Below, piece by piece: positions 1 to 64,000 of a stretch of 64,000 bases of DNA. The stretch is from positions 32,001 through 96,000 of the IMG/VR virus record IMGVR_UViG_3300032233_002382. One strand, 5' to 3'. The DNA is from a virus. Taxonomy: Duplodnaviria > Caudoviricetes. The notes below the pieces were generated by a model. That model was not told where the DNA came from. It saw nothing but the letters and a program-made list of their open reading frames with translations, and did no database searches. The translations under genes and the position numbers were made by a program. Within the stretch, counting starts at the first letter, position 1. Every line of letters begins with the position of its first letter.

Positions 1-237
1 GCCAATGCTGTGTCCGCACATCTCGCAAAATCCGTCTTGTGTAGGCGAATAATATCTGCAGGACTGCGGTTGCCTGTTCGGGTTGCAATTGTCATGATCT
101 AACGACGCGACTCTTGATGCTATATGACTAATTTTCGACATATACACCCCGTTTCACGACCAGACGAGTTAGCAAAAACCTATTGAGGAATTTTCCTGAT
201 TCGTATCCGGAAGTCCGACCCGCCGCACGTTTCATTT

Positions 238-525
238 GTGGAGGCGGCGGGCTTGCCGTCTGGAGGTCAGATGAGCTTCTTGATCAAGCGTCCTTTTGCC
301 GATGGACTTGCGAACGCCATTATCCACAACGGTCTCAAGGAAATCTCGATCGCCTGCGATGACTCGTGCGGGATGATGAAGGACTACAGCCGAAGCGACA
401 TTCGCCTTTACCGTGATAACAAGAACGCGACTCATGAGGTTTGGCCTGAAGTCGGACCTAGCGGGACGGTTTACGCGACGCTGGAAAACATCGAGAAAGC
501 AATCGCCTGGCTGAAGGAGGTCTGA
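238..525 (+). CDS. hypothetical protein (likely start ATG 271)
   Basis: ORF behind motif copy; GGAGG SD before ATG 271. Confidence 0.7.
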   Translation: MEAAGLPSGGQMSFLIKRPFADGLANAIIHNGLKEISIACDDSCGMMKDYSRSDIRLYRDNKNATHEVWPEVGPSGTVYATLENIEKAIAWLKEV

Positions 526-526
526 A

Positions 527-703
527 ATGGTCTACCTGAAGAGTCTGCTGATCGCCGTTGGGATCGTTTACCTCATCGGTTCTTGGGTGAACTGGGTTGG
601 TGAAAGCGATGAACACTTGTTCCGTATCATGAACTGCATGTCAGACCATAAGGATGTGAGCCGTCAAGAAGCTGTGTATCTTTGCGAACGGGAGGTCCGG
701 TGA
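527..703 (+). CDS. small membrane protein (58 aa, not in track)
   Basis: Manual translation MVYLKSLLIAVGIVYLIGSWVNW...; GAGG SD; GTGA overlap with next gene. Confidence 0.6.
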   Translation: MVYLKSLLIAVGIVYLIGSWVNWVGESDEHLFRIMNCMSDHKDVSRQEAVYLCEREVR

Positions 704-1473
704 AGACTTGGGTGATCGGTGATGTGCATGGTTGTTCGGTGGAGCTCGCTCAGCTCCTGAGAATGGCTAGTGGGCTGACACAGAACGAACCGCACCGTTT
801 CATTTTCCTGGGTGACCTTGTACACAAGGGACCGGATCCGAAGGGCGTTATCGCTCAGGTGCGTGGGGTTCTGCATGACCGCCCTGGAAGCGTCTGCCTT
901 GCAGGGAATCATGAGGAGATCGAGATCCGGGCTTCGATGAAGGATCCGAAGAAGACCCCTGAGGAACCCGTACGACAGAAGCTCGACAACCTGTCGGCGG
1001 ACGAGATCGAATTCCTAAAATCCCTCCCTCTCCTCCACCAGTTCGAGGTTGATGGGAGTAAGTACATCGCAGTTCATGGCGGCATTCCTCCTTCCTTCCC
1101 CAAGGCCTATCCGGAGGGAATCGGGGAGATTCCGGCCGACTGGCATAAGGGCGGTGGAAAGAAGATGGACCGCCTGCGCCGGTTTCTTCGCGCAAGGTAT
1201 GTCAACCCGGCAGGCGATATGGTCGCCATGGGACAGGAGAAGCCGGAAGACAAGTTCTGGGCGGAGGTCTATCAGGGCGAGTACGGGGTCGCTCTTTTCG
1301 GGCATGATCCGTCTGAGACTGGAGCGATCCGATTTTTCCCGAATGCTATTGGACTCGACACTGGGTGTGTCTTTGGTCGAAGTCTGACCGCGTACTGCCT
1401 GGAGGATGGACTGATTCTTCAGGTTCAGGCCGAGCGTCAGTACGCCGAATTCCTCAACAGGAACGCAGAGTAG
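700..1473 (+). CDS. calcineurin-like metallophosphoesterase (PPP/ApaH-like)
   Basis: GDVHG, GDLVHKG, GNHE, HGG, GH and GLDTGCVFG motifs; probable GTG start at 700. Confidence 0.92.
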   Translation: MKTWVIGDVHGCSVELAQLLRMASGLTQNEPHRFIFLGDLVHKGPDPKGVIAQVRGVLHDRPGSVCLAGNHEEIEIRASMKDPKKTPEEPVRQKLDNLSADEIEFLKSLPLLHQFEVDGSKYIAVHGGIPPSFPKAYPEGIGEIPADWHKGGGKKMDRLRRFLRARYVNPAGDMVAMGQEKPEDKFWAEVYQGEYGVALFGHDPSETGAIRFFPNAIGLDTGCVFGRSLTAYCLEDGLILQVQAERQYAEFLNRNAE

Positions 1474-1491
1474 ATGTAAGATGAGGAGACC

Positions 1492-2196
1492 ATGACACAC
1501 AAAGATTCAATCGAGTATTACCGCAGCGTTGCGAAGAATTTCCCTCCCCTGAAGAGGGAGGATGAAACCAAACTTTTGAAGAGAGTCAAAAGGGGAGATA
1601 AGCAAGCCCGAGAGCTCCTTGTTAAGCATAACTTAAACCTTATAATTATGCTTGCCAAAAAGCAAGAAAAGACCGGACTGGCACTCGAGGATCTAGTCCA
1701 AGAAGGAATGGCGGGTTTTGTTCATGCCATAGACAAGTTTGACCTCAAGAAGGAAGTGAAGCTATCGACCTACGCGGTTTGGTGGGTCAATGCTTTCATA
1801 TTCCGCCACGCGAGGTCCGCTCGCGGTCCGGTCAAGTTGCCGAACAAGCGGAAGGATGGAGAGCTCCCGCCGTTCCCACGTTCCGTGTCGATGTCGTCGC
1901 CGATCGGGGAAAACGATGACGGAGAGTTTCTGGATTTGTTCGCTGACGAATCGCCGCTCATTGATGAACAATATGACCGTGAGACCGCAAGCGGCGGGAT
2001 TCGCTCATCCCTGAAGAAGATGGGATCCTTAGGATCAATCGGACGTGACATTGTTTATGAGCGTCTAATGGCAGAAGAGCCTATGACGCTCGATGAGATC
2101 GGAAAGCGGCACGGGCTCTCTAGGGAACGAATTCGTCAGTTAGAGGTCGGAGTTAAAGATAAGCTCCGGAAGCGTCTCATGGACTATGCAGCTTAA
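1492..2196 (+). CDS. phage RNA polymerase sigma factor, sigma70 family (RpoH/group-3-like)
   Basis: Region 2 DLVQEGMAGFVHAIDKFD...LSTYAVWW; region 4 MTLDEIGKRHGLSRERIRQLE. Confidence 0.93.
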   Translation: MTHKDSIEYYRSVAKNFPPLKREDETKLLKRVKRGDKQARELLVKHNLNLIIMLAKKQEKTGLALEDLVQEGMAGFVHAIDKFDLKKEVKLSTYAVWWVNAFIFRHARSARGPVKLPNKRKDGELPPFPRSVSMSSPIGENDDGEFLDLFADESPLIDEQYDRETASGGIRSSLKKMGSLGSIGRDIVYERLMAEEPMTLDEIGKRHGLSRERIRQLEVGVKDKLRKRLMDYAA

Positions 2197-2274
2197 ATCG
2201 CATCGGAGATCAGTTCGGTCCGCCGTCTCGTGTGTGGGCGGCGGTGGTCGCCGCCCCTATCCACGGGGTGACGC

Positions 2275-2487
2275 TTGGGTGACATCAGGACGGCTTTCGC
2301 GCAGATGACCTATCTCCGAGAGGAGATGGCTCCACCGGCCCCTTTCGAGCCATCGGTCTACACTAAAGCAGATCGTACTCACATGGAGAGGCGATATCGC
2401 CAGCTTGGCCATTCGATCTCTGACCAAGCGACCGAGTTCCTCAAGGCTAATGGGTTCCGGCCTGGTGGTTTGAAGAAGATCAAGTAG
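2275..2487 (+). CDS. hypothetical protein
   Basis: ORF between motif copy and hairpin. Confidence 0.55.
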   Translation: MGDIRTAFAQMTYLREEMAPPAPFEPSVYTKADRTHMERRYRQLGHSISDQATEFLKANGFRPGGLKKIK

Positions 2488-2489
2488 TC

Positions 2490-2525
2490 ACGAGGCCCGT
2501 GGGGATCATTCCCCATGGGCCTCGT
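2490..2525 (+). terminator. hairpin terminator
   Basis: acgaggcccgtgggg / ccccatgggcctcgt followed by T-run. Confidence 0.7.
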
Positions 2526-2573
2526 TCGTTTTTAGGGTTATTTTAAAAATCGCTATTTGCTGTAAAATCAGTT

Positions 2574-2762
2574 ATGGAGGATTCTAAAGTGAGCTACGTT
2601 ATTCGGGAAGTTTATCCGCTTGGTGGACATAATGTGACGGACAATCAGGGTCAGGTTATGTATTTTCGGTCTGAGCAGGATGCTGAAAAGACTGCATCGA
2701 CTTTGAACAAAATGAAGAAGGATGCTACACGTCTCTTCATAGTAGTGCCCGACACCCATTAA
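2574..2762 (+). CDS. hypothetical protein
   Basis: ORF 62 aa. Confidence 0.55.
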   Translation: MEDSKVSYVIREVYPLGGHNVTDNQGQVMYFRSEQDAEKTASTLNKMKKDATRLFIVVPDTH

Positions 2763-3019
2763 GATAAGTGCACTGTTGCTGCATAAGCCAGAAGGACTTC
2801 TCGATCTAATACTTCGAGAAGTCCCTCTGGCGTTCTATTATCCAGGAAGTCCATACGTTTGACGTACCCATCAACTTCGATCATGACTGATGCAGACATT
2901 TTGGTAACTAACACCCGGACATCATTGTACCTCAAGACCCATACGACATGAGGATCGTTCGGCATCCATTTCCTTGGATCAGATAGGGCGTTTCGCCATT
3001 TCTCAATCTCAGGATTCAT
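2759..3019 (-). CDS. hypothetical protein
   Basis: ORF coupled to upstream minus gene. Confidence 0.6.
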   Translation of the reverse strand: MNPEIEKWRNALSDPRKWMPNDPHVVWVLRYNDVRVLVTKMSASVMIEVDGYVKRMDFLDNRTPEGLLEVLDREVLLAYAATVHLS

Positions 3020-3278
3020 GTATCTTCCTCACTACGATAATTTGACTCAAGAATTCCACGACTTCTTTTAAATCGCGTGCGGACGGTACATCGTCAAAAT
3101 ATCTAGTTTCAAGGTCGTTCTGGATCCGGACTGAAACTGGGATTCCTTTCCGAGATTTCGCCCCTATCAAAACAGCCAATCCCGGTTTATCGAAGTATCT
3201 GTTAACGGGTAACTTCGTTGTGGTTCGTGTCTTCACGAGATTTTCGAGATCGGGAAATGGAACCATCAGACCTCCCAC
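3009..3278 (-). CDS. hypothetical protein with C-terminal tag (VRKIHES)
   Basis: ORF; C-terminal motif shared with many ORFs. Confidence 0.65.
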   Translation of the reverse strand: MGGLMVPFPDLENLVKTRTTTKLPVNRYFDKPGLAVLIGAKSRKGIPVSVRIQNDLETRYFDDVPSARDLKEVVEFLSQIIVVRKIHES

Positions 3279-3353
3279 AATACGACGAACGAGTCGGTAG
3301 ATTTCCGAGTGCCTTATGAAGTTCTTATGTGCTTCCGAGTGTAAGGAGAAACC

Positions 3354-3815
3354 ATGACCCCATCTGAACTGTCAGCTGCACTTCGCAAAATCGCCGCTAA
3401 GATCGACGCCTCTAAGAATCCGTCCCGAGAGCTCGTTATTTCAGACATCCAAAGAGTAGCTTCGAGACTGGTTACAGCGGCTTGGCAACCCCACAAAGCT
3501 AAGAATGTAGAAGAAGTAGACATGAGTAAGCTCCCAAGGCAGCTTTTAACCGGTACCACCATGGGAGACATAGTTCGTGGTGTTCTAAAGCACATGAAGG
3601 ACGAACAGCCTGTTAGAATGTCTCTTTCGGGCAAGGGTCCTCTTGGGACTGACATTTCAGTCGACATCGACGACGGTCAGATCACCATTAAGGTGCTTAA
3701 AGCTGAAAAGGATATGAAAGCTCCGACGGATGATTCGGTAGCTTTATCAGCTTCCATGCCTCTCAAGGATTGGGTCAAGGAAAATAAAGCCGCTATCGAA
3801 AAAGAAAAGCGGTAG
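3354..3815 (+). CDS. protein with long conserved N-terminal leader (putative virion protein)
   Basis: MTPSELSAALRKIAAKIDASKNPSRELVISD leader; AAGGAG SD. Confidence 0.75.
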   Translation: MTPSELSAALRKIAAKIDASKNPSRELVISDIQRVASRLVTAAWQPHKAKNVEEVDMSKLPRQLLTGTTMGDIVRGVLKHMKDEQPVRMSLSGKGPLGTDISVDIDDGQITIKVLKAEKDMKAPTDDSVALSASMPLKDWVKENKAAIEKEKR

Positions 3816-3837
3816 TTCACAAAACGTTCTACTAACT

Positions 3838-3871
3838 TTTGGGCCGCCTAGGGTAACCTAGGCGGCCCAAA
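3838..3871. terminator. inverted repeat / terminator
   Basis: tttgggccgcctagg-gtaa-cctaggcggcccaaa. Confidence 0.7.
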
Positions 3872-3989
3872 TCGTATTTATGGTGCATAATCAAGTTCAA
3901 AGTGCGATCGGAGATCGGCTGGCCACGGCGTCATGTGGATGGGACGGCGCCAGCCGCATTTAGCGGCGGCCGCTCCCTTGGAGCCGACC

Positions 3990-4421
3990 ATGACCCGCAA
4001 CAATCTCTCCACCCTCAACGACACCATGGCGGTGCTCTGCGAGGCGATCCCGCCCATCGTGGCTCAGCCGCCCCTCTATCCCTTCATCGGGGTCAAGGCC
4101 GTCAAGGCCCGCCTCGAGGCGGATCTGGTGGTCCAGCACGCCACCCTGGCGATGCTCTACCACCTGCAGACGGGTGATGAGCAGCAGGCCAGGGACACCC
4201 ACCACAAGAACCGTGCTGGCTTCATGAGCAGTGATGCGTTCACGGGCACCCGGTTGGCTGAGAAGCTGATTCTTGGTCTCGAGCTGGAGCCGGATGAGCT
4301 CGAGCGGGCCTCCCGCATTGCAACCAAGTACTCCAAGCAGCTCTCCATCCAGCTGCGGCGGGTGGCGATGCAGGAGAACCCCATGCTGGCGAGCTACGCC
4401 GTCACTTTCAGCATCAAGTAG
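3990..4421 (+). CDS. conserved phage hypothetical protein
   Basis: LAMLYHLQTGDEQ...NRAGF..SDA pattern resembles a recurrent phage domain; SD before MTRNN. Confidence 0.65.
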   Translation: MTRNNLSTLNDTMAVLCEAIPPIVAQPPLYPFIGVKAVKARLEADLVVQHATLAMLYHLQTGDEQQARDTHHKNRAGFMSSDAFTGTRLAEKLILGLELEPDELERASRIATKYSKQLSIQLRRVAMQENPMLASYAVTFSIK

Positions 4422-4433
4422 TCTGGGCTGAAG

Positions 4434-4463
4434 ACCCCGGCTCCCCTCGAGGGGAGCCGGGGT
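4434..4463. repeat. perfect 30-bp palindrome
   Basis: accccggctcccctc|gaggggagccggggt directly after a stop codon. Confidence 0.85.
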
Positions 4464-4554
4464 TCGGCTTAATGTGGATCTGTTTTGAAATAAATCGGAA
4501 ATCGGGCGCGGCTCTCGTCCTGCTTGTGCGGCGCGGTGCCGCAAGGAGTCGACC

Positions 4555-4890
4555 ATGGGACTGGAACTGAATTTGCCTGAGGACTACAAGCTTTCTGCGG
4601 GAGAGATCGACAATATCGTCTACTTGACGTGCAAGTATGCTGTTGACTGGCCTATGCGTCAGGTGGACCTCTTTGTTTGCAAGATGATGGCGGGTCTCGA
4701 TAAGCCAGATGCCCCGACCGGTTCGAAGGCGGTAGAGAAACTGCTTGAAGTAACCTGCGATTATCTGTGGGACCATGTGTGCGGTGAGCCCGATGACTTC
4801 ACCGCAAAGAGTCTCGTTGAGCACATGGAGCCTGCACTAACCCAGTGGTATCAGAACAGCACTCCGGAAGAGCGTGCCAAGACAGAATAA
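4555..4890 (+). CDS. hypothetical protein
   Basis: ORF after motif copy, AAGGAG SD. Confidence 0.75.
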   Translation: MGLELNLPEDYKLSAGEIDNIVYLTCKYAVDWPMRQVDLFVCKMMAGLDKPDAPTGSKAVEKLLEVTCDYLWDHVCGEPDDFTAKSLVEHMEPALTQWYQNSTPEERAKTE

Positions 4891-4900
4891 TGTAATTTCG

Positions 4901-4930
4901 AGGGCCCTGGGAGAATTCTCCCAGGGCCCT
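4901..4930. repeat. perfect 30-bp palindrome
   Basis: agggccctgggagaa|ttctcccagggccct; related to the 40651-40684 hairpin. Confidence 0.85.
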
Positions 4931-4941
4931 AGGGGTGTTTC

Positions 4942-5403
4942 GTGGGCGATAACAGGTATCGAAGTAAGGATCCGGCTTTGAATGATGTCCGATTTCGAAT
5001 CACAGAAGAGATCCGCAAGAATATTGAGGCCACGATCCGAGAAGAGATTGGTCGGCAGGTTAACCGTCAGATCACCCCTCTGCTTAAAGGGGATCTGAAT
5101 GGGATCGTCGTCAGGTACGTGGAAGAGGCCGCAAAGGGGCATGTCGGTGCCGTTCTCGGCATCAATTCCAAAGGTAGGACGAACGATCTGTTTAAGCATC
5201 TTGTTAAGGCAGTTGCGTCAGATCCAGACTTCGCCACAAACATGCGTCAGTTTGTTTTAGGAGAGATGAACCAACTGGTGGAGAGGCACTGGGCGAATGC
5301 ATATAAGAATGGTCTCGCAATGAAGATGAGGAAGATGCTTCGAGATACCTGGCGGGAGATGATTGTGCGGGAGATTCAGGAAGAACCTGGAGATGACAAT
5401 TAA
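4942..5403 (+). CDS. hypothetical helical protein
   Basis: ORF 153 aa. Confidence 0.7.
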   Translation: MGDNRYRSKDPALNDVRFRITEEIRKNIEATIREEIGRQVNRQITPLLKGDLNGIVVRYVEEAAKGHVGAVLGINSKGRTNDLFKHLVKAVASDPDFATNMRQFVLGEMNQLVERHWANAYKNGLAMKMRKMLRDTWREMIVREIQEEPGDDN

Positions 5404-5492
5404 ATGAGTCCGGGAATCGGCCGCGCCGCGCGTCCTCTTTGTGGGCGCGCGGGCGGGCGCGTCCGACCCAAATTCCGCCCAGGAGCCGACCA

Positions 5493-6176
5493 ATGAGCTG
5501 CATGATCAAGATCGACGGTGTGAAGAAGACCAGCACCCAGAAGGCCCGTGGGTATCGCGGCAACACCCATCGCCCCTGGAACGACCAGCACCGCTCGGTG
5601 GAAGATCTCCTCGGTGTGGGATTCTCGTGCTACACCACCCCTATCATTGAGCACCTGAAGATCTGCAAGGAGTGCAATCTGAATCGGGTCATGTGGTTGC
5701 TCGAGAAGGAGAGCGTGTCCGCAAACTCCCACTCGGAGCGGATCGCAAGGACCTTCTTCGACGACCCCCGGACCACCCGCAAGCAGGCGACCAATACCTT
5801 GGTCAAGCTCCAGGGTTTGAATAGCCTCTTCTGGCTCGGAACCAAGCTTTCGAAGGAGGAATTCTTCGAGGCCATCCGGATGGCCTACCTCAAGGCGGCA
5901 ATGGATTCGGCAAGCTACCGGCAGCTCCCCCTGTTCAAGACGGTGATCCCTCGCAGCGCGCGGGTCGCTTGGGATGCCACCCGTCCGAACGCGGAGGTCG
6001 CGCTCCAGGGCCCTCACCCGTTCGGGCCGGATCGTTCACGATACACCAAAATGTCCGTTGAGAATCGGGAGCTTCTCACGAAGGCGGCCACTCTGATCAA
6101 CGCCAAGATGACGTTCCCGAATACCATGGATGAGCTCGAGCGCACCGCCATCGTCCATAAGATCCAGACTAGCTAG
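5493..6176 (+). CDS. hypothetical protein with C-terminal tag (VHKIQTS)
   Basis: AGGAG SD before ATG 5493; motif copy upstream. Confidence 0.75.
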   Translation: MSCMIKIDGVKKTSTQKARGYRGNTHRPWNDQHRSVEDLLGVGFSCYTTPIIEHLKICKECNLNRVMWLLEKESVSANSHSERIARTFFDDPRTTRKQATNTLVKLQGLNSLFWLGTKLSKEEFFEAIRMAYLKAAMDSASYRQLPLFKTVIPRSARVAWDATRPNAEVALQGPHPFGPDRSRYTKMSVENRELLTKAATLINAKMTFPNTMDELERTAIVHKIQTS

Positions 6177-6285
6177 TCTGAAATGGATGCCTGGTCCCCT
6201 CAATGAGGGGACCAGGCATGGTCCGTAAATCCAACATGGAAGTCGTCTGTCTCCCTCGTTCTCTCTGTGGGCGCGTGGTGCGTCC

Positions 6286-6636
6286 GTGGGGTGTATTATG
6301 CGGATATGTGTCGAGTGTGGCGGGGATTTTGACCCGAAGTCCCCTCAGAAGAAGGCGGTCGGTGGTCTTATTACCCAGTGCCCCGAGTGTTCTGAGGAGG
6401 TCGTGGCTAAGCACGCAGGTGTTACTGCGGGTGATGGTAAGCAGGCTGGAGTCCAGGTATTGGCTTTCGAATCCCCTCAGGCACGCGAAGGATTCCTGAG
6501 TTATTGGAAGGCAGCCACCGGCCTATATACTGGAAAGCAGTGCCAGATGGGTCGAGGCCAACCGAATTCGCCGAAGATGGAATTCCGTAAAGTAACCGAG
6601 CACGGTGTCGGAATGAATCATAAGGGGAAGTCATGA
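6286..6636 (+). CDS. zinc-ribbon protein
   Basis: CVEC...CPEC. Confidence 0.7.
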   Translation: MGCIMRICVECGGDFDPKSPQKKAVGGLITQCPECSEEVVAKHAGVTAGDGKQAGVQVLAFESPQAREGFLSYWKAATGLYTGKQCQMGRGQPNSPKMEFRKVTEHGVGMNHKGKS

Positions 6637-6863
6637 TATCGCGCAATCAGTTCGTTGGTCTCATGGTTGTTCTTTTCTCGTTGCTCTTTTTGGTTCTGGG
6701 TGTTCGGGTGTGCCACGATTCTGGTGCCACCTCATCCAGCGCGGTCTGCCAGGAGGCCTGCTATCCAAATCCGGTAGATCGGGTATCTGGTAGACAGTGC
6801 TTTTGTCAGGCAACCATTACAATTAAGGAGATTCCAAATGAAGAGGTTCCTCGTAGTCGATGA
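6633..6863 (+). CDS. membrane-anchored Cys-rich small protein
   Basis: N-terminal hydrophobic helix plus C..C...CFC. Confidence 0.6.
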   Translation: MISRNQFVGLMVVLFSLLFLVLGVRVCHDSGATSSSAVCQEACYPNPVDRVSGRQCFCQATITIKEIPNEEVPRSR

Positions 6864-7209
6864 TATGCAGGTGAGGCACGACGAATTTGACCGGATTCTG
6901 GCAGGGAATCAGGTGATCCATACTTGGAATGTGATGCAGGCATTTCTTCAGATCCGAGAAGACTTCAGGGATGAGAAGAAGTTCGACACTATCTTTCTTG
7001 ATCACGACATTGAGGAAGGAGACGACAGGCGAGATGTGATCGAACTTGTACACTGGATTGTCAAGACGCCTTGGGTTCGTGACCAGCTTAAGAAGGATGG
7101 GACGAATTTCTTCATCCACAGCTGGAATAATCATGGGGCGCAGAACATGAAGGCGCTTCTCGAGGATGCCGGATTCGAAGTAAAAGTGAAGCCGTTTAGG
7201 GTGGGATAA
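6838..7209 (+). CDS. receiver-like domain protein (cyclic-phosphate-processing REC type)
   Basis: LVVDD, IFLDHDI, IHSWNNHGAQNM motifs. Confidence 0.75.
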   Translation: MKRFLVVDDMQVRHDEFDRILAGNQVIHTWNVMQAFLQIREDFRDEKKFDTIFLDHDIEEGDDRRDVIELVHWIVKTPWVRDQLKKDGTNFFIHSWNNHGAQNMKALLEDAGFEVKVKPFRVG

Positions 7210-7996
7210 GCAAGTGGTCGAAGTCGAAGAATTTATCCCTGAAGTCTGCTTTATACCAGCGTGGGCTGAAACCAAGGTGGGTTTCAGCCCACGCCCATAA
7301 CATGACTTCGAGATGAAGTCTGGGATACAGAGACTGGAACGCTTGTCTGTGGAAGTTGTAAAATGATATGAGATCGTGTAGATGCCCTGTGAAGAACCCA
7401 CCTAAGAATCTCCAATATAATGTTTCGATGTCAGATGTAGGGGATTCTTCCCATCCAGGAATCACTAAACCACATCCCAAGTGATGGAGTTTATTTAGCT
7501 GTGCCAGCGTCTGCGGATGATGTTTCAGGATATGCATTATACCGAAATCGATCCAAGATAATCGTTCATCCGGCACTAATTTCATCGCCCGAACCATGAA
7601 TTCGGTCTTGGCGTTCGTGATGAGGTAGTAGTCTTCGGGCGGATCGGAAATTCGACGTTCCGGTCGTTTAACTTGTGAGCGGACGAACTGGTAAGTCCAT
7701 AGGTCTTGTATGGTAAGATAAACGACGCGGACGTTTGGATAGTTTACTCGACCTTCTAACGACTTGTCTAGAAATAAGATGATCGGAATTTCAGTTGCCG
7801 CAAGAGAATCGAATTCCGCCAAATATTCATCGACAGTCTTTTTAGACGACCCGTCTTCATAACATATGAAGGCCGACACGAACATAAACCACGTTACCTG
7901 GAGAAATAAGTGAAGCCCGCAGACATGACCCTTTTTGGTGGAAACTCGGTTCATCGGATTCTGGACGCATTGGCGTACGAACTGGGTGAGCATCAC
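7196..7996 (-). CDS. HtrL/YibB-family putative glycosyltransferase (start likely MFVSAF)
   Basis: FVSAF, NAKTEF, WIDFGI, WRFLGGFFTG; paralogous to 60178-61724. Confidence 0.75.
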   Translation of the reverse strand: MMLTQFVRQCVQNPMNRVSTKKGHVCGLHLFLQVTWFMFVSAFICYEDGSSKKTVDEYLAEFDSLAATEIPIILFLDKSLEGRVNYPNVRVVYLTIQDLWTYQFVRSQVKRPERRISDPPEDYYLITNAKTEFMVRAMKLVPDERLSWIDFGIMHILKHHPQTLAQLNKLHHLGCGLVIPGWEESPTSDIETLYWRFLGGFFTGHLHDLISFYNFHRQAFQSLYPRLHLEVMLWAWAETHLGFSPRWYKADFRDKFFDFDHLLIPP

Positions 7997-8266
7997 GATG
8001 TCGAAACCAAGTGGTTGTGGAATCTGTCGGAGCCCTACACATGCGGTTGGAAGATCGATCCAGACAGCCTTTTGGCTGAGAACCTGTTCAAGGTATTTCC
8101 GAAGCCTGGATTGAGTCAGTTCGAAGAGCCTGAGGATTTCGAATCCCTTGATGTGGATGCGAAGTTTGCTTGGCAGATGAAGAGAATTCTCGAATCAACC
8201 GGCTATCAATTTGCTTATGAATCCGGTCTCCTCCGTGGTCTCCCCCTCGGGGTCGAGCCTCGATGA
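7910..8266 (+). CDS. hypothetical protein
   Basis: ORF coupled to deaminase gene. Confidence 0.6.
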   Translation: MKPADMTLFGGNSVHRILDALAYELGEHHDVETKWLWNLSEPYTCGWKIDPDSLLAENLFKVFPKPGLSQFEEPEDFESLDVDAKFAWQMKRILESTGYQFAYESGLLRGLPLGVEPR

Positions 8267-8604
8267 ATCCATATAAGTATTTCGAGATCGCCGCGAAGTT
8301 CGCTGTTCTTAAGGAAGATCAACGGGTCCACCGCCTGGGTGCGGTCGGTGTCCGACGCGATGGCGTTCTGGTCGGTGCTTATAACTCGCCTGCGCCCGAC
8401 AAGCTACCGAAGGCGCACGCGGAAGCACGGCTCGCCCGTAAGCTCGACAAGGGCGCTACCGTATTCGTTGCTCGCGTTGCTAAGTCCGGAATACGACTCG
8501 CTCGACCTTGCGCATCCTGTCAGGCTTTCCTGAAGGCGGCAGAGGTCGAGCGAGTTTATTACACGATTTCTGAGACTGAGTACGGAGTTATCGACCTCGT
8601 GTAG
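8263..8604 (+). CDS. cytidine/dCMP deaminase-fold zinc protein
   Basis: HAE...RPCASC signature. Confidence 0.85.
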   Translation: MNPYKYFEIAAKFAVLKEDQRVHRLGAVGVRRDGVLVGAYNSPAPDKLPKAHAEARLARKLDKGATVFVARVAKSGIRLARPCASCQAFLKAAEVERVYYTISETEYGVIDLV

Positions 8605-8606
8605 TA

Positions 8607-9374
8607 CTAAAGACCGTGAGTAATGAGACCGTTCTCAACGGTAAGGATGTCGTGAACTTCATGACCTTCCCGAGTGGCCACGGCCTCCACAGCCATCGTG
8701 AAAGCATCGATTGGTCTTAAACTATTAAATTCATCCGGACTAAACATCTGAGCACTTTCCGGCGGATCGAACGTCTGTCTTGACCCACCACGTCCGGCTG
8801 ACACCACACTGACTCTAGTCTTCATTCCTCCACAGTCGATCGTACCTTCCACGTTGCTCGCACTTTTTTCGCCCAGGAAATCACACCTGTGGAGAGTTAT
8901 AGTGCATGAAGGACCGAGCTCAGTCGGTCCTATATCGACAGGCTTATTTAAGACGTTGACTTGCCCACCGACAGCAGCTACCAATTTCCTAATATCCTTC
9001 AAAACTAATTCTTTCGAGGGACTCTTAGATTTTTCGATCCCCGCCGCGATGCGGCGGAGTTCCTGACTAAGATCTGACGGTTTCATTCGACTGGCCTTTC
9101 TGGGTTTTTGTGAACCCTTGAGAAATGTTCCGACGAGTTTCGCGATCTCACCGAAGTGCTTATCGCTGAGCTTCTGCTTCTCGATTCCGGAAAGGACGCG
9201 ACCGTAGTGGGCGGCCTTCTGCATTATCGAGTCGTCCATCGGGACCGTGACGCCGCCCTTCTCGATCGCTCCGAGCGCCCCACATAACATCGCGTGCTCT
9301 CTGGATTTCGGGTCCTCGGCGGCTTCTGCGACTCGCTTCGGGTCGCTAAGTTCAGATAAGGATGGCTTCGACAT
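8607..9374 (-). CDS. protein with internal copy of the long leader
   Basis: Internal MKPSDLSQELRRIAAGIEKSKSPSKELVLKD at about aa 97. Confidence 0.7.
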   Translation of the reverse strand: MSKPSLSELSDPKRVAEAAEDPKSREHAMLCGALGAIEKGGVTVPMDDSIMQKAAHYGRVLSGIEKQKLSDKHFGEIAKLVGTFLKGSQKPRKASRMKPSDLSQELRRIAAGIEKSKSPSKELVLKDIRKLVAAVGGQVNVLNKPVDIGPTELGPSCTITLHRCDFLGEKSASNVEGTIDCGGMKTRVSVVSAGRGGSRQTFDPPESAQMFSPDEFNSLRPIDAFTMAVEAVATREGHEVHDILTVENGLITHGL

Positions 9375-9377
9375 ACT

Positions 9378-9415
9378 TTTAGGCCTCCAACGACGTCTGT
9401 CATTGGAGGCCTAAA
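9378..9415. terminator. inverted repeat
   Basis: tttaggcctccaa / ttggaggcctaaa. Confidence 0.6.
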
Positions 9416-9416
9416 T

Positions 9417-10184
9417 TTAAAATCCTAGATCGTCTTCACCAAACCCAAGGTCATCAAATTCATCCTCGGACGGTTTCTTAGTGGATGATGGGTTTTGTTT
9501 CAACTTAGACTGGAATGGTTTATTGAGTCCAATAAGTGCCTCTTCGAGGTATCCCTTGAAAACGTCTTCTGATCTTTCTCCAACGGCGGTTTCAAGATCA
9601 TGGGTTGCAAGATAATCTTTAATCTTCTTCAAACCTAGTACCTTTTGAAGCACGTTATTTAGTGCCTTTTCAGGGGACATGGGTTTCTTCTTATCATACA
9701 ACATATCCAGGTAATACTTCTGGATTTCAGGGTGTTTTTCCAGCTCCGAGCGGATTAGAAGGATCATATCCTCAAGATCCTTCGGTCGACCTGAACGAAC
9801 TTTCAGTGCGGTCAGGGCGTGCTGGCTTATGACTGGGACTCCGTCTCGGATTGTCGGATCAGATAAGGCATCAGAAGGCAGGCCATCTGCAAAAAGAAAA
9901 TCGACCTCTATGCCGAGGTGTTCGGTTGACCAAATCGGCAATTTCCCGGAAGGCGTTTCGCTGGATTTGCCTCCTGGGAACAGACGTTTAATTTGCTGTT
10001 TGGATCTAGAATCCACCAAGATGTCTATATCTTGCGTGGTCCGTCCGCTTATGTAAGTTCCCATAGCGATGCCGCCGACCACAGCATGCGGGATCCGATT
10101 ACTAGTCAGTGTTTGCGAAATGTCCTTCACGACCTCTCGAAGGTTCTCGCCAACTTCTTCGTAAGCCGCATAACGTAAGATCAT
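9417..10184 (-). CDS. nucleotidyltransferase, AbiEii/MenT/DUF6036-like
   Basis: VVGGIAM....GRTTQDIDILV and KVRSGRPKDLED motifs. Confidence 0.75.
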   Translation of the reverse strand: MILRYAAYEEVGENLREVVKDISQTLTSNRIPHAVVGGIAMGTYISGRTTQDIDILVDSRSKQQIKRLFPGGKSSETPSGKLPIWSTEHLGIEVDFLFADGLPSDALSDPTIRDGVPVISQHALTALKVRSGRPKDLEDMILLIRSELEKHPEIQKYYLDMLYDKKKPMSPEKALNNVLQKVLGLKKIKDYLATHDLETAVGERSEDVFKGYLEEALIGLNKPFQSKLKQNPSSTKKPSEDEFDDLGFGEDDLGF

Positions 10185-10197
10185 CCGGAGCCTCCAT

Positions 10198-10458
10198 ATG
10201 GAGAAACAATTAAAGATGTCTTACGGCGATCACCGGATGGTGGCTACCAAAACATTTGATCCCATGGCCGCAAATTTAACGATTCATCTTCATTGTGAAT
10301 CATGCAATAGTCACATCCAGTCGCGATATACCGAGTTTGAACAAGTCCTGAACCCTTCATTTTACGAAGACTTCTTCGAAAGCGCTTGCCGAATATTTCG
10401 AAAAACATTTCCTGAATCGTGTGATGAAACTAAAGTCAAACAAGTTCACGATTCTTGA
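10198..10458 (+). CDS. Zn-binding miniprotein with C-terminal tag
   Basis: CESC...CDETKVKQVHDS. Confidence 0.65.
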   Translation: MEKQLKMSYGDHRMVATKTFDPMAANLTIHLHCESCNSHIQSRYTEFEQVLNPSFYEDFFESACRIFRKTFPESCDETKVKQVHDS

Positions 10459-10555
10459 TGTACGGCAGAAGTCTCCAAAATCCGGGAAGACGGAATTCGT
10501 TCGGGTCTGGCACATACTGACGAAGTACATGGCATAGATTCAATTTGTTTTCGAA

Positions 10556-10891
10556 TTACTCATGATGCACGGAGTCAGCTATCCAGTATTGAGTCGCGAC
10601 CTGTACCATAGTCTCGACTACCTGATCCACTGTCGGATTCGGCGGACACTTGGCGAGACAGGGTGTTCTTGCTTGCCAGCCAACGTCCTGAGTGATTCCA
10701 AGATCGCCCATTAGAGCTAAGTCATCGCCTGCTTGGCTCGAGAGCATACTTCCGAACCTCAAGAGCCACGTGCTTCGATCATTCAAGTCATCTTCCGTTG
10801 CTTCCACATTAACTTCCCATACTTCAAAAAGGTCTCCGTGACGTTCATTGAACGCTTTGGAGACCTTTCCGATAAACTCCTGGGTCACCAC
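10556..10891 (-). CDS. hypothetical protein with tag (ADSVHHE)
   Basis: ORF, GGAG SD. Confidence 0.65.
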   Translation of the reverse strand: MVTQEFIGKVSKAFNERHGDLFEVWEVNVEATEDDLNDRSTWLLRFGSMLSSQAGDDLALMGDLGITQDVGWQARTPCLAKCPPNPTVDQVVETMVQVATQYWIADSVHHE

Positions 10892-11196
10892 TGCTCCTTC
10901 CTCCAGTCCCGCTTAGTTTCACGGGACTTTCGGCGATCCTTCATGATGCGGGTACCAGCCTTTCCGGCCAGCACCATCTGCATCGCAATGTAATTTCGCG
11001 GCTTCTTGACTTCAATTCTCATCTCAAGCTTCGGCTTGTCCATTTGATCCTCCATCAACCAAACGAGCGAACGATCCAATTTCCGAATTCGTTTGACTGT
11101 GGTGTAATTTGTTGTATGGCAGAGAAGCGACCGATACTCGTCATTAAGGGTCAAGCGGCGCTTCCGTTTGCTGATATATGCACAAATAAGCGTCAC
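10885..11196 (-). CDS. basic hypothetical protein
   Basis: KPRNYIAMQM..RK.G pattern; true start probably internal. Confidence 0.5.
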   Translation of the reverse strand: MTLICAYISKRKRRLTLNDEYRSLLCHTTNYTTVKRIRKLDRSLVWLMEDQMDKPKLEMRIEVKKPRNYIAMQMVLAGKAGTRIMKDRRKSRETKRDWRKEQW

Positions 11197-11271
11197 GTAT
11201 CTTATCTGAGACCGATCTTTGAGTGTAATGCTCCTTCATGCGCTCCGAAAAAACTACACGCAGCTTAATAA

Positions 11272-11577
11272 ATGCCTAGAATCGCACATTCGAAACGCCC
11301 TGGTAGTCTTCGTCGCAAACATAACCGCGAGCGGTTGATTAAAGCGCGTATTTTATTGAAAGAGAAAGAAATTCATATACGCGAAGTCGAACAGCTCACC
11401 GGGATCGGAGTAGGACAAACAACCCTGATGATCCAGGGTAAAGCCAGAATGGATCAAGTTACTGTTATGCTAATAGAGACGATCGCGAAGTATCCATCAA
11501 CGATGCGTCAGATTGAGCTCATGTGGCAAGGCCATACAATTGATGAAGTTGCGGCCATCATGGTTCATGAATCATGA
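11272..11577 (+). CDS. putative HTH protein with tag (IMVHES)
   Basis: IREVEQLTGIGVGQTTLMIQG resembles an XRE HTH. Confidence 0.55.
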   Translation: MPRIAHSKRPGSLRRKHNRERLIKARILLKEKEIHIREVEQLTGIGVGQTTLMIQGKARMDQVTVMLIETIAKYPSTMRQIELMWQGHTIDEVAAIMVHES

Positions 11578-11804
11578 ACTTGCCATGCTGCGTGTTCGTC
11601 GCAGTCTAGAGCTGTGTGAATTCCATCATAAATTTCGATCCTTGCGTCATTCGGTGGCTTGTCGTTCGCCAACCAAGCAAGGCGTCTATCAATATCAGAA
11701 CTCGTGCCTCCGCACTTACGACAAACCCAGTAGTCGCCTAGTCGGAGTTTCCCGATTTCAGATGGTACTTCATGCGGTTTAATATAGAACCACAAATGAG
11801 CCAT
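11565..11804 (-). CDS. HxW-CxxC-C zinc-finger miniprotein
   Basis: MAHLW...WVCRKC...PP...CDEHAAWQVHDS. Confidence 0.75.
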   Translation of the reverse strand: MAHLWFYIKPHEVPSEIGKLRLGDYWVCRKCGGTSSDIDRRLAWLANDKPPNDARIEIYDGIHTALDCDEHAAWQVHDS

Positions 11805-11816
11805 TTCAAACAGTAC

Positions 11817-12182
11817 TTATGCTTCCATCATTTCTCTTACGATTTTCTCATTCTTAACGTCGTCACAAGTTAATATAACGCACCCAGTAGTTGCGGCTCC
11901 GAAGAGAATAGTTATGTACATTCCACCATGTGCCATAGATCCGCATTTAGTACACTGACCACCAAACCGGTTCGAACGCACCCAGTGTCCGTAGTTTTCC
12001 TTTGAATGCTTTAAATTCCATACGACATCATAAACGAATCGAATTGGAGTCCATATGCGCCAATAACGCATATATGTCTCTTTATAAACCATGGTGAAAA
12101 TTAATCCGAGGAATGGACCAATTATGAAGACAATCATGAAGATCTCTTGAGTCATTCGATATCCGTTTATATTGGTGTTCAC
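11817..12182 (-). CDS. membrane-anchored HxW-CxxC-C zinc-finger protein
   Basis: TM helix then GHW...CTKC...CDDVKNEKIVREMMEA. Confidence 0.7.
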   Translation of the reverse strand: MNTNINGYRMTQEIFMIVFIIGPFLGLIFTMVYKETYMRYWRIWTPIRFVYDVVWNLKHSKENYGHWVRSNRFGGQCTKCGSMAHGGMYITILFGAATTGCVILTCDDVKNEKIVREMMEA

Positions 12183-12428
12183 TCATGACTTATGGATCTG
12201 AGCTACCATGAGCTCATCGCATGTCATGTGGTTTCCTCCCCCGACCCATATTTTAGCTTCGTTTGGTGGTTTGTCTGAGACGAAATGGAACATCCAAGAT
12301 GCTATGTTCTTATGAGTTGCACTACACTTAGTACACTGCCATTCATTATGAGAACCCCTGTCGACTAATTCCCATTTATGGCTCATGAGCTCGTTACATA
12401 GCGAACAATGCAATCTCTGTCCAAACAT
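12183..12428 (-). CDS. HxW-CxxC-C zinc-finger miniprotein (start likely MSHKW)
   Basis: HKW...WQCTKC...PP...CDELMVAQIHKS. Confidence 0.75.
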   Translation of the reverse strand: MFGQRLHCSLCNELMSHKWELVDRGSHNEWQCTKCSATHKNIASWMFHFVSDKPPNEAKIWVGGGNHMTCDELMVAQIHKS

Positions 12429-12544
12429 TCTTTAGCTTCAATTCCATGCCGACATTTTTCCTGAACAAACAAATCATTCAGATTGTATGGCTCGTGAAGG
12501 AGATCTGCAATTGCATTTGCGATAAAGGCAAGTATGATTCTCAC
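12383..12544 (-). CDS. CxH-x6-C-x4-C miniprotein (53 aa, not in track)
   Basis: Manual translation ending KCRHGIEAKECLDRDCIVRYVTSS; paralog of 12740-13329 ORFs. Confidence 0.6.
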   Translation of the reverse strand: MRIILAFIANAIADLLHEPYNLNDLFVQEKCRHGIEAKECLDRDCIVRYVTSS

Positions 12545-12756
12545 GATTTCATCACCTGGGCTAACACTATCTGATGGCAGTGGTAGAATGCTGCCTTACC
12601 GTGTCCGTCTATGATCGTTATCTGAAATTCCGGGAGTGGTTTACCGTAGTGTTGACATACTTTATATCCGCAGTTCTGACATCGATACCAAATCTCGCCA
12701 TACTCACTTTCGTCATCAGTCAGCTGCCAGTCATGATGTTCAAGATCCATGAACAA
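12541..12756 (-). CDS. HxW-CxxC-C zinc-finger miniprotein
   Basis: HDW...YRCQNC...CHQIVLAQVMKS. Confidence 0.75.
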   Translation of the reverse strand: MFMDLEHHDWQLTDDESEYGEIWYRCQNCGYKVCQHYGKPLPEFQITIIDGHGKAAFYHCHQIVLAQVMKS

Positions 12757-12967
12757 ACGCTGCCTGACATTCGGGATCTTCGCAGTATCGAATATCCCGT
12801 GAATGTTTACATATGTTGTTCAGGGCCCTCATGATCCTAGCGTCTTCTTCTGCCTGTATTTGGAGCTTCATCTGATGTTCTAGATGCGACATAATATCAA
12901 CCGACACAGAATCGACCAAAGCATTCGATGTGGACTCCAGAACGATCTTTCTCAGTTTATTGATCAT
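12740..12967 (-). CDS. CxH-x6-C-x4-C miniprotein
   Basis: CKHSRDIRYCEDPECQAAFVHGS. Confidence 0.7.
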   Translation of the reverse strand: MINKLRKIVLESTSNALVDSVSVDIMSHLEHQMKLQIQAEEDARIMRALNNICKHSRDIRYCEDPECQAAFVHGS

Positions 12968-13175
12968 GAATCAACTCGACTATGCACGATTTATCGTCAC
13001 ATTTTTCTGCTTCTTTAAGATGCTTACATATCGAATACCTACCATATATGGATCCGAATAAAATCGATTTCGCATCATTTCGGATTAAATTAATTTCTTG
13101 TTCGAAGTGTTCATTCGTCGTGGATGTACTCAGCGACGCATTTAGGGTTATCGCATTCACCTGGTCTTTTATCAT
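12957..13175 (-). CDS. CxH-x6-C-x4-C miniprotein
   Basis: CKHLKEAEKCDDKSCIVELIHDQ. Confidence 0.7.
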   Translation of the reverse strand: MIKDQVNAITLNASLSTSTTNEHFEQEINLIRNDAKSILFGSIYGRYSICKHLKEAEKCDDKSCIVELIHDQ

Positions 13176-13329
13176 GTTCGCAGTTCCATTTCAGGCCGTA
13201 AATCAATGCGTCGTGTACGCTCGGTGGATACCTGTTCATATGTGCCTGACTATGCTTCTTAGCCATTTCAAGCCACTTCTTTTTGTCCTCTTCCGTCACT
13301 TCCGGGATCGGAAACCTGATCGAGGTCAT
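13111..13329 (-). CDS. CxH-x6-C-x4-C miniprotein
   Basis: CEHDKRPGECDNPKCVAEYIHDE. Confidence 0.7.
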   Translation of the reverse strand: MTSIRFPIPEVTEEDKKKWLEMAKKHSQAHMNRYPPSVHDALIYGLKWNCEHDKRPGECDNPKCVAEYIHDE

Positions 13330-14014
13330 TTAGGACTCCCACGACTCGGAGCATGTCGTCCGCAACCAGGTTCAGTTTATCATCCACGTCGGGAAAGCGC
13401 TCGCGCAGCAGCGGGAGCACGGTCTGCCGGAGCCAGACGCGGGTGTAGCGGTCGTTTGAGTTGCTCGGATCGGTTGCGGCCTCGAGCCGGTGGACGCCGC
13501 AGTACGCAGCGAGAGCGGAACGCGACACGCGCAGCAGCGGACGGAAGACGCGACCGGACAGCGGCGGCAACACGGCGAGCGAGCCAGCGCCCGACGCACG
13601 CAGCAGGCGGAGCAGCACCGTCTCCGCCCTGTCGTCGCTGTGGTGCGCGGTCACAACCCAATCAGCGCCGTACCGGATTCGGGCGTCATAGAGCTCGGTG
13701 TAGCGACCGTCCCTGGCTCGCGCCTGGATATTGCCGCCCGGCTCGACCTGGATTCGGCGAGTCTCGTAGGTGATCCCAAGAGACCTCGACAATTTCTCGG
13801 CGAGCTGAAGTTCTGAATCGGCTTCAGGACGAATCCCGTGATTCACTCCAACGGCTGCCACGACTTCGTGGCCGAGCTTCTTCGCTACGTGCGGGAATGC
13901 TTTAAGGAGGGCTTGGGAGTCAGGACCGCCGCTCACAGCCAAGACAAACTTCTGTGGATTCGAAAAAGATTCTTTCAGCGACTTCTCGATCGAGCCATTG
14001 ACCGTCATGATCAT
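13268..14014 (-). CDS. tilS: tRNA(Ile)-lysidine synthetase, catalytic domain only
   Basis: AVSGGPDS, VNHGIR, ARDGRY, TAHHSDDRAETVL, RPLL, DPSN, R..LR..VLP motifs. Confidence 0.93.
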   Translation of the reverse strand: MIMTVNGSIEKSLKESFSNPQKFVLAVSGGPDSQALLKAFPHVAKKLGHEVVAAVGVNHGIRPEADSELQLAEKLSRSLGITYETRRIQVEPGGNIQARARDGRYTELYDARIRYGADWVVTAHHSDDRAETVLLRLLRASGAGSLAVLPPLSGRVFRPLLRVSRSALAAYCGVHRLEAATDPSNSNDRYTRVWLRQTVLPLLRERFPDVDDKLNLVADDMLRVVGVLNDLDQVSDPGSDGRGQKEVA

Positions 14015-14028
14015 ACCCCAAAATACAA

Positions 14029-14060
14029 CGAGGCCCCCGTCGAATTCGACGGGGGCCTCG
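14029..14060. repeat. perfect 32-bp palindrome
   Basis: cgaggcccccgtcgaa|ttcgacgggggcctcg. Confidence 0.85.
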
Positions 14061-14071
14061 CAAAACTTCCG

Positions 14072-14449
14072 TTAGGCCTGGCCGACCTGAGGTGACATTC
14101 GAGGATCCGCAGCGATCATCTGTCGTGCGACCTCCATTCCGCGACCACGGACGATCACGCTCATGTAGTCGCCCGTCACGCCATACCGATCAAACGCGAA
14201 TTGCGTCTTGGTTCCACGCTTGATCAGTGGGAGATGACCGGCTCGGCGGAGAGACTCCACGTCAACTCCGCCTCGCTGGCCTCGCTTGTAGTCGTATCCG
14301 TCGAACTTCGCGACGTCCTCAAGGAACTCCTGGAAATCCTCCTCGGTCGTCACAACGGACGTCATCTTCCAAGGACCGGGATCCCCGACCGGGGACTTCG
14401 TGAGGACTTCGAACTCATGAACGCTAAAGGTATCCTGGCTCATCTGCAT
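14072..14449 (-). CDS. hypothetical protein
   Basis: ORF, AAGGAG SD. Confidence 0.7.
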   Translation of the reverse strand: MQMSQDTFSVHEFEVLTKSPVGDPGPWKMTSVVTTEEDFQEFLEDVAKFDGYDYKRGQRGGVDVESLRRAGHLPLIKRGTKTQFAFDRYGVTGDYMSVIVRGRGMEVARQMIAADPRMSPQVGQA

Positions 14450-14636
14450 CTCCTTAGATAAACTCTCGGGTGGTCTTCCCGTCGGGGTGGAATTGCACGA
14501 TAACGTCCTTCTTGCCGCTTGCGATCATGTTCATGGCGATCTCCCACTCGAGACTCGCCTCAGGAGGAGCACCGGGGTTGGAGAGGACTGACATGTAGAT
14601 CGGGATGCTCATCTTCTGCGATTGCACTACGCCTCC

Positions 14637-15062
14637 TTAGGGAAAACTAGCGGAATGGCCGCCAAGATCGGTGAACACCTTCGGGTCAATCCCCGGCTTC
14701 TGAGACTTCGCATCTGCCACAACGACTGTGCGGGTCTTATCTTGCATCACCTCACGCACCTTCTCGAGCACCTCCGGAAGAGCGCGCCGGACTTCGGAGA
14801 TGATGACGGTGGCGTCCGGAGACGTCGACCGGACCTCAGCCGAGAACGTTTCGACGTCCATCATATCGACCTCGAGCAAGATCGGCTCAATCCCCTTCTT
14901 CCAACATTCTTCCTTTACCATCATAACAGCTCCGGTCGAGCTGCCGGTCGTTACCAAGAGCGGTTCCCCTGGCTTCATTAGATCCCCGAGAGACGTTCCC
15001 TTGCCGTGGTCACATGACTGGCTCATCAACACCTCCAACGGACGAGCGCCGCGCCCGCCCAC
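14637..15062 (-). CDS. hypothetical, possibly degenerate P-loop/AAA fragment
   Basis: LLVTTGSSTG and VIISE weakly recall Walker A/B. Confidence 0.5.
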   Translation of the reverse strand: MGGRGARPLEVLMSQSCDHGKGTSLGDLMKPGEPLLVTTGSSTGAVMMVKEECWKKGIEPILLEVDMMDVETFSAEVRSTSPDATVIISEVRRALPEVLEKVREVMQDKTRTVVVADAKSQKPGIDPKVFTDLGGHSASFP

Positions 15063-15112
15063 ACAAGGGACGAGCGCGGCGTCCGACTTCCAGATTTACT
15101 TCAGTGGTAGTT

Positions 15113-15709
15113 CTATCCTTTGTCAGTCTCATGGAGAATCTTCTCGATCAACGCCACCCGATACTTCTTTCTCTTAATCTCCTGAAGCTTACTAATTAAG
15201 AGTTGGTTCTGCTTGGCAAGCTCCTGATATTCCCAGACTTCTTTCGGAATCTCGTCATCGGGGACCCGAATTTTCATGCAGAGAGACTCGATGGGTGGTT
15301 TTTCCGCCACGAGTTCATATTCGTACTTACCGTCGAAAATCTCACTCTGACGGAAGTAAATATCGATCTCGGTACCAGGAATCACTAATTCGATCGAAGG
15401 AACGACTTTGGATAGGCTCTTCGGAATGTAGTCGAGAGGACCGTTTGAGTGGGCACCGACCTTGCCAAAGATGAGATTCATTTTCTTCTGAACTTCGGCG
15501 AGTTCCTGGTTGATCAGCTCCTCGGCCTTTGCCGCGATATAGTCGGCAATTTCGGATACGGTGAGCTTGCTCTCGGCATATGTTGCCATCAGGTTGGCCG
15601 TAATTCCATCAATCTTTTCAATCGCGCCAGTCTTCGACATATCGAACCTCCAAAATGGTGACGCCCTGCGCGTCCCACAGAGGGAACGAGCGGGGCGTCC
15701 GACTTCCAT
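15113..15709 (-). CDS. hypothetical protein (start likely MSKTG)
   Basis: ORF behind motif copy. Confidence 0.7.
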   Translation of the reverse strand: MEVGRPARSLCGTRRASPFWRFDMSKTGAIEKIDGITANLMATYAESKLTVSEIADYIAAKAEELINQELAEVQKKMNLIFGKVGAHSNGPLDYIPKSLSKVVPSIELVIPGTEIDIYFRQSEIFDGKYEYELVAEKPPIESLCMKIRVPDDEIPKEVWEYQELAKQNQLLISKLQEIKRKKYRVALIEKILHETDKG

Positions 15710-15938
15710 ATCTGATTTAAGGGATCCGATATTTCACTTCAATAAGTTAGTCGAACGGGTAGTAGTCTCGGATTCACACACCCATCAACCCTGAACTAGT
15801 GCCGGTCTTTCATTATACGTAAGTCGCTTCTCTCTGAAAGTGTAGTTGTCCCGGCATCACTTTCACATCAAAGAGTCGCCTAGGCTAGCCTTACGACCAG
15901 CCCGTACTAACTAGAGAACCATACATAGGGCCTCCTTT

Positions 15939-16268
15939 CTAAGAGTTATGGACTTCATAGACGGGTCGGTTTTTGATCTTATTCGCGATCGTGATTCCGA
16001 TCTTCCGAAGGTTCATCATTGATTCAGGCCTGAAGCGAACTCGATAAAACATACGAGGGTGTTGCTCAACCGTCATCACGTAAACCGAGACTTCGCGTTC
16101 ATCAACGCCGATCGAGAGGTTGTAGGAGTGATCATCTTTCGTGATTAGGATGTCCCATCCCTCATGAGCCTCCGCTCGCATCTTAAACCTAGGACGGTTG
16201 AAGACGGAGCGGAGGCTCGTCGAGACGTGATCCCTTAGAGCGTAGAATGGCTCGCGACTATGCAGCAC
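15939..16268 (-). CDS. hypothetical protein with tag (VYEVHNS)
   Basis: ORF. Confidence 0.65.
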   Translation of the reverse strand: MLHSREPFYALRDHVSTSLRSVFNRPRFKMRAEAHEGWDILITKDDHSYNLSIGVDEREVSVYVMTVEQHPRMFYRVRFRPESMMNLRKIGITIANKIKNRPVYEVHNS

Positions 16269-16662
16269 TCTTCTTCGCCTTCTGGATTGCCTGAGCGTAC
16301 TTGGTCAGCTCGTAAACAGCTCTCTCAAACCGGCTGTGCGCTCGCGACCAATCCTGCTTACACTCGAGAGATTGCTTCTCCCAGTCAGCCCCCTTCTCCT
16401 TCTCGAAGCGCTTGAAGTGGTCGTTCTTGTCGTCGTGGGCGTTCACAAGTTCCTCGAGAAGAGAATCGAGTCCCTTGTCCAGCGCCTTGGCCTCGATCTC
16501 AAGACTGTAGAGTCGTGTGCTGACGGCCTTGTTCAGTTCAGTCGTCGCGTTACGGATGGTTTCGATCGCCTTCGTGATCATCTCGGTCTCGGTCATCATA
16601 ACCCCCAAAGAGGGCGGGAGAATCCGCCCACACAACAAACGCACCGACGGCCCGATTTCCAT
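16258..16662 (-). CDS. coiled-coil protein
   Basis: Helical heptads; motif copy at the 5' end. Confidence 0.65.
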   Translation of the reverse strand: MEIGPSVRLLCGRILPPSLGVMMTETEMITKAIETIRNATTELNKAVSTRLYSLEIEAKALDKGLDSLLEELVNAHDDKNDHFKRFEKEKGADWEKQSLECKQDWSRAHSRFERAVYELTKYAQAIQKAKKSAA

Positions 16663-16796
16663 ACTGACTTCAGACTTCCCACCATTGAGCCAAGAACATA
16701 CCGATTAGTGACGTCCAAATACAAGACCACCGAAGGGTCTCATCGGTTGCAAATACACCGATAAAGAACATGAACGAAAGAATACCTTGAGTTCTC

Positions 16797-17060
16797 TTAG
16801 TCAACGTTAACCATCTGTTCAGCAATGACCCTTCGTTCAGTTCGCCTGTTCACTCGTGCAGTATCTCCATCCTTCCTCGCGTGGCACATTCCCGAGTGGT
16901 CTGAACAATTACACCCGAGGGCACTGCGCTTCCTGAACTTCCCAGGCTCCTCAGCGTCCTGCTTAGTGGACCAGCTGAACCAGGAATAGACCCGCTGGCG
17001 GAGCTTAGCCCGCTTGGCAACGATCTTCCCGTTCCGATGCCGACGCTCTGATCTATGCAT
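16797..17060 (-). CDS. Arg-rich small protein
   Basis: ORF coupled to upstream gene; C.C..C/H. Confidence 0.6.
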   Translation of the reverse strand: MHRSERRHRNGKIVAKRAKLRQRVYSWFSWSTKQDAEEPGKFRKRSALGCNCSDHSGMCHARKDGDTARVNRRTERRVIAEQMVNVD

Positions 17061-17539
17061 TAGTCCTCCACTTGGACTTCATGAACCGAATAAGGAACGG
17101 TCTGAACGAACTCAATCATCTGTTCCCGACGCTCATCGCCCGCAGGAAGCAGACGATAAACGGTCTGGAAATAGCGAACAAATCGCTCAAGCTCCTCGTG
17201 CGATCCAGACTCCTTGATCGTGTTAAAATCTACCTCCATCGACTCTTCTTCCTCGTTATGGATCTCGATCGGAGTGATCAGGTCCTTGAACTGCTCCATG
17301 AACTTGATGCCGTCCTCTTGCATGAAGCTCCATACCCCGTCGTTCAGGTAAGTGATAAAATTGCTTGAGAGGACGAGATCCTCATTTGCTGCGTTACAGG
17401 CCTTGCGCGCCTTCTCCTCGCTCTTATAAAGAGAGCGCGGGCTTGAATAACCCTCTGTCGCGTTATAGTAGTTGTCGTCGTACTCGTAGTGGGTTTCAAG
17501 AACCGCGTACATCAACTGAGTGCTCTTCTTCTTAGCCAT
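17060..17539 (-). CDS. acidic hypothetical protein
   Basis: ORF, TAATG coupling. Confidence 0.7.
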   Translation of the reverse strand: MAKKKSTQLMYAVLETHYEYDDNYYNATEGYSSPRSLYKSEEKARKACNAANEDLVLSSNFITYLNDGVWSFMQEDGIKFMEQFKDLITPIEIHNEEEESMEVDFNTIKESGSHEELERFVRYFQTVYRLLPAGDERREQMIEFVQTVPYSVHEVQVED

Positions 17540-17961
17540 TAGTCCACCACCTCAACATTGTGACGGGAAAGGGAAATGGTCATCGGACGGGGCTTGATCT
17601 CAGGAGCGCCCATCCACGGCTCCATCGGGAGAGAAGCAAGACACTTTTCAAGCGTCGGAATGTGGCCTAGATCTTCGATCACATGAGCCTCGAGGATATC
17701 ACGCACCGCAACGGTCTTTCCATCCGAGTTTGTGATATAGACCCCGAACTTATCTTGGCCTTGGTAGATCCCCCAGGCGTTATGGAGAATCATCCGGTGC
17801 CTCATGTCGGGCACCAGCATTTTCGTGTGGTCCATCCACTCATGAAGCGGGATGTAGTCGTCGAGCTTGCCGCCGAACTTACGAACAGAATTCTTGGCGT
17901 GCGTCAAAGGCTTCATGCGAACCTCCACCGGAGAAACGAGCGGAGCGACCGACTTCCACAT
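17539..17961 (-). CDS. DUF6915-like protein (start likely MKPLTHA)
   Basis: HAKNSVRKFGG..DY..LH.W.D.TK....D.RHR..LH...G....FG...TNSDGK.V.VR...E.HV.EDLG.IP pattern. Confidence 0.8.
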   Translation of the reverse strand: MWKSVAPLVSPVEVRMKPLTHAKNSVRKFGGKLDDYIPLHEWMDHTKMLVPDMRHRMILHNAWGIYQGQDKFGVYITNSDGKTVAVRDILEAHVIEDLGHIPTLEKCLASLPMEPWMGAPEIKPRPMTISLSRHNVEVVD

Positions 17962-17966
17962 TTACT

Positions 17967-18395
17967 TCAGTGCTCGTATGGGTGTGGAACGACAACAACT
18001 TCTCCATCTTCAGTCTCAACTTCCACCGATCGGTTTTCCAGCACCTTCATCTGCAACTTCGGGCTAGTTCCAGCAAAGGCTAGAATTAGGGCTTCATCTG
18101 GGTGGATGGCTTCGTGGTGACCTTCCCCGCACCACATGAACATCCGGATTGGTGGGAAAATGTCCATGTACTTAAGCTTCGGATGATCGATCTTGATGAC
18201 TAGACAGTCTTCAACCCGAGTCTCACCGACTTCCCAAGCGTATCCGTGAGTTTCAATCATTCCCTTGATGCAGGTGCGAGCCCAGCCAGGAAGAGACTTA
18301 ACGTCTTGCTTCTCGAACTTCATCCCGGAATTGACGAGCTCTTCGAACTTATCTGAAACTCTCGCGATCAGATCGTCGATTTCCTTGTCGGTCAT
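17967..18395 (-). CDS. hypothetical protein
   Basis: ORF. Confidence 0.7.
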   Translation of the reverse strand: MTDKEIDDLIARVSDKFEELVNSGMKFEKQDVKSLPGWARTCIKGMIETHGYAWEVGETRVEDCLVIKIDHPKLKYMDIFPPIRMFMWCGEGHHEAIHPDEALILAFAGTSPKLQMKVLENRSVEVETEDGEVVVVPHPYEH

Positions 18396-18396
18396 C

Positions 18397-18822
18397 TTAG
18401 GCTCCCATCACATTCTCTACGCAGAATTCATCAAGTGCTTCCTGGAACACCTGCTGCCATTCTTCTCGAGTCAGCTTCGCTACGTTGCGCTGCCCCATCC
18501 AATGTTTAAGCCGGAGCTTTACTCCATCAGTTACTTGGGTCTTCTGGTATTGCCTCAAATTCGATACTTCAACTTCTTCAAAAGACTGGACCTGACCGCC
18601 AAGCCACCTAATATGGCCTTCGCTATACTTGTCTTTCCACTTCGTCGGATCGCCGTGAGTTAACAGGTGTTTCTCGCAAATCCCGATGATGGCTTCTTGT
18701 CGCCAACGACCGTTTGTCCGAACCTTGAAGAACTTCTTCCCATACTTCGGGCACGTACCGATCTTTTCGTGGTTGTACTTCTCGTTGAAGCTCTTCACGA
18801 GCACCTGACATCTGGTCGACAT
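18397..18822 (-). CDS. hypothetical protein with tag (CVENVMGA)
   Basis: ORF, GGAGG SD. Confidence 0.7.
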   Translation of the reverse strand: MSTRCQVLVKSFNEKYNHEKIGTCPKYGKKFFKVRTNGRWRQEAIIGICEKHLLTHGDPTKWKDKYSEGHIRWLGGQVQSFEEVEVSNLRQYQKTQVTDGVKLRLKHWMGQRNVAKLTREEWQQVFQEALDEFCVENVMGA

Positions 18823-18830
18823 ATTACCTC

Positions 18831-19124
18831 CTATTCCGAATGAGTCCGTCTAACTTCCTTATCATGACTACAGATCTTCATCAGATTCACATAGTGCAGA
18901 ACGGCTGCCATCGGAGCATGGTGGATTATCGCGACAAAGTACTCGCTCTCTTCTAGCTCGGAGAAATACTCCGCATCTTCATGGCCCGCATTCGGGCCAG
19001 ATATTACAACGAATCGGGCTCGAGGACTAGTCTCTTCGCCCTCGATACCGGTTACTAGACTATAATCATAATCGGTATCGACTATGATCGACCCGACACG
19101 AATCTCATCGGACGAAATAGGCAT
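18831..19124 (-). CDS. hypothetical protein
   Basis: ORF behind motif copy. Confidence 0.7.
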   Translation of the reverse strand: MPISSDEIRVGSIIVDTDYDYSLVTGIEGEETSPRARFVVISGPNAGHEDAEYFSELEESEYFVAIIHHAPMAAVLHYVNLMKICSHDKEVRRTHSE

Positions 19125-19176
19125 GCGCGGCTCCTCCCGTGGTGGGACGAGCCGCGCTGCCGATTTCCGGATTATT

Positions 19177-19491
19177 TTAATCGTGCCCGTATTCGATCAG
19201 AAAAACGCCTGCCATGGCTACGAACATTCCCACTAAAGACATAGGGGAGATGGATTCACCTTCTTTCCATACGACCCAACCAACCGCCATCAAAATGACT
19301 ACTGTTTCCCAGATAACTAGGGATGACCCAAGGTCATTCCCATCCTTCAGGATCTTCGCCCAAATGAAGGCGTCGATCACGTAAGAAGCAAGACCCCAAG
19401 CAATGTGAGTCTTGCCGAGTGACCAACGCTTTAAAAGGATATCACCAAGGACGTTAAATGCAGCGCCGAGAAAAATCCAAAAGAATTTCAT
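19177..19491 (-). CDS. SMR/DMT-family 4-TM small transporter-like protein
   Basis: 104 aa, four hydrophobic segments, E..S....VG G-rich last helix. Confidence 0.7.
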   Translation of the reverse strand: MKFFWIFLGAAFNVLGDILLKRWSLGKTHIAWGLASYVIDAFIWAKILKDGNDLGSSLVIWETVVILMAVGWVVWKEGESISPMSLVGMFVAMAGVFLIEYGHD

Positions 19492-19694
19492 TCGCAGGAT
19501 CGAGCAAACGAGACAGCTTCAGACTTAGCCGTCTCGAGGCTATTCGAACTCCCGTTACCGACTAAACAGCCGTTCCCCTGTTCGTCGAACTGCATGACGG
19601 TCCAAAAGTACTTGCCTCGAAAATTGGTAACCGAAACTTTTTTATCGCTAAAAGACGTTTCATAGTTCTCGCGATCATCCTGCGCCCAGTTCAT
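19488..19694 (-). CDS. hypothetical protein
   Basis: ORF, ATGA overlap. Confidence 0.6.
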   Translation of the reverse strand: MNWAQDDRENYETSFSDKKVSVTNFRGKYFWTVMQFDEQGNGCLVGNGSSNSLETAKSEAVSFARSCE

Positions 19695-19704
19695 TTCGAC
19701 TCCA

Positions 19705-19992
19705 TCAGGTTTCGTGAATATCCTCTAAGATATCGTCCACAAAAGCTGGGCTCAACGGAATCTCTCCTAAAATCCTCTCGAATTGCTCGGGAGGCGCGCC
19801 AGCTTTCGCTAACGCTACCGCCTGAGCAATGCAAGCGTTCTTCATGTTCTGTGCGGCGAATTTATACGCCTCATCCGAGAGACGCTGATATTCCCGATAG
19901 GCGTTATGTAAATCAGCCTGAAGCTTCTGAATGGTTTGTTCTAACTTCATGGCTCGATTTTTGAGGTCGTTAAATTCGACTGCCGGTTTCAT
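19705..19992 (-). CDS. coiled-coil protein with tag (LEDIHET)
   Basis: ORF. Confidence 0.65.
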   Translation of the reverse strand: MKPAVEFNDLKNRAMKLEQTIQKLQADLHNAYREYQRLSDEAYKFAAQNMKNACIAQAVALAKAGAPPEQFERILGEIPLSPAFVDDILEDIHET

Positions 19993-19998
19993 TGGAAC

Positions 19999-20304
19999 TC
20001 ACCCTACTAAGAAAACTCCGATTATGAGAAACAATATCCCGCACACTTGCTTTATAGTCACCTCAGTACCAGAGATTATTGCTGCCACGTACCAGGATAA
20101 GTTGTAGCTTACATCAAGTACTGCCGAAGTGAGCAATAAACTGGCAAAAGGCCTTCGGAAAGCCTCTGCCCAGACCGCGACCATTCCTACTGAACCTATG
20201 AGAGTAAACCACCAAGGCAAACTGCCGGATCGGATGTGGTGAGCAACCGATCCGGCAGTCAGACCAAGGCATATCGTGATGAAGATGATTATCTGGAATC
20301 GCAT
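19999..20304 (-). CDS. second SMR/DMT-like 4-TM protein
   Basis: 101 aa, four hydrophobic segments, KQVCGILFLIIGVFL. Confidence 0.6.
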   Translation of the reverse strand: MRFQIIIFITICLGLTAGSVAHHIRSGSLPWWFTLIGSVGMVAVWAEAFRRPFASLLLTSAVLDVSYNLSWYVAAIISGTEVTIKQVCGILFLIIGVFLVG

Positions 20305-20326
20305 CCAGACACTTTACGTGCCCGGT

Positions 20327-21559
20327 TTATTCGTAGTTGCGGGCCGCAATGAAAATCGGGAACCTCGGAACCTGATCCTTGGACAGCTCGAAGTATCGGA
20401 AGGTGACCTGGGTGCCGACCGGAGGTGGATTTCGTCGGATTGCGTCTGAGATCCCACTACCGATGTTGAACTGAACGCCGTTCGGGAGCTGGCAGATGAG
20501 TCCGCCGGTCATCCCCTTGAGGCGGCCCTTCCCTGGCATGTGTCCAATGACCTCGGCCTCGGCGTCGAAGAATGTCTTGACTTTCAGAAGCGAGTGACTG
20601 CGCTGCGCCTCGTACTTGGAGCCAGGCTCCCGAAGCATCAGACCCTCGCCTCCGAGCGCCTCAATCCGCTTCAGCTCGCTCTTGAGGTGTGCGAAGCCCT
20701 TACAGACCTCCTGATCCAGCATCAGAGCGTACGGAGCGTTCCGAATCAGCTCCTTGGCCTTCGCGATTCGTTCCTCGAACCCTCCAGGAACACTCGGAGC
20801 GTCGAAGACCTCATATTTGACCTGCTTCCATGCGTCGCCGGAGTTCAGGGTCTTCACAACCGAGATCGTTTCAGCGAACTTCCCACGACCGATAATCAGC
20901 TCTCCATCCAGAGGACAGTCGGGTAGACCTGCCTTAAACCACTCAGGGGCCGTGTAGATGTTCCCGTTGCGGGAGAGGAAATCCTTGCCGTCCCAATAGG
21001 CCCGAACCCCATCCCGCTTCTCGCTCAGCCACCATCCGGTCGGGTCCTGCTCGCCGTCCCATGAGTGTGCAAGGAGGACGGGAGGGCCGTAGAGGTCGGC
21101 CTTCTCATCCTGACGGAGCTTCCGCCCCTCCTTCGCGGCCCGCTCGAGCACCTCGCGAGCACGTTCGGGCGTGCAGGTGAACTTCTTGTCCGGTTCCGGA
21201 TTGACCGGATAGCCGTCCGAAGACACGGAGACGGCCTCCGGAGCCTTCTGGGAGACCGGAATGGCCTGAACCACCACCCCTCCCATATTGCGCGCAAGAC
21301 GGGCGGCCTCGTTTGCCTCGCCATGGACCTTCTTGGTGTGCTTACAGGTCTTCAGATCGACCTTCCCACCCGAATTGCGCCAGGCAGGGCAATCGCAAGA
21401 CCAGATTCGGTCGTCGTGATTCTTGACCACGTACGGATTCTTGCCCGATCCCTGAACTGTCGTGGACTCACCGGCTGCAAGCGACATGATTCCTCCATAG
21501 GCGGACGCCCCGCCCACCAGCAGAACGGGCGGAGCGTCGGATTTCCAGATTCGACTCAC
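20327..21559 (-). CDS. lig: ATP-dependent DNA ligase with N-terminal SWIM-like zinc finger
   Basis: SEKRDGVRAYW (KxDG), LDGEL, EGLMLR, LLKVK, OB domain; CDCPAW...CKH N-terminus. Confidence 0.95.
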   Translation of the reverse strand: MSRIWKSDAPPVLLVGGASAYGGIMSLAAGESTTVQGSGKNPYVVKNHDDRIWSCDCPAWRNSGGKVDLKTCKHTKKVHGEANEAARLARNMGGVVVQAIPVSQKAPEAVSVSSDGYPVNPEPDKKFTCTPERAREVLERAAKEGRKLRQDEKADLYGPPVLLAHSWDGEQDPTGWWLSEKRDGVRAYWDGKDFLSRNGNIYTAPEWFKAGLPDCPLDGELIIGRGKFAETISVVKTLNSGDAWKQVKYEVFDAPSVPGGFEERIAKAKELIRNAPYALMLDQEVCKGFAHLKSELKRIEALGGEGLMLREPGSKYEAQRSHSLLKVKTFFDAEAEVIGHMPGKGRLKGMTGGLICQLPNGVQFNIGSGISDAIRRNPPPVGTQVTFRYFELSKDQVPRFPIFIAARNYE

Positions 21560-21831
21560 GAGTTGTGGATCTTATCGATAAACGTCTGTTCTCTTTCCCA
21601 CATCTTGATACAGATTCGATTGCAAAATGTCGTGAAACCGCAATGCTCAGTGCAATGACCCGCTACACACCGTTTATCCTTGAACGATCGGCAATTCTCC
21701 CTCGAGCAATAGTATTTCATCTTCCTAGATTCGGAATGGTAACAAGCCCCGAAACCTGCAATGAACGCAGTGATTGCAGCGAGGATTCCAATAGCAATCG
21801 CTTGACCTACCATCATTGCTTCATAACCCAA
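21556..21831 (-). CDS. membrane-anchored Cys-rich protein with tag (IDKIHNS)
   Basis: TM helix plus C..C...C...HC..HC. Confidence 0.6.
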   Translation of the reverse strand: MGYEAMMVGQAIAIGILAAITAFIAGFGACYHSESRKMKYYCSRENCRSFKDKRCVAGHCTEHCGFTTFCNRICIKMWEREQTFIDKIHNS

Positions 21832-22220
21832 AGAACCGGTTCATCTCGAGCGAAATCCCAATAAACCTTCCCATCCTTTGTCGACCCTGTAACCTTCACA
21901 ATCTTAGACCAGATCGGGCGTCCGCCGGTCGAATTCCGATTCGGTAGAATCGTCACAATTTTCGTGTCACCGGACGACGTGCTCAGGTACCCGGAAGCCG
22001 TATCCCCGTGCTCATACCAGACCTTCACGCGTGTGCGGTATGAACGACCCGGATGTTTAATGAGATCGAGCATTACCTTGCAAAGGGACTCCGGCCATTC
22101 ATTGCGGAAAGTGATCCCATCGATGATCATGTGTTCATGACTTTCTCCAAGACATCTTTGACTTGATCCCAAAACACCATCTTCCGAACGGTCAACCGAA
22201 TGACGTCCGGGCGAAGCCAT
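21813..22220 (-). CDS. hypothetical protein, paralog of 22127-22435
   Basis: F.nEWP..L...V.V.Y..G...SGYL shared; ends VMKQ. Confidence 0.7.
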   Translation of the reverse strand: MASPGRHSVDRSEDGVLGSSQRCLGESHEHMIIDGITFRNEWPESLCKVMLDLIKHPGRSYRTRVKVWYEHGDTASGYLSTSSGDTKIVTILPNRNSTGGRPIWSKIVKVTGSTKDGKVYWDFARDEPVLWVMKQ

Positions 22221-22435
22221 TTCCAGGTTTTAGCCTTCTGAGTCTTAGTGATAGCGGGAAGAGTAAGTTCGTTTTTCGATTTTGGGCAGAGGTAACCGGA
22301 TTCGTGAGTCCCGTCCGAATAATGAACAGTGACCCAAATCGGAAGGTTCTCGGTCTGCTGAATTACGAAGAAGGAGACACGCTCCTTCAGCTCGTCTGGC
22401 CACTCATCAAAGAATGAGAGGTCAGACGCTTTCAC
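22127..22435 (-). CDS. hypothetical protein, paralog of 21813-22220
   Basis: FDEWPDEL...VTVHYSDGTHESGYL; ends VMNT. Confidence 0.7.
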   Translation of the reverse strand: MKASDLSFFDEWPDELKERVSFFVIQQTENLPIWVTVHYSDGTHESGYLCPKSKNELTLPAITKTQKAKTWKWLRPDVIRLTVRKMVFWDQVKDVLEKVMNT

Positions 22436-22610
22436 AATGTTTACTCAACCTGTTAGCCAGGTTCTGAATAGCTTCCTGTGGAGTCTTACCGGTTGTCTGA
22501 ATTCCGACACACGCCGCAACCCACCCGTCCGGCGTCCTTGCAACCACGACCGGTCCAGTCCGGTCGAGCCTAATATCATCCAAGTCAACATTCATCTCAG
22601 GACTCCTCAT
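22422..22610 (-). CDS. HicB-like N-terminal domain miniprotein
   Basis: GWVA....TTGKTPQEAIQNL pattern. Confidence 0.45.
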   Translation of the reverse strand: MRSPEMNVDLDDIRLDRTGPVVVARTPDGWVAACVGIQTTGKTPQEAIQNLANRLSKHCESV

Positions 22611-22917
22611 AAGCTTTCAGCGCGGCCAGATATGGCTCCGATTTTTTAATGGCGTCTTCGATGAACGCTAAATACCTACCAGGTGGGGTTAGAACTCGAC
22701 CACTATCGTCTTGAGCTAGAATGTCCCTCTCTGGCTCATTGATACCTACGACGGCGTTTGCGGTGAACTGAATGCCATCCATCACTCCCTTCACAGTGAA
22801 GGAAGGAGTATCGATCGGGTCCAGTGTCTTGATGAACTCGGGCGATTTCAGATCAGCATCGGTCAGTGCGTAGTCATCCTTGAAGTTACGTTCGATGGTA
22901 CTGATGCTTAGTCTCAT
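22597..22917 (-). CDS. hypothetical protein
   Basis: ORF. Confidence 0.65.
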   Translation of the reverse strand: MRLSISTIERNFKDDYALTDADLKSPEFIKTLDPIDTPSFTVKGVMDGIQFTANAVVGINEPERDILAQDDSGRVLTPPGRYLAFIEDAIKKSEPYLAALKAYEES

Positions 22918-23142
22918 TTAGTGCTCCTTGATTCGCTTGCCATCACCGATCCAAAACATCCCAACCCCGTTCGAGCGGTCGAGCCACTCGTCCAGATTGG
23001 CGTGAAGGAAAGCACGCCATTCGGTATCGGTCATGCCCTTCGAATCATGCTGAGGTGGGCAGATGTCCGAATGGACGCTCTCCCCGTCCTCGTTGAGATA
23101 CTCGATTTCTGCGTGAACTTCGGCCATGTGTGCAACCTCCAC
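22918..23142 (-). CDS. hypothetical protein (start likely MAEVH)
   Basis: Motif copy with GGAGG directly upstream. Confidence 0.7.
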   Translation of the reverse strand: MEVAHMAEVHAEIEYLNEDGESVHSDICPPQHDSKGMTDTEWRAFLHANLDEWLDRSNGVGMFWIGDGKRIKEH

Positions 23143-23180
23143 CCAACGAACGAGCGGAGCGACCGATTTCCGGATTTGAC

Positions 23181-23525
23181 TTAAGCTTCCATGACTTTCT
23201 TGACTTTCTTTAAACTTGGGCAGTCATCAATGATCTTTGATATCTGTTCGGTCGGATCTTGAGTATAGAAATAATAGTGGGCAAGAGACCCTATCATAAA
23301 TATCACTTCATAAAGCGATTTCTGACTGCCTAATATGTACCCGCGAATGAATCCCAGTCTTGTGGCTCTAGAAATATCGCCGCTACCGGCATCGGATAAC
23401 ACGTATCCTGGGACAGCTTCTATAGCTTCTTCAAAAGTCTCGCCGAGTCCGACGCCGATATCCTTAGCCAACAAGCGCTCGTACTGGTTTATACCGTGAA
23501 GGAAGACCCTTATCTGCGGCATCAA
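23181..23525 (-). CDS. hypothetical protein with tag (VKKVMEA)
   Basis: Motif copy with GGAGG directly upstream. Confidence 0.7.
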   Translation of the reverse strand: MMPQIRVFLHGINQYERLLAKDIGVGLGETFEEAIEAVPGYVLSDAGSGDISRATRLGFIRGYILGSQKSLYEVIFMIGSLAHYYFYTQDPTEQISKIIDDCPSLKKVKKVMEA

Positions 23526-23583
23526 ACACCTCCACAGACCGAACGAGCGGAGCGGTCGACTTCCAGATTTGACTCAAATAAGC

Positions 23584-23619
23584 TGATGGCCCGTCACCTA
23601 ATCCGGTGACGGGCCATCA
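23584..23619. terminator. hairpin downstream of tRNA
   Basis: tgatggcccgtcacc / ggtgacgggccatca. Confidence 0.7.
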
Positions 23620-23621
23620 AT

Positions 23622-23698
23622 TGGTAGGTCCCCGGTGACTTGAACACCGAACCCCCTGATTATGAGTCAGGCGCTCTAACCTGTTGAGCTAGGGACCC
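23622..23698 (-). tRNA. tRNA with CAT anticodon (elongator Met or Ile2)
   Basis: GGGTCCC/GGGACCT acceptor, CCTGA-CTCATAA-TCAGG, GTTCAA T-loop, CCA; lacks initiator GGG/CCC stem. Confidence 0.92.
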
Positions 23699-23740
23699 AA
23701 ACTTCTACTTGTCGAACTTTACATCTGAGGAATTTCCGTT

Positions 23741-24079
23741 CTACTCATCATCCTCTTCATACTCGTCGTCTTCATCCTCTTCTTCTTCGATCAAGTCGTC
23801 TTCCGTATAACTATCGGCGAAACATTCATCACAAATCCGTCCATCCTCGACGACTTTTGCCTTCTTCGCCTTCGCTAATCCCTTGAATGCCTTGTCGCAG
23901 ATGGCGCAGTGCGAGCAAGTCTCACAGAGCTTCTTCCCGATTGACGCTTCAGCATCACAGAGCGCACACTCTTCAGGTGCTATCGACTCGTCGTCTGTAT
24001 CGCTTCCTTCATCTTCATCTTCAAGACTCTCAAGTTCTTCGTCTCGGTCGATCTCTTCGGTTTCGCGCTTACGACCCAT
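23741..24079 (-). CDS. very acidic protein with four CxxC pairs
   Basis: D/E tracts flank CALC..CETC..CAIC..CDEC. Confidence 0.7.
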   Translation of the reverse strand: MGRKRETEEIDRDEELESLEDEDEGSDTDDESIAPEECALCDAEASIGKKLCETCSHCAICDKAFKGLAKAKKAKVVEDGRICDECFADSYTEDDLIEEEEDEDDEYEEDDE

Positions 24080-24083
24080 ATGG

Positions 24084-24296
24084 TCACCTCGTTTGGACGT
24101 CCCGAGCCATAGAAATCGGAAAATAAGTGTTGATCAAAAGACCCTTATCTTCTCGGCTCAACGTTACCGTCATCAGATCCGGATCGTAAGTCACCAAGTG
24201 ACCAAAGGCACGGCGACCATCAGACAGCTGGACGTCCACGTTTTTACCCACGAGCTTCGCAAGACCTTGAGGAGTCTGCCATTCACCGTTCTGCAT
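24084..24296 (-). CDS. Sm/LSm/Hfq-like fold protein
   Basis: LVGKNVDVQLSDGRRAFGHLVTYDPD matches the Sm1 motif. Confidence 0.65.
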   Translation of the reverse strand: MQNGEWQTPQGLAKLVGKNVDVQLSDGRRAFGHLVTYDPDLMTVTLSREDKGLLINTYFPISMARDVQTR

Positions 24297-24340
24297 TTAA
24301 ATCCCCTTTAGGGGTTAGAAGTGAGTCATGCTCGTTTAAA

Positions 24341-24580
24341 TCACGAGCCATTGATTTTACTTACAATGATCTCTTCGCAGGTTCCCGTATGTCTTAAATC
24401 GCCTTTTACGATACGATCAGGTTCTGGCGTAGATCCATCATGAACAACTTCGGTAACTCCGCAGTTCAGGCATTTCCACAAGTTATAACGAGGCGGGGGT
24501 CTTTTGGTTCGGTTCACCCAATCATGAGGCATGAACTTGCTCCGCCTGCTTCTCCTCGCAGGTAAGCCACTTACCCCCAT
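24341..24580 (-). CDS. HxW-CxxC-C zinc-finger miniprotein (start MPHDW)
   Basis: HDW...WKCLNC...CEEIIVSKINGS. Confidence 0.75.
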   Translation of the reverse strand: MGVSGLPARRSRRSKFMPHDWVNRTKRPPPRYNLWKCLNCGVTEVVHDGSTPEPDRIVKGDLRHTGTCEEIIVSKINGS

Positions 24581-24797
24581 TACCCTGAACCAGCATCCCT
24601 GAATGCGGGCTCTGGTCCAGGTTAATCATCATCGTAGAACCACAATTGCGGCAATGGTACCGCTCCCAGTAATTGTCAGGGGAACTGTCCGTAATCGACC
24701 ATCGATGACCCATGTGAGCCTCCACGGACCGGACGAGCGGAGCGGACGACTTCCAGATTAGCTTCGATGAACACTCTCGGCTTGTTTCTCTTCGCAA
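24522..24797 (-). CDS. HxW-CxxC-C zinc-finger miniprotein (start MGHRW)
   Basis: HRW...YHCRNC...CEEKQAEQVHAS. Confidence 0.75.
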   Translation of the reverse strand: MRRETSRECSSKLIWKSSAPLVRSVEAHMGHRWSITDSSPDNYWERYHCRNCGSTMMINLDQSPHSGMLVQGNGGKWLTCEEKQAEQVHAS

Positions 24798-24952
24798 GTC
24801 ATCGGCGGTCCGTTATGATAACTAGACACGAGCTCTTCCCCGTCAGGAGGTTCATGAATCTTATAGATTACTGATCCGCATGAAAGGCATTTATATCTGT
24901 AGTGTTCTTGGCTTGTTCGGCCTTGTCCTTCCCACTTCCATTTATGAGACAT
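24758..24952 (-). CDS. HxW-CxxC-C zinc-finger miniprotein
   Basis: MSHKW...YKCLSC...CEEKQAESVHRS. Confidence 0.75.
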   Translation of the reverse strand: MSHKWKWEGQGRTSQEHYRYKCLSCGSVIYKIHEPPDGEELVSSYHNGPPMTCEEKQAESVHRS

Positions 24953-25258
24953 TCACGACTCCATCACGTTCTTCGCAACCGCCTCACTACAGGACATGTG
25001 AATTTTCTGAAATGGTATGTTCCCGTACCAGAATTTGTAATGAGGACTGGGCTTCTTTCTTTGATGCCATTCGTGATCACAATTCGTACATTTCCAATAC
25101 GAGCAAGCATTCGTCTCTATCCACACCCAACTATGCATCTTGGATGTTCTCCACCATTTTCTCTTTACAATTGAGCAGCTTTTTCCGGTCTTTCGATAAG
25201 GAGAGTCCTGTGGGCTTGGGCGGTGTAGGATCCATGTAGCTAGAAGCGCGAGAATCAC
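24953..25258 (-). CDS. HxW-CxxC-C zinc-finger miniprotein (start MHSW)
   Basis: HSW...WKCTNC...CSEAVAKNVMES. Confidence 0.7.
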   Translation of the reverse strand: MILALLATWILHRPSPQDSPYRKTGKSCSIVKRKWWRTSKMHSWVWIETNACSYWKCTNCDHEWHQRKKPSPHYKFWYGNIPFQKIHMSCSEAVAKNVMES

Positions 25259-25346
25259 AACGGGAGCAAATCCAGAAATGAGTTACCCTATCGTCCTCGG
25301 TAGGGCCCTCAAACCCTCGATAAACCCAGTCATGATTCGTGGACAT
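25131..25346 (-). CDS. HxW-CxxC-C zinc-finger miniprotein
   Basis: HDW...WICSRC...CKEKMVENIQDA. Confidence 0.75.
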   Translation of the reverse strand: MSTNHDWVYRGFEGPTEDDRVTHFWICSRCDSRASSYMDPTPPKPTGLSLSKDRKKLLNCKEKMVENIQDA

Positions 25347-25539
25347 CAGCGGCTTGAGCCTCCATACACGTCATGAACGTGGCGACGCGTACATGGTCTC
25401 TATATATCTCCGCACTCATAGGACTTGGAATGCCTTCCCGACATCGAGTGAGGCTATGACAGTTCTGACACTCCCACCATCCGGACTTCGCACCGGACTT
25501 AATGCTTGGATCAGTATAGCGCTTCCAGTTATGATTCAT
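25330..25539 (-). CDS. HxW-CxxC-C zinc-finger miniprotein
   Basis: HNW...WECQNC...CMEAQAADVHES. Confidence 0.75.
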   Translation of the reverse strand: MNHNWKRYTDPSIKSGAKSGWWECQNCHSLTRCREGIPSPMSAEIYRDHVRVATFMTCMEAQAADVHES

Positions 25540-25738
25540 GTACTGACCTCACGGTCATTAGTTCTTGGATTTCTTCACATGAAACATCTTTAGCATCTCT
25601 AAAACTAAGCTTAAAATCTTCGCTAGGTTTCCCAGATTGCGTCCACTGGGAACCGCAGTTATTACAACGCCACAGGGTGTCCCACCCGCTATTCGTAAAA
25701 TTCAAGATCTTAGTGACTGGTAACCAGTTATGATTCAT
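25529..25738 (-). CDS. HxW-CxxC-C zinc-finger miniprotein
   Basis: HNW...WRCNNC...CEEIQELMTVRSVHES. Confidence 0.75.
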   Translation of the reverse strand: MNHNWLPVTKILNFTNSGWDTLWRCNNCGSQWTQSGKPSEDFKLSFRDAKDVSCEEIQELMTVRSVHES

Positions 25739-25949
25739 GGATCAGCCTAGCCTGAAGTTCTTCACAAGTCAATTGGCCGAGTCTGATACCAACTGAGACC
25801 AAGAGTACTGAATCGGGCGGTTCATCATCCATCTCCCCAATCCCCCATTCAAGGCACTTCTGACACCGGAATTCGAACTGTCCGAACTTATTCCGACCAT
25901 CATATTTCCACTCATGAGGCATGAAGGTTCCTGACCTGAATTTCTTCAC
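25728..25949 (-). CDS. HxW-CxxC-C zinc-finger miniprotein (start MPHEW)
   Basis: HEW...FRCQKC...CEELQARLIHES. Confidence 0.75.
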   Translation of the reverse strand: MKKFRSGTFMPHEWKYDGRNKFGQFEFRCQKCLEWGIGEMDDEPPDSVLLVSVGIRLGQLTCEELQARLIHES

Positions 25950-26103
25950 ATGTCATTTTGACGGTCTTGGTCGGGATCTTCATCTCTGGATCAGGGTCCG
26001 GTGCACTTTGATGGGTTCTGGTATAGCAACCGCATTTTTCGCAATGGAATGTAACCGTGGTCGAATGAGAGGGCCACTCGTGACACTGCCAATCATGAGG
26101 CAT
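25912..26103 (-). CDS. HxW-CxxC-C zinc-finger miniprotein
   Basis: HDW...FHCEKC...CEEIQVRNLHAS. Confidence 0.75.
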   Translation of the reverse strand: MPHDWQCHEWPSHSTTVTFHCEKCGCYTRTHQSAPDPDPEMKIPTKTVKMTCEEIQVRNLHAS

Positions 26104-26335
26104 GTACTTCTCTCACAATATTGAGTTCCGACATTTCATTACACTGAAGGAACGCACCCGTCTGATAATCGAACACTTTCTCAGTCGGATCAGGCTTGCT
26201 AGCGTGGAACGACCAGTGATCGCACTTCTTGCACCACCAGTAACCGCCAAGTTCAATATATCTATGACGATTGGACCGATTCGGCGAGAAGAAGGTTCGA
26301 AACCAGTTCAACCATCCGTTTAGCTGAAGCTTCAT
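26093..26335 (-). CDS. HxW-CxxC-C-related zinc-finger miniprotein
   Basis: HRY...WWCKKC...CNEMSELNIVREVHAS. Confidence 0.7.
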   Translation of the reverse strand: MKLQLNGWLNWFRTFFSPNRSNRHRYIELGGYWWCKKCDHWSFHASKPDPTEKVFDYQTGAFLQCNEMSELNIVREVHAS

Positions 26336-26489
26336 CTCGGGTGTTACCTTCTATGAAGTGGCCATAACCTTGTAACGCATACTTCCAGATGGAATCCTTG
26401 CTCCAGACCGAGGCATTGCAACCATCATCACTTACATAGAAGAATCTACCAGAACCAGGATCATATTGCCATCTAGGATTCTTGAACAT
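26262..26489 (-). CDS. hypothetical protein with tag (AESVQSS)
   Basis: ORF within array, no CxxC. Confidence 0.6.
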   Translation of the reverse strand: MFKNPRWQYDPGSGRFFYVSDDGCNASVWSKDSIWKYALQGYGHFIEGNTRDEASAKRMVELVSNLLLAESVQSS

Positions 26490-26745
26490 GATACACTTTC
26501 ATGAGATGGCAGTCATGGAAATCCAGTGTGAATCGGTTCGGATGCTCCAGTCGACAAGGCTGAAAGTATTTTACCCCATTATCCTCGGCCTGCTCGAACA
26601 AAACAGGTCGGCCGGGCGTCGGATAGACGTCCCCGACCCAGTAAGTTGCACAACTCCGACACATCCACACTCGATTCAGATTGGTTTTGATCCAGGTGTG
26701 CCTCATTAGACTCCCCCATACTTCTTCTCCATCTGGTCTAGCCAC
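26473..26745 (-). CDS. HxW-CxxC-C zinc-finger miniprotein (start MRHTW)
   Basis: HTW...WMCRSC...FHDCHLMKVYHVQES. Confidence 0.75.
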   Translation of the reverse strand: MARPDGEEVWGSLMRHTWIKTNLNRVWMCRSCATYWVGDVYPTPGRPVLFEQAEDNGVKYFQPCRLEHPNRFTLDFHDCHLMKVYHVQES

Positions 26746-27185
26746 TTAAATAACGCGTCGTTTGGCTTACTGTAAGCGTAATAGTCCGTTTCGTGTTCAG
26801 GTGAACTCGGACTCGCGTGCTTCCACCGGCCAGGGAACTTGATGACCTCACCGTCATCATAAGTCTTCTCGTGTGGTTCCAAGATATATTCGACGGGCTC
26901 ATTGCAGACCGAGCACCAGGAGCCAATTAAATTCGACACATTCTCGATTTCCGAGGGAAGAATCTCGTTAAGCTCTTCAAGAGGCTGGACGGTTCCGAAT
27001 GGCGGACCGTTATCATAATGATATTCCTGAAAGACGAAGTGGCGACCGAATTTCTCTCGAATTCCATTGAATCCGTTTTCAGCTTTATTAAAGACACCGA
27101 ACTTTAAGTTCCTTGACGCGATGCGATATAAGACTCGATCCTTACAATCTTCTCGCTTGATGTATCCAGGCATGGTCCTACTCAT
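26706..27185 (-). CDS. hypothetical protein
   Basis: ORF 159 aa with CSVC. Confidence 0.7.
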   Translation of the reverse strand: MSRTMPGYIKREDCKDRVLYRIASRNLKFGVFNKAENGFNGIREKFGRHFVFQEYHYDNGPPFGTVQPLEELNEILPSEIENVSNLIGSWCSVCNEPVEYILEPHEKTYDDGEVIKFPGRWKHASPSSPEHETDYYAYSKPNDALFKWLDQMEKKYGGV

Positions 27186-27426
27186 TCTGAAGATTTCGGA
27201 CCATCATCTGGTCACAGTCGTGGAAATTAGTAAACTGAATCTTAGCGGAACTTAATGGTCTGCAGCAATAATAAATGTCCATCCCATCCATCTCTTTTAT
27301 GCCTAGTCCAATTGTCATAGTTCGGTTCGGAAGGCGGTTACCAAGCCACTTCGTCTTACACTGGTTACAAATCCATGTCGAATGATATGCACTAAGTTCT
27401 TCCCATTTATGAGCTCGCATGCTCAA
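27178..27426 (-). CDS. HxW-CxxC-C zinc-finger miniprotein
   Basis: HKW...WICNQC...FHDCDQMMVRNLQNE. Confidence 0.75.
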   Translation of the reverse strand: MSMRAHKWEELSAYHSTWICNQCKTKWLGNRLPNRTMTIGLGIKEMDGMDIYYCCRPLSSAKIQFTNFHDCDQMMVRNLQNE

Positions 27427-27683
27427 GCCTGATTAACATGCAAAGTCGCCATGAAACCGCAGTCGCGGAATTCACTTACATCGAACTGGTGTGGAACATG
27501 CATCCCAACTTCGTAGTAGGAAACGCCCCCAGTCTGAGAGACTGTTCCCTGCACATTCTTCACCGTGGTCGGGTAGCTCGATCCACGATACCTGGTTCCG
27601 CAATCCGAGCAAATGAACACACGAGAATGGATGCTGCCCTGTGATAAGTCGGGACCAGATTTCTTCCATCGGTGTTTCTTCAT
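27423..27683 (-). CDS. HxW-CxxC-C zinc-finger miniprotein
   Basis: HRW...FICSDC...FRDCGFMATLHVNQA. Confidence 0.75.
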   Translation of the reverse strand: MKKHRWKKSGPDLSQGSIHSRVFICSDCGTRYRGSSYPTTVKNVQGTVSQTGGVSYYEVGMHVPHQFDVSEFRDCGFMATLHVNQA

Positions 27684-27758
27684 TATTCACCAACACGCCA
27701 GCGCGGCGGCCCCCATGATAGGAACGCGCCGCGCCGCTGATTTCCGTGTATGATTTAG

Positions 27759-27929
27759 CTATTCCGCCTGAGACGGTTTCTCAGGCCTCACCATACAAAA
27801 GCGGCAATTAGGATCTCTACACTGGGCCTCTAGCCACTTGTCGCACGGGACGCAATAGTATGCGTCATGTCGATCGTTCCGGATGACTTTGGGTTTTGCG
27901 CAACCGCATTCAGGATAGAATTTAGGCAT
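27759..27929 (-). CDS. Cys-rich phage miniprotein (56 aa, not in track)
   Basis: Manual translation MPKFYPECGC...DAYYCVPCDKWLEAQCRDPNCRFCMVRPEKP. Confidence 0.65.
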   Translation of the reverse strand: MPKFYPECGCAKPKVIRNDRHDAYYCVPCDKWLEAQCRDPNCRFCMVRPEKPSQAE

Positions 27930-28329
27930 CATTATCATCCATTGGATCTGGGAGACCGCGAATCACCCACGCACACTCGTCGGCTCCGTGGGCGGTCAAA
28001 GACTCGTGTGGATGAGCGAGAGCCGACCGACATTTCATGGCCACAAGGTCGCTTGCCTGTGCTGCCGCATCCCGCATCGCTTTAACGCCTCGTTTGAAAG
28101 CTAACTTCTCATAGTCCTTGCGGAGAGCGATCATCTCGGACGTCATCTTATTCACGTCTTCTTGAGAGTACGTCAGATCTACGGGCTCTGCAAGAACTTC
28201 ATTGATTTTGTGCTCAAGTTCGCCAATGTATCGAACGCCCATATACTCACCAAGAACGAGACGGTTCGAAGCGATAACGCCCTGGGCTTCTTCAAGAGTT
28301 TCCCTTATCTTATCACTCATCTTGAACAT
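27922..28329 (-). CDS. hypothetical helical protein
   Basis: ORF. Confidence 0.65.
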   Translation of the reverse strand: MFKMSDKIRETLEEAQGVIASNRLVLGEYMGVRYIGELEHKINEVLAEPVDLTYSQEDVNKMTSEMIALRKDYEKLAFKRGVKAMRDAAAQASDLVAMKCRSALAHPHESLTAHGADECAWVIRGLPDPMDDNDA

Positions 28330-28555
28330 TCCTCACTGACATGTATTCGCAGTCGTGGAAATTCCATTCTACGATATAGACACCAGCTCTTACATCTGGA
28401 ATTCTATGAAATTGCGACATCTCAGTACCCTGAAAATGCTTGGTGTAACACTGTCCCTTGCGAGGCTTTTCCATCCCGTAGGCGGTGGAATCACATTCAT
28501 TGCAAATCCAAAACAAATCACGCTCTGGAGCTTTTCTCCATTTGTGCGTTTTCAT
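28313..28555 (-). CDS. HxW-CxxC-C zinc-finger miniprotein
   Basis: HKW...WICNEC...FHDCEYMSVRNVQDE. Confidence 0.75.
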   Translation of the reverse strand: MKTHKWRKAPERDLFWICNECDSTAYGMEKPRKGQCYTKHFQGTEMSQFHRIPDVRAGVYIVEWNFHDCEYMSVRNVQDE

Positions 28556-28793
28556 CCGATTTTGCCTCCAAGTAGGACTTCAGAAGATTGACATCTTGGA
28601 TTATCAAATCTATCTTCTTCTGATTCGGTGGCTTCCCGTACGAACCATCCTGGTGACACTGAATCTGGAATTCCTGCTCCCGAACCATATCACATACTAC
28701 CTTTCGATAGGCTTCCATCAGCTCATCGGGTGAGAATCGAACTGACTTATCGTACATGGCAAAATGAAGATAATTCTCAACGGTCGGCTTCAT
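28518..28793 (-). CDS. hypothetical protein
   Basis: Motif copy with GGAGG directly upstream. Confidence 0.7.
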   Translation of the reverse strand: MKPTVENYLHFAMYDKSVRFSPDELMEAYRKVVCDMVREQEFQIQCHQDGSYGKPPNQKKIDLIIQDVNLLKSYLEAKSDENAQMEKSSRA

Positions 28794-28878
28794 GTGATCA
28801 AACCTCCACCGGAGGAACGAGCGGAACGTCGGATTTCCATATTTAGGTTTTTATATACTGTTACACCTGGAGGATATC

Positions 28879-29385
28879 ATGAAACCAACCGACCTATCGT
28901 CAGCTCTACGCCGCATCGCTTCGAAAATCGAAGCTTCAAAATCCCCAAGCCGAGAACTCGTACTCAAAGATTTGAATAGTTTGGTTCGGAAGATGGCTAT
29001 GGATGATGATTCTCAGGATGATAGTAGTCTTCCTACCGGCGTACATGAAGTCATATCTATGCCGAATGCCGAGTTCACTGTCACTATCGATTGTACGAGG
29101 GGGAGTTCTGGAGTCATAGGTGAGTGTACCATCCAGATACAATCTGAGTGGTCTGAAATCCCGTCTGTAGTTTCTGCTGTACAAAGTATTGATAGAGAAA
29201 TCAACAGTGCCACCACTGGTGAATATTGGGCTATGGTACCAGACAACTTGCCCAAGGCGGCTCGAAGCGCCACGGACGGTTGGATAACTGGATACCTTGT
29301 GTGGTGCTTAGAAAATGGGAAATTCGAAGGCCAACCTGATATCGGTCAGTTTATTTTCAAGTTTGACGTTCTTTTCGAAGGCTAA
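28879..29385 (+). CDS. protein with long conserved N-terminal leader
   Basis: MKPTDLSSALRRIASKIEASKSPSRELVLKD; GGAGG SD. Confidence 0.75.
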   Translation: MKPTDLSSALRRIASKIEASKSPSRELVLKDLNSLVRKMAMDDDSQDDSSLPTGVHEVISMPNAEFTVTIDCTRGSSGVIGECTIQIQSEWSEIPSVVSAVQSIDREINSATTGEYWAMVPDNLPKAARSATDGWITGYLVWCLENGKFEGQPDIGQFIFKFDVLFEG

Positions 29386-29463
29386 TAACCGGCTAGATGA
29401 CGATCATGATTCCATTCACGAATCATGAGCCAAACTAAGCGAACCAAAGAATCTTCGATGTAT

Positions 29464-29521
29464 AAAAAGCCGGAGTGATAAGCGCACCAGACTGAAACTG
29501 GGCTTATCACTCCGGCTTTTT
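29464..29521. terminator. 20-bp-stem bidirectional hairpin
   Basis: aaaaagccggagtgataagc / gcttatcactccggcttttt. Confidence 0.8.
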
Positions 29522-29539
29522 CTTTCCAGATCTTCATAT

Positions 29540-29617
29540 TGGCGCTCCTGGAGGGAGTCGAACCCCCGACCGTCGCCTTAGAAGGGCGCTGCTCGTATCC
29601 AGCTGAGCTACAGGAGC
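29540..29617 (-). tRNA. tRNA-Arg (TCT)
   Basis: GCTCCTG/CAGGAGC acceptor, CT-TCT-AA loop, GTTCGA, CCA. Confidence 0.93.
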
Positions 29618-29624
29618 AAATATC

Positions 29625-29792
29625 CCATCAGGTCCGGTCGGCGTTGCAGCGCCGCCCTTCGCATACTGCAATATACCGCGCTTTCTCAAAGGCGCGCCTG
29701 ATGGAAAACGAGTCCCTGCCGGTCAATTCCGGTAGATTCACGGTGTTCAGCACACCGCCATTCTTTTACCGCCCTTAGCGGGCAGTCCAGGG
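29625..29792 (-). ncRNA. candidate structured RNA(s) between tRNA-Lys and tRNA-Arg
   Basis: Two multibranch folds closed by CCCTG/CAGGG and CCATCAGG/CCTGATGG. Confidence 0.4.
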
Positions 29793-29795
29793 AAA

Positions 29796-29871
29796 TGGTG
29801 AGGACGGTGGGGTACGATCCCACAACCAACGGCTTAAAAGGCCATTGCTCTACCAATTGAGCTACGTCCCC
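29796..29871 (-). tRNA. tRNA-Lys (TTT)
   Basis: GGGGACG/CGTCCTC acceptor, CT-TTT-AA, CCA. Confidence 0.92.
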
Positions 29872-29899
29872 GAAATCTGACTGATTTTACATTTAAAGT

Positions 29900-30192
29900 G
29901 TCGGCTCGCCCCATAACCCGACCGAATTGCCGAGTATTTTCCACCCGCTGCCGACCGATCCGCCTGAGGAAAGACGAACCCCCTGTGATTACGATTTTAG
30001 GAGTGGTAAATCGCGTGCGGCTCACCGCAAGCCGTTTTTATTTCTTGTTGGCTCGCCCCGTCGGGATTCCACTCCCGAACACCGCCGCTACCAACTTGTG
30101 CTTCCTGGAAAGGTTTAACAGGAAGCTTTGCCCCTGTGATCCGCTGAGAGGCGGTAGATGAATTCGCCTTCAGCTTGCGCTCACGCTCGCGT
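29900..30192 (-). ncRNA. candidate tandem-duplicated structured ncRNA
   Basis: Two units sharing ATCACAGGGG, GTYGGYAGCGG, GGGGCGAGCCRAC with a covarying stem; motif copy at 30216 upstream. Confidence 0.5.
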
Positions 30193-30222
30193 TTGCTTGA
30201 CGTTCGATTGTCGAGATTTCCG

Positions 30223-30489
30223 CTATCGCTTAGGCTTAATAGTCCCGATGATAGGCGATTCATCCTCGGTAGACCAGAGGGCATTCAGGGCTCTTTCCAG
30301 AGCCCTGGGATCTTCCATGACTTCTGACACGACTGCAACATTAGGGATGTCGAGCAAAAGTTCTTCATTGATTGGACCTGAATAAACGGGCTCGTTTCCA
30401 AGCGTAACGCGGAATTCTTTAGAAGCTGGAATTTTGATCTTCATGGCGACCTCATCTGGAGCGGGAGACGGGATTCGAACCCGCGACAT
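30223..30489 (-). CDS. hypothetical protein (start likely MKIKIP)
   Basis: 5' part of track ORF overlaps tRNA-Gly; GAGG SD before MKIK. Confidence 0.6.
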   Translation of the reverse strand: MSRVRIPSPAPDEVAMKIKIPASKEFRVTLGNEPVYSGPINEELLLDIPNVAVVSEVMEDPRALERALNALWSTEDESPIIGTIKPKR

Positions 30490-30532
30490 TCAGCTTGGAA
30501 GGCTGACGCTCTACCAACTGAGCTACTCCCGC
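30457..30532 (-). tRNA. tRNA-Gly (TCC)
   Basis: GCGGGAG/CTCCCGC, CT-TCC-AA, GTTCGAAT, TCCA. Confidence 0.95.
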
Positions 30533-30533
30533 A

Positions 30534-30620
30534 TGGTGGTTGGGGTTGGATTTGAACCAACGAAAGTCATTGACTGGCTGATTTACAGTCAGCTCCCTTT
30601 GGCCGCTCGGGCACCCAACC
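30534..30620 (-). tRNA. tRNA-Tyr (GTA)
   Basis: GGTTGGG/CCCAACC, CT-GTA-AA, long variable arm, CCA. Confidence 0.94.
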
Positions 30621-31040
30621 TTAAATATCTACTAGACCAGCGTGATGCTCAGCATGACAGTTATGGCAAAGCAAAGCACACTTATCTATTTCTTCTTTTA
30701 TTATTTCCCATCTTCTCGTTCGACCATCGTTCAATCCAAACGATTTTTGGGATTTGTCTTTATGGTGGAAGGTTAGTGCTGCTAACGATTTAGAATACCC
30801 ACAAATTTCACATTTCCCGCCTTTGTATTCTACTGATTTCCTCTTCATCTCTTGTCGATAAGCTGTAACAAGAGCCATATTCTTTTGTTTCTTATCGAAT
30901 CCTGGCAGTCCGGGGCCTGACTTCTGGTTCTTAAAAGGGCTGCACTTGAAACACTTTGTTCGGTTTGAAAGGGAGTGAGTCTTACCTTCAATCGTAATCA
31001 ACTTGGGTATTTCACCACCACAGGATTTGCAGCTCTTCAT
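30621..31040 (-). mobile_element. free-standing HNH (His-Cys) endonuclease in tRNA cluster
   Basis: KGGKCEICGY....LTFHH.D...K.F.........EIDKCALLCHNCHAEHH. Confidence 0.85.
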
Positions 31041-31083
31041 AACAGGGGCACGTTAATAGAGCTCTATTAACGTGCCCCTGTTA
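31040..31083. repeat. perfect 44-bp palindrome abutting HNH start codon
   Basis: taacaggggcacgttaatagag|ctctattaacgtgcccctgtta. Confidence 0.9.
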
Positions 31084-31085
31084 AT

Positions 31086-31161
31086 TGGCTCCTGGGGAGG
31101 GATTCGAACCCCCGACATGGCGGTTAACAGCCGCCCTCTCTGCCAGCTGAGATACCCAGGA
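31086..31161 (-). tRNA. tRNA-Asn (GTT)
   Basis: TCCTGGG/CCCAGGA, CT-GTT-AA, GCCA. Confidence 0.93.
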
Positions 31162-31193
31162 GTGAAACTATCCAGGAGCGAACTAACTACACT

Positions 31194-31595
31194 TTACCAC
31201 GGCTCGTCTTCATAGAGATCGAAGAACGTGTTTTCGTAATCGTGACCGTCGTCGTGTTTTACGCTGCGCCGTGCTGTCGGCTCTTTCCGCATTCGCGCCG
31301 CGCCGCCGTCGACCGGCTCGGCCTCGATCGGTGCGACGGGCGCGGCCTTCTTGCGCTTTCGCGTCTTCGGCGTGTGCGGTCCGTGCGGTCCGTCGCGCAT
31401 CGGGAATTCGGTGATTCCGCCACACCAACAGCATTTATTCCCATGGAAACAGTGGGTATCATCCCGATCAAACCACCCTAGTCCACGCTTCTCATTGTCG
31501 ATCGATCTTTCCATACAATGATCAGGTCCCAAATTCGGCATGAATTTCCCTATTAAAAGAATGCCGCTTGTAGGAATTCGGCGCAGCGGCGGCAC
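31194..31595 (-). CDS. hypothetical protein (start likely MPNLG)
   Basis: HC...CCWC motif; GC-rich central patch. Confidence 0.55.
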   Translation of the reverse strand: MPPLRRIPTSGILLIGKFMPNLGPDHCMERSIDNEKRGLGWFDRDDTHCFHGNKCCWCGGITEFPMRDGPHGPHTPKTRKRKKAAPVAPIEAEPVDGGAARMRKEPTARRSVKHDDGHDYENTFFDLYEDEPW

Positions 31596-31649
31596 CGGAA
31601 TTGGGCATCCTACTTACCCGTATTGATAGAAATTACCGGACTCATAATT

Positions 31650-31970
31650 TCATTCTTCGGGAGGAATCGGCTTTAGTTCCAGGGGTGGACGGCGTTTATA
31701 CTTCCGAACCCAGAAGAATGGGGTAGTCTCAAGATCTGGGCCATCGAAATGATCCCACTTTATTATTCCAGCAGGCACGTTCCCATAACGTCTTGGCTTT
31801 GAACCGGGTATCGGTGCAAATTCCTTTGTAACTGTAACAACGGTGCCCTTCTTATTGATATCTAATTCGAGATAAACTCGATCTCCTACTTTGATATCAT
31901 CACCTAAATAAGGTTCCGAGGAGATACGAACCGCAATATTGTTGATGTCGATCATATGATCACCCCTCAT
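31650..31970 (-). CDS. SH3/KOW-like protein with short leader
   Basis: MIDINNIAVRISS then IKVGDRV...KKGTVV. Confidence 0.6.
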   Translation of the reverse strand: MRGDHMIDINNIAVRISSEPYLGDDIKVGDRVYLELDINKKGTVVTVTKEFAPIPGSKPRRYGNVPAGIIKWDHFDGPDLETTPFFWVRKYKRRPPLELKPIPPEE

Positions 31971-31990
31971 CCAGGCGATCTATTAAAAAT

Positions 31991-32077
31991 TGGTAGGGAT
32001 GGCCGGACTCGAACCGGCACGGCTGATAAGGCCGGGAGATTTTAAGTCTCCTGTGTCTACCGTTCCACCACACCCCC
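31991..32077 (-). tRNA. tRNA-Leu (TAA)
   Basis: GGAGA-CTTAAAA-TCTCC, long variable arm, ACCA. Confidence 0.93.
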
Positions 32078-32089
32078 AAACCGACCGCG

Positions 32090-32365
32090 CTCACCACTCG
32101 GTTTTATTGGTAACCGAGAAACAACGTGCGCCAAGCCCGCCAGTCGATTTTTAGATGGAATCGACAAACCACTTCGGGCGACGTGGAGTTAAACCACGCA
32201 AGCACTTTTGGATGACCGTACACTTGCAGTACGGACTGCTTATGAGAGCGCCGCTACCCGCCCGAAAGAAAAGGCCCGAAGCTCGTTCCCGCTTTCGCTT
32301 CGGGCAACCCTCACTGCTTTAGGGAAGAGGGCTTTTGGAGGAGCCGACTTTGGGTCGGTTACCCC
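32090..32365 (-). ncRNA. candidate multi-hairpin structured RNA upstream of tRNA-Leu
   Basis: At least 7 stems, including a 9-bp and an 8-bp long-range stem; no convincing ORF. Confidence 0.4.
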
Positions 32366-32398
32366 TTTAGACCGGATGGGGGGGGTACCCGGTCTAAA
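32366..32398 (-). terminator. hairpin after 32399-32818
   Basis: tttagaccgg / ccggtctaaa. Confidence 0.6.
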
Positions 32399-32818
32399 CT
32401 AATTCGTATCGTCCGTGTCGTCATCTTCATCCGGCTCAGACTTCATGCACGAATCGCAGTACTCGTGGTCGGAGCCGAGATGATTCTGGCAGCTCGGGCT
32501 GATGCAGAAACCGGCTGCCTTCTTTGCAGACTTCACCCGATCGGTTTCGATGGCCGCTGCCATTGAAGTCGGGTGGGCAAGCCACATAGCGCGCTCGATC
32601 AGCACGATCTCGTTCGCCAAAATGATGGGAGGCGCGTTCAGGTCAATGAACCGCTTCAAGCGGGCCACTCGCTGCTCCAGCTTATATTCCCCTGCGAGCT
32701 TAACCTCATCGAGAATCCCATTGTCATTCAAGTCGCTCATCATCTCTCCGTGGCGCGGGCTTGATTGCCCGCTACATAAACGTGCGGCGGCTCCGATTTC
32801 CGCTTTCCATTCGAACAA
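32399..32818 (-). CDS. hypothetical protein (start likely MMSDL)
   Basis: C-terminal C...C..H....YCDSC plus acidic tail. Confidence 0.65.
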   Translation of the reverse strand: MFEWKAEIGAAARLCSGQSSPRHGEMMSDLNDNGILDEVKLAGEYKLEQRVARLKRFIDLNAPPIILANEIVLIERAMWLAHPTSMAAAIETDRVKSAKKAAGFCISPSCQNHLGSDHEYCDSCMKSEPDEDDDTDDTN

Positions 32819-32820
32819 AA

Positions 32821-32910
32821 TGGCAGAGGGTGAGAGATTCGAACTCTCGAAACGGTTTCCCGTTTACACGCGTTCCAGGCGTGCTCCTTCAGCCGCTCGG
32901 ACAACCCTCT
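32821..32910 (-). tRNA. tRNA-Ser (GGA)
   Basis: AGAGGGT/ACCCTCT, CT-GGA-AC, long variable arm, GCCA. Confidence 0.93.
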
Positions 32911-32953
32911 GCAAGACTAGGTTTTCAAAGATTCAGTAGTTCTACTTTACACT

Positions 32954-33039
32954 TGGTGCCTAAGGACGGACTCGAACCGTCACGACGTTGCCGTCGGGAG
33001 ATTTTGAGTCTCCTGTGTCTACCGTTCCACCACTCAGGC
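32954..33039 (-). tRNA. tRNA-Leu (CAA)
   Basis: GCCTGAG/CTTAGGC, CT-CAA-AA, long variable arm, ACCA. Confidence 0.93.
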
Positions 33040-33153
33040 CAAAAAGAAGAGGGAGGGCGGCGCACCCAGCTTGGAGCCGACCAAGGCATGGGCCGGATGC
33101 GCCGACCTCCCACCAACTATACGAGCGGGCGCGTCGACTTCCGCGCCTCTTTG

Positions 33154-33405
33154 TCAGTGATACTGATCTGGGGTGTTCGGGACCATATGACCCGCAAGAG
33201 CCGCAGAAGAAATACCCTTTGCGATCGCGTTGATCATATGCGGATCTTCGTCGCCCAACTTCCAAGTCTTTGCATAATCATAAAGAGCAGCAACAACAGC
33301 TCCAGCCTCTTCGGCGGAGAGGCTCGAAAGAATTTCCTGAGCTCGGGTCTTCTCTACATTGGCCTGATGATCGTGCTTATGGTGGCTGTGCATTATTACC
33401 TCCAA
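33154..33405 (-). CDS. hypothetical protein
   Basis: ORF in minus-strand run. Confidence 0.6.
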   Translation of the reverse strand: MEVIMHSHHKHDHQANVEKTRAQEILSSLSAEEAGAVVAALYDYAKTWKLGDEDPHMINAIAKGISSAALAGHMVPNTPDQYH

Positions 33406-33424
33406 TATTATATTACATTTAAGG

Positions 33425-33610
33425 TTACGGGATCTCGGGGACGAAGACCCAAGCTTTAACGTACGTTCCGCCGGTCACTTCCACGAACGAATCTCGTTGC
33501 CAGTCTGCACTCTTATTGAGCTCGTCCACTTCCACAAAGTCTTCGATCTTGTTTTTGCGAATGATATCCTGGGCCTTCGAGATCATCTTCTCTGCGGTCT
33601 CAATGTCCAT
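33425..33610 (-). CDS. hypothetical protein
   Basis: ORF, AGGA SD. Confidence 0.6.
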   Translation of the reverse strand: MDIETAEKMISKAQDIIRKNKIEDFVEVDELNKSADWQRDSFVEVTGGTYVKAWVFVPEIP

Positions 33611-33618
33611 GATCCATC

Positions 33619-33900
33619 CTAATTAATGAAAAGTCTCGCCTTAGCAGATTCTTTCTTATATCTCTCAACATTCTCTACTAGGTGTCGCCAAACCACGTAG
33701 CTCTCGCCGATCTCGTGCTTTAGTGCTAACGCCATCATTGCAGCAATTTCCGCATTCTCTTCGCTCATGATGGTCGTATTCTCAGTAATTTCAACTGAAT
33801 CGCGATTTTTAACGCACCCGACGATCTTCTTACCGTTCTGAAGCGCGATCGTTACGATCTCATCATTTCCTTCATTTGTAACATTTAAATCGGCTAACAT
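33619..33900 (-). CDS. hypothetical protein
   Basis: ORF, GGAGG SD. Confidence 0.65.
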   Translation of the reverse strand: MLADLNVTNEGNDEIVTIALQNGKKIVGCVKNRDSVEITENTTIMSEENAEIAAMMALALKHEIGESYVVWRHLVENVERYKKESAKARLFIN

Positions 33901-33945
33901 GAGATCCTCCTACCTACAATGTAACCCAGCTGAACGAACGGTCAA

Positions 33946-34398
33946 TTATGCGGACATCATGTCATTCACGATCCCGACGCCGCAGTTAGGGTCAATTTCC
34001 CCTTCCTTCAACGCCTCATTAATCGTCTGTTCCTCTTGAACGTGCACAGCCTTTAAACAACGCTTGCATTTGAAAATATAAGGCTCGCCGTTGAACAGCT
34101 TCTCTCGATGCATCTTCCAGTCATGCTCCTGGATATCACCGGAAGTCGGATTATACCGGCGGAGCATTTCCTTCTGAACGTCTACTCCTTCGGCCGCAAG
34201 AGCCTGGTCGATCATAGCAGCGAAGGGATCTTGAGGTTTCGGGATCTCTTCCGGATTCGGCGCAGACGGAGTATCGAACTCATCTTCAGGATCCTCTGGA
34301 AGCGGGGCTGCACCGTTCGGAGCCGAAAAATCTCGTACTGGCTCTTCCTTCTTTTCTTCGATACCTAGTGCTTTATCGAGCTGGTCAAGAAATGACAT
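33946..34398 (-). CDS. acidic protein ending in an HxW-CxxC-C zinc finger plus tag
   Basis: EHDW...FKCKRC...CGVGIVNDMMSA. Confidence 0.75.
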   Translation of the reverse strand: MSFLDQLDKALGIEEKKEEPVRDFSAPNGAAPLPEDPEDEFDTPSAPNPEEIPKPQDPFAAMIDQALAAEGVDVQKEMLRRYNPTSGDIQEHDWKMHREKLFNGEPYIFKCKRCLKAVHVQEEQTINEALKEGEIDPNCGVGIVNDMMSA

Positions 34399-34471
34399 TT
34401 AGCCTCCGCAGACGGACGCGCCGCCCAGACGAGCGACGGGCGGCGCGTCCGGTTTCCGATTTACTTCATAA

Positions 34472-35107
34472 TTACTCTTCCATGACCATTCCGGCGAGTA
34501 CCATCCCAAAACCATCCTTAACGTCCTGGTCCGTCAGCTCAGGCTTATTCAGGAGCTCCTTCTGGATTTTCTTCCAGAGACGCTCTCCGCCCCAAGTATT
34601 CGCCTTCGCCCACCTCTGGTGTTCCTCAGCAAGTTTTTCGATCGAATCAATGTCTCCAAGGAAGGTGTGCGGGGTCGGCTTTACGATAGTGCGTCCGCCA
34701 TAAGCCTGAGGATTCTTGAGCTGGAACTGATAGTGGTTTTCTTCGGACTGGTTCTTTAGGTCGATTTCCTCTCGGAGGCGATTGATTCGAATCGCCACCA
34801 TCTTAGCAAGAGTCTTCTGTGTGACTTTGCCCTTGATCTTAGGCTGGGCATTTTCGATGAGGGGCCTTACTTCGTGTATTGGTTTACGGAAATAGGCAAG
34901 CGCTTGCGGAATCTTCACGAAAGTCAAGTAAAAATCTGACTCAATGGCGCCGTCGGCGTCAGCTTCCTTCCAAGTCCGGATGATAACGTCCGAATCGCCA
35001 GTCACTCGGACCTGATCCGAACTTGCCTTAATGTCAGCTCGTGCGCCTTGGTCACACTTAGCGATCGCCAGGGCATCCAACTGCGGATCGTGGTAGATTG
35101 GCATCAA
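34472..35107 (-). CDS. hypothetical protein with tag (AGMVMEE)
   Basis: Motif copy upstream. Confidence 0.75.
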   Translation of the reverse strand: MMPIYHDPQLDALAIAKCDQGARADIKASSDQVRVTGDSDVIIRTWKEADADGAIESDFYLTFVKIPQALAYFRKPIHEVRPLIENAQPKIKGKVTQKTLAKMVAIRINRLREEIDLKNQSEENHYQFQLKNPQAYGGRTIVKPTPHTFLGDIDSIEKLAEEHQRWAKANTWGGERLWKKIQKELLNKPELTDQDVKDGFGMVLAGMVMEE

Positions 35108-35169
35108 GCCTCCGTGCGCGGGAATCGCGCACCAACAAAACGGACAAGGCGCCCGACTTCCGATATGCT

Positions 35170-35511
35170 TTAGGCAGAACTCACGACGTAAACTGACTCT
35201 TCCATGTAAGACACGTTATTGAGGATGTTTTCCTGGGCATTACTTACTTTGTGCTTAACCGCTTCAATGAGAGCGCATCCAATTGCCATTGAGAGACTCT
35301 CGAATGCACCGAGGTCTTCGTGGTCCATCTCCCATCCTGTGTCGTCATCATAGTACCCGTTGATTTGCGAGACCACCCATTTCTCGTCCACACGATCAAT
35401 GTCGAGGCCGTCGACTTCAAGGTGGTTAGCGTCAACGACCTTGATCTCGGAATTCGGAAATCGCTTCGTGAAAACGTCGATCGCTTCGGTTTCATCAGTG
35501 TTCATTGGCAT
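35170..35511 (-). CDS. hypothetical protein (start about MPMNTDE; track ORF extends through promoters)
   Basis: AGGAG SD and motif copy at 35527-35559. Confidence 0.65.
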   Translation of the reverse strand: MPMNTDETEAIDVFTKRFPNSEIKVVDANHLEVDGLDIDRVDEKWVVSQINGYYDDDTGWEMDHEDLGAFESLSMAIGCALIEAVKHKVSNAQENILNNVSYMEESVYVVSSA

Positions 35512-35688
35512 CTCCTGGTAAGTCGACCACATTATCAACGAGGGAAGCGGCCGATTTCCGACATTCTTCAAAGTAAATACGGAAATCGGAGAGGTCGTCG
35601 CGTCTCTTTGGTGGATCAACCAAATCTCTAATCTAAAGAGCGCTGGAAGTGCGGCGCTGTTGCCGTCCTGTTGCCGGAGGTGCCACAT

Positions 35689-36315
35689 ATGGGGAAGTCG
35701 AGTTTTGAGAAGATTACTGACGCGCTTTACGAAACGGGCGAGTTCAAGTCGCTCATGATTGAGATAAAGGAACGAATCCAGTCGACCAAGATTACGCATT
35801 ATGCCGGTGCGTGCAATTCATATGACCCGAAGGCTACGCTGATGGTTCATATGGAGACCGAGTACTGCGGCAAGAAGAATGAGGCTGCCAGCAACGTCGG
35901 TAACATGAAGACGAATCCGTTCTGGACGATCTCCCGTGATCTATACCTGCCAGACTCATTCAAGGCGATTTTTAACGCGAATTTCGGTGTACTGAAGCCG
36001 AACTCGACAAAGAAATATCGCGTCCCGACATACAACGTGAAGCGAGACAAGGCGTACGAACACTTTGCATCCAATGCAAGGGGCAAAATTGCGGTTGAAT
36101 TCGACACGATGATTAAGGATAAGTCGAGTCAGATTCGAAACCAGGCACTTGAGTTCGACACGACTCCCATGGCGGATCAGATTAAGCAGGACACTCGAGA
36201 TCGGTTCACGATCGACTCGATTAAGGAGACTCTACTCCGCTTCAAGGACGCCAGGCCTGAGATCTTGAAGGCTGCCATGGATGAGTTCGTGTGTCATGCT
36301 ATCATGGAAAACTAG
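35689..36315 (+). CDS. hypothetical protein with tag (CHAIMEN)
   Basis: Two tandem motif copies, GGAGG SD. Confidence 0.75.
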   Translation: MGKSSFEKITDALYETGEFKSLMIEIKERIQSTKITHYAGACNSYDPKATLMVHMETEYCGKKNEAASNVGNMKTNPFWTISRDLYLPDSFKAIFNANFGVLKPNSTKKYRVPTYNVKRDKAYEHFASNARGKIAVEFDTMIKDKSSQIRNQALEFDTTPMADQIKQDTRDRFTIDSIKETLLRFKDARPEILKAAMDEFVCHAIMEN

Positions 36316-36482
36316 TTCGGCAAGGAGTGGCTTACCCGCAATAGGGCGGATAATCCACTGTAAGTTGATAGGACTCCCATCCCACGCAAAGAGCGCCGGA
36401 AGTCGAGGCGGCGGCGCGTCGGTTGGGTGGGCGGCGCGGTGGGTGGTCCACGGCGGTCCGACCCCTTGAGGAGCGAGTAATC

Positions 36483-37583
36483 ATGCTGACTGGCATCGTT
36501 GAGATCCCGAACGACACGTACATGGACGTCCTGCGATTCAATATCCGCACGGGCGGCAATATGCTCGCCTTCGGCCAGGCCGGTATCGGCAAGACCGAGA
36601 TGGCCCAGCAGGCGGCGGTTAATGAGGGATTCGGGGTCTGCTACCTGAACCTCTCCGTCCTCGAGGCCCCCGATCTTCTTGGCCTCCCCCTCATCACCGA
36701 CGACAAGAGCGTGGATTACGCCCGACCGCGCTTCCTCCCGATCGAGGGGAAGGTCGACAAGCCGGTGGTCCTGCTCGTGGATGAGCTGGATAAGGCCAAG
36801 CCCGAGCTTCAGAATCCCCTCCTCGAGCTGTTCCAGAGCCACTCGCTCAACGGCACCAAGCTGGCGATCCAGGCCATCATCGCCACGGGTAACCTCCCCG
36901 ACGAGGGTGCCCACTCGCAGCCGGTCTCCCATGCCCTCACGAACCGGTGCAAGGTCTACAAGCTGGTGAGCGCCTTCGAGCCTTGGCGTCAGTGGGCGCA
37001 GGATTCGAATCTGAACGCATTCATCATCGGCTTCCTGAGCAAGAATCAGGAGTTCCTGAGCCGTCCTCCGGTCGAGGGTGACCCCACGGCTTACTGCCGA
37101 CCCTCTCCTCGCGCGTGGTCCCAGGCTGCCCGTGAGCTGGACCAGACCACCACCAAGGATACGGTCGACTTCCAGACCCTCCTCGTCGCTGGTCGGGTGG
37201 GTAGTGAGGCCGCAGCCAAGTTCCGCGTCTGGCTGGAGCACTACCGCATCCTCGAGCCCATCATCGATCGTCTGGTGGCGGAGGGTACCCTGCCGAATAT
37301 GGGGGAGATGACCATCGACCGCCAGCTGGTCTGCGCGATTGGTGCTGCAAGCGCGGTGGCCCAGGAGTGCCGCAAGGACGTGAAGGATAAGGCGAAGCAT
37401 CAGGAGGCCGTGAACAAGACGGCTAAGAATGTCTTCACCTGGCTCCAGAAGCTCCCCTCCGAGTTCCAGATTGCCGCAGTGAAGAGCACTCTGAACATGG
37501 AGATCATCACGAAGTACCAGCTGACGAAGATCCCTGAGGTCATGAACACCTACCTCAGCGTCCGGAAGGCCATGAAGGACTAG
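36483..37583 (+). CDS. MoxR-like AAA+ ATPase
   Basis: GQAGIGKT Walker A, LLVDE Walker B, IIATGN, ALTNR. Confidence 0.9.
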   Translation: MLTGIVEIPNDTYMDVLRFNIRTGGNMLAFGQAGIGKTEMAQQAAVNEGFGVCYLNLSVLEAPDLLGLPLITDDKSVDYARPRFLPIEGKVDKPVVLLVDELDKAKPELQNPLLELFQSHSLNGTKLAIQAIIATGNLPDEGAHSQPVSHALTNRCKVYKLVSAFEPWRQWAQDSNLNAFIIGFLSKNQEFLSRPPVEGDPTAYCRPSPRAWSQAARELDQTTTKDTVDFQTLLVAGRVGSEAAAKFRVWLEHYRILEPIIDRLVAEGTLPNMGEMTIDRQLVCAIGAASAVAQECRKDVKDKAKHQEAVNKTAKNVFTWLQKLPSEFQIAAVKSTLNMEIITKYQLTKIPEVMNTYLSVRKAMKD

Positions 37584-37599
37584 ACCACCTGGTCCTTCG

Positions 37600-37717
37600 A
37601 CCCCACCCACCCCTCGACGAGGGGTGGGTGGGGTTTTTCGGATATCTAACGTACCTTGGCAAGGTGAGTTGCACATATGTTTAGGCCCCACCCAGGCGAT
37701 CCTGGGTGGGGCCTAAA
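37600..37717. terminator. two convergent hairpins
   Basis: accccacccacccctcg/cgaggggtgggtggggt plus T-run; tttaggccccacccagg/cctgggtggggcctaaa. Confidence 0.75.
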
Positions 37718-37734
37718 CAGTTTTTCAATACTGA

Positions 37735-38052
37735 CTATTCTTCGGAACCGCCGGACTCCTCAGAACCACCAGCCTTAACACGGCTTTCCATAGTCTTAAC
37801 GAGGTTCTCGAGTGCCTTCAGTCCCTGAGGTAGTTCCTTGAAAGCGTCAACCACTTCTTTTTCCTGACCCTGGAATTTGGGTCCTAGTATTTTCAATCGG
37901 GACATCTTCTGGTCAAGAGTCTCTTCCTTACCAGCAATCTTCGAAACGAGATTCTTTAGATCCCGAATAACGAGATCTTTCGAAGGACTCTTAGAGGCCT
38001 CGATAGTTGCCGCAATTCGCTTGAGTTCTCTAGATAGGTCTGACGGATTCAT
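37735..38052 (-). CDS. protein with long conserved N-terminal leader
   Basis: MNPSDLSRELKRIAATIEASKSPSKDLVIRD. Confidence 0.75.
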   Translation of the reverse strand: MNPSDLSRELKRIAATIEASKSPSKDLVIRDLKNLVSKIAGKEETLDQKMSRLKILGPKFQGQEKEVVDAFKELPQGLKALENLVKTMESRVKAGGSEESGGSEE

Positions 38053-38088
38053 AGGTTTTCTCCCTGCAATACGTGGGTAATAAGTGAT

Positions 38089-38673
38089 TTAAATAGATAT
38101 GGAAAGAGCCGCCTCAAGATATTTCTTTCGATCGTTGAAATATTTGAGGTAATAAGCATGTTCCCAGACATCTAAAGTGAATAAAACTTTGGCGTTCACT
38201 AAAGACTGATTCTGGTGATTTTCGATCACATTGATCATTAACTGATTGGCGATCTGATCCTCGGCGAGACAGACCCAAGCGGACCCCTCAGCCTTAGTAC
38301 CAGCTTCAATGAATTGCTCTTTGAAAGACTCAACCGAACCGAAATCCTCGACCAGCCTTTCCTGAAGACCCTTCAAGATAGTGTTTGACGGATCGATACA
38401 ATTCCAGTATAAAGTGTGAAGAATGTGACCACTATAATTAAAAGCGAGATTTCTCTCAATTCCCTTTAGGTGAGTGAAATCCTTCTTCTCTCGAGCCTCT
38501 TGAAGTTGATCCAGGTTCTCATTCAAACCATCTACATATGATTGGTGGTGCTTGTCATGGTGTAAAGATAAAATTTGTTCGGGGATTATATGGCTTATAG
38601 ATTTGGGGTCAAATGGTAATGGCGGAAGGATATAACGGCTTTGGGCAGCAATACGAAAGTCATAGTCGATCAT
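38089..38673 (-). CDS. sod: Fe/Mn superoxide dismutase with N-terminal leader
   Basis: LPPLPF, HHDKHHQSYVDGLN, FNYSGHILHTLYW, DVWEHAYY. Confidence 0.95.
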   Translation of the reverse strand: MIDYDFRIAAQSRYILPPLPFDPKSISHIIPEQILSLHHDKHHQSYVDGLNENLDQLQEAREKKDFTHLKGIERNLAFNYSGHILHTLYWNCIDPSNTILKGLQERLVEDFGSVESFKEQFIEAGTKAEGSAWVCLAEDQIANQLMINVIENHQNQSLVNAKVLFTLDVWEHAYYLKYFNDRKKYLEAALSISI

Positions 38674-38782
38674 ATACTAATGTCCCAAAAAGAAATTAAA
38701 TACCGCAAAGCACAGCGGAAGTCGGCGCGTCGGCGCGTCTATTTGGTGGGCGGATTGGCCGCCCCCGTATCGGAGGATTGAG

Positions 38783-40267
38783 ATGGACTTTACCGCATCT
38801 ATTACGCGTCTGAGCGACCCTAAGAACGTTGCGACCAGCCCCCGACAGCTCAAGGATCTGAACGAAAAGATCTCGAGCACCATGACCCGTCTCTTCCGAC
38901 AGCCTGAGAACGGAGGCAATCCGTTCCTCTTCGCGCTCGCTGGCCCCAAGCCGCACGAGCTGGCTCGTGACGGGATCGATACCGCAGCGACCGATGGCAA
39001 GAAGTTCTACTGGAATCCGGACTGGCTCGAGCAGATGGATGCCGACCAAGTGGCGACCATCATGTCGCACGAGTCCTACCATGTCCTCTTCTTCCATTGC
39101 TCTCCGGAGCGGGCGGGTGGTCTGAACCCGCAGGTCTGGAACATCGCCGTCGACTACATCGTGAACGGGGTGATTATGGCCGATCACGAGAAGTCGGGTC
39201 GTTCGAAGAAGCAGCCTAAGTTGTTCTACGGGGCCATGGGCACCCCGATCTCGCTCCAGCAGTACATCGAGTGGATTGACGGCAAGCGTGACTCGCTTCC
39301 GGAGCCTGGGTGCTTCGCGGACGAGACGACTCACGGTCGAAGCCCTGAGTCGATCTACGACCAGATCCAGAAGGCCTTCATGAACAGCCCCCGTCGCTGC
39401 AAGGAGAATGCAGGTGGTTGCGGGGCGCTCTCCATCGACCCCAAGACCGGCATTTCGACGCTGGGTCCTGGCCCCTACGAGCCGGATTGCTGCCAGAAGT
39501 GCGGTGCCAAGCCGAACCAGGGGTTTGGGCCAGGGTCGCTCGACTCCCATCTCCCCTCCCAGCAGACCAAGGATGAGACCCTTGGAGATATGATGAGGGC
39601 GGCTGAGCAGACCCGTGCCATGGGTCGCGGGGATGTGCCAGGGGATATTGAGGCAGCCCTGGGTCGCCTCAAGAAGCCGGAGCTGTCTGCGCGGGATATC
39701 ATCCGTGCAGCCATCGCCCAGAAGCGACTGGATGCCGGTAATAACAATGATTGGAAGCGATTCCGTCGTCGTCCAGCATACATCTACGAGAAGGATGTGG
39801 AGGGTAACTACAAGCCCACCCACCGGCTCTACACGCCCAAGAAGCACGACTTCAAGCCGAAGTGGGTCGCGCTGATGGATACCTCTGGCTCGATGAGCGA
39901 TGATGATATCGCCAACGGGGTGAAGGAGCTGAAGATTGTGGCGGATATTGCCGAGGGTACTATCGTCCCCTGCGACACCCGCCCCTTCTGGGATAAGGCC
40001 ACCAAGGTCACGAAGGCCACCGATATCACGCGGACCAAGGTGGCTGGTCGTGGAGGCACCGTCTTCGAGCAGTTCTTCCGTGAGCTTCCGAAGCAGGCTT
40101 GCGGTCAGGAAGTGGACCTTGTAATCATCATCACCGACGGCGACTGTGATCAGGTTCCGGTGAATCTGATGCCCAAGGGGGCCGATACCCTGTGGATCAT
40201 CACGAACAAGCGGGAGTTTAAGCCGAATTTCGGACGGGTTTGCCAGCTCCGTCCCTCCCACGCGTAA
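38783..40267 (+). CDS. DUF2201-type metallopeptidase-VWA protein
   Basis: TAATDG, HESYH (HExxH), WNIAVDYIVN; C-terminal VWA DTSGSMS...GRGGT.F. Confidence 0.9.
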   Translation: MDFTASITRLSDPKNVATSPRQLKDLNEKISSTMTRLFRQPENGGNPFLFALAGPKPHELARDGIDTAATDGKKFYWNPDWLEQMDADQVATIMSHESYHVLFFHCSPERAGGLNPQVWNIAVDYIVNGVIMADHEKSGRSKKQPKLFYGAMGTPISLQQYIEWIDGKRDSLPEPGCFADETTHGRSPESIYDQIQKAFMNSPRRCKENAGGCGALSIDPKTGISTLGPGPYEPDCCQKCGAKPNQGFGPGSLDSHLPSQQTKDETLGDMMRAAEQTRAMGRGDVPGDIEAALGRLKKPELSARDIIRAAIAQKRLDAGNNNDWKRFRRRPAYIYEKDVEGNYKPTHRLYTPKKHDFKPKWVALMDTSGSMSDDDIANGVKELKIVADIAEGTIVPCDTRPFWDKATKVTKATDITRTKVAGRGGTVFEQFFRELPKQACGQEVDLVIIITDGDCDQVPVNLMPKGADTLWIITNKREFKPNFGRVCQLRPSHA

Positions 40268-40276
40268 GATAACCCT

Positions 40277-40313
40277 ATCCCACCCAGGCATCACTACGAT
40301 GCCTGGGTGGGAT
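40277..40313 (+). terminator. hairpin
   Basis: atcccacccaggcatc / gatgcctgggtgggat. Confidence 0.7.
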
Positions 40314-40333
40314 CTTTCGTATTTAGGTGACAC

Positions 40334-40645
40334 ATGCCGAAAGATACTAAGAAGTACACGGAAAAGGAACGGGCAGCCGCGATTCAGAAGATGTATCGGT
40401 TCTTGACGGACAAGCATCAGAACCATAGTTGGGTGTTCCGTCCAGGCAGAGACCCGATTTTCACTCGGACTAAGTCACCGCAGGATCTCTACAATCTCAT
40501 CCAGATGTTCTTCTACCATGAGCATGAGATTAAAGCACTTTCTAAGTGGGCCAATACCCACAAGCGGGCCTTTAAAGAGTTGAAGCCTGAGGACTATAAG
40601 GCAGTCCAGGATCTATTTGCCGTCGAAGCCGTTCACGAGTCTTAA
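40334..40645 (+). CDS. hypothetical protein with tag (VEAVHES)
   Basis: ORF followed by hairpin, no overlapping downstream gene. Confidence 0.7.
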   Translation: MPKDTKKYTEKERAAAIQKMYRFLTDKHQNHSWVFRPGRDPIFTRTKSPQDLYNLIQMFFYHEHEIKALSKWANTHKRAFKELKPEDYKAVQDLFAVEAVHES

Positions 40646-40716
40646 ATAACTTGAGGGCCCTGGGATTCGTTCCAGGGCCCTCAAGCGAGCGGGTAGCGAC
40701 TTCGAACTAGTTTACA

Positions 40717-41400
40717 CTAGAAGGAATAGTCTACCACCGTAAACTCTTCCGCCTCGCCAGCGCGGCAACCGCACGCGCAATCGGGCGGACAGTGGCAGGT
40801 GCCAGCTCCGCACGCCTCACAGCCGCACGAACAGGCGGGAGCGACAGCGTGCGACGGCGCATGGTCGTGCACCGTCGGCATCGACCCCTTGGACTTCTCG
40901 CCCATAATATAACGTTTGGCTTTAGCGACACGGTCTGCAGCTTCAGACAGACACTGATCTACCCACTGAGGTAGGTCGTCACAATTGTTCATGAGCTGCA
41001 TTATTTCCATGACGTCGTGCATCATGGTTACCGTGTTTGAATAAGCCATGTATGATACTGGAAAGACCCCAGGATGCTCTTCGATCACCACGTTCGGATC
41101 TAGAAGGACAGTAGGAGCCATACCAGAAGTACTGGAACGCTTCTTACCAAACCCATCAGATAATCTCTCGGCCACTTCGAGAGCCATGGCACCTGGTCCT
41201 CGATGTTTGATGTAGCTAAGCTGAGTTTTAACGTCAGTGGGCTTGTGAACCAAAACACCACCTTGCTTTTCGAATTCATCTGGCTTTACATGAAGTTCCA
41301 AAGCTCGTACATTTTTACTCTTATTTACTACTTTAACAATATCATCGATTATCTTTTTAATATTTTCATCTGCAGACATACGATAGTCATAATTAGACAT
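40717..41400 (-). CDS. putative virion protein with short leader and Cys/His-rich tail (start MSNYDY)
   Basis: GGAGG SD; DDLPQWV...L..A.D...AKRYI segment; CSCGCEAC...CHC...CACGC. Confidence 0.7.
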   Translation of the reverse strand: MSNYDYRMSADENIKKIIDDIVKVVNKSKNVRALELHVKPDEFEKQGGVLVHKPTDVKTQLSYIKHRGPGAMALEVAERLSDGFGKKRSSTSGMAPTVLLDPNVVIEEHPGVFPVSYMAYSNTVTMMHDVMEIMQLMNNCDDLPQWVDQCLSEAADRVAKAKRYIMGEKSKGSMPTVHDHAPSHAVAPACSCGCEACGAGTCHCPPDCACGCRAGEAEEFTVVDYSF

Positions 41401-41510
41401 AGTTCCTCCAGTATTACAACACTTCAATAATGGTCTATATAGGTTAAGCAGATCCGGAAGTCGGACGGCCCGACCGTTTCGCATATGCAAGACTAACCAA
41501 CGGAGTCGAA

Positions 41511-42278
41511 ATGCTACTGAGTGAGATGGACGCATCTGATGCCGCCAAAGAAGTGCTCAAGTCTGAGAAAATTCATAAGCTTGGGAGCGAATCTGATCAA
41601 GAGCATGAAGAGAAGGTGGCTCAGATCCACAACGATGTCGCAAGGATTATCGAATTTATTCGGAATGCGAAGATTACTTCCACAGAAATCAAAGCAAATC
41701 GTGGTTCAAAGTATGGATCACTGATTTCGAATCAGTATCCTGGTGTCTACATCCATCAAATCATCACGCTATCTGATGGAAAGCACAAGTACTCAGTAAA
41801 TAATCCCGAATTAATCGCAAAGACTGACTATGCGGACCAGAACAAGATAGTTCCATCAAGTTTCTTCGGGATTTGGGGTGATAAAAGAGTATACCTGAGC
41901 GACCGCTCCCTGTCTCGAATGACCAAAGCCGCTCCGAATCTTGTTAATCTATATCGAAGTGCTCTTGAGATTCGTTTGGGGTTTACGCAGGAAATTGCCG
42001 AACAAGCCGCAGACAAGTATGTGAATAAGAACCAAGGGCGCGCAAAGGCTCAGATTATTAAGAAGATGGGTGGCTTCCTTGCCGAATGCAATCTCAAAGA
42101 TGAGGACCCGGAGTTCCTTCTCCAGATCATGAAGTTCATCTCTCGAGACAACTTCTGGGAGATGAAGAATTTCTTCAATTACTGTCGACGAAATCGTGGT
42201 GATATCAATTTTCTGACACCCGATGAAGTGATCCAGGCTCAAAATCTTGCTAAGGCGATTGAAATCCAGAAGTCCTAA
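41511..42278 (+). CDS. hypothetical protein with tag (IEIQKS)
   Basis: Motif copy upstream. Confidence 0.75.
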   Translation: MLLSEMDASDAAKEVLKSEKIHKLGSESDQEHEEKVAQIHNDVARIIEFIRNAKITSTEIKANRGSKYGSLISNQYPGVYIHQIITLSDGKHKYSVNNPELIAKTDYADQNKIVPSSFFGIWGDKRVYLSDRSLSRMTKAAPNLVNLYRSALEIRLGFTQEIAEQAADKYVNKNQGRAKAQIIKKMGGFLAECNLKDEDPEFLLQIMKFISRDNFWEMKNFFNYCRRNRGDINFLTPDEVIQAQNLAKAIEIQKS

Positions 42279-42349
42279 AGGGAACTGGAAGTCGGACGCG
42301 GCGCGCGTCTTCTTGGTGGGCGACTTGGCGCCCGATATGGAGGCATAAC

Positions 42350-42676
42350 ATGGCTCGCACGAATGAATTCACGAAGCTGGCTGAGGTTGTCGAGGTGATG
42401 GAGGTTCCAAGTGGGTGTTTTAACAAGATGCGAATCTGCATTACTGGTCATCTGGGTAAGCCTCGACATGAGATCGTCCGTCTTATTGAGCAGGGTGGTG
42501 GTGTTTTTCATGACACTGTGAAGTACGACACCACCCACCTTCTGACGAACGCTGATTGGACGACGATCAATGGGAAGACTTCGTCCAAATACGACAAGGC
42601 CAAGAAGTATGGATGCAAGTTCATCAGCGAGGCTGATTTCTTCTCGATGATGACATCGGCTGAGGCAGCCGCATGA
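42350..42676 (+). CDS. stand-alone BRCT domain protein
   Basis: ICITGHLGKPRHEI..LIEQGGG....V..DTTHLL....SSK..KAKKYGCKFISE.DF. Confidence 0.85.
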   Translation: MARTNEFTKLAEVVEVMEVPSGCFNKMRICITGHLGKPRHEIVRLIEQGGGVFHDTVKYDTTHLLTNADWTTINGKTSSKYDKAKKYGCKFISEADFFSMMTSAEAAA

Positions 42677-42963
42677 ACTTCTACATTGGCGTGATCTCTG
42701 AAGCCGACAACTTCGATTTAAACATCAAGTACCTTGATACGATTTATACGTCGAGGGAAGCGAACATCGCCAAGAAATACTACGACTCCCTGAATGAAAA
42801 AGATAAGAAGTGGTTTGAACGGTTATCTTTCGACAGTATGATGTGGTGGAGTCGGGCGTTCGTTGATGGAATTAAGAAGACCCCGAAGGAATTGAAAAAG
42901 GAACGGGGTGACTTGATGAGAGCAAAGAGGGAGGCCAAACGTGCCGCACAAATTCGCAGTTGA
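42673..42963 (+). CDS. hypothetical protein
   Basis: ATGA overlap. Confidence 0.65.
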   Translation: MNFYIGVISEADNFDLNIKYLDTIYTSREANIAKKYYDSLNEKDKKWFERLSFDSMMWWSRAFVDGIKKTPKELKKERGDLMRAKREAKRAAQIRS

Positions 42964-43645
42964 TAATGGCTCGACCGACACTGAAATCGAACAAGCGATG
43001 GACCATATCCGGCATACGATCGAACTAGGCCGTCAAGCCGAATTAGCATTAATCAATATTGAGAGACAGGGATATCACAACGGCGACATCACGGTAGTTG
43101 TTGATCCGAATACTAAGACCTATCACGGTGCTCTTAGGAATCTTCGCCTAGCCAAGTACATTGAGCCGACTCGTGATAAGGCTCCATCTTTTGCCGACCT
43201 AAGTGTGACTTGCGGGAGAATGATGGAAGATTCTCACGGCGGTCATTATTTCAAGAGCTGCGAAGTGACCTTAAGCGGAACTCGAGTGAATCAGATTGAG
43301 GGAAAGCTCGTGAACGAGCCATTTTCCATCATCATGGGGAATCTGAGGCTTAAGAAGACCGGACTTTCGATCGAGCTGAAGCATGAACAGTACTACAACC
43401 GATACGACGTAGCTCAGGTATACAAGAAGCCGACGGGATCTTCCATGTCGTCTTATAGAGAGATTGCCAAGTGCGTTGCGGATCATGTGGTGTCGATCGC
43501 AAATAGTTATCATGATCCAGAATTGCAGATTACGCACGATCTTCGGATGAAAGCCCGAGAGTGGTTGGTTTCGGAAGGTGTCATTCAGCGTCTCTCCACG
43601 AGTCTTTTCGAGCAAGCCAAGATTGTTGAGGTGATGAATGCGTAG
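42941..43645 (+). CDS. hypothetical protein with tag (IVEVMNA)
   Basis: ORF. Confidence 0.7.
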   Translation: MPHKFAVDNGSTDTEIEQAMDHIRHTIELGRQAELALINIERQGYHNGDITVVVDPNTKTYHGALRNLRLAKYIEPTRDKAPSFADLSVTCGRMMEDSHGGHYFKSCEVTLSGTRVNQIEGKLVNEPFSIIMGNLRLKKTGLSIELKHEQYYNRYDVAQVYKKPTGSSMSSYREIAKCVADHVVSIANSYHDPELQITHDLRMKAREWLVSEGVIQRLSTSLFEQAKIVEVMNA

Positions 43646-44144
43646 CAGTACTACCCTTCATTATCATAACCTGCCTCAAGCCATCAGTGTAATCAAATCG
43701 GCAAAAGTATCCTCAGCCGGTTCTACCCTAAAGGGTAATTCGATTCAAGTAAGGGTTAAGTTTACGAATACGATGGGTCAGCCGTCGATCGGATATTTTT
43801 CGATCAATTCGAGTCGTATTTCAGACTACAAATTCTACGACCCTGGGTTTATGCGAAAATGCTTTCGAATGTCTGCAATCGGGTCGGCTGCTCGAAACCA
43901 GTATGATGACTGGGTTAAGGGAAATCCGGTCGAATTGCGTAGACTTCAGAAAGAAATCCTCGATGCGGCTAAGAAAGAATACTCAGAGGGTGAAGCCACT
44001 AGGCGCAAAAACGAAGCAGTTGTTGCTAAGTGCCGAAAGGCGCTTTCCGAGTGGATGATCCATTCCTTCAAGCACGGGATTGAGCAGGAGGAGATTCTAG
44101 ATATCATGAGGGAGTCGCTCATCAAGTCTACGATGTCCGAGTGA
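43638..44144 (+). CDS. hypothetical protein with tag (IKSTMSE)
   Basis: ORF, coupled. Confidence 0.7.
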   Translation: MRSSTTLHYHNLPQAISVIKSAKVSSAGSTLKGNSIQVRVKFTNTMGQPSIGYFSINSSRISDYKFYDPGFMRKCFRMSAIGSAARNQYDDWVKGNPVELRRLQKEILDAAKKEYSEGEATRRKNEAVVAKCRKALSEWMIHSFKHGIEQEEILDIMRESLIKSTMSE

Positions 44145-44217
44145 TGAAATGCGGAAGTCGGATGCGCCGTGCGTCTCATATGTGGGCGCACGGCGCGCTC
44201 ATTTGTGGAGGTGAATT

Positions 44218-44838
44218 ATGGCGAATCCGGTTCTTCTTGCGAAGTTTACAAATCCTGGTCCGGTTGCGAATGCGTTCATTAAGGAATGGAACGAGTATTT
44301 TAAGGGTTCTAAGTACGTCGGGCATGGTGCTAGTAAGACCGGTACCACCGCTTATGCGAAATTCTCCATTCCGGCTGTGAATAAGTTCAAGCTTTGTAAG
44401 GTTTCGATCCGAGTCCGCTATCATAGCAAACCGAGCGGAGTGTCTATCACTTCAGATGTGTGGGAGGCCTGGGCCAAACTCCGTGTCGAGAAGATCACGG
44501 ACGGGGCGAGAAGTCGGAACATGTTCTACGATTGGACACGCAATTACACGGGAGAGTCCTCTCTATCTAAGCTGTTCAATGAGACCGGTGCCAATGGACA
44601 CCAAGATCTATATGAAGCATTCTTTACGGCAGTCGGATTCATGCCGGAGTTAGATAAGGCTGCAAAGGATGTCGCCTCATCATCAACCGTCGAAGAGAAA
44701 AAGAAGATTCACGAAGTCAAGAGCGCGCTTTTTGACATTCGTGCACCTCTGCGTACTCTCCTCCGACACGGCATTGAAACTGAACAGTTGCATGAGATGA
44801 TCAATCACGAAATCGTGGATCTAATCACCGATGGATGA
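44218..44838 (+). CDS. hypothetical protein with tag-like end (VDLITDG)
   Basis: Motif copy plus GGAGG SD. Confidence 0.75.
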   Translation: MANPVLLAKFTNPGPVANAFIKEWNEYFKGSKYVGHGASKTGTTAYAKFSIPAVNKFKLCKVSIRVRYHSKPSGVSITSDVWEAWAKLRVEKITDGARSRNMFYDWTRNYTGESSLSKLFNETGANGHQDLYEAFFTAVGFMPELDKAAKDVASSSTVEEKKKIHEVKSALFDIRAPLRTLLRHGIETEQLHEMINHEIVDLITDG

Positions 44839-45184
44839 AGCCAAGATTAAGGAAGTCATCACCGAGTTCGAAGGTTACCCAAAAGAATATAAGGATCAGA
44901 TGCTACAGAGGTGGTGGGAAATTAGCCCATATCTGGACAATAAGTCCGACATGCTAGCCAAGACTTTATCTTGGATTGCGTACGCCTTTAACCATAAAGA
45001 AGAGTATTGGTGGTCTAGGGAAGCAATTTGGTTTCTGCACAAGAATGATCCTGAAGTATCCGTGTATGCTCTGGTTGATCAGTATGGGTATGATTGGAAG
45101 AACACAGTAATGCCGCAATTAAAGCCAGTGTTTGAAGTGATTGCTCACCCCAGCTTACTTGTCGGTGGAATTCACGGTTCCTGA
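44831..45184 (+). CDS. hypothetical protein with tag (VGGIHGS)
   Basis: Coupled ORF. Confidence 0.65.
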   Translation: MDEAKIKEVITEFEGYPKEYKDQMLQRWWEISPYLDNKSDMLAKTLSWIAYAFNHKEEYWWSREAIWFLHKNDPEVSVYALVDQYGYDWKNTVMPQLKPVFEVIAHPSLLVGGIHGS

Positions 45185-45260
45185 AGCAAATCCGGAAGTC
45201 GCGTGCTGCGCGCGTTCTCTGGGTGGGCGGGCGGTCCGCCCCCATTATGGGAGAGATTAG

Positions 45261-46064
45261 ATGGATCTCATGTCGATGATCGATGGCGTTCTGGCGAAGA
45301 ATGGTGTTCCGGTTGCGGTCGTTCCCGAGCCGGTCTTGGAGAAGAAGGAGGATGTCGTCGTGAACAATGCACACGTCTGCGATGAGATCGTGGCGGCACC
45401 GAAGATGGTGGAGATTCCGCCGGACCAGGTCTATATGTACAAGGGCATGCGCCACAAGCTGGTGTTCGAGGGAGTCTGCTCCCACTGCGCGCACTGTGGG
45501 CAGCCTTTGACCGACTCAGAGTCCGTTGAGCGCGGTCTCGGTCCGATCTGCTCGAAGAAGGGCTACCTCGAGGAGGTCGTTCCCGTCGACGACACCGAGG
45601 CTCTCCTAGCGCTGGCTGAGTATCCGCAGCTGGTCGAGTACCTCACGGCGAAGTACAAGCCGCAGGGGAATCGAGCTCTCTGCAACGGTCTCGTCAGGAC
45701 CGCTTCCTTGAACCGGAGGACCCCCGTCCACGCCGCTTGTACTGACGCGGTGGAGGCATTGGGCTACAAGCGGCTGGCTTCCGCCCTGCGCGAGTCCCTC
45801 TCCGTTGTGGAGATTTCGGACTCGAAGACGAAGCCCGACTGCTACGGCCTTTGGGTGAAGAAGTCCGACTTCTCGTGGCAGTTTTGGAACGAGTTGAAGG
45901 CTCTGAACGGGGTTTATATGACGCGGTACCCCGCACGCGAGACCGTCGTCCCGAAGGTGCATCGCCGGAAGCTGGCTGAACTCCTCTTGAAGTACTACGA
46001 GGGGCTTTGCGTGAAGACCCAGAACGGGGCTCACAAGATTTCCCCGGCATGGTTGGGGAAGTAG
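45261..46064 (+). CDS. DUF6011-like zinc-finger protein
   Basis: CAHCGQPLTDSESVERGLGPIC signature. Confidence 0.8.
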   Translation: MDLMSMIDGVLAKNGVPVAVVPEPVLEKKEDVVVNNAHVCDEIVAAPKMVEIPPDQVYMYKGMRHKLVFEGVCSHCAHCGQPLTDSESVERGLGPICSKKGYLEEVVPVDDTEALLALAEYPQLVEYLTAKYKPQGNRALCNGLVRTASLNRRTPVHAACTDAVEALGYKRLASALRESLSVVEISDSKTKPDCYGLWVKKSDFSWQFWNELKALNGVYMTRYPARETVVPKVHRRKLAELLLKYYEGLCVKTQNGAHKISPAWLGK

Positions 46065-46093
46065 TGGGGGCAGTTTGAGCAATCCCCGATACG

Positions 46094-46365
46094 GGTTCGG
46101 CGGAAGGGAGACTCCTCTTCCGCCGAACCTGGGGCTTAGGGATTAAATTCTCAAAGGCTTTCGGGTCGGGTGTAGATAACTCGGTGCCCTTGACCCTCAG
46201 TAAGATCGCCTTATGAGGATTGTGGGGAACGTTAAAGACTTTGTTGAGATATCTGTGAGCCAAGTCCAATAGTTTTGAACCGCTAGTGTGTTCTCCGGCG
46301 GCAAGCTCGGCAGGAAACTCATGAACCTTTCCGTTGAATTCGAATCGAATGAAGAATTTGCGCAT
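46094..46365 (-). CDS. hypothetical protein (5' part of track ORF 45694-46365)
   Basis: GGAG SD, plausible first ~75 aa; true end uncertain. Confidence 0.4.
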
Positions 46366-46407
46366 TGATCTCCCGTTCAGGTTCTACCGTAACAATACGG
46401 CTTAACA

Positions 46408-46950
46408 ATGGTTCCCATTTACATTCTAAGATCTCGAAAGAGGGTCAATATGGCAGAGGATGGGTACTGGGCAAAGCAATTCCGTGATGGGGCACCCGAG
46501 GCAGTTGCGAAGTCATGGTTGAGCTCTGGCAATCATCAGAATCGAGTCTTGCACCACATCGGTCAAATAGGGATCGATAGACTAGTAGAAAAGACCCAGG
46601 GATCTTGGAAGCGTGAAAATCTGGCTAAAGCAGTGATCGAAGACATGAAGTTGGTACCAGAGATCATCAGGGATATTCAAAGCAGTAGCAATTTTGTCAT
46701 GGGGCCTATTTTATCGGGCCTGTCGGTTAAAGATCAGATCAGCAAGAATGATATTCAAGCCAAGATGTGGCTTGACAAGAGCCCAGACCATGTGATTTTT
46801 TATGGTCCATATAGCGAGACGTTAGAGACATTTCTTATTTCTGAAGTCGGTAAGGTCATTTCGAATTCTGAATGGTTTAAAAAGAACATCAAGTCGATTC
46901 GAAGTGCAGCAGCCAAGATCAATGCAGTTAAGAAGGTAATGAACCAGTAA
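46408..46950 (+). CDS. hypothetical protein with tag (VKKVMNQ)
   Basis: ORF; start likely MAEDG. Confidence 0.7.
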   Translation: MVPIYILRSRKRVNMAEDGYWAKQFRDGAPEAVAKSWLSSGNHQNRVLHHIGQIGIDRLVEKTQGSWKRENLAKAVIEDMKLVPEIIRDIQSSSNFVMGPILSGLSVKDQISKNDIQAKMWLDKSPDHVIFYGPYSETLETFLISEVGKVISNSEWFKKNIKSIRSAAAKINAVKKVMNQ

Positions 46951-47018
46951 TCTATTGTATCCATTTTGGGACAGGTACCCCAAATTCATAAACCAAGTAC
47001 CTACCATGGAGAGTTAGT

Positions 47019-47369
47019 ATGTTTAATCGTGTTCCGGTCCAGAACGACATCATGAACAACACTGTAGGTGAGACGTCTGTCGAAGGACGAATTATTCCGG
47101 TCGGTCGTGGCGGTGAAGCAATCGTGTTCGAAATTCCGATGGGGTTCTTCAAGATTGTAGCAATCGCCAACATTCCTGAGGAAGGCGCTGAGAAGGCGCC
47201 AGTCTACCTCAAGCTCAAGGTAGGCGATTTTGCGTATCAGCGGGCTCAGAATGCACAGGCTCGTGCGAATAGCCGCCGTGCCGCTCGACAGGCTCAGTAC
47301 GCAAACAATGGACATGACTCGGACGTAGATGATGGTGATTATGAAGGTGATGATTCCCATCCCGCGTAA
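47019..47369 (+). CDS. hypothetical protein with acidic tail
   Basis: GGAG SD. Confidence 0.7.
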   Translation: MFNRVPVQNDIMNNTVGETSVEGRIIPVGRGGEAIVFEIPMGFFKIVAIANIPEEGAEKAPVYLKLKVGDFAYQRAQNAQARANSRRAARQAQYANNGHDSDVDDGDYEGDDSHPA

Positions 47370-47406
47370 AGCGGCGCGGAAGTCTCGCGGTCGGCGCGTC
47401 CGATAG

Positions 47407-48177
47407 GTGGGCACGGGGCGCGAGTCGCGGTGGCGCGGGGATGATCTGGTGCATTGTGCACTGGACCTCCCCCGCAGCGAGCTCCCTCCCCGAATGGAGG
47501 CCCAAATGCAGACGCAGAATGGTTCGGCGCTCGAGATCCTCAAGTCACTCGGTGTTTTCCAGATGGTCGCTCCCCCGCAGGTCCCTGCCGTTTCGGATCC
47601 CGCACTCTCCGGCGCGGTTCGTGAGAAGAATGTGGTCCGTCTCGGCGAGGATCCCTCGATCCAGACCAAGGCGGAGCATGCGGCTCAGCTGAAGGCGGCG
47701 CTCGAGAAGGCGCAGTCCGACTTCGAGGCCATCCAGGGTGAGATCAGGGAGTACGGCAAGGAGAAGCGGGACGCCTTCAACGACCACTTCCGGACCAACA
47801 TCACCACCGTTGCAATCCCATACGGTGATGAGAAGGCGGTGCAGGTCATTTGCGCCAACCGGTACTCGGTCAAGAAGGACATCATCCTGAACAACAAGGC
47901 GGCGTTGGGCTCGACGGTGAATGATCTTTTCACGATTGAGACCACGCGTTCGCTCAAGGCCAAGGGAGAGGACCTGCTTCGTCGGCTCCTCGTCGAGGTC
48001 GGTGTTCAGGCGAAGGACGTGGAGTTCGTCCTCAACGAGCTTACTGAGGTCGAGCACACGGTCAAGACGGTGGAGGATTACGAGCAGAAGGCCAAGCTTG
48101 TGACCGATACCGGAGTTCAGGAGATCTTGGCTCAGGCGGTCTCCCGCGCCTCCCCTGCTCTCAAGTTCGTCGGTTAG
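47407..48177 (+). CDS. hypothetical helical protein (start likely MQTQN)
   Basis: GC-rich codon usage; motif copy upstream. Confidence 0.7.
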   Translation: MGTGRESRWRGDDLVHCALDLPRSELPPRMEAQMQTQNGSALEILKSLGVFQMVAPPQVPAVSDPALSGAVREKNVVRLGEDPSIQTKAEHAAQLKAALEKAQSDFEAIQGEIREYGKEKRDAFNDHFRTNITTVAIPYGDEKAVQVICANRYSVKKDIILNNKAALGSTVNDLFTIETTRSLKAKGEDLLRRLLVEVGVQAKDVEFVLNELTEVEHTVKTVEDYEQKAKLVTDTGVQEILAQAVSRASPALKFVG

Positions 48178-48187
48178 TTCTTAATCC

Positions 48188-48228
48188 GATGTGGGGGGAG
48201 GGGTCTAAGCGACCCCTCCCCCCACATC
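48188..48228 (+). terminator. 18-bp hairpin
   Basis: gatgtggggggaggggtc / gacccctccccccacatc. Confidence 0.75.
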
Positions 48229-48244
48229 TTTCCTGGAGGTCCAT

Positions 48245-48850
48245 ATGGTCCCGAACGTTCTTGTCAGCTATGTTCCCCTATTCTATGGTCAGCCCGGAAC
48301 CATCCTTGAGAAGGATGGTGAAGTTGAAAAGACCCTTAAGGATGCCTTCGATCAGGAAGTTGGTCACTCCAAGGGAGCTGCCTGGTCTCTCGAGGAGGAT
48401 GGGTCTTCCGCCGTGACCCTGATTCTCGACAAGGCTACTGAGATTTCTAAACACTTGATGGCGTGGTCTGAGAATAAGCCGAGTGATTGGTTCACATTCC
48501 AGATCGTAAAGAATGACGGTGGTTACGCGATTGCCATCATGCCCGAAATGGAAAAGTCGATGGTGCGGTTCAAGTCGACCTACAAGGTGGCGGACGAGGA
48601 GGCGAAGTCGGTGCGAATCATCTTCCGACCGCTCACCTTCTCATCTGAGTCCGTATCAGCGCTCAATGGAGCGGAACCGAACATCAAGGACGAAATTCGG
48701 GTCTATGTGTTGGACGCCGATCTGGTGAACGAAAAGAAGTTCTCCCCGAATCATTTGAACCACCGGGTTGAATTAGGTAAGTTCAAGGTGGTTCGTGACG
48801 GTTTCGCCAAGCAGTACCTGGAAGAGATGATCGCGAGCGAAAAGAATTAG
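48245..48850 (+). CDS. hypothetical protein
   Basis: GGAGG SD. Confidence 0.75.
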   Translation: MVPNVLVSYVPLFYGQPGTILEKDGEVEKTLKDAFDQEVGHSKGAAWSLEEDGSSAVTLILDKATEISKHLMAWSENKPSDWFTFQIVKNDGGYAIAIMPEMEKSMVRFKSTYKVADEEAKSVRIIFRPLTFSSESVSALNGAEPNIKDEIRVYVLDADLVNEKKFSPNHLNHRVELGKFKVVRDGFAKQYLEEMIASEKN

Positions 48851-48868
48851 GAAACAAGAGAAATAAGT

Positions 48869-48910
48869 AAAGTTTGGGGACTTCTCCTTCGGGGGAAGTC
48901 CCCAAACTTT
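48869..48910. terminator. hairpin
   Basis: aaagtttggggacttc / gaagtccccaaacttt. Confidence 0.7.
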
Positions 48911-48921
48911 TATAAGCATAT

Positions 48922-49347
48922 ATGAGTATGGATTTATTTGAAAAAATTGCTAAAAGAATCGCTTCTAACTATAAGCGGCAGCGATTTACATGTAAGGGAA
49001 ATCGTTGGAAAGTGCCGGATCTGCTTAACTTCATCAAAGAGCAGGAGATAGAGCTCGTGATGTATCCGGTCGCTCCATTATATGAAAGAGTGTCAACCTC
49101 TCCTGAAGGATACTTCGACGAGCCCTTTGAGAGCCCCGAGTTTATCGAAAGAGCCATGAAGTCCGATTACAACACCTATCCGGTCGTACTCTTTGATCTT
49201 CCAGATAAAATCCGGATCGCTGACGGAAATCACCGGGTGTATAAGGCGTTCAAGGATGGGGCAGAATTCATCCCAGCATATGTATTATCTGAAGAGCAGG
49301 TATGGCAGGCCCCGCACGCTCCCGTAGAAGAATCTGCTTCAGATTAG
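48922..49347 (+). CDS. ParB/Srx-like N-terminal domain protein with short leader
   Basis: YPVVL......IADGNHRVYKAF..G...IPAYV; MDLFEKIAKRIAS leader. Confidence 0.75.
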   Translation: MSMDLFEKIAKRIASNYKRQRFTCKGNRWKVPDLLNFIKEQEIELVMYPVAPLYERVSTSPEGYFDEPFESPEFIERAMKSDYNTYPVVLFDLPDKIRIADGNHRVYKAFKDGAEFIPAYVLSEEQVWQAPHAPVEESASD

Positions 49348-49476
49348 GTAATTGTTTAAAAACCAATAATTATTTTGAAAATCACCCGAATGACTCAGGG
49401 CTGGGACATGTCTTGGGTTGTATTATGACTTAACGGAAATTTCCTGAAAACTTAGTTTCTTTTATGGGAGAATCAT

Positions 49477-50775
49477 ATGATCGAAAGATACGCGCAGCCT
49501 GAGATGACTGAAATCTTCTCGGACCGGACTAAGTTAGAGCTCATGATCTCGGTTGAGAAGGCTGCCGCCTCGGCGATGGCTTACAAGGGCCTAATCCCGG
49601 TTGATGCCGAGATTGCTATCAATAACTACAAGGTCGATTTCGACGATGCGCTCCAAAGAATTCCTGAGATCGAAAAAGAGACTCGGCACGACGTCCTGGC
49701 GGTTTTGAAGTACCTAGAGTCGAAGATCGGTCCTGAGGGAAGGTACCTTCACCGAGGGATGACGAGCTCTGATGTCCAGGATACCGTTCTAGCCATACAA
49801 CTCGTCCGGGCCGGGCGGATTATCTTGAAAGAGTCCAAGATTTTGAGGGATTTCCTTAAAGAAACTGCGATCAAGTACAAGAAGACTCCGTGCGTTGGAA
49901 GATCCCACGGAATGCACGCTGAGGTAACGACGTTTGGACTCAAGGTCCTCAGCTGGCATGGCTATGTTGCCAGGGCCCTCAAATTATTTGAAACGGCTCT
50001 GTCTGAAGTCGGTTATGGGAAGATATCGGGCGCCGTCGGAACTTATGCCCATCTGAGCCCTGAAGTCGAGGAATCAGCTTTATGGCGAATGGGTTTAAAG
50101 TGCCAATACCCTTCAACGCAAATTGTGCCGAGGGATCGGATAGCTAATTTGATGGCGGCGATGGCCTCGATGGGAAATGCGATTGAAGTAATTGCCCTGG
50201 AAATCCGCCATTTATCTCGAACGGAAGTTTCAGAGGTCGCAGAATCTTTTGCAAAGGGACAAATGGGCTCGAGTGCGATGCCCCACAAGAAGAATCCGAT
50301 TGTTTCGGAACAGATGTGTGGTTTAAATAGAATCCTTAAAGGATATCTAATACCGGCCTTTGAAGACGTTCCCCTCTGGCATGAAAGAGATATCTCCCAC
50401 TCCTCTGTAGAGAGATTGATTGTTCCAGACGCATTCCATATCTTGAAATACATGATCTCAAAGACAACTGGGATGGTTTTGAATTTAGTCGTGAATTCCG
50501 AAAGGATGGAGTCTAACCTAAGGATGACTCTTGGAAATATCTTTTCGGGATCGTTATTACTTAAAGTGTCCGATCGGGTCGGGCGGGACGAGGCCTACAC
50601 GTACGTTCAGCAGTTAGTGCATACCGAGTCGACCCATTCGCTTAATTTCCGAGTGAGGAAAGACGAGAAAATTATGGGGTGGCTGACCAAGGAGGAGATT
50701 GAAGAGGTGTTCAGTATATCTCACCATCTAAGACATGTCGATGAAATATTTGACCGAGCTCTGAGAGATGGCTAA
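49477..50775 (+). CDS. purB: adenylosuccinate lyase
   Basis: MIERY, TRHDV, H.GMTSSDV.DT, GRSHGMHAE.TTFG, GSSAMPHKKNP, HERDISHSSVER. Confidence 0.97.
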   Translation: MIERYAQPEMTEIFSDRTKLELMISVEKAAASAMAYKGLIPVDAEIAINNYKVDFDDALQRIPEIEKETRHDVLAVLKYLESKIGPEGRYLHRGMTSSDVQDTVLAIQLVRAGRIILKESKILRDFLKETAIKYKKTPCVGRSHGMHAEVTTFGLKVLSWHGYVARALKLFETALSEVGYGKISGAVGTYAHLSPEVEESALWRMGLKCQYPSTQIVPRDRIANLMAAMASMGNAIEVIALEIRHLSRTEVSEVAESFAKGQMGSSAMPHKKNPIVSEQMCGLNRILKGYLIPAFEDVPLWHERDISHSSVERLIVPDAFHILKYMISKTTGMVLNLVVNSERMESNLRMTLGNIFSGSLLLKVSDRVGRDEAYTYVQQLVHTESTHSLNFRVRKDEKIMGWLTKEEIEEVFSISHHLRHVDEIFDRALRDG

Positions 50776-51139
50776 ACCAAACATGCTTAAAATGAGTTGC
50801 ACGATTCAAGATGGGTGGGGTTATGTCGAATTTTCCAAGCGGGCCGCATATGAGACCCAAGAGCTCATAAGAGATTGTATCCACGAGCAATCTAAGTTCG
50901 GCTATGGGATGGCGACCGTTCACCGTCTTTCCCGTATGTATATGGAACTGGATAAATCCACGAACCTCGAAATGCTGTCGAGGGAAGACTTGGATTGTCT
51001 CAGGAAGTGCCTTCCGACTGTTGAAATTGAAAACCAAATGAACTGGTTCTATCGGGCGAATTTCTTTAAGCCAGATCAGGGGAAGTTCAAAGAGGCCAGT
51101 CAGATTTGCAAATCAATGTTCTCGATTCATGAGGAATAA
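50768..51139 (+). CDS. hypothetical protein with tag-like end (FSIHEE)
   Basis: Coupled ORF. Confidence 0.65.
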   Translation: MAKPNMLKMSCTIQDGWGYVEFSKRAAYETQELIRDCIHEQSKFGYGMATVHRLSRMYMELDKSTNLEMLSREDLDCLRKCLPTVEIENQMNWFYRANFFKPDQGKFKEASQICKSMFSIHEE

Positions 51140-51210
51140 CGAGACAGTCTCACTAAACGATTGTTCATTTTGAGACATTAATTCGTTCGAAAAACAAATC
51201 TCTGTCTAAG

Positions 51211-51270
51211 TATATGGCAGAGATTTTCACAGTATATGGCATATATTTCGTCAATGTGTGGCATATATTT
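51211..51270 (+). repeat. three direct repeats TGGCAnAnATTT at 22-bp period
   Basis: TGGCA at 51215, 51237, 51259. Confidence 0.8.
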
Positions 51271-51294
51271 TAACAACATAACGGATAAATCGCT

Positions 51295-51588
51295 GTGTTG
51301 AAGGAATTTAAACAGGCATTCCTACAAGCGTTCGTTGAAACCGTCGTTCGGGGTTATCCGGAGAAATCTAGATTCAAGAAGGTCAAATTGGAAGATAGAT
51401 CCTGGAGCGTTTGGATACTCGAGACCAAAGAGGGGATGCAGCTCCTCTCTGTCCAGGGCTATATCGACGATGCAATTCCGGAAGACGGCTCGTTTATTGG
51501 CGCGTTTGAATTGTGTGGCAATCTTACTGAAGTCGAAGCGGACCAGATGATGGATCGAATTGCTAAAGAGAGATCTGCAAGCCCCTAA
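51295..51588 (+). CDS. hypothetical protein
   Basis: ORF. Confidence 0.55.
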   Translation: MLKEFKQAFLQAFVETVVRGYPEKSRFKKVKLEDRSWSVWILETKEGMQLLSVQGYIDDAIPEDGSFIGAFELCGNLTEVEADQMMDRIAKERSASP

Positions 51589-51589
51589 A

Positions 51590-52445
51590 ATCCCGAAAAG
51601 AGAATATAATACCTATACGGGGCCGTTCAAACGTATATTTGATTTTTTACGGGTTTCGAGGTTTTTACGGGTTTCGAGGGTTTTGCAGGTTTTCTCCGTA
51701 TTTAGTTTCGAGGTTTATCCAGGTTCCCGAGTCATTTGCGAGGTTTTACGATTGATGGGGGGGGGTTGTGCAGGTTTACGAGGGAGTGATGGGTTACGGA
51801 GGGTTTATGGGATTCCAGATTGCTTTACAGGGTTCCGGATATTTATAAAATTTCGTGAATTTGATGTGATATAACCGGATTGAGTATTGTCCGGTATGAG
51901 AGCCCGGTTTACCTTGACTCCCGATCCCGTACAATTTCGTCTTATGCTAAACGAATTTCCTCCACGTTCCTCCCGTAAGCTTCCCGTTTTGGAGTTAGAA
52001 CCCCGTAACGTCTTCTTTAATCTATCTCGTTCCGAAGTCCTTTTAAGCGGTTTCGGAACCGTTTCGGTTTCTCGTACCGATTCAACCCCGTTTCGTCCTT
52101 CCTGTGTTGTCCGAAGGGTGTTCCTTGCCTTTCCTAGGGGGTCTCGATTCGACTTGATTATCGAGTTCGTCGGTAAGACTTCCCGCAAATTAATATAATT
52201 ATTATATCGGCTAAATGAGGCCCATATAGTGTGGCGCTTCCGACGTTTTCGGAATTCTAAGTGTCTAATTTATCGATGAGACCCTAATAAGCCGTGGAAA
52301 CGGATCCGATCGATTTTGACGAATTCGTGAACCGCCGTTCATACCTGAACGAAAGTTCATGATAAAATTGTTACCCGATATCTATATACCGTTCATTTAT
52401 CCGATCTTCCGAAGCCGTTTACACTTTTACTAAGATCTCATCGAT
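51590..52445. other. large non-coding region with repeats and strand-skew switch (candidate origin)
   Basis: 18-bp tandem repeat 51644-51679, G/T-rich then C/T-rich halves, AT tract 52187-52207. Confidence 0.5.
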
Positions 52446-53372
52446 ATGAGCTTAATTGAAAAGATCGCTTCTCGAATTTCACGTTTAGCCGCCTTGGTTG
52501 AAATCGTCGATTTAAGTCAGATGAAGCATCCAGAGGATCTTGATAACATTCAGATCTTCGAGAAATCCGACCCCAAGTACGATTCGGTTTTTAAATTCTT
52601 CGAGACCTTTGACATCCCCGTTAGCGTCTTCCGCGTCACCCAGACGGTCCCCGGATATTTTAACAAGACCCCAGCCGAATTCCTCGAGACCATCCGGAAG
52701 ATCCACAATCCGAACGCCATCAACGTTATCCACACCGAAACCGCCGATATGTCTCCCGGATGGGTCGCACACGACTTATTCCACGTCTTACTGGAGCGCA
52801 ACCCCGATCACGACATTCTCGCGGGCGTCATAGGCGATAACGTTTTGGCGGGTTTACTCGATCTAGATCAGTGGCGCTCTGAATTTGATCGAGCATTCCG
52901 CAAGGATTTTGCCACCGCTTTATCCGAATATTCCGAAGGCGCCGACATTGAAACCGGTCCAATATCCGACATGGTTATGCGGTACATTTCGGACACACGT
53001 CTCAAGAATAAGTTGGTCTCAGTCAAGCTCAATCAAGACACCGATATGTACCCAGATCTCTTCATAAGTTGGGTCCTAAGGAACGGTCAATATCGTTCGG
53101 TTCCTCTCCGGTACGTCTCGACCTATCTCAATAAATTCGATAACTCCGAAGGTGTGGAACTCGGGAACACTTCGAATCCTGTATTCTATGAAGTAACAGT
53201 CGGATTTAATAAAGGGCGCGATGCCTACGGCTATCTTGGAGCCTTTAAGATACTTCCAGACGATCCATCACTTCCCGCACTGACCGAGACTCTCGATCGG
53301 TTTAATCGGACCGCTTACGACACAGTTCGAAGCAATTTCCAACGTTTCATCGGTCGTGACTTCATCGTTTAA
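52446..53372 (+). CDS. hypothetical protein with short leader
   Basis: MSLIEKIASRISRLAA. Confidence 0.75.
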   Translation: MSLIEKIASRISRLAALVEIVDLSQMKHPEDLDNIQIFEKSDPKYDSVFKFFETFDIPVSVFRVTQTVPGYFNKTPAEFLETIRKIHNPNAINVIHTETADMSPGWVAHDLFHVLLERNPDHDILAGVIGDNVLAGLLDLDQWRSEFDRAFRKDFATALSEYSEGADIETGPISDMVMRYISDTRLKNKLVSVKLNQDTDMYPDLFISWVLRNGQYRSVPLRYVSTYLNKFDNSEGVELGNTSNPVFYEVTVGFNKGRDAYGYLGAFKILPDDPSLPALTETLDRFNRTAYDTVRSNFQRFIGRDFIV

Positions 53373-53381
53373 GGATTCGAC

Positions 53382-54260
53382 TTGACCTCCCCAGATTCGT
53401 CCTCGATCGCGAAGGTTCAGCAGAATCTTCAGCGGATCCAAGCCTTTAACGATTACATATACAATAACGGCGGTTCCTATATCGCCAATTGTTACTTGCT
53501 TCTGACCGCTCAGGACGACCATGACCCCGGTCTCCAAGTCGGCATCGATCTTCTCGAGGGTGCTTTCGGCGTCGTCGGATCCTTCGGCGCGTTCGGCGGT
53601 TTCGCCGCCTGTTTTATGTGCGCTGAGGTCTCCGCCTGGACCTCAGATACTCCCCCGAACCTAAATTCGACTTTCGCCGACATGACCACACGGTTCCAGA
53701 AGTCGTCGATGGCTTTCGACTATAAGTGCGCTTTATATGCTTCCGATCCGGTCACTTATTGGGATAAGACCTTCACTTGGAACGGTCAGACCATCACGCT
53801 TGGCGATCTCGCCACAATCGACTTTCCAGCCGAATCTGACCCGCAGTTCTTCCCGATGGCCGAGGCCTCTCTCGAGTCCCTTGATATCACCATATGGAAG
53901 ACCGTCCTTCGGCAAAATTGTTGGCTAACCCTTTGGCTCACGAACGGGGCACCAGAGAAGCTGTATGTCGATGATATCCTAGCCTGGGATGAGAATTATA
54001 TAGCTCTCCATCCCGCATGGTACTGCACATGGGAATGGCATAATAAGTCCGGTCTCTTCGACTCTTCCTATTGGGCCGTTAAGGAATGGAACCTGAATTT
54101 CGGGTCGGGTCGATATAAGGCTAATAACGTCCCGGATGCTGCCTGCGATTATCTCTTCACAGACTCTTCGGACGGACACGTCATAAATCCGGAAGGTCTC
54201 GCTTCCCGCCGTGATGTTTTTGAAAAATGGGGAATCCGAACCGACATCGTGTCCGAATGA
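53382..54260 (+). CDS. hypothetical protein with Gly-rich hydrophobic hairpin
   Basis: TTG start after AAGGA; AFGVVGSFGAFGGFAACF. Confidence 0.7.
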   Translation: MTSPDSSSIAKVQQNLQRIQAFNDYIYNNGGSYIANCYLLLTAQDDHDPGLQVGIDLLEGAFGVVGSFGAFGGFAACFMCAEVSAWTSDTPPNLNSTFADMTTRFQKSSMAFDYKCALYASDPVTYWDKTFTWNGQTITLGDLATIDFPAESDPQFFPMAEASLESLDITIWKTVLRQNCWLTLWLTNGAPEKLYVDDILAWDENYIALHPAWYCTWEWHNKSGLFDSSYWAVKEWNLNFGSGRYKANNVPDAACDYLFTDSSDGHVINPEGLASRRDVFEKWGIRTDIVSE

Positions 54261-54306
54261 TATCGATTTTCGCGTCTTAATTTGTATATATACTTAGGAG
54301 ACCCTT

Positions 54307-55005
54307 ATGGACCTAAAGAATGTCGCAAACCGCATCGCGAGATCCGGACACACGGCTGGTATCCTAGACGACGCATACGCCTCAATATATCGGGTCCTAA
54401 GCGGAAAACCCTCAGACTCTCAGATTAAGAGCACCCTCAAGGACTTCGCCACGAGTCTTGATGAGGCTCTAGGCGACCTTTGCAATAAGGTCTTTAAAAC
54501 CTACGCCGATCTCGATCGAGCAGGTCACGGCATTATGGTGACTTATAAAGACATTAAGTCGGGTTACCAACCTCACGATCGGATCAAAGACTATACTTCC
54601 TATCTCGCAAAATCCTTTAGAGAGTTTAGAGAAGCCAGCGAAGCCTTAACCAGGGCGGTTTCTGAGGTGCAAAAATCGCCGGTCCTTGCGGAGATGAAAG
54701 ATAAAGCCTCCCACGATAACCGCTTTAAAACCATAGTCAAGGCGGTTGAGTCGATCAAGTTCCCGTCAATCGATGACTCTGAAGCTTACGGAGTTCGACC
54801 AAGCCAGTCACTCCCTAACGATTTGTCGATCGGCAAGATCTACGACAATATTGAAGTCGCTTATTCTTGGTACACCAACTGCCTGCAGCCTGGGAAATCT
54901 ATACCAAACCAAGCCAACGACATGGTAAAGAAGATACAGTCGACCATTGAGAGTCTACCTAGGGTGATCGATTCAGTCAAATTCGTACCTGGCCGAAACC
55001 AGTAG
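54307..55005 (+). CDS. helical protein with short leader
   Basis: MDLKNVANRIARSGHTAG; AGGAG SD. Confidence 0.75.
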   Translation: MDLKNVANRIARSGHTAGILDDAYASIYRVLSGKPSDSQIKSTLKDFATSLDEALGDLCNKVFKTYADLDRAGHGIMVTYKDIKSGYQPHDRIKDYTSYLAKSFREFREASEALTRAVSEVQKSPVLAEMKDKASHDNRFKTIVKAVESIKFPSIDDSEAYGVRPSQSLPNDLSIGKIYDNIEVAYSWYTNCLQPGKSIPNQANDMVKKIQSTIESLPRVIDSVKFVPGRNQ

Positions 55006-55059
55006 GCTCACCAGATCAAGGCAGGTCACAATTCTGATTTGACCGGTGTATTCTGAATC

Positions 55060-55254
55060 ATGCGACACATACTATCTGTAGCTGCTGTCATACTGATGTG
55101 TGATACTGATCCGAAGACGTGCTCGGACTGTATCGATTTCTGTCATCCCGCCACCTTAAAGCAGTGTCTGCCGTACAATGGCGGCGTCACCTGCGTATGT
55201 AATGACGACGCATTTCGGAAGCCGGACATCAAGCCGAAATTACCGGTCAGATAG
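55060..55254 (+). CDS. small Cys-rich exported protein
   Basis: Signal-like N-terminus, 7 Cys. Confidence 0.55.
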   Translation: MRHILSVAAVILMCDTDPKTCSDCIDFCHPATLKQCLPYNGGVTCVCNDDAFRKPDIKPKLPVR

Positions 55255-55644
55255 ACTCGCCGCGATTGCCTTCTTGAATTTAGTGGTTGACCATCCGTGT
55301 GATCGGTCCATGTATACTATCTTCCCACAATATTCTTGACCAGTAGCATATTTCCCTATATAGTCATCTCCTAATATCCGGATGTCGAACATATGGTGTT
55401 TCATAATAGCATATAGATCTGCTTCCGTATCATATTCAATTACTTCATCTATATGGCGTATAGATAGTAGCATCATCTTTCGATCGTTAAGTGATAGTAT
55501 AGGAGGCAGTTTTTCCGGACGTTCATATGATGGATCGTTATGTAATGCAATGGTCAAATGGTCACAATGAGCTTTTGCCTCTCGGAACATGTGGATATAT
55601 CCGGGATGCAAAACGTCAAAATTACCGGCAATTATACCTTTCAT
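55240..55644 (-). CDS. cytidylyltransferase (TagD-like HIGH family)
   Basis: GNFDVLHPGY, L.VAL, RHIDEVI.Y, GDDY, R.HGWSTT. Confidence 0.9.
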   Translation of the reverse strand: MKGIIAGNFDVLHPGYIHMFREAKAHCDHLTIALHNDPSYERPEKLPPILSLNDRKMMLLSIRHIDEVIEYDTEADLYAIMKHHMFDIRILGDDYIGKYATGQEYCGKIVYMDRSHGWSTTKFKKAIAASLSDR

Positions 55645-55684
55645 TGTTTGTCCTCTGTAGAGTATTAAAACCCAGGAGAATTAA

Positions 55685-56203
55685 ATGATCCTAGCAGACT
55701 GGATTTCAGAGAATACCGAAAACACGAAAGTTACGGTAGAATTCGGGTCCATGTTTTTTGATAAATTAAGTCATAGCCAGTCTTTAAAGAAGATAGGAAT
55801 AGAAATTCATAAGCCATACATAGATCGAGCTAAATATTTTGATTGTTTAAAAATATGCGGGGACTTTAAGAACTTTGAAGACTATATCGCGGAATCTGAT
55901 ATGGACGTGGCTATGTTTATCGATACCTTAGAACATTTAAACCGATCGGAAGCTTTCGAGCTCATGAGTCGTGTGATGCAGAAATTTAAAAAAGTCATTC
56001 TAATGATTCCAGAGGGTTTGCATGAGCAACATCACGACCATTTTAACCTTGGAGCAGACAAACATCAGACACATCGAAGTACATGGTTCCGTGATGATGT
56101 TGAAGCCCTAGGATTCTCGAATATCGTAGTCGACCCTATTTTCCATCGTGGATCAAAGTCTCCAGGTTGTATCTTCGCAGTTTGGGAGAAACAGCGTGCT
56201 TGA
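55685..56203 (+). CDS. class I SAM-methyltransferase-like protein
   Basis: VEFGS, IGIEIH..Y, FIDTLEHL...E. Confidence 0.7.
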   Translation: MILADWISENTENTKVTVEFGSMFFDKLSHSQSLKKIGIEIHKPYIDRAKYFDCLKICGDFKNFEDYIAESDMDVAMFIDTLEHLNRSEAFELMSRVMQKFKKVILMIPEGLHEQHHDHFNLGADKHQTHRSTWFRDDVEALGFSNIVVDPIFHRGSKSPGCIFAVWEKQRA

Positions 56204-57128
56204 TTTGACTTCAGTGCCGCATTTTAGGTTTGCAGTTAAAAAGCACGGTGCTCCGATAATATATGATTCAGGAACATCTTGGAAGTTAACTAGTATCCCA
56301 AAGGAGGCTCACTTCTATTGGGGATCTTCCTCTATGCCATTTTTAAGAGCTATGACTATAGTATCATTCGCTAAACACAATCCTGATTGGTCCATTAATC
56401 TGTATATTCCATCAGCGGTTAACAATAAAGGTAGCAACGGGTACAATATTGAAGCATCCAGTCTATCGATCGACGATAGTATCGCAGAAGTCATATCGAT
56501 TCCGAACTGCACCATCTGGAAAACGGATTGTTTACTGGAAAAATCCGCAAACATGACCGAAGTCCAGAAATCAGATTTAATTAGATGGGCTTTATTAAGC
56601 CATGTTGGCGGAGCTTGGTTTGATATGGATATATTATTCCTAAATCCGATAGGGTCTATCTATTTCAATACAGCTGAGAATTCATCGACTGATACAGTAG
56701 TATGCTTCGATCATCGACATGGGGGAGAGATGTTATATGGCGCTTTATTCTCATCGGTTAATAATAGGTTCTTCTTAGATTTATTCTCGCGTTGTGTCCT
56801 TAATGATGACTTGCATAACCATTTCTCGCTGGGCGCCCGGATGATAAAGAATTTGGGTATCACCGCTTCTACAATTAATGATCTTTATCGCGGCTTGAGT
56901 ATAGTGTCTATGAATTTAGATAGTTTTTACTTAAAAAGTTATAAGGAAATGCGAACCGTCCACGAGCAGAATTGTTTTCATGAATATCTTAACCGACAGT
57001 GTATCGGAATACACTGGTTTGGTGGACTGACCATGTCTGCGGAATCAATACGGAGAATTACTAAACAAAACTACGATGACTTCGACGACACTTTATGTAA
57101 GGCAATTAGTCATACTATGAGAGCATAG
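56148..57128 (+). CDS. GT32 / DXD glycosyltransferase
   Basis: HFYWG, KSDLIRW..L..GG.WFDMDIL, IHWF. Confidence 0.85.
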   Translation: MDQSLQVVSSQFGRNSVLDLTSVPHFRFAVKKHGAPIIYDSGTSWKLTSIPKEAHFYWGSSSMPFLRAMTIVSFAKHNPDWSINLYIPSAVNNKGSNGYNIEASSLSIDDSIAEVISIPNCTIWKTDCLLEKSANMTEVQKSDLIRWALLSHVGGAWFDMDILFLNPIGSIYFNTAENSSTDTVVCFDHRHGGEMLYGALFSSVNNRFFLDLFSRCVLNDDLHNHFSLGARMIKNLGITASTINDLYRGLSIVSMNLDSFYLKSYKEMRTVHEQNCFHEYLNRQCIGIHWFGGLTMSAESIRRITKQNYDDFDDTLCKAISHTMRA

Positions 57129-57174
57129 CTAATTTATTCAGGTAAGCATATAAATGAAAGGTGTTTGGACTTGC

Positions 57175-57990
57175 TCACACAGACCGCGTAATGCATTTGA
57201 ACGATCCCCAATCTCTACCTTGATTAGCCACCAGTGTGTTAGAATCCCTAAACAAAGCGAACAGTTTATCGTTTAAGGGTAATTTAGACCAGTGGCTACG
57301 TGGATGACATAGATGAAGCCCCGATATCTCTTCATCTAGTATTAGCTCCACTCCAGAGAGTCTCACGCGACGAATGAAATCATCGTCCTCATATCCTTGT
57401 CCGTTCATGAATAGCTCTTCAATTCCTTGGATCGCAACGAAATCCTGTTTACGCATGGCTCCGAGGAAGTATGCACAATCCCTCCAATTTGATCTATTGC
57501 ATACGGCTTCTCCGCATTTAATCGAGTATTTAGACTTCAGGAAGGTGCTCGAGAAATCCGTGGATATGAACGGTTTGACATTTTCTGCTGGTTGTTCGTT
57601 TATCCACGCATAAACGAATTTCTTTTTTCCGTCTTTAAACTGGTTTTTTATTTGTTCAACATTCGTAGTTGCGTTTACGACTTCTGGTGATGTTAGTACT
57701 ATTATGTCGCCTTTAGCTTTACGGACCGCGATGTTTTGCTGTAGTGCTGGATTAATTTTTTCTAATGAATGAGTTAGCTTCAAATCAATTAGTTTATGAT
57801 CTACAAAGTGTAACTGAATTTGTAGACCCAATTCTCGGTATTTTTTGACTAGAGCGCATATAGGTGCTGTATCTGAGGAATTATCGGCGATAACCACCTC
57901 GAAATCTTTATCCGTTTGGTTTGCTAGCGATGATAAATTGATTTCGAAAAGGTCCGTTCGGTCTTTATGCGCTATACAATAGCTTATCAT
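57175..57990 (-). CDS. GT2 glycosyltransferase
   Basis: DFEVVIADN, QNIAVRKAKGDII, GYEDDDF..R, HL.HP. Confidence 0.85.
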   Translation of the reverse strand: MISYCIAHKDRTDLFEINLSSLANQTDKDFEVVIADNSSDTAPICALVKKYRELGLQIQLHFVDHKLIDLKLTHSLEKINPALQQNIAVRKAKGDIIVLTSPEVVNATTNVEQIKNQFKDGKKKFVYAWINEQPAENVKPFISTDFSSTFLKSKYSIKCGEAVCNRSNWRDCAYFLGAMRKQDFVAIQGIEELFMNGQGYEDDDFIRRVRLSGVELILDEEISGLHLCHPRSHWSKLPLNDKLFALFRDSNTLVANQGRDWGSFKCITRSV

Positions 57991-58213
57991 TTTCCGGACC
58001 CTCTTTCGAATTACCGAGTCAATTTAACAGACAGAATATCTAGAAGAGTTTTAACGAAGTCCGAAATGATCTTACAGGATTAATATGCACGCCTAAGTCG
58101 CCTGCTCAAGCATAGGTGTTTGGTTTTAACGAGCGCGCACACAAGAGGTAAAACGGGTACGGTTCTGATAAATTATTGTTAATTTACTCCATAAAAATAC
58201 AACAGGGGATATC

Positions 58214-59395
58214 ATGGGAGGCAAAGTAATCGTAACCGGAGGCGCCGGATATGTTGGTTCATTTATATGTCGAGACTTAAGACTTAAAGGATTCGATCCT
58301 ATCGTCGTCGATGATTTTTCAACCGGATTCAAAGAGAACGTAAGATTTGGAGAATATGAGCGGTGTGATTTACGTAATTATATGGAAGTCCAGAGGGTCT
58401 TTGAATCAATTAATGCCACAGCTGTAGTTCACGCTGCAGGATCGGTATCAGTAGAAGAGTCGGAGAGAGATCCTTCTAAATATTTCAGAAATAATGTGAC
58501 GACCACAATAAACATACTAGATGCTTGTGTGAATTTAGGTGTAAAAAATGTAGTATTTAGTTCTACGGCTGCCGTATATGATGAGTCAAACGCCGATATA
58601 GATGAGATGTCCGCGATTAGGCCAGTATCGAATTATGGTGTATCTAAACACTTGGCGGAGAAGATTCTGGAATCTTACTACAGGAGCTTTGGTCTTAATG
58701 TCATAATCTTTAGGTATTTTAATGCATCGGGAGCGAATCCGGGGTTAATGCTCGGTGATCTTAGGGCCAACAAGACACATTTGATCCCCAGAGTGGTCGA
58801 AAATGCTTTATCGGGAATCACCACCATAATAAACGGCAATGATTTTAATACCTCAGATGGTACTACAGTGAGAGATTATATTCATGTTGAGGACATAGCT
58901 TCAGCGCACTCCAAAGCTATCGAATTTTTGATGGATAAATCGACGTTCTATGACACCTTTAATCTCTCTACAGGTGTTGGGACAAGTGTTAAAGAGATAA
59001 TCGATGTCGTCGGACGTCGATTATGTGTGTCCGAAGCTTCTTGGTTCTATAGGTATGGTAATAGAAGACCGGGAGACTGCCAAAAGCTCACTTCCGGATC
59101 AGAGAAAGCGAAAAGGGCATTAAATTGGATGCCTACCAAGTCCCTTAAAGATATCATCGAAGATACTATAGAATACTCGAAGGCGAGAGGTAATTTCATG
59201 AAAAACGCAGGTCAACCGTCTCCTTATAGTAGCATATCACCAAATCAGTCAGCAGAGTGGATTGCTGGATACGCCGCTGGGCATGCAAACGCAATGTCTC
59301 AGATGCATGCGTTGATATCTAAGATCATAAGAGACATTGAGGTTTCAGAAATCAGTAAGCAGGAAATAATTAATAAACTCACTAACGCTTTGTGA
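58214..59395 (+). CDS. galE: UDP-glucose 4-epimerase with in-frame C-terminal appendage
   Basis: TGGAGYVGS, FSSTAAVY, YGVSK, FRYFNASG, DGTTVRDYIHVEDIASAH, RRPGD. Confidence 0.95.
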   Translation: MGGKVIVTGGAGYVGSFICRDLRLKGFDPIVVDDFSTGFKENVRFGEYERCDLRNYMEVQRVFESINATAVVHAAGSVSVEESERDPSKYFRNNVTTTINILDACVNLGVKNVVFSSTAAVYDESNADIDEMSAIRPVSNYGVSKHLAEKILESYYRSFGLNVIIFRYFNASGANPGLMLGDLRANKTHLIPRVVENALSGITTIINGNDFNTSDGTTVRDYIHVEDIASAHSKAIEFLMDKSTFYDTFNLSTGVGTSVKEIIDVVGRRLCVSEASWFYRYGNRRPGDCQKLTSGSEKAKRALNWMPTKSLKDIIEDTIEYSKARGNFMKNAGQPSPYSSISPNQSAEWIAGYAAGHANAMSQMHALISKIIRDIEVSEISKQEIINKLTNAL

Positions 59396-59402
59396 GGAAT
59401 CG

Positions 59403-59633
59403 ATGTTTATAGACTCGAGTTCGGTATCAAACCCTCAATCTTTTTCGTCTAATACAATCACGATCACCACAGGCTCTTCATCTCTAGGCGGCGTTCAGAC
59501 CCTACAGTACTCACCACCACCCATTACCTTCTCGAAAGACTATGTGAAAAGTCTCCTGGATATGATAGAGGCAGATCAAGAGTTATCTGCTCAGTTCGCT
59601 CGCATCATTGCATCTACGCTACATAACGAATGA
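59403..59633 (+). CDS. hypothetical protein
   Basis: GAGG SD. Confidence 0.55.
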   Translation: MFIDSSSVSNPQSFSSNTITITTGSSSLGGVQTLQYSPPPITFSKDYVKSLLDMIEADQELSAQFARIIASTLHNE

Positions 59634-59872
59634 TTCATCCTACAGACCTGCAAGATTTGAAGTTACAAACAAGCCGATTTTATGCGGTATCTACAGACAC
59701 CGCTAAAAACCTTATATGTGAGATACAAGGTTTTCACAGAATCTTAGAGCATCTTGCAAATGTCCTGAATATTAACAAGGATGAATTATATTCAATGTCG
59801 CCCGACCAAATATGTGTCCTTATATCGAAGAAACTTTCAAGGCCGGAGTCAAAAAGTCATGATGTGGACTAA
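59630..59872 (+). CDS. hypothetical protein
   Basis: ATGA overlap. Confidence 0.55.
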   Translation: MIHPTDLQDLKLQTSRFYAVSTDTAKNLICEIQGFHRILEHLANVLNINKDELYSMSPDQICVLISKKLSRPESKSHDVD

Positions 59873-59955
59873 AGACTCGTTGATTACGAATTTATCATAT
59901 AGATACTTTCAGATGTAAACAAATTAACCAGAGTTATCGTTAAATAGAGATCACT

Positions 59956-60159
59956 ATGGCGACGTTAAAATCGAATTCTCGACTCGGTATAAGCCCTGTG
60001 TGTAGCTCCATGGTGGCCTGCGACGGCATAACGGTTACCAACGGTAAAGATATTTGTGCTAGGTGTTTAAAAGCTTTGGCGAAGCGTAATGCTCCTCCAA
60101 AGCCACTCCGTGGCGAGTACTTATCTGCAACAATGGATATTAAAAAGAAGAAGCTTTGA
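59956..60159 (+). CDS. small zinc-binding basic protein
   Basis: C...C...ICARC. Confidence 0.5.
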   Translation: MATLKSNSRLGISPVCSSMVACDGITVTNGKDICARCLKALAKRNAPPKPLRGEYLSATMDIKKKKL

Positions 60160-60177
60160 CTAGTTTTAGACTGATGA

Positions 60178-60864
60178 TCACAGTAATAGGGACTTCACCC
60201 CTGTGATGATCGTGTCATCGTGGTTAGCCTTGTACCAGTTAACCGGAAATCCCATCGATTCTACAACTGCCCAAATATTCACCTCCCACGTAATCCGGGG
60301 TTTTATTGATTTAATGATATTCTGGGTAGCTATATGGAAATTCTTTAATGACTCCGAATCACTCGAGAGAACACCACCACAAAATCTCCACGAAATTTCG
60401 TGAATGTGATTTGTCTTTGAATTCCAGCATCCTGGAATCGTAACACCACTTGGAAGTCGATCGAATTCGACCAAATATTTTAAATGGTCTTTGTTTTTTA
60501 TGACGTGCGATATTCCGAAATCTACCCACGTTACGCGAGGAAGGTCGTACCGCTGGGCTGCTTTGACACAAAATTCAGTCTTCGCGTTTTGAATGATGTG
60601 AAAGTCGAGAGTGTTTTTAGTCGGATTATCGGAAACATAAACCTCCGGATTTTTTAAATCCATAAGCTTAAACGTATCCAATTCGCGTAGATCAGTCGGT
60701 ATTAAATTCACATGCGACGGAAAACGCGGAACATCTAGATTCTTGTCGAAAAATACCACGATCGGCAAACCTGTGTTGACCAAATCATTAAAGTATCTAA
60801 GGTAAGAATCGATGGGTCGGGTCGTATGGCCGTCTCTTTGAGCGAAAAATGAAGTAACTAACAT
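60178..60864 (-). CDS. HtrL/YibB-family putative glycosyltransferase
   Basis: LVTSF, QNAKTEF, WVDFGI, WRFCGG, WEVNIW. Confidence 0.8.
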   Translation of the reverse strand: MLVTSFFAQRDGHTTRPIDSYLRYFNDLVNTGLPIVVFFDKNLDVPRFPSHVNLIPTDLRELDTFKLMDLKNPEVYVSDNPTKNTLDFHIIQNAKTEFCVKAAQRYDLPRVTWVDFGISHVIKNKDHLKYLVEFDRLPSGVTIPGCWNSKTNHIHEISWRFCGGVLSSDSESLKNFHIATQNIIKSIKPRITWEVNIWAVVESMGFPVNWYKANHDDTIITGVKSLLL

Positions 60865-61724
60865 GGGATACCGGAGTTTCTAACCACTTCTAAACATGAA
60901 TTTAATAAGTCTGGTCTGTTAGATTCTTTGATTCGTGTGAGGCATTCAAACACGTTTTTCGTGTTTTTGACTTTAACGTTATTTTCAATGATAGAAATGT
61001 AATCAGCAGGATAGCATCTAAACAGCTCCGGATTTTCGTGATAAACTTGGAACATTATCTGTTCGTCTGCGTGTCCATATCCAAGCTCGACCATTTCATT
61101 GAATTTCGACATTGCATGGTCGCAGTATAATTTCATATTCTCGATGCTGCCAGACCAAAATGTTCCTCCAAGGCCTGCGTGACCGTAAGCATAATACTTT
61201 TCGAGATCTCCTAAAAGTGAAGGCGAGTGAGAGTTCAGAATAGCCACGTTCATCTGGTCGATATTACTATCTAATATCAGATCTAAGTCTTCTCGTCGAA
61301 CGTCGCATGTTTTATAAAGCCCGAAATCCGCCCAAGCAAAATGACTCGAACCAAAAAGATCCAGATCGACTGCTTTGGAAACAAACCAAGGCTTACTGCA
61401 TGTTAAAGCAAAATATTCAGGAGTATTTCTAGGGTCCGGGTTATACTGTCTTCTGTGCCTATCTGATCGAATTTTATCTAGGAGTCTGTAGTTCGGCAAC
61501 AAAGATTTCGGTACGGGGATAACTACCGATCGGTCCGATCGGCAAAGAGATCTTATGTGAGATCCCATATCAGGTTCACAGAAGGTCACGATGTTGCAAC
61601 CATTATTCAATAATTTTTGCCCGCTTTCAAGGTATGTCCTGATCCGATCCGACTGAATTGGATTATCATCAAGACGATAAAAAGCAGTAACTAAAGTAAA
61701 GTTATTTGTGGCCATAAATGACAC
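60858..61724 (-). CDS. HtrL/YibB-family putative glycosyltransferase
   Basis: TLVTAFY, SKPWFV, FAWADFG, GGTFWSG, DEQI. Confidence 0.8.
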   Translation of the reverse strand: MSFMATNNFTLVTAFYRLDDNPIQSDRIRTYLESGQKLLNNGCNIVTFCEPDMGSHIRSLCRSDRSVVIPVPKSLLPNYRLLDKIRSDRHRRQYNPDPRNTPEYFALTCSKPWFVSKAVDLDLFGSSHFAWADFGLYKTCDVRREDLDLILDSNIDQMNVAILNSHSPSLLGDLEKYYAYGHAGLGGTFWSGSIENMKLYCDHAMSKFNEMVELGYGHADEQIMFQVYHENPELFRCYPADYISIIENNVKVKNTKNVFECLTRIKESNRPDLLNSCLEVVRNSGIPC

Positions 61725-61739
61725 TACCGAGAGACCTAA

Positions 61740-62522
61740 ATGAAAATATATGATTGCTTCATGTTTTTCGCGGAATTCGAAATACTGGAATTAAGACTAC
61801 AAGAATTGAACGACTCGGTTGATTATTTCGTTCTTACGGAGTCGAATAAAACTCACGCTTTGAGGCCTAAGCCTTTATATTTTAAGGAAAATAATCACAG
61901 ATTCGAACCCTATCGAAAGAAAATAATCTACATCGAGAACTTAGATACGAACAAGTATTCGGGAGTTTGGTCTAAAGAAAATGCGGATCGCAATAGCTTA
62001 TCTCGAGGTTTAGTCAACGCAGACCAAGAAGATATTATTATGATTTCAGACGTCGATGAGATTCCCGATATAAGTAATTTAGATCTTGGTTCTGTTTCTA
62101 AACCCATTACTTTAGACATGGAATACTACAACTACTACGTTAATTGTCGTAAGAACAGGTGGTGGCCCGGTACGACGCTTCACAGGTTCAGCCATGGTCG
62201 CGACCCCCAATGGTATAGAGATAACAGAGTGGAATTCCCTAGAGTGCAGAACGGTTGGCACTATTCGTATCTTGGGGGTTTCGATCGAATAAAAGAGAAG
62301 CTCAGGCATGCTCCAGATTCGATTGAATATCGCCATTTCGACTACGTTAGCGACAATTCAAATGGGGAACTAATTAAGAAACGTTTGGATGGTATGCAGG
62401 ATATCTTCGGTAGAGGTGGTGATCAGACTATCAGGGTCGTAGATGCATTTGAAGGTCGTAAACCACGTAGCTTACGCGAATGGACTCAGAAGTATCCCTA
62501 CATGATAAGGACGGACTTGTAA
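61740..62522 (+). CDS. GT17-family glycosyltransferase
   Basis: IYDCFMF..E.EILELRL.EL...VDYFVL.ES..TH; SDVDEIP; GWHYSY.GG. Confidence 0.88.
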   Translation: MKIYDCFMFFAEFEILELRLQELNDSVDYFVLTESNKTHALRPKPLYFKENNHRFEPYRKKIIYIENLDTNKYSGVWSKENADRNSLSRGLVNADQEDIIMISDVDEIPDISNLDLGSVSKPITLDMEYYNYYVNCRKNRWWPGTTLHRFSHGRDPQWYRDNRVEFPRVQNGWHYSYLGGFDRIKEKLRHAPDSIEYRHFDYVSDNSNGELIKKRLDGMQDIFGRGGDQTIRVVDAFEGRKPRSLREWTQKYPYMIRTDL

Positions 62523-63256
62523 TGATCGATGTGTCGCTATGTATTCCATGCGGCGCAAAGCATGTGAAATACTTGCCTGCCGCCTTGAACTCTGTGCTTA
62601 CAGCTCCGGTGTTACCGGACGAGATCATAGTCTCGGTGTCTGGATGTGAAGACCAAGAATTGGTTCGCAGCATTCTTTCGTCTGTTAGCTTCCCTCGTTC
62701 TTTGGTCTTGAAAACCTTCATCTATCCTGAACAAAGAACGGCTGGACGAAATAGAAACGACTTGGCTGAGAAAGCGTCTTGCTCGATTATCTCATTCGTT
62801 GATGCTGATGACTGGTCTCATCCACAGCGAGTGTCCACTATAAAAAACATCTTTTTATCTGATGGCATTGTTCACCTCAATCATGGTCTAACATTATGTC
62901 CACCGCATCCTTACGATTCTTTCAGGTCGACGAAATATGATAGTGTCGAAATTATCGATTTAAAACCCGCTCGCGAATTTCTAGCGAAAATAGGCTCACC
63001 CAGACTAATGGGAGGTTACGGGAATTTTGAAAGAGTCCCAGGATGCCGTAATGATTTCGGCGTTCATAATGGAGCGGTAACCGTGCACAAAGATGTGTTT
63101 AAAAAGGTCAAGTTTAAGGAATCTCGCCGGGACTGGATCATAGCTGAAGACCAGGACTTTAACTATGAGGTTATGTTCCGATTTAATAAGTCGGTGCTTT
63201 GTCGAAATTCTCTTTATCTTTATAACCTTAGTGACCGGCTTAACGGAGGGTACTGA
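62480..63256 (+). CDS. GT2-like glycosyltransferase
   Basis: LNSVL..PDEIIVSVS, RNRN, SFVDADD..HPQR, EDQDF. Confidence 0.8.
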   Translation: MDSEVSLHDKDGLVMIDVSLCIPCGAKHVKYLPAALNSVLTAPVLPDEIIVSVSGCEDQELVRSILSSVSFPRSLVLKTFIYPEQRTAGRNRNDLAEKASCSIISFVDADDWSHPQRVSTIKNIFLSDGIVHLNHGLTLCPPHPYDSFRSTKYDSVEIIDLKPAREFLAKIGSPRLMGGYGNFERVPGCRNDFGVHNGAVTVHKDVFKKVKFKESRRDWIIAEDQDFNYEVMFRFNKSVLCRNSLYLYNLSDRLNGGY

Positions 63257-63933
63257 TGGAGAACGTTATTTATTGTTTCTGGACTGGGTCGAACCCCATG
63301 TCCGAAAATAGAAAGCGTTGCTTATACAGCATTTTAAATGCAGGGGTCGAAGTAAGACTTGTAACCCCACAGAATCTTTCAAATTACGTGCTTCCCGATC
63401 ATCCGCTACATAAGTCGTATGACTTACTAACGCCTGTTCACAAAGCGGACTACTTGAGAACTTACTTCATGCATTTTCATGGTGGCGGATACACTGATAT
63501 CAAGGAAACCAAGGTCTCATGGAAGCCGTACTTTGACCTCCTTAGGAATTCCGAGAAAGTATTGTGTGGATATAAAGAGGTAGGCCCTAATGGCGTAGCA
63601 GTTGTGGAAGAACCTCTTTATTCCTTTTTAAAGACAAAATGGGAAACGCTTCCAGGAAACTGCGCTTACATATGTAAACCTCGAAGCATCATAACTACGA
63701 AGTGGCTTCATCAGTGCGAACATATTCTGGATTTGAAGTATGAACTTCTATTAAAAAACCGGCCTACTGATTACCGAGACCACTACGAAAAACCTATGGG
63801 TAACTTCTTAAAATCCAACTATCCGCTTCGCTGGTCGGAGATTTTAGGTAGTGTGTTTCAGCCCATAGCCTATCTTCACAGGGATTTGGTGGACTTAAGC
63901 CTACCACCTCCAAATTTCAATGGTTATTGGTAA
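63256..63933 (+). CDS. GT32 / capsular-polysaccharide-synthesis-like glycosyltransferase
   Basis: IYCFWTG, HKADYLR.YFMHFHGGGYTDIK. Confidence 0.85.
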   Translation: MENVIYCFWTGSNPMSENRKRCLYSILNAGVEVRLVTPQNLSNYVLPDHPLHKSYDLLTPVHKADYLRTYFMHFHGGGYTDIKETKVSWKPYFDLLRNSEKVLCGYKEVGPNGVAVVEEPLYSFLKTKWETLPGNCAYICKPRSIITTKWLHQCEHILDLKYELLLKNRPTDYRDHYEKPMGNFLKSNYPLRWSEILGSVFQPIAYLHRDLVDLSLPPPNFNGYW

Positions 63934-64000
63934 CCGTTATAACCAATAAGACTTCGGAGGCAATTGATCATGACACAGAATGAGCTGAAGCAGATTTCAA

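Follow-up and report, generated by a model that had tools for sequence, protein, structure and literature searches.

A large uncultivated phage of ~308 kb (source record 307,777 bp, only ~72% complete) has a rigid two-box element repeated between the genes of a single block, and here it is proposed that this element probably represents a phage-specific promoter class, recognised by an ECF-like and probably phage-encoded sigma factor together with the RNA polymerase of the host. The full consensus is RAAG-N6-YGGAARTCGG..CCGC.CGTY-N6-GTGGG. In the window (the whole 64,000-nt stretch analysed), the exact pattern GGAAGT-N13-CGT occurs 18 times versus 0.64 ± 0.70 in shuffled sequences (maximum 2), and when either A or G is allowed at position 5 of the box the 307,777-bp genome yields 44 matches, of which 40 fall within genome 13.9-82.5 kb. 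A 49-nt position matrix, trained on the motif copies and used with a score cut-off of at least 20, finds 45 sites genome-wide, all in a 66-kb block (genome 14.1-79.4 kb), and no credible site in the remaining ~240 kb. The window holds 31 of these, from 209 to 47378, and 14 further copies lie upstream of it; variant first boxes among the copies are GGAGAT, GGAAAC, GGAAGC and GGGAAT. The preliminary description had counted thirty copies between 209 and 47410; the family stands and extends upstream, and five regular-expression matches in the window drop out, namely 14070, an intrinsic terminator conserved in a relative without any box there, and 22224, 30221, 35456 and 50533, with matrix scores below 8.

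The 13-nt distance from box to CGT is as rigid as first claimed. Two half-site matrices, tried at offsets from -3 to +3, find the canonical spacing in 32 copies, one extra nucleotide in two (one of them 35581) and no copy at any other offset. The GTGG 7 nt past CGT is borne out across copies, and the adenines seen ahead of the box are present (AA at -10/-9) and are better described as part of the RAAG box. In roughly 18 copies an adenine of RAAG is shared with the upstream TAA or TGA stop, which ends 8-13 nt ahead of the box, as expected from the claim that copies begin close to the previous stop. GTGG also runs into the Shine-Dalgarno sequence as reported: about 8 copies have GTGGAGG for their ribosome-binding site.

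All 45 motif cores lie outside called genes, in a genome that is 86% called coding, and 44 of 45 copies are co-oriented with the next gene. The distance from box to start codon is 39-86 nt, and there is one copy per one or two small genes of the early-type 66-kb block. The copies (named here by the first G of the box, with span, strand and matrix score in parentheses) stand at places where a promoter is required. The back-to-back divergent pair noted previously is real and marks a strand-switch point, with 35559 (35523..35571, -, 37.7) as its leftward half and 35581 (35569..35618, +; spacer 14 instead of 13 by the half-site test) as its rightward half. Copies 38717 (38705..38753, +, 49.1), which precedes a DUF2201 gene, and 41456 (41444..41492, +, 41.5) sit behind opposite-strand genes, and copy 23564 (23528..23576, -, 53.0) immediately follows the strong terminator (23620-23583) behind tRNA-Met. 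Copy 32801 (32765..32813, -, 37.6) is just past tRNA-Ser. Copy 33142 (33106..33154, -, 41.7) leads to no ORF; because it precedes just a long hairpin with a T-run and then tRNA-Leu and tRNA-Ser genes, the motif is not a translation signal. Copies 21546 (21510..21558, -, 54.3) and 36398 (36386..36434, +, 44.4) precede genes for DNA ligase and an AAA ATPase, respectively, the latter copy having an orthologous element in five relatives, and the 260 nt downstream of copy 7646 (7634..7682, +, 34.6) are without a called gene. The window also has copies 6238 (6226..6274, +, 40.9), 23171 (23135..23183, -, 54.4), 24754 (24718..24766, -, 50.8) and the block's final copy, 47378 (47366..47414, +, 39.6), as well as a weak, probable copy with box GGAGAT at 3910 (3898..3946, +, 15.7). 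The promoter reading first offered is thus supported by sequence, through the intergenic and co-oriented placement, the divergent pair, the post-terminator copy, the two boxes at fixed spacing and the retention of boxes while spacers diverge.

In the proposed mechanism, an ECF-like (group 4-like) sigma on host core RNA polymerase would make its -35-type contact with YGGAART, at about -31 to -26, and its -10-type contact with CGTY, at about -11 to -8 and with the C/G-rich CCGC ahead of it. RAAG, ~10 nt ahead of the first box, would provide an additional contact, and transcription would start 7-9 nt past the -10-type box, on the G residues of GTGGG. In copies that use GTGGAGG as their ribosome-binding site, a start serving the next gene must fall between CGT and position 31; this agrees with the usual 6-9 nt from -10 box to start in ECF promoters and thereby supports the promoter reading.

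Downstream of the boxes the element has three forms, each with its predicted transcript. In the first, a direct ribosome-binding site, the mRNA would begin with GUGGAGG, as at 17957 (17921..17969, -, 52.5; 41 nt from G1 to ATG) and 28838 (28802..28850, -, 38.6); the ribosome-binding site is GTGGGAGG at 3306 (3270..3318, -, 25.8), ATGGAGG at 11084 (11048..11096, -, 43.9) and CCGGAGG at 35645 (35633..35681, +, 19.6). In the second, a GC-rich 5' stem-loop would protect the mRNA, as in GGGCGG-loop-CCGCCC at 16660 (16624..16672, -, 47.0); 5' hairpins are also present at 2205 (2193..2241, +, 25.6; variant box GGAGAT), 4497 (4485..4533, +, 38.2), 35161 (35125..35173, -, 42.9), 42287 (42275..42323, +, 53.6) and 45194 (45182..45230, +, 53.4). 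In the third, an inverted repeat has its 5' arm within the promoter spacer and its 3' arm at the predicted beginning of the transcript, a hairpin foldable only in read-through RNA from upstream. Such spacer/downstream hairpins are found at 209 (197..245, +, 44.3), 5412 (5400..5448, +, 49.2; variant box GGGAAT), 27745 (27709..27757, -, 37.9) and, the strongest, 34457 (34421..34469, -, 39.9; variant box GGAAAC), with stems of 8 bp at 15091 (15055..15103, -, 57.1, the best score), 9 bp, ending at the ATG, at 19168 (19132..19180, -, 36.8) and 10 bp at 44153 (44141..44189, +, 48.8).

Hairpins that embrace the start occur in ~13 of the 45 copies, ~17 have a downstream hairpin only and ~10 have none; most hairpins lack a T-run. 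In about a third of copies the -10 box falls, together with the predicted start, within the loop of the GC-rich inverted repeat (11-19 nt in the embracing repeats), a feature that a plain promoter does not need and that counts against the promoter reading. An alternative at the RNA level, judged improbable, is that a long polycistronic RNA is cut or insulated between genes by a ribonuclease or RNA-binding protein of phage or host, which would recognise the conserved words and the GC hairpin and leave monocistronic mRNAs beginning near GUGG. In its favour, the element is placed exactly between stop and ribosome-binding site, native spacer/downstream pairing exceeds that of swapped pairs (permutation p = 0.0006), and stems vary among copies and among orthologues, with two compensatory pairs; the hairpin at 15707 (15671..15719, -, 50.4) has compensatory changes in orthologues. 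However, the embracing hairpin is confined to the minority of copies given above, the invariant words are not paired with one another, fixed-register covariation is absent in the motif, and a covariation test on four sequences is weak, being equalled by 61 of 500 shuffles. Furthermore, the divergent pair, the copies with opposite-strand neighbours and the post-terminator site are places where a same-strand transcript from upstream is not to be expected, and a two-box layout with ECF words in relatives is the architecture of a DNA site.

It is very improbable that a phage activator binds the first box, at about -30, and diverts the host's primary sigma in the manner of T4 MotA/AsiA, with no dedicated sigma. 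The box precedes the predicted start by ~30 nt and the second box by 13 nt, much like the Mot box and -10 of T4 middle promoters, whose spacing is comparable, and the RAAG box upstream would also suit this arrangement. Stem-loops at middle promoters have been described (PMC4122927). The second box, however, is CGTY/CGTAC instead of TAnnnT, no conserved A/T-rich -10 is found anywhere from box to ribosome-binding site, and the block shows no excess of sigma-70-type promoters (9 versus 13 ± 3.8 in shuffles).

Relatives from other metagenomes carry the same element. Two of them, whose proteins are 53-63% identical, have 2 (L154) and 5 (L155) copies, and in L177 (92% identical) the boxes are kept and the spacer is rewritten. 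More distant relatives (46-63% GC) have dialects of the two-box element in the corresponding positions, again intergenic and co-oriented: GGAA(A)C-N14/15-CGTAC-N5/6-GTGGAGG in L157, GGGGCGGAGCC ... CGTAYCGGGG in L158, and AAG with a GC hairpin and CGTAG in L156/L176. Some downstream hairpins of L176 have terminator-like T-runs, which counts against the promoter reading. In related metagenome contigs the ORF 15113-15640 is replaced between two retained flanking elements (breakpoint 15097 lies at copy 15091), and other indel breakpoints occur at 19138/19173, at copy 19168, and at 16597-16674. The copy at L155:3588 has no counterpart at the equivalent place in the window, and the stem of one L154 copy is nearly identical to that of the non-orthologous copy 44153. 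These exchanges suggest that the modules act as homology patches for gene swaps among relatives, as a by-product. Least probable of all is a primary role in recombination or as a cassette boundary (an integron attC-like site, or a phage recombinase target) by which small genes are moved, with promoter activity secondary: the swaps are what it would predict, yet there is no attC-style complementary core-site pair, GGAAGTC does not recur in inverse orientation within the consensus, other breakpoints fall at plain gene junctions without the motif (e.g., 17530/17536), selection alone predicts breakpoints at gene boundaries, the 17957-to-23541 joint depends on 38 repeated letters and is possibly an alignment artefact, and transcription explains the strict co-orientation and the fixed start-codon distance.

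Returning to the promoter reading, four genes of the phage are sigma-like, and the window contains one of them (1492..2196, +; 234 aa, sigma-70 family, regions 2 and 4). It is the third gene behind copy 209, in the operon headed by that copy, and its product gives a full-length match, above cut-off, to the two-domain sigma model TIGR02937. Region 2 most resembles RpoS/RpoH/RpoD and retains the Y/W/W melting residues found in sigmas that read A-11, and is therefore a poor fit to a CGT -10 box. This protein is a candidate cognate or next-stage sigma; as the cognate factor it is marginally the likeliest, one of the three other sigma-like genes is nearly as likely a source, and a host sigma is less likely. 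A phage-encoded sigma is favoured over a host one because relatives of 46-63% GC carry dialects at the same places. No RNA polymerase of the phage's own was detected in the record, and one may exist unseen since the record is only ~72% complete; a search for N4-like or T7-like polymerases gave no match, and its control genomes likewise gave none. In the hairpin promoters of the N4 virion RNA polymerase, stems of 5-7 bp with 3-nt loops are obligatory. The phage element is similar in that the inverted repeat brackets the -10 and start in a third of copies, and presentation as a DNA hairpin is possible; it differs in its longer loops and in that most copies have no such repeat.

The closest promoters are those of ECF (group 4) sigmas, such as GGAAC-N16/17-CGTT of alphaproteobacterial EcfG and TGAAAC-N16-CGTA of Bacillus sigma-W. 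The likeness with a shorter spacer had been noticed correctly, and the GGAAC/GGAAAC ... CGTAC dialect of L157 strengthens it. In both, a short upstream box (GGAA...) and a short downstream box (CGT) are separated by a G/C-rich spacer of constant length, and numerous nearly identical copies make up a single regulon. A sigma gene also lies behind one copy, a layout that resembles autoregulation. In contrast, the first box is GGAA(G/A)TC, without AAC, and the GGAA-to-CGT distance is 2-3 nt shorter (1-2 nt in L157), both of which count against the ECF reading; GTGGG at the predicted start and RAAG upstream are additional, ~45 copies reside in a virus, and the adjoining sigma is RpoS/RpoH-like in region 2.

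The PeSL (promoter-early stem-loop) cassettes of T4-type phages have sigma-70-type promoters (TTGACA-N17-TATAAT) with an AT-rich upstream region and, beside the promoter, a stem-loop shown to terminate transcription (PMC2839356, PMC4122927). The analogy drawn with them in the preliminary description applies in part. As in PeSL, compact modules of promoter and GC stem-loop recur among small orphan genes, here every one or two genes, in a region of a large phage genome that is plastic and expressed early, and some gene insertions and replacements among relatives are bounded by modules. Unlike PeSL, the promoter words are ECF-like, the stem-loop is downstream of or around the -10/start and usually without a T-run, and recombination at the modules is only suggested, from contig comparisons.

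Phage sigmas with their own promoter classes include SPO1 gp28 and gp33/34, phiEco32 gp36 and T4 gp55. As in these systems, host polymerase is predicted to be redirected to a private consensus repeated before operons; in contrast to them, the consensus is different, copies are far more numerous, the family splits into dialects among related huge phages, and the cognate sigma is represented by candidates only. The ~45 near-identical modules would divide the 66-kb block into separate transcription units, each comprising a single small gene or a pair. A private promoter class with a specialised sigma would be a familiar form of phage gene control, written in a new sequence dialect.

The pattern GGAAGT-N13-CGT had 18 matches in the window against 0.64 expected, and the whole record had 44 matches when A or G was allowed as the fifth base of the box, 40 of them within genome positions 13.9-82.5 kb. 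In the upstream half of the aligned consensus, RAAG at positions -11 to -8 and a pyrimidine (Y) lead to GGAART and CGG; next comes a C/G-rich part in which CCGC takes positions 14-17 and CGTY positions 19-22, and GTGGG.G (29-35) is reached after six variable bases. The first box thus reads GGAA(G/A)T, with C as the next base in 34 of 40 copies. A 49-nt position matrix was made from the aligned copies, with a score of at least 20 as the site threshold. The genome-wide scan with it, which had been suggested in the preliminary description of the motif, gave 45 sites, all at genome 14.1-79.4 kb and 31 of them in the window, including the variant first boxes GGAGAT, GGAAAC, GGAAGC and GGGAAT. The enrichment behind the 30 copies originally counted in the window is therefore real, but five window matches to the regular expression are not members: one (14070) is an intrinsic terminator, conserved in a relative that does not have the box, and the other four score below 8 in the matrix. 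With half-site matrices, the canonical spacing accounted for 32 pairs and a +1 spacing for two, no other offset being represented, which bears out the rigid 13-nt distance between box and CGT.

All 45 motif cores are outside called genes, the rough gene call covering 86% of the genome, and 44 have the same orientation as the next gene, so the orientation is not random genome-wide and the copies do point into the following gene, as had been stated. The start codon is 39-86 nt downstream of the box. Roughly 18 copies have an upstream stop codon that ends 8-13 nt ahead of the box, close to the ~10 nt first reported, so that the A's of RAAG also belong to the stop; in copies without a stop codon there, the position still reads AAAG or GAAG. 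Copies 35559 and 35581, the divergent pair recognized earlier, are back to back at a strand switch, and copies 38717 and 41456 are each behind an opposite-strand gene. Copy 23564 immediately follows a strong terminator (23620-23583), itself located after tRNA-Met. Copy 33142 has no ORF behind it; next comes a long GC hairpin with a T-run (window 33041-33118, minus strand; GGGAGG.CGGCGCA ... TGCGCCG.CCTCCC, then TCTTCTTTTT), followed by tRNA-Leu and tRNA-Ser, and this hairpin could either end a short transcript or attenuate transcription into the tRNA genes. By eye, no shared C-terminal tag was found in the C-terminal peptides of the ORFs ending just before copies. Window 7210-7909 comprises 700 nt with no confident plus-strand gene, although copy 7646 points into it, and is overlapped by a 266-aa ORF on the opposite strand.

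The virus record, of which the window takes up bases 32,001-96,000, is linear, 307,777 bp long, derived from a metagenome, with a GC content of 46% and an estimated completeness of 72%. The window encodes nine tRNA genes, DNA ligase, an AAA ATPase with its DUF2201 partner, an adenylosuccinate-lyase-like gene and sugar-modifying enzymes, while the large structural genes are outside it. An Rfam wcaG RNA match (window 32083-32173, minus strand; 44.4 bits, gathering score 42) is located in the tRNA cluster, with a protein gene on one side and tRNA-Leu(taa) on the other. The 45 copies are set in 66 kb of mostly 50-250-aa ORFs. This block (genome 13.9-80 kb) has a GC content of 50-52% versus 42-47% in the remaining genome, and ribosome-binding sites of the type TGGAGG(T) versus AAGGAG(A) elsewhere. 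The block shows no excess of sigma-70-type matches (9 versus 13 in shuffles), promoters close to the sigma-70 consensus make up no large class in the genome, and no other strongly repeated upstream word was found outside the block. A multisubunit RNA polymerase was not detected with Pfam models in this ~72% complete record, and the single-subunit polymerase model PF00940 had no match in the genome or in the control genomes.

Promoters of ECF sigma factors have a -35 box GGAAC with an AAC core, a -10 box with CGT, 16-17 nt from AAC to CGT and a start 6-9 nt after CGT; the cognate sigma has two domains (regions 2 and 4) and is usually autoregulated. Like them, the motif has a -10-type box with CGT (CCGC.CGTY), CGT being itself part of the selecting pattern, and a relative, L157, uses the canonical words GGAAC/GGAAAC. 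The ECF resemblance noticed at the outset is genuine, but membership fails on two points: the first box, GGAA(G/A)T, has no C at the AAC position, and there are 14 nt from GGAAR to CGT (13 after the hexamer; 15 in L157) instead of 16-17. Here it is proposed, with good confidence, that the copies are a true family of promoter-like elements, in all probability specific to one sigma and run by the phage. As judged from the sequence, the predicted start at the G's of GTGGG would be bounded only indirectly, by ribosome-binding sites of the form GTGGAGG; we infer both the identity of this start and that of the sigma reading it.

Candidates for that sigma are encoded by the phage. The third gene behind copy 209 (window 1492-2196, plus strand) encodes a 234-aa sigma with regions 2 and 4, which matches TIGR02937 over its full length (77.8 bits), has a region 2 nearest to RpoS/RpoH/RpoD and, as a query, retrieved only ~30%-identical bacterial sigmas, many of them actinobacterial. 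Other sigma-like proteins are encoded at genome 144 kb (219 aa, weak region 2), 283 kb (273 aa, two region-4 domains) and 306 kb, at the contig end (428 aa, with a C-terminal ECF-like part). Upstream of the latter gene, outside the window, is one of the few near-consensus sigma-70 promoters of the genome (TTGACT-N18-TATAAT with TG; genome 307,490-307,528, minus strand), and this gene could be an immediate-early switch. No homologue of any of the sigma-like proteins was found in the relatives' loci examined. A 212-aa ORF (genome 18786-19424) with a weak sigma-like match was discarded: Pfam gave nothing, 1.8 billion representatives contained no homologue, and the fold predicted from the single sequence was unusable (pLDDT 49).

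No close DNA relatives were found in the phage record collection. Scans for the motif pattern returned only single matches inside coding sequence in IMG/VR, with no copy-rich relative, and likewise only single matches within coding sequence in JGI metagenomes, among the matches listed. Related phages from other metagenomes were instead reached through protein similarity. Loci L154 and L155, with orthologous proteins 53-63% identical, have two and five motif copies, respectively, at syntenic gaps, with stems of their own. In L177, ahead of the gene for a 92%-identical AAA ATPase, GGAAGTC, CGT and GGTGGGC are kept and the spacer is rewritten. More distant phages gave zero matches with the motif matrix; at equivalent, co-oriented intergenic places they carry their own versions of the motif. 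These read GGAA(A)C-N14/15-CGTAC-N5/6-GTGGAGG in L157 (73% identical, GC 54%) and GGGGCGGAGCC, about 13 nt, CGTAYCGGGG and then GGAGG in L158 (65% identical, GC 63%); in L156 and L176 (80-82% identical), AAG is followed by a perfect GC hairpin ending in CGTAG and then by a second hairpin. These dialects share a first box rich in G, a stretch of C/G leading into CGT(A) and, beside the ribosome-binding site, a G-rich start, and the second box is conserved as CGTA(C/T) or CGTAG among L156, L157, L158 and L176. That this architecture is maintained across phages of 46-63% GC, with drifting words, speaks for a recognition protein carried along by the phage.

Other features were noted in the window and its relatives. 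In L176 (352-428 and 18158-18251), the hairpin after CGTAG, which separates the putative promoter from the ribosome-binding site, can resemble a full terminator, e.g., AAAAGCGGCG-loop-GCCGCTTTTTT. A gene-free stretch of 230-330 nt (window 15710-15938, minus strand), immediately upstream of copy 15707, is conserved in L154 (2226-2500) and L155 (2038-2295), with the internal repeats GTGAAG.CGGGACAACC..CCGTTC (twice) and GAAATACCG (three times); it could be a small RNA or have a regulatory role. A strong intrinsic terminator with no motif after it (window 14028-14061, minus strand; conserved at L155:4025-4086) is located directly before the ATP_bind_3 gene (13268-14008), so transcription of this gene would either read through the terminator or start elsewhere.

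GC-rich hairpins, downstream of or around the -10 box, were found in about 30 of the 45 copies, and a third of the copies have none. Three downstream architectures were distinguished. In about 8-10 copies GTGGAGG is the ribosome-binding site, which agrees with the earlier remark that GTGG runs into the Shine-Dalgarno sequence. In about 17, a GC hairpin GGGCGG-loop-CCGCCC begins at the G's. The third, seen in about 13 copies, is a 7-13-bp stem that has its 5' arm in the spacer and the G-rich stretch as its 3' arm, with CGTY-N6-GTG as a loop of 11-19 nt. In a third of the copies a GC-rich inverted repeat thus holds the -10 box and predicted start in its loop, and in the L156/L176 dialect the entire spacer is a perfect hairpin ending at CGTA. 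These embracing inverted repeats, which a plain promoter would not need, carry another reading, in which secondary structure is part of the promoter mechanism. A cruciform or hairpin might present the region to be melted, as in the N4 principle but with a sigma-dependent polymerase; or the module might insulate itself, in that RNA reading through from upstream would fold a hairpin impossible for RNA started at the promoter, and each small gene would therefore be an isolated transcription unit. Spacer and downstream segments fold better with their native partners than with swapped ones (p = 0.0006). No fixed-register covariation was found across all copies, fixed-register CCGC/GTGG pairing was no better than column composition predicts, and the two compensatory pairs among four orthologous or paralogous copies were matched by 61 of 500 shuffles. 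None of the motif hairpins passes a terminator scan, as they have no T-run. A role of structure in the mechanism is regarded here as rather unlikely.

In T4-type phages, promoter-early stem-loop (PeSL) cassettes, consisting of sigma-70 promoters with terminating stem-loops, mediate gene shuffling (PMC2839356, PMC4122927). The analogy with PeSLs drawn initially holds for layout and context, the motif copies being grouped between small orphan genes in a plastic part of the genome, at about one per gene. It does not hold for promoter type, with no TTGACA/TATAAT in the motif compared with the near-consensus sigma-70 early promoter of the PeSL, nor for the position of the stem-loop, which here lies downstream of or around the -10 box and in the PeSL lies beside the promoter, where it terminates upstream transcription. 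Contigs of four freshwater, riverine and lagoon metagenomes were aligned to window 14600-24900, most pieces being <90% alike and a minority 90-99%. One related contig keeps the flanking elements but has 336 different letters in place of ORF 15113-15640 (joints 15097/15646). Among these metagenome contigs, further joints fall at elements (19138, 19173 and across 16597-16674) and others at motif-free gene junctions, e.g., 17530/17536.

N4-type hairpin promoters, read by a giant virion polymerase, have an obligatory 5-7-bp stem and a 3-nt loop upstream of the start, and were rejected because the loops here measure 11-19 nt and are confined to about 13 of the 45 copies. Integron attC sites, in which complementary inverse-core and core sites flank an imperfect palindrome, were likewise dismissed, as the consensus has no downstream reverse complement of the first box and a third of the copies have no hairpin.

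The genome also encodes an adenylosuccinate-synthetase-like protein, which has GSSGKG at the P-loop position and full-length matches to solved structures of PurZ (7odx, 6fm1; E around 6e-31). Its gene adjoins those for ThyX and a dNMP kinase, and a PurB-like lyase is encoded in the window. From this PurZ-type gene set (L028:3879-5054, minus strand, equal to genome 3879-5054; window 49477-50775, plus strand; L028:1931-3235, minus strand), the phage may make 2-aminoadenine DNA. No link was found between these genes and the motif; the idea that a 2-aminoadenine genome forces an A-free -10 box was rejected because T is common in the predicted bubble and the relatives conserve A in CGTA.

The motif would provide a readable transcription map, with about 45 predicted start signals for the early-type block and a short list of candidate sigmas, for an uncultivated clade of huge freshwater phages, whose relatives reach contigs of 257-436 kb. 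In its dialects (GGAAGTC, GGAAAC and GGGGCGGAGCC, each joined to CGT/CGTA), nature has run an experiment on how sigma and promoter co-evolve, and covariation alone could reveal the cognate sigma. Synthetic biology also uses parts of this kind, promoters that are compact, rigid and orthogonal and have a sigma to themselves. The motif would extend the idea of promoter-plus-stem-loop shuffling units beyond T4-type phages and beyond sigma-70 promoters.

Follow-up and report, generated by a model that had tools for sequence, protein, structure and literature searches.

A shared C-terminal tag on zinc-ribbon and unrelated small proteins of a huge freshwater phage and its relatives

Tagged genes and their distribution

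The source phage is an uncultured freshwater virus with a 308-kb genome (307,777 bp), and the window discussed here is a stretch of 64,000 nucleotides of it. When all ORFs of at least 40 aa in the 307,777-bp genome were scanned with a PSSM, 49 were found to end in psi-[HMQ]-x-[SAE]-stop, close to the figure of about 45 in the initial annotation; 42 lie in the window, between positions 2759 and 59633, and a second array at 259.0–260.3 kb of the genome holds six. The twelve terminal peptides first cited are all present in their ORFs with a stop directly after each, and the positions attached to them are the low coordinates of those ORFs, except that "5493" should read 5439–6176(+). The tag is an amphipathic C-terminal segment of roughly 13 residues. 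Positions -11/-10 form an acidic cap ([DE]-E), -8/-7 and -4 are hydrophobic, -3 is H, M or Q (preferred in that order in the window), -2 is free and the last residue (-1) is small.

About 24 tagged ORFs, roughly half of the set, belong to a single paralogous family (family A) of small zinc-ribbon proteins (60–90 aa, His-Cys3), which is new and widespread. Its members in the window are on the minus strand. They include 11565–11804 (79 aa, ending QVHDS), 12183–12428 (QIHKS), 12541–12756 (QVMKS), 24341–24580 (KINGS), 24758–24952 (SVHRS), 24953–25258 (NVMES), 25131–25346 (NIQDA), 25330–25539 (DVHES), 25912–26103 (NLHAS), 26093–26335 (EVHAS), 27178–27426 (NLQNE), 28313–28555 (NVQDE) and 27423–27683, which has the variant end LHVNQA.

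Carriers outside family A are mostly small orphan proteins of the non-structural genome region. On the minus strand they include 2759–3019 (86 aa, TVHLS), 3009–3278 (89 aa, KIHES, overlapping the next gene's start by 11 nt), 10556–10891 (111 aa, SVHHE), 11817–12182 (121 aa, EMMEA, with a hydrophobic N-terminus and a CxxC), three proteins of C-x4-C type at 12740–12967 (75 aa, FVHGS), 12957–13175 (72 aa, LIHDQ) and 13111–13329 (72 aa, YIHDE), and 19705–19992 (95 aa, DIHET), 22127–22435 (102 aa, KVMNT) and 26262–26489 (75 aa, SVQSS). On the plus strand are 5439–6176 (245 aa, KIQTS), 11272–11577 (101 aa, MVHES), which has a 13-nt 3′ overlap with the convergent tagged gene at 11565–11804, 35671–36315 (214 aa, AIMEN), 44831–45184 (117 aa, GIHGS), 46408–46950 (180 aa, KVMNQ), 50768–51139 (123 aa, SIHEE) and a weak tag at 59403–59633 (76 aa, TLHNE). 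Twenty-five of the 49 tagged ORFs gave no match to the family A HMM, even at E = 10, and no similarity to each other was detectable; the claim that carriers share nothing else stands for these 25, but not for the roughly 24 zinc-ribbon paralogs.

The ending is strongly enriched, which bears out the initial observation. Between 2 and 52 kb of the window, 30 of 92 called genes match [VILMA][HMQ]x[SAETQDNG]-stop, whereas the rate at which this pattern occurs inside proteins predicts 1.12 (P about 3e-34). Seven of 263 genes match in the rest of the genome, and 3 of 1,450 in 52 unrelated phage loci used as background. A non-circular PSSM, trained only on 96 external family A proteins, was exceeded at the C-terminus by 21–23 of 344 non-family genes (0.34 expected). 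Inside proteins, even the highest PSSM scores fall far short of the terminal ones, and the tag is strictly terminal; as first described, the motif belongs to the protein, keeps a fixed register relative to the free C-terminus and occurs on both strands. As had been stated for housekeeping enzymes, it is missing from the ligase, dCMP deaminase and SOD, from the TilS- and PurB-like proteins and from the genes of the glycosyltransferase region. No description of the tag was found in the literature.

Selection on the protein rather than the gene end

Tags frequently coincide with gene junctions: 26 of the 49 have a downstream start within their last 20 nt. In tandem family A arrays, the tag and the M-x-H-x-W start of the next gene have 11 nt in common, as at 24522–24797(-) (ending QVHAS) and at 25529–25738(-) (SVHES), where CATGAATCATAA doubles as the next gene's MNHNW. 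The word CATGAnTCATrA, found in about 14 overlapping tags, codes for H-x-S-stop together with the next gene's M-x-H, and, as a correction to the earlier reading, tag codons in arrays partly double as the start of the following gene. Codon use in the overlapping class is biased (His as CAT 15 times and CAC twice, Ser mostly TCA). In 11 of 17 coupled genes of the related locus L018, the codons at -5/-4 supply GAGGT, a ribosome-binding site 9 nt ahead of the overlapping ATGA start. Such features would suit a signal at the nucleotide level, in which the gene end serves translational coupling (a Shine-Dalgarno sequence plus an overlapping start) or marks a recombination boundary for cassette shuffling, the peptide being a by-product.

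We regard this as highly improbable. When start-overlapping genes are removed, which was the refutation test set in the initial annotation, strong enrichment remains, with 23 tags that lack a downstream start within 20 nt, and their codons are mixed (His CAC 6 and CAT 6, Ser by six different codons). For example, the Cys-rich 86-aa protein at 10198–10458(+) (QVHDS, with CAC and TCT) and the 109-aa protein at 15939–16268(-) (EVHNS) have no downstream gene, 40334–40645(+) (103 aa, AVHES, again CAC and TCT) is followed by a convergent gene, and 23181–23525(-) (114 aa, KVMEA) is followed by a promoter-like motif and no gene start. Similarly, of 11 L018 tags that precede gaps of at least 19 nt, 10 keep V-M and only 3 have GAG at -5, and coupled genes without the tag use other codons for the ribosome-binding site. 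The M at -3 is in frame and so unable to start the next gene, and position -4 differs synonymously between orthologs. The codon mix, the gapped L018 tags and the ortholog changes largely refute a nucleotide-level explanation.

Orthologs at 20–65% identity retain the tag and its exact register. The protein at 33946–34398(-) (150 aa, DMMSA) keeps the register in homologs at 32–80% identity, and L018 homologs exist for 18397–18822(-) (141 aa, NVMGA; 25% identity, ending SVMTE), 41511–42278(+) (255 aa, EIQKS; about 20%, EVQSS and EVMST) and 42941–43645(+) (234 aa, EVMNA; 29%, SVMTA). At -4, 7 synonymous and 4 in-class changes were found against 2 out-of-class changes, while -2 was changed in 12 of 22 comparisons and is free. 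H, M and Q at -3 interchange: HVQES of the family A ORF 26473–26745(-) corresponds to HIHAS in L002, and WVMKQ, the weaker tag of 21813–22220(-) (135 aa), to FVHSQ in a distant L015 homolog. Of 29 tagged ortholog pairs, 26 keep the register; among untagged pairs, 19 of 42 do so (P = 1.4e-4). Selection works on the protein level, since the tag persists without the start-overlapping genes and codons vary at conserved positions.

Structure of the tag and its versions among relatives

The tag of family A forms the terminal helix, beginning at the last zinc ligand. In the AF2 model, residues -12 to -2 make up a single, confidently predicted helix (pLDDT 94; the fold was predicted with alignment A3 for 25728–25949(-), ending LIHES), and a Cys stands precisely 12 residues before the end in 97 of 101 external members. 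Because this helix is an ordered part of the fold, the tag could there be purely structural, which speaks against a reader, as do rare two-domain fusions of family A that retain the motif internally. The hydrophobic spacing at -8/-7/-4/-3 is also that of a packing face. One explanation would therefore dispense with a reader: the tag would be a self-contained element, namely the final turn of a C-terminal amphipathic helix packing on each protein's own body, inherited or recombined from the abundant zinc-ribbon family and minimised by genome compaction.

The distribution among relatives bears on this explanation in both directions. Related huge phages carry the tag on 17–18% of genes. In the complete relative G002, 87 of 470 genes are tagged (4.6 expected), only 3 of them from family A, and without their last 14 aa the tagged proteins form 79 BLAST clusters; G004 has the version IIE on 124 of 707 genes (71 not family A), L018 has EVMxS on 28 of 47, and L014 and L026 have VMES and VVES. 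Each lineage has its own version (VHxS, VMxS, VVES, IIE), common to unrelated proteins. The V/I and M/I differences track genome GC content (46–51% vs 37–40%) and could reflect compositional drift acting on an unspecific hydrophobic face of a helix, which favours a purely structural element and weighs against a reader. However, such an element leaves unexplained why 79 unrelated clusters in one genome have the same last four residues, the same acidic cap at -11/-10 and the same exact end, and why unrelated proteins of one genome change version jointly. Nor do untagged genes keep their C-terminal register. In the 211-aa carrier at 34472–35107(-) (MVMEE), conservation is highest over the last 30 aa, yet AF2 places the last six residues beyond the final helix in a loose tail (pLDDT below 50 for the last three), and the psi-M pair in this low-confidence tail is invariant. 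We consider an origin and function without any reader unlikely.

Alternatively, the tags might bind one another, so that amphipathic ends co-assemble the tagged proteins of a phage into a common body such as a bundle, scaffold or condensate. The broad hydrophobic face of the amphipathic tag helix, together with its acidic cap, would be suited to this, and mutual recognition would make tags change in step within a lineage. In bacterial microcompartments, encapsulation peptides cluster cargo, and the tag pattern appears similar to theirs. The family A hydrophobic face is, however, predicted to pack on its own sheet, and helix bundling does not account for the exact free end; mutual binding is accordingly quite improbable.

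Candidate readers and known C-terminal signals

Our preferred reading, to which we assign a probability of about 40%, is that the ending is a protein-level address tag read by one co-evolving phage-encoded partner. This partner would recognise the terminal carboxylate together with the psi-[HMQ] pair, and the tag would have to stand precisely at the free carboxyl end. Two kinds of carrier would be served, the family A zinc-ribbon proteins and many unrelated, mostly small orphans of the same non-structural region, which the partner may hold, sort, remodel or clip as one group. Each phage lineage would have its own version because partner and tag co-evolve. Conserved register and lineage-wide versions on unrelated proteins fit one such reader, and lend indirect support to the earlier idea of a single recognition hub, although no hub was identified. 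The data establish the motif, its register, the selection on the protein, and how it is spread and varied across the clade; the existence and identity of a reader, and the fate of the tagged proteins, we infer.

As a tentative best guess, the partner may be a pair of proteins encoded within the tagged block: an AAA+ ATPase at 36423–37583(+) (phrog_1297, MoxR-like by context, 94–96% identical in L010 and L012) and, at 38783–40267(+), a fusion of a DUF2201_N zincin-like peptidase (HESYH) with a vWA-like domain (DTSGS MIDAS). The pair is 91–96% identical in relatives whose neighbouring genes are 50–65% identical, and the HExxH and DxSxS MIDAS motifs of the fusion protein are invariant across 71 homologs. 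Jumbo phages that a search with this protein found at no less than 29% identity, and that were examined in full, all have their own terminal tag, an association that is biased because G002, G004, G005 and loci L020–L099 were all retrieved by searching with it. The pair is far more widespread than the tag: L019 (51% identity) has the shared ending on just 3 of 46 genes, and the 52 background loci, which surround DUF2201 homologs of at most 28% identity, have no shared ending (3 of 1,450 genes). Virion assembly has been proposed as its role (Iyer et al. 2021, PMC7824862), which counts against a reader function. A stand-alone BRCT protein at 42350–42676(+) (108 aa, conserved in L018 and L019) is a second, weaker candidate.

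The tag might instead be read by a host machine, either as a C-terminal degron that a host AAA+ protease or an adaptor recognises (for clearing, timing or trans-targeting) or as a docking signal for a conserved host hub. PDZ, ClpP and S41 peptidase were looked for in the phage record and none is encoded, so a classical reader of C-termini would be host-supplied. The strict free C-terminus and small last residue resemble C-terminal degrons, as established for ssrA and ClpX; tagged genes are small orphans of the non-structural region, and lineage versions could follow differing hosts. Against this, -2 is usually acidic or polar, the last residue varies by lineage (S, A, E, K, T), unlike LAA-type degrons, and the family A tag is a packed helix with no loose tail. 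A host reader is unlikely in our assessment, and nothing was found to show the degron function raised at the outset.

The precedents named in the initial annotation do not fit the motif. PDZ ligands require a hydrophobic last residue; the motif of clamp-binding tails differs; and ssrA carries LAA at its end. As for the candidate pair, extended peptides and carboxylates are the sort of ligand captured by a vWA metal site (MIDAS). MIDAS sites of vWA domains are stated to bind extended peptides, and zincin peptidases, together with small, fast-evolving proteins that have conserved C-terminal peptides, are described as coupled to vWA-MoxR systems (Kaur et al. 2020, PMC7159879).

Extent of a shared C-terminal ending

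The virus record, of which the window forms bases 32001-96000, is 307,777 bp long with 46% GC, and its completeness is estimated at 72% by CheckV. The initial annotation had listed 12 terminal peptides of one pattern, and all 12 are present, each directly followed by a stop codon; the positions quoted with them are the low coordinates of the respective ORFs, apart from "5493", a slip for 5439-6176 (+). The terminal pattern [VILMA][HMQ]x[SAETQDNG]-stop closes 30 of the 92 genes lying at 2-52 kb of the window, where 1.1 would be expected (P ~3e-34; genes from our own crude gene call, expectation from the internal frequency of the same pattern), and 7 of 263 genes in the remainder of the genome. 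The strict pattern closes 3 of 1,450 genes across 52 unrelated phage loci. When a position matrix was run over every position of every protein, the 28 top matches were all C-terminal, and internal ones scored far lower. A scan of all ORFs of at least 40 aa, called or not, identified 49 tagged ORFs genome-wide, 42 of them inside the window and six in a second array at 259.0-260.3 kb of the genome. The conserved part spans 4-13 residues and is necessarily terminal. Its last three residues are [HMQ]-x-[SAE], where x is chiefly E, D or N, and the final residue of most tags is S, A or E. Tagged genes are grouped with replication and nucleotide-metabolism genes rather than with virion genes; in line with the absence claimed for housekeeping enzymes, the tag is missing from the ligase, the TilS-like protein, dCMP deaminase, superoxide dismutase and larger enzymes. 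The observation is confirmed and reaches well past the window, and no account of such a C-terminal tag was found in the literature searched. The top non-terminal match to the matrix lies in an ORF of 153 aa (window 4942-5403), where a tag-like EMIVREIQEE is followed by five residues, PGDDN; this segment may be a decayed or masked tag.

Selection on the peptide and its conservation among relatives

Many tags share their DNA with the next gene, as would be expected if the tag were a nucleotide-level signal. The start codon of a downstream ORF falls within the final 20 nt of 26 of the 49 tags, and about 14 overlap that ORF by exactly 11 nt, the word CATGAnTCATrA being read as H-x-S-stop in one frame and as M-x-H in that of the next gene. 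Tags with an overlapping start encode His by CAT in 15 cases and CAC in 2, and Ser mainly by TCA. Similarly, at locus L018, part of a 382-kb contig, codons -5/-4 (counted back from the last residue, -1) form GAGGT in 11 of 17 coupled genes, which supplies the overlapping ATGA start with a ribosome-binding site. Conversely, the 23 tags without a nearby start use CAC and CAT equally (6:6), six Ser codons and every Val and Ile codon, and the enrichment persists on these 23 after tags overlapping a downstream start are dropped, an exclusion that the initial annotation had itself proposed as a refutation. A gap of 19-212 nt follows 11 of the L018 tags, of which 10 retain V-M. Between ortholog pairs, changes at -4 were synonymous (7) or in-class (4) as opposed to out-of-class (2), while position -2 changed freely (12/22). 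The mixed codons, the gap-followed L018 tags and the ortholog changes at -4 and -2 therefore show selection on the peptide. An artefact of Shine-Dalgarno sequences or start codons was discarded in view of the start-free tags, the L018 gap cases and the ortholog codon changes. A nucleotide artefact contributes partly in arrays but not overall, and it is very improbable that the tag is a nucleotide-level signal.

The tagged genes 11272-11577 (+) and 11565-11804 (-) converge and share 13 nt at their ends, where the near-palindrome TCATGAATCATGA (window 11563-11579) encodes H-E-S-stop for the former and H-D-S-stop for the latter. The genome has 48 copies of a promoter-like word, GGA[AG][AG]-N14-CGT[CT]-N7-TG (typically GGAAGTCGG...CGTC...TG). 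All except one fall within 14-79 kb of the genome (in the window, 209-47409), in the orientation of the genes, and the word is probably the mark of a transcription class specific to the phage, with the tagged genes among its members.

Relatives at several distances keep the ending. In L002 (75-93% DNA identity) and L010-L012 (proteins 50-65% identical), the tag and the exact end are preserved with Q/H exchange at -3, and the more distant L015 has M/H exchange. The C-terminal register was kept in 26 of 29 tagged pairs versus 19 of 42 untagged pairs of equal median identity (P = 1.4e-4). In a tagged protein of 211 aa, conservation is highest over the last 30 residues. L018, which shares with the window the gene order ligase, AAA+, DUF6915, DUF2201, BRCT, DUF6011, has 28 of 47 genes ending in [E]-V-M-x-[STAE], spread over several unrelated small families, and its homologs of window proteins retain the tag at ~20-30% identity. 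Another contig, L014, carries 21 tagged ORFs in 20 kb, almost all V-M-E-S and about half outside the zinc-ribbon family (family A) described below. Among GenBank phages, near-DNA and protein searches with the window DNA and two tagged proteins gave no match, and the DUF2201 protein matched only Vibrio and Acinetobacter phages at ~25% identity; thus, no cultured relative was found. Scans of IMG/VR and JGI with single tagged proteins and with an alignment of the 211-aa protein (A2) gave nothing new.

A zinc-ribbon family, unrelated carriers and lineage-specific endings

Without their last 14 residues, the tagged proteins have hardly any mutual similarity by BLAST. Alignment places the small ones in one family, family A, with the pattern M-x-H-x-W / W-x-C-x-x-C / P-x-P / T-C-[ED]-E-x5-[VI]-[HMQ]-x-S. 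A profile of this family matched 465 of 1.84 billion representative proteins. The best 150 of the 465 matches include 101 full-length proteins (57-125 aa), 97 of which place the last Cys exactly 12 residues before the end. These 101 external members have V (65) or I (33) at -4, H (44), M (32) or Q (12) at -3, and S (64) at -1. H, C, C and C are invariant across 100 family A sequences, and no entry for the family was found in Pfam or PHROGs. On these sequence grounds, family A is a new, large, unannotated family of predicted zinc ribbons with at least 465 clusters. His at -3 was dropped as a zinc ligand, given that four invariant ligands exist and that M or Q substitute for it.

An AlphaFold model of family A from 100 sequences (pLDDT 94) has three strands and a C-terminal helix that begins at the last Cys and stops one residue short of the C-terminus. 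Neither this model nor that of the 211-aa protein had a significant fold match in the PDB, and the former had none in AFDB clusters. The helix would suit a reading in which the tag is purely a structural helix cap with no reader at all. In the model of the 211-aa protein, the tag sits in a loose six-residue tail after the final helix, and 25 of the 49 tagged ORFs have no match to the family A HMM even at E = 10 (the HMM recovers 24 ORFs from the genome at E < 1e-3). A purely structural cap is considered unlikely. The carriers had been described as unrelated proteins, which holds for about half of them; the other half or so are family A. In a non-circular test, with a matrix built from 96 external family A members only, the C-termini of 21-23 of 344 non-family genes exceeded the 99.9th internal percentile, where 0.34 would be expected. 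Searches of Pfam and PHROGs with the tagged proteins gave almost no matches.

Family A genes form tandem arrays (window 24341-26745; locus L001, 3032-4264) joined by 11-nt overlaps, in which the junction DNA specifies both a gene's tag and, for the gene that follows, the first zinc ligand (M-x-H-x-W). These arrays are a clear case of 11 nt serving two proteins, as the functional end of the first and the zinc-binding start of the second. The rare two-domain proteins known from metagenomes (P0028, P0030, P0031) have the appearance of in-frame fusions at an array junction.

Across 80 IMG/VR loci retrieved via the DUF2201 protein, those at 44-70% identity carry the same tag as the window, some at 32-46% have other common endings, namely WIIxxII[EKN], KLLVLK, LIF[TS] and psi-V-E-[SG], and those at 28% or less (n = 52) have no shared ending. 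Over-represented endings of their own were seen for L042, L045, L026 and the genome G005 (...KLLVLK, ...DKYxLL[IVM], ...KIxxLIF[TS], ...psi-V-E-[SG] and ...K-x-L-L-x-F-[SLW]). Three related records were examined in full. In G002 (377 kb), 87 of 470 genes are tagged, with 4.6 expected and the same logo as in the window; only 3 are family A, and the tagged genes fall into 79 BLAST clusters once the tag is removed. In G004 (459 kb), 124 of 707 genes end in [VI]-I-x, comprising 53 family A genes (Cys at -11) and 71 others. A tandem array in G004 (L100, 41000-49000) holds at least 28 zinc-ribbon paralogs, all ending in ...C-[DN]-[ED]-[WF]-I-I-R-E-I-I-[EK], one residue shorter than in the window lineage. 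G005 (452 kb) is without family A and has a weaker ending, K-x-L-L-x-F-x; owing to this ending of its own, it was dropped as a tag-free control. Unrelated proteins within one genome share that genome's version of the ending, as a shared, co-evolving reader would predict. The V/I and M/I differences between lineages may partly follow GC content.

Candidate readers and known systems

A shared partner encoded by the phage is a plausible reader of the tag, at somewhat less than even odds. PDZ, ClpP and S41 peptidase are not encoded in the phage record (72% complete by CheckV), and a machine of the host might do the reading instead, which is considered unlikely. Tags that bind one another could also have an ending in common across unrelated proteins, a reading to which we give little credence.

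The tagged block contains an AAA+ ATPase (36423-37583, +) adjoining a protein in which a zincin-like DUF2201_N domain (HESYH) is fused to a vWA-like domain (DTSGS MIDAS; 38783-40267, +). HExxH and DxSxS are both invariant among 71 homologs. The AAA+ ATPase is 94-96% and the zincin-vWA protein 91% identical to their counterparts in L010/L012, against 50-65% for flanking orthologs (window 36423-40267). BLAST detects only 16 genes in common between the genome of the window and G004, and 19 between it and G005; five are common to all four genomes (the AAA+/zincin-vWA pair, a GMP-reductase-like enzyme, a head protein and the portal), an overlap that is biased because those genomes were found by DUF2201 search. 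A single complex prediction of the DUF2201/vWA protein (A4) with residues 150-210 of the 211-aa protein, Zn and Mg scored 0.01, which bears neither way on binding. That the pair is the partner of the tag is a tentative proposal, rather doubtful as it stands. A stand-alone BRCT protein of 108 aa (42350-42676) is a weaker candidate.

The BRCT protein is conserved in L018 and L019. Parts of the 36423-40267 stretch, within which the phage encodes an Fe/Mn superoxide dismutase (38089-38673), are present in small shares in many freshwater and riverine sequencing runs. A homolog of the head protein phrog_2522 (L169, genome 263152-264039) is 94% identical between the genome of the window and G002, most of whose shared proteins are otherwise ~50% identical (DUF2201, 44%); mosaic exchange is a possible reason. 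AMKD, with which the AAA+ ATPase itself ends, was rejected as a tag, since a homolog of the enzyme in L017 extends 12 residues further.

Of the original interpretation, a protein-level tag at a free C-terminus stands; its carriers are a large new zinc-ribbon family together with many unrelated orphans. The most far-reaching interpretation, to which we assign a probability of about 25%, is a C-terminal "postcode" run by a group of huge phages. Lineage codes (VHxS, VMxS, VVES, IIE, LLxFS) would be carried by as much as one fifth of each proteome (87/470, 124/707), chiefly small accessory proteins with no relation to each other, and their free carboxyl ends would be read by one co-evolving MoxR-like AAA+/vWA-zincin pair that sorts, loads or processes these proteins as one class. 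If one reader handled a fifth of a huge-phage proteome by a four-residue code, this would be a new organising principle for accessory proteins, regardless of whether it serves timing, localisation, packaging or turnover. Hundreds of orphan genes, marked by the tag as a single functional class, would thereby become approachable, and the AAA+/vWA-peptidase pair that is widespread but unexplained in jumbo phages would gain a suggested function.

Several precedents had been offered for the tag. It resembles the ssrA degron (ClpX/SspB) and the T4 gp43/gp55/gp33 clamp tails by analogy, in its fixed position at a free C-terminus and a presumed single hub, with far more carriers. However, ssrA-like degrons have nonpolar, LAA-type last three residues, and here these are [HMQ]-x-[SAE]; T4-type clamp-binding tails have a C-terminal [ST]-L-D-F-L-[FY]-like motif, of which the logo of the last 14 positions has no such residues. 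No link of the tag to a protease or clamp was found in the phage record. PDZ ligands of classes I-III end in a hydrophobic residue, which the S, A or E closing most tags does not match, and the record encodes no PDZ domain. A T4-type prohead-protease site, psi-x-E, was discarded as position -2 is not conserved. Poxvirus ankyrin/PRANC proteins offer a further analogy: each viral genome encodes many of them, and they combine variable N-terminal modules with a constant C-terminal element. PRANC itself is a folded, Skp1-binding domain of ~30-40 aa, and bacteria are not known to have a Skp1-type partner; the comparison fails at the level of the domain, with only 4-13 terminal residues here and no Pfam match among the tagged proteins pointing to a PRANC/F-box-like domain. 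Encapsulin cargo-loading peptides, microcompartment encapsulation peptides and the T4 capsid targeting sequence are similarly analogous as short terminal peptides on unrelated proteins. Such peptides direct proteins to one protein assembly; those of microcompartments are amphipathic helices, and the T4 signal is N-terminal and cleaved. In contrast to cargo-targeting peptides, the tagged genes here do not lie beside virion genes.

The same gene pair, a MoxR AAA+ and a vWA protein fused to an N-terminal metallopeptidase, is present in "group 2.2" jumbo phages, where it was proposed to act in virion assembly and structural-protein processing (Iyer et al., 2021; PMC7824862). The text of that study, matched for "C-terminal tail", makes no mention of a shared C-terminal ending on other proteins. 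In FxSxx-COOH vWA-MoxR systems, zincin peptidases coupled to vWA-MoxR act on small, fast-evolving proteins with conserved C-terminal peptides, and the vWA MIDAS was proposed to capture an extended peptide (Kaur, Burroughs, Iyer and Aravind, 2020; PMC7159879). The phage system shares with these the small, fast-diverging proteins (homologs at ~20-30% identity; 79 clusters in G002) bearing a conserved C-terminal peptide, and a zincin-like metallopeptidase encoded alongside a MoxR/vWA pair (DUF2201_N, DxSxS vWA, adjacent AAA+). It differs in the peptide, which is psi-[HMQ]-x-[SAE] with no FxSxx, RxD, acidic-run or FtsH-associated motif, in its setting (a phage rather than a cellular conflict system), and in its carriers, which number tens to more than 100 per genome instead of one precursor. 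These carriers are folded proteins, whereas those of FxSxx-COOH systems are precursors of a released peptide, and the predicted position of the tag within the compact fold of family A would argue against simple peptide release.

Follow-up and report, generated by a model that had tools for sequence, protein, structure and literature searches.

A block of about 40 residues found in four unrelated small proteins of the analyzed window, a 64,000-nt stretch of the 308-kb genome of a giant uncultured phage, is most likely an address or docking tag carried by many small proteins of this phage lineage. The preliminary description had reported a block shared by four ORFs, and we confirmed it in all of them: 3354(+), 28879(+), 38052(−), and, from the internal Met97, ORF 8607–9374(−), where the first base of the module is 9086. 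The block is gapless over 39–40 residues, the pairwise identities are 47–60%, and HMM matches were obtained for all four proteins. The modules and the adjacent segments are as follows:

3354..3473, + strand: module, residues 1–40 of the 153-aa protein 3354–3815, followed by cargo of unknown family
8607..8966, − strand: linker and alpha/beta cargo of the 8607–9374 protein (homologues and AF2)
8967..9086, − strand: internal module, residues 97–136 of the 255-aa protein 8607–9374 (HMM and homologues)
9087..9374, − strand: conserved 96-aa N-domain ahead of the module in the 8607–9374 family (homologues and AF2)
28879..28998, + strand: module, residues 1–40 of the 168-aa protein 28879–29385, adjoining the tRNA array
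37933..38052, − strand: module, residues 1–40 of the 105-aa protein 37735–38052 (HMM and alignment)

Gene 3354(+) is preceded by a good Shine–Dalgarno sequence (GGAG, 8 nt upstream); the module of its 153-aa product was matched at an HMM E-value of 7e-22, and a Pfam search with this protein returned no family. For the 28879–29385 protein, the only homologue was P0002, with 86% identity across the module but 54% over just half of the protein. The cargo of the 105-aa protein is short and helical with an acidic tail, and the protein recovered no relative when used as a query for related loci. In the 8607–9374 family, six homologues likewise have the module at an internal position, and all seven sequences begin it with Met. 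The alpha/beta cargo of this type is also carried on an N-terminal module in the relative G005, downstream of the G005 major head protein gene. Three of the window genes had been described as singletons oriented against their neighbors; this holds for 28879(+) alone, the sole true singleton on the + strand, whereas 3354 is the first gene of a + block, 8607 is the last of a − block, and 37735–38052(−) lies directly downstream of the superoxide dismutase gene and has the same orientation.

A 45-column HMM was built from the four window blocks and searched against the 5120 six-frame ORFs of the genome. Each of the four blocks scored with an E-value of 3e-27 to 4e-26, and ten module copies were found—four in the window and six outside it. 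The conserved residues of these copies use identical codons in only 30% of cases, and synonymous sites are saturated; judged from the codons, this shows selection on the peptide, that is, old conservation at the protein level and not a DNA repeat. Five complete relatives with genomes of 362–436 kb encode 4–8 copies each. In public metagenomes (1.84 billion representatives), the module profile matched 1036 protein clusters, 235 of them at E ≤ 1e-10. A strict back-translated pattern had 7 matches in IMG/VR, three of which were on two contigs of this lineage (placed by portal search), while 185,579 prokaryote species genomes yielded one chance match that does not encode the module. In GenBank phages, tblastn with one window protein and a consensus-like module gave nothing significant, and no cultured relative was present there.

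The module HMM defines a domain that Pfam does not contain. When 149 modules were scanned against Pfam at E ≤ 10, E3_binding (PF02817), SAP (PF02037), RIIa (PF02197), and Dpy-30 (PF05186) were absent among the 25 families listed, four further families having at most one member each. The sole recurrent match, DUF7433, for which no literature was found, was obtained with 24 of the 149 modules at a best E-value of 0.012, below its cut-off; it was absent from this genome and was dismissed as helical noise. PDB sequences gave nothing below E 0.3.

Across 171 modules, 39–40 columns are conserved and the information content collapses past column 40. The predicted layout is a helix at positions 3–19, a tight S-K-N-P-S turn, and a second helix at positions 25–39. 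Each helix has one hydrophobic stripe; the conserved polar or basic surface positions are R11, R12, K21, N22, R25, and D31. The net charge averages about +3.4 and ranges from −3 to +9. AF2 predicted hairpins in both models, those of a natural two-module protein (pTM 0.60) and of the 8607 protein. In the latter, the hairpin (H99–115/H121–136) is flanked by linkers with pLDDT of 30–57, and from the low confidence in this one model, the tethers on which the module sits are probably flexible. Fold searches (the two-module model against PDB, the 8607 model against AlphaFold clusters, and the module against the Atlas) returned generic helical matches only, the hairpin being too simple to be informative. 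A second, shorter N-terminal tag of the genome, ‘RIASRIA’, can be aligned with the first helix of the module.

Architecture and cargo were counted in the best 151 of the 1036 clusters. The module begins at residue 1–3 in 135 of these best matches and later in 16; it lies at the extreme C-terminus in 9. Two modules were present in 20 of the 151, such proteins being over-represented in the best-150 list because their scores add up. Five proteins of 88–103 residues consist of two modules and a Pro/Ala linker and nothing else, and module–repeat–module proteins also exist. The block had been regarded as an N-terminal leader, which is true of the 135 best matches and of three of the four window genes but does not extend to the internal, extreme C-terminal, tandem, and two-module-only proteins; the module is used at either terminus, internally, and in tandem.

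Cargo of at least 30 residues was present in 142 of the 151 best matches and was sorted by BLASTP into 114 unrelated groups; by this grouping and by mosaic alignments, the module was the sole element common to these otherwise unrelated proteins. Behind the constant module, cargo is exchanged: in G005, three paralogues agree over the module and about 60 further residues and diverge beyond them, and the 8607–9374 family carries three or four different cargos. The earlier view of a portable tag on unrelated cargo, on the same principle as the capsid-targeting sequence (CTS) of T4, is thus supported by the 114 groups and by the swapping. Recognizable cargo comprises pentapeptide and LRV/HEAT repeats and looks effector-like.

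We consider it quite probable that the module is a folded helical-hairpin docking domain. An independently folding hairpin of about 40 residues would serve this huge-phage lineage as a portable tag for docking or addressing, all copies of which would bind one common multi-copy receptor. Bivalent proteins (module–linker–module and module–repeat–module) would then gain avidity on a lattice, a filament, or a core. Granted a docking domain, the virion has about even chances of being the destination; it is a possible receptor because five of the ten copies are located in or beside head and tail gene clusters. The head genes occupy 263–283 kb of the genome, with the major head protein gene at L005:153–1040. 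One copy directly follows this gene and its terminator, another is found at the upstream edge of the head operon, and the remaining three are flanked by the tail sheath gene on one side and a virion structural protein gene on the other. On another contig, a module–LRV–module gene is located about 6 kb from the volactin/neck genes, which also links the module to the virion. The preferred destination would be the assembling virion, at the prohead core or the inner capsid surface, and the tagged proteins would be packaged, and possibly ejected, effectors like the internal proteins of T4. As a whole, a hairpin docking tag directed to the assembling virion is the best explanation and is proposed tentatively, its prospects being somewhat below even. 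Counted against it are the location of the other five copies among small early-looking genes and tRNAs and the adjacency to the major head protein gene, which is kept only in this genome and its closest relative, G005. Likewise, no k-mer distinguished the sequences upstream of structural genes and no late-promoter motif could be defined, which leaves no basis for assigning the module genes to a late class.

Alternatively, the module may dock cargo on a hub other than the virion—a host machine or an intracellular structure built by the phage, such as a phage actin-like filament—at which infection-stage effectors would be concentrated at one site. The lineage encodes a volactin-type actin, and a polymeric target would fit the bivalent architectures. 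The half of the copies lying among small genes and tRNAs also falls in the region that holds a 42-nt promoter-like element, the core of which is GGAAGT (32 occurrences, all within 14–80 kb of the genome). However, the element does not serve the module genes of that region (0 of 32 point at a module gene), and the other half of the copies is in the head and tail clusters; this explanation is unlikely. The lack of GGAAGT in the module genes, reported in the preliminary description, is real but of little weight, as most genes lack it too. Of other upstream strings, ATGTGC, which precedes three module genes, was not enriched as a promoter motif, and antisense TTTCC mostly belonged to promoter elements of divergent neighbors.

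Taken strictly, the initial interpretation makes the block a propeptide for capsid targeting: located at the N-terminus, it would attach to the scaffolding core, and the prohead protease would cleave it off at a basic-x-Ala site, in the manner of the T4 CTS or the phiKZ/SPN3US propeptides. The predominance of starts at residue 1–3 and the hypervariable cargo fit this interpretation, and the prohead protease gene, proposed to be located, was found in the genome (L005:3336–4889). In some subfamilies, helix 2 ends in a hydrophobic residue followed by Glu, loosely resembling T4/SPN3US sites (PMC7411985); Glu occurs at column 40 or 42 in about 15% of the 171 modules each. On the other hand, no residue is conserved beyond column 40 in these modules, and no cleavage motif follows. 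The basic-x-Ala strings exist but are out of register, occupying columns 34–38 in one gene and 37–43 in the others, which correspond to the variable end of helix 2 and not to a conserved site. Modules are also extreme C-terminal (9 proteins), internal, or tandem, and cleavage would leave nothing of the five 88–103-aa two-module proteins. Given also a block of 40 residues with two predicted helices instead of a peptide of 10–20 residues, a propeptide in the strict sense is quite unlikely. For a docking tag directed to the virion, removal by the prohead protease would be possible, although the sequence gives no indication of it.

The CTS is the only common part of the internal proteins of T-even phages (PMC3012670). 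In T4, it binds the prohead core, comprises 10–20 residues, is strictly N-terminal, and is cleaved off by gp21 at a defined position (PMC7411985). Like the CTS of IPI–III and Alt, the module is a tag common to small proteins of a large myovirus that are otherwise unrelated and evolve fast; it differs in its length of about 40 residues, its predicted hairpin, its additional C-terminal, internal, and tandem positions, and the lack of a conserved site after it, and has no sequence similarity to the CTS. Head and ejection proteins of phiKZ and SPN3US have N-terminal propeptides, extensions for which a role in prohead targeting is assumed, and these giant phages also have a prohead protease of their own; the propeptides are 111–130 residues long, specific to each protein family, and end in an A-x-E motif (PMC7411985). 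The N-terminal extension and the prohead protease gene are points of likeness to our phage, in which, by contrast, one 40-residue module is distributed across unrelated proteins and an A/S/G-x-E motif is not conserved.

Self-association, in which two hairpins would form a four-helix bundle and dimerize any fused protein with no separate receptor, is improbable. One hydrophobic stripe per helix is more than a lone hairpin needs, and the pTM of the two-module model suggests that its hairpins pack together; the homodimer complex prediction scored 0.05 against a mark of 0.42, which counts neither for nor against pairing. However, self-association leaves unexplained why one dimerizer should be carried by more than 100 unrelated small proteins of one lineage, shared tags would cross-pair different proteins, and the conserved residues on the surface point to an external partner. 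A small nucleic-acid tether holding cargo on phage DNA, as suggested by the mean charge, by a two-helix layout with an Arg pair in helix 1 and an Arg starting helix 2 that recalls helix–extension–helix/SAP or Lsr2-type domains, and by the capacity of two-module proteins to bridge DNA, is most improbable, since the known DNA-binding domains SAP, HeH, HhH, and Lsr2 were not among the 25 Pfam families listed, no PDB sequence matched, the short turn lacks the glycine of those motifs, and the charge extends to −3.

Small docking domains of other systems offer further comparisons. The scaffolding protein of P22 has a small, basic, C-terminal helix–loop–helix that docks electrostatically onto the inside of the procapsid. 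The module is likewise basic and two-helical (AF2 hairpin), a likeness in kind only; the P22 domain belongs to one dedicated protein, whereas the module is spread over many. The peripheral subunit-binding domain of 2-oxo acid dehydrogenase E2 (PF02817) is an autonomous two-helix docking domain of 35–40 residues with an Arg-rich first helix and Pro/Ala-rich tethers, similar to the module in size, helix number, and the Pro/Ala linkers of the two-module mini-proteins; its helices are shorter and its Gly-rich loop is longer, it belongs to a cellular metabolic protein, and it was not among the 25 families listed. The RIIa and Dpy-30 domains are N-terminal helix–turn–helix domains of about 40 residues with a conserved turn proline, which pair and then bind an amphipathic helix; the two-helix fold, size, and turn proline are shared, but neither family was among the Pfam matches listed. 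Encapsulation peptides of bacterial microcompartments and cargo-loading peptides of encapsulins are short helical tags at either terminus, with poorly conserved linkers, that load diverse cargo into a protein shell. They are cellular, single helices of about 10–20 residues and are nearer to the ‘RIASRIA’ tag than to the module.

It is doubtful, though conceivable, that the module and ‘RIASRIA’ are two forms of one sorting code private to this lineage of 360–440-kb phages, by which a very large and continually reshuffled set of small effectors would be loaded either into the capsid, to be co-injected, or onto some other structure that the phage builds. Were this so, the more than 1000 module-bearing clusters would represent a modular cargo-delivery system on a scale undescribed for any phage. 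Hundreds of small proteins encoded by huge phages have no assigned role, and a single tag would bring a large and rapidly evolving part of them together as one functional class. Should the capsid be its destination, its carriers would constitute a list of packaged, injected effectors, including DNA-mimic-like pentapeptide-repeat proteins. As a small tag, the module could also be used to load foreign proteins into large capsids, an application that the T4 CTS has already had.

Among 150 cargos, a single Pfam match to Mu-like_Pro (E 7e-5) was recorded and could be traced to no member in two further scans. Four helices were predicted in the 96-aa N-domain of the 8607–9374 family, the first hairpin of which looks like a degenerate module.

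The virus was represented by a single contig of 307,777 bp, in which the window occupies bases 32001–96000; its completeness was 72% (CheckV). The head module of the genome encoded the protease, portal, large terminase and major head protein, and a tail sheath gene was also present. Complete genomes with terminal repeats, 362–436 kb in length, were found among the portal relatives; the GenBank phage collection contained no matching record. The major head protein (295 aa) had 92–94% identity across five related genomes, versus only 70–79% for the portal; judged by this comparison, the coat protein of the lineage appears to be under unusually strong constraint. Eight of the nine tRNA genes formed one array with small ORFs interspersed:

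Window 29540-33039 and 23622-23698 (-): nine tRNA genes (Met, Arg, Lys, Gly, Tyr, Asn, Leu x2, Ser)

The four window ORFs described in the preliminary description as sharing a leader all exist, and their 40-residue blocks align without gaps at 47–60% identity. When every six-frame ORF of the genome was searched with a profile built from these four modules, the profile scored its own members at E about 1e-26 and revealed six new copies:

Window 3354-3815 (+): module at residues 1–40
Window 28879-29385 (+): module at residues 1–40
Window 37735-38052 (-): module at residues 1–40
Window 8607-9374 (-): internal module at residues 97–136
Genome 28 kb: copy found by the profile
Genome 262.5 kb: copy found by the profile, directly 3' of the major head protein gene
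Genome 282.4 kb: copy found by the profile, upstream end of the head operon
Genome 216-220 kb: three divergent copies found by the profile, on charged proteins of 331–401 aa

Every N-terminal copy was preceded by a good ribosome-binding site. The seven canonical copies had a mean amino acid identity of 53%, while codons were identical at only 30% of the conserved residues; therefore, the repeat is maintained by selection at the protein level and not by recent DNA exchange.

Among 1.84 billion representative proteins, the ten-copy profile matched 1036 clusters with a cut-off of E<=1e-3, of which 235 also passed E<=1e-10, and each of the five related genomes contained 4–8 module copies. A strict back-translated module pattern had seven hits in IMG/VR, of which three lay on two contigs assigned to the lineage by portal search. 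The same pattern gave one chance match, not encoding the module, in 185,579 prokaryote species genomes. No Pfam family covers the module and no PDB sequence matched it below E 0.3.

Module anatomy was analyzed on 171 modules from the best 151 of the profile-matched proteins. Information content was high over columns 1 to 39–40 and at background level beyond. Residues P3, L10, I13, A14, I17, S20, P23, and V28 were near-invariant, while R11, R25, and D31 were strongly conserved; the mean net charge was +3.4. AlphaFold2 predicted a helix (3–19), a five-residue turn and a second helix (25–39) in both modelled proteins, one of which was a natural two-module protein (pLDDT 77, pTM 0.60). In the model of the 8607-9374 protein, the module stands between a four-helix N-domain, predicted with confidence, and an alpha/beta cargo, and the segments flanking it had pLDDT of 30–57.

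Cargo proved to be highly diverse: the parts behind the module in 142 of the best 151 proteins fell into 114 BLASTP groups. Module proteins had a median total length of 139 residues, and recognisable cargo, including LRV/HEAT repeats, was rare. The pentapeptide-repeat fold, known from DNA mimics including Qnr and MfpA, was encoded twice behind the module in one relative (G005):

L054:1010-1591 (+): module protein with pentapeptide repeats (PF00805, E 2.5e-35)
L058:1082-1972 (+): module protein with pentapeptide repeats (PF00805, E 1.6e-44)

Three paralogues of the same relative had the module and about 60 further residues in common, followed by complete divergence. The sole homologue of the 28879-29385 protein was 86% identical in the module and 54% across only half of the protein. 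In the 8607-9374 family, the N-domain and module were constant and the C-terminal parts were of three or four kinds; the cargo of one module protein, P0003, recurred in another, P0032, without the N-domain. These comparisons show that cargo is swapped behind a constant front end.

The module had been proposed to be an N-terminal propeptide cut at a basic-x-Ala site. It does start at residue 1–3 in 135 of the best 151 proteins, but other positions also occur. Nine of these proteins carried a module ending no more than three residues from the C-terminus, and 20 contained two modules, a share that is probably lower in the whole family, since summed scores enriched the list for two-module proteins. 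Five proteins of 88–103 residues consisted of a module, a Pro/Ala-rich linker and a second module, with nothing more; P0004 had LRV repeats between two modules. The internal position in the 8607-9374 family was kept in six homologues. The proposed cleavage site was out of register among the four genes and unconserved across the family. Thus, judging from these sequences, the module would not be simply a cleaved leader.

In the 8607-9374 family, all seven sequences retained Met at module position 1 (residue 97 of 8607-9374) in spite of its being internal, while second modules of tandem proteins mostly lacked it. A second, internal translation start producing a short isoform is possible in 8607-9374.

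By analogy, the logic of the module would be that of a targeting or docking tag, similar to that of the T4 CTS, of the encapsulation peptides of microcompartments, or of small docking domains, for instance PSBD and the helix-loop-helix of the P22 scaffold. The module differs from the T4 CTS in its defining features (position, length, and cleavage site), and it corresponds to no described family.

Thirteen proteins carry a second, shorter tag within their first 25 residues (I-[AS]-x-[RK]-[IVL]-[AS], typically RIASRIA), versus 0.4 expected from shuffling:

Window 31650-31955 (-), 52446-53372 (+), 54307-55005 (+): short-tag genes
Genome 11.3-13.7, 233.1, 246.2, 257.8, 279.9 kb: short-tag genes

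Its profile aligned to module columns 9–24 (helix 1) with an hhalign probability of 75%, a partly circular result because the tags were picked by regular expression. In the module protein P0026 the short tag directly precedes two modules, and in the relative G002 it opens the product of the gene that follows the head protein gene. The tag and module may be related forms.

The preferred candidate destination of the module is the virion. Five of the ten copies lie inside or flank head or tail gene clusters and are oriented with them; one module copy lies 57 nt past a strong terminator 3' of the major head protein gene. In relative G005, about 1.8 kb separates the head protein gene from a module gene downstream of it, and on another contig neck and volactin genes are found about 6 kb away from a gene with module-LRV-module architecture. 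T-even internal proteins provide a parallel, a single tag on hypervariable cargo (PMC3012670, PMC7411985). Against the virion, the other five copies have small genes and tRNAs as neighbours, adjacency to the head gene is not conserved in the more distant relatives, and no late promoter was definable.

Two strong terminators, hairpins alike in design (GAATCGGCCC...GGGCCGATTC then GTATTT), punctuate the head operon:

L001:1596-1633 (-), genome about 263.1 kb: terminator that follows the gene of the major head protein
Genome about 267.9 kb: terminator 5' of the protease gene

A 42-nt promoter-like element probably drives a single temporal class of genes; all its copies were confined to genome 14–80 kb, 12–52 nt 5' of start codons:

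Window 1-48000 (genome 14-80 kb), both strands: 32 copies, core TGGAAGTCGG-N-CGC-N-CCGCTCGT, PWM at least 18 bits
Upstream of window 271, 4555, 5493, 41511, 42350, 44218, 45261: example sites

None of the 32 drives a module gene, a further point against the virion; it is compatible with, but no proof of, a separate expression class for module genes.

Dozens of small zinc-ribbon-like proteins encoded at window 10198-28555 (-) carry C-terminal motifs that resemble one another, [IV]-[HMQ]-x-[SEA] (e.g. ...IHES, ...VHAS, ...IHKS), found on none of the module proteins. A gene for Fe/Mn superoxide dismutase, recognised from its translation by the DVWEHAYY signature, is located at window 38089-38673 (-), directly upstream of module gene 37735-38052 and in the same orientation; its N-terminus, MIDYDFRIAA, loosely resembles the short tag.
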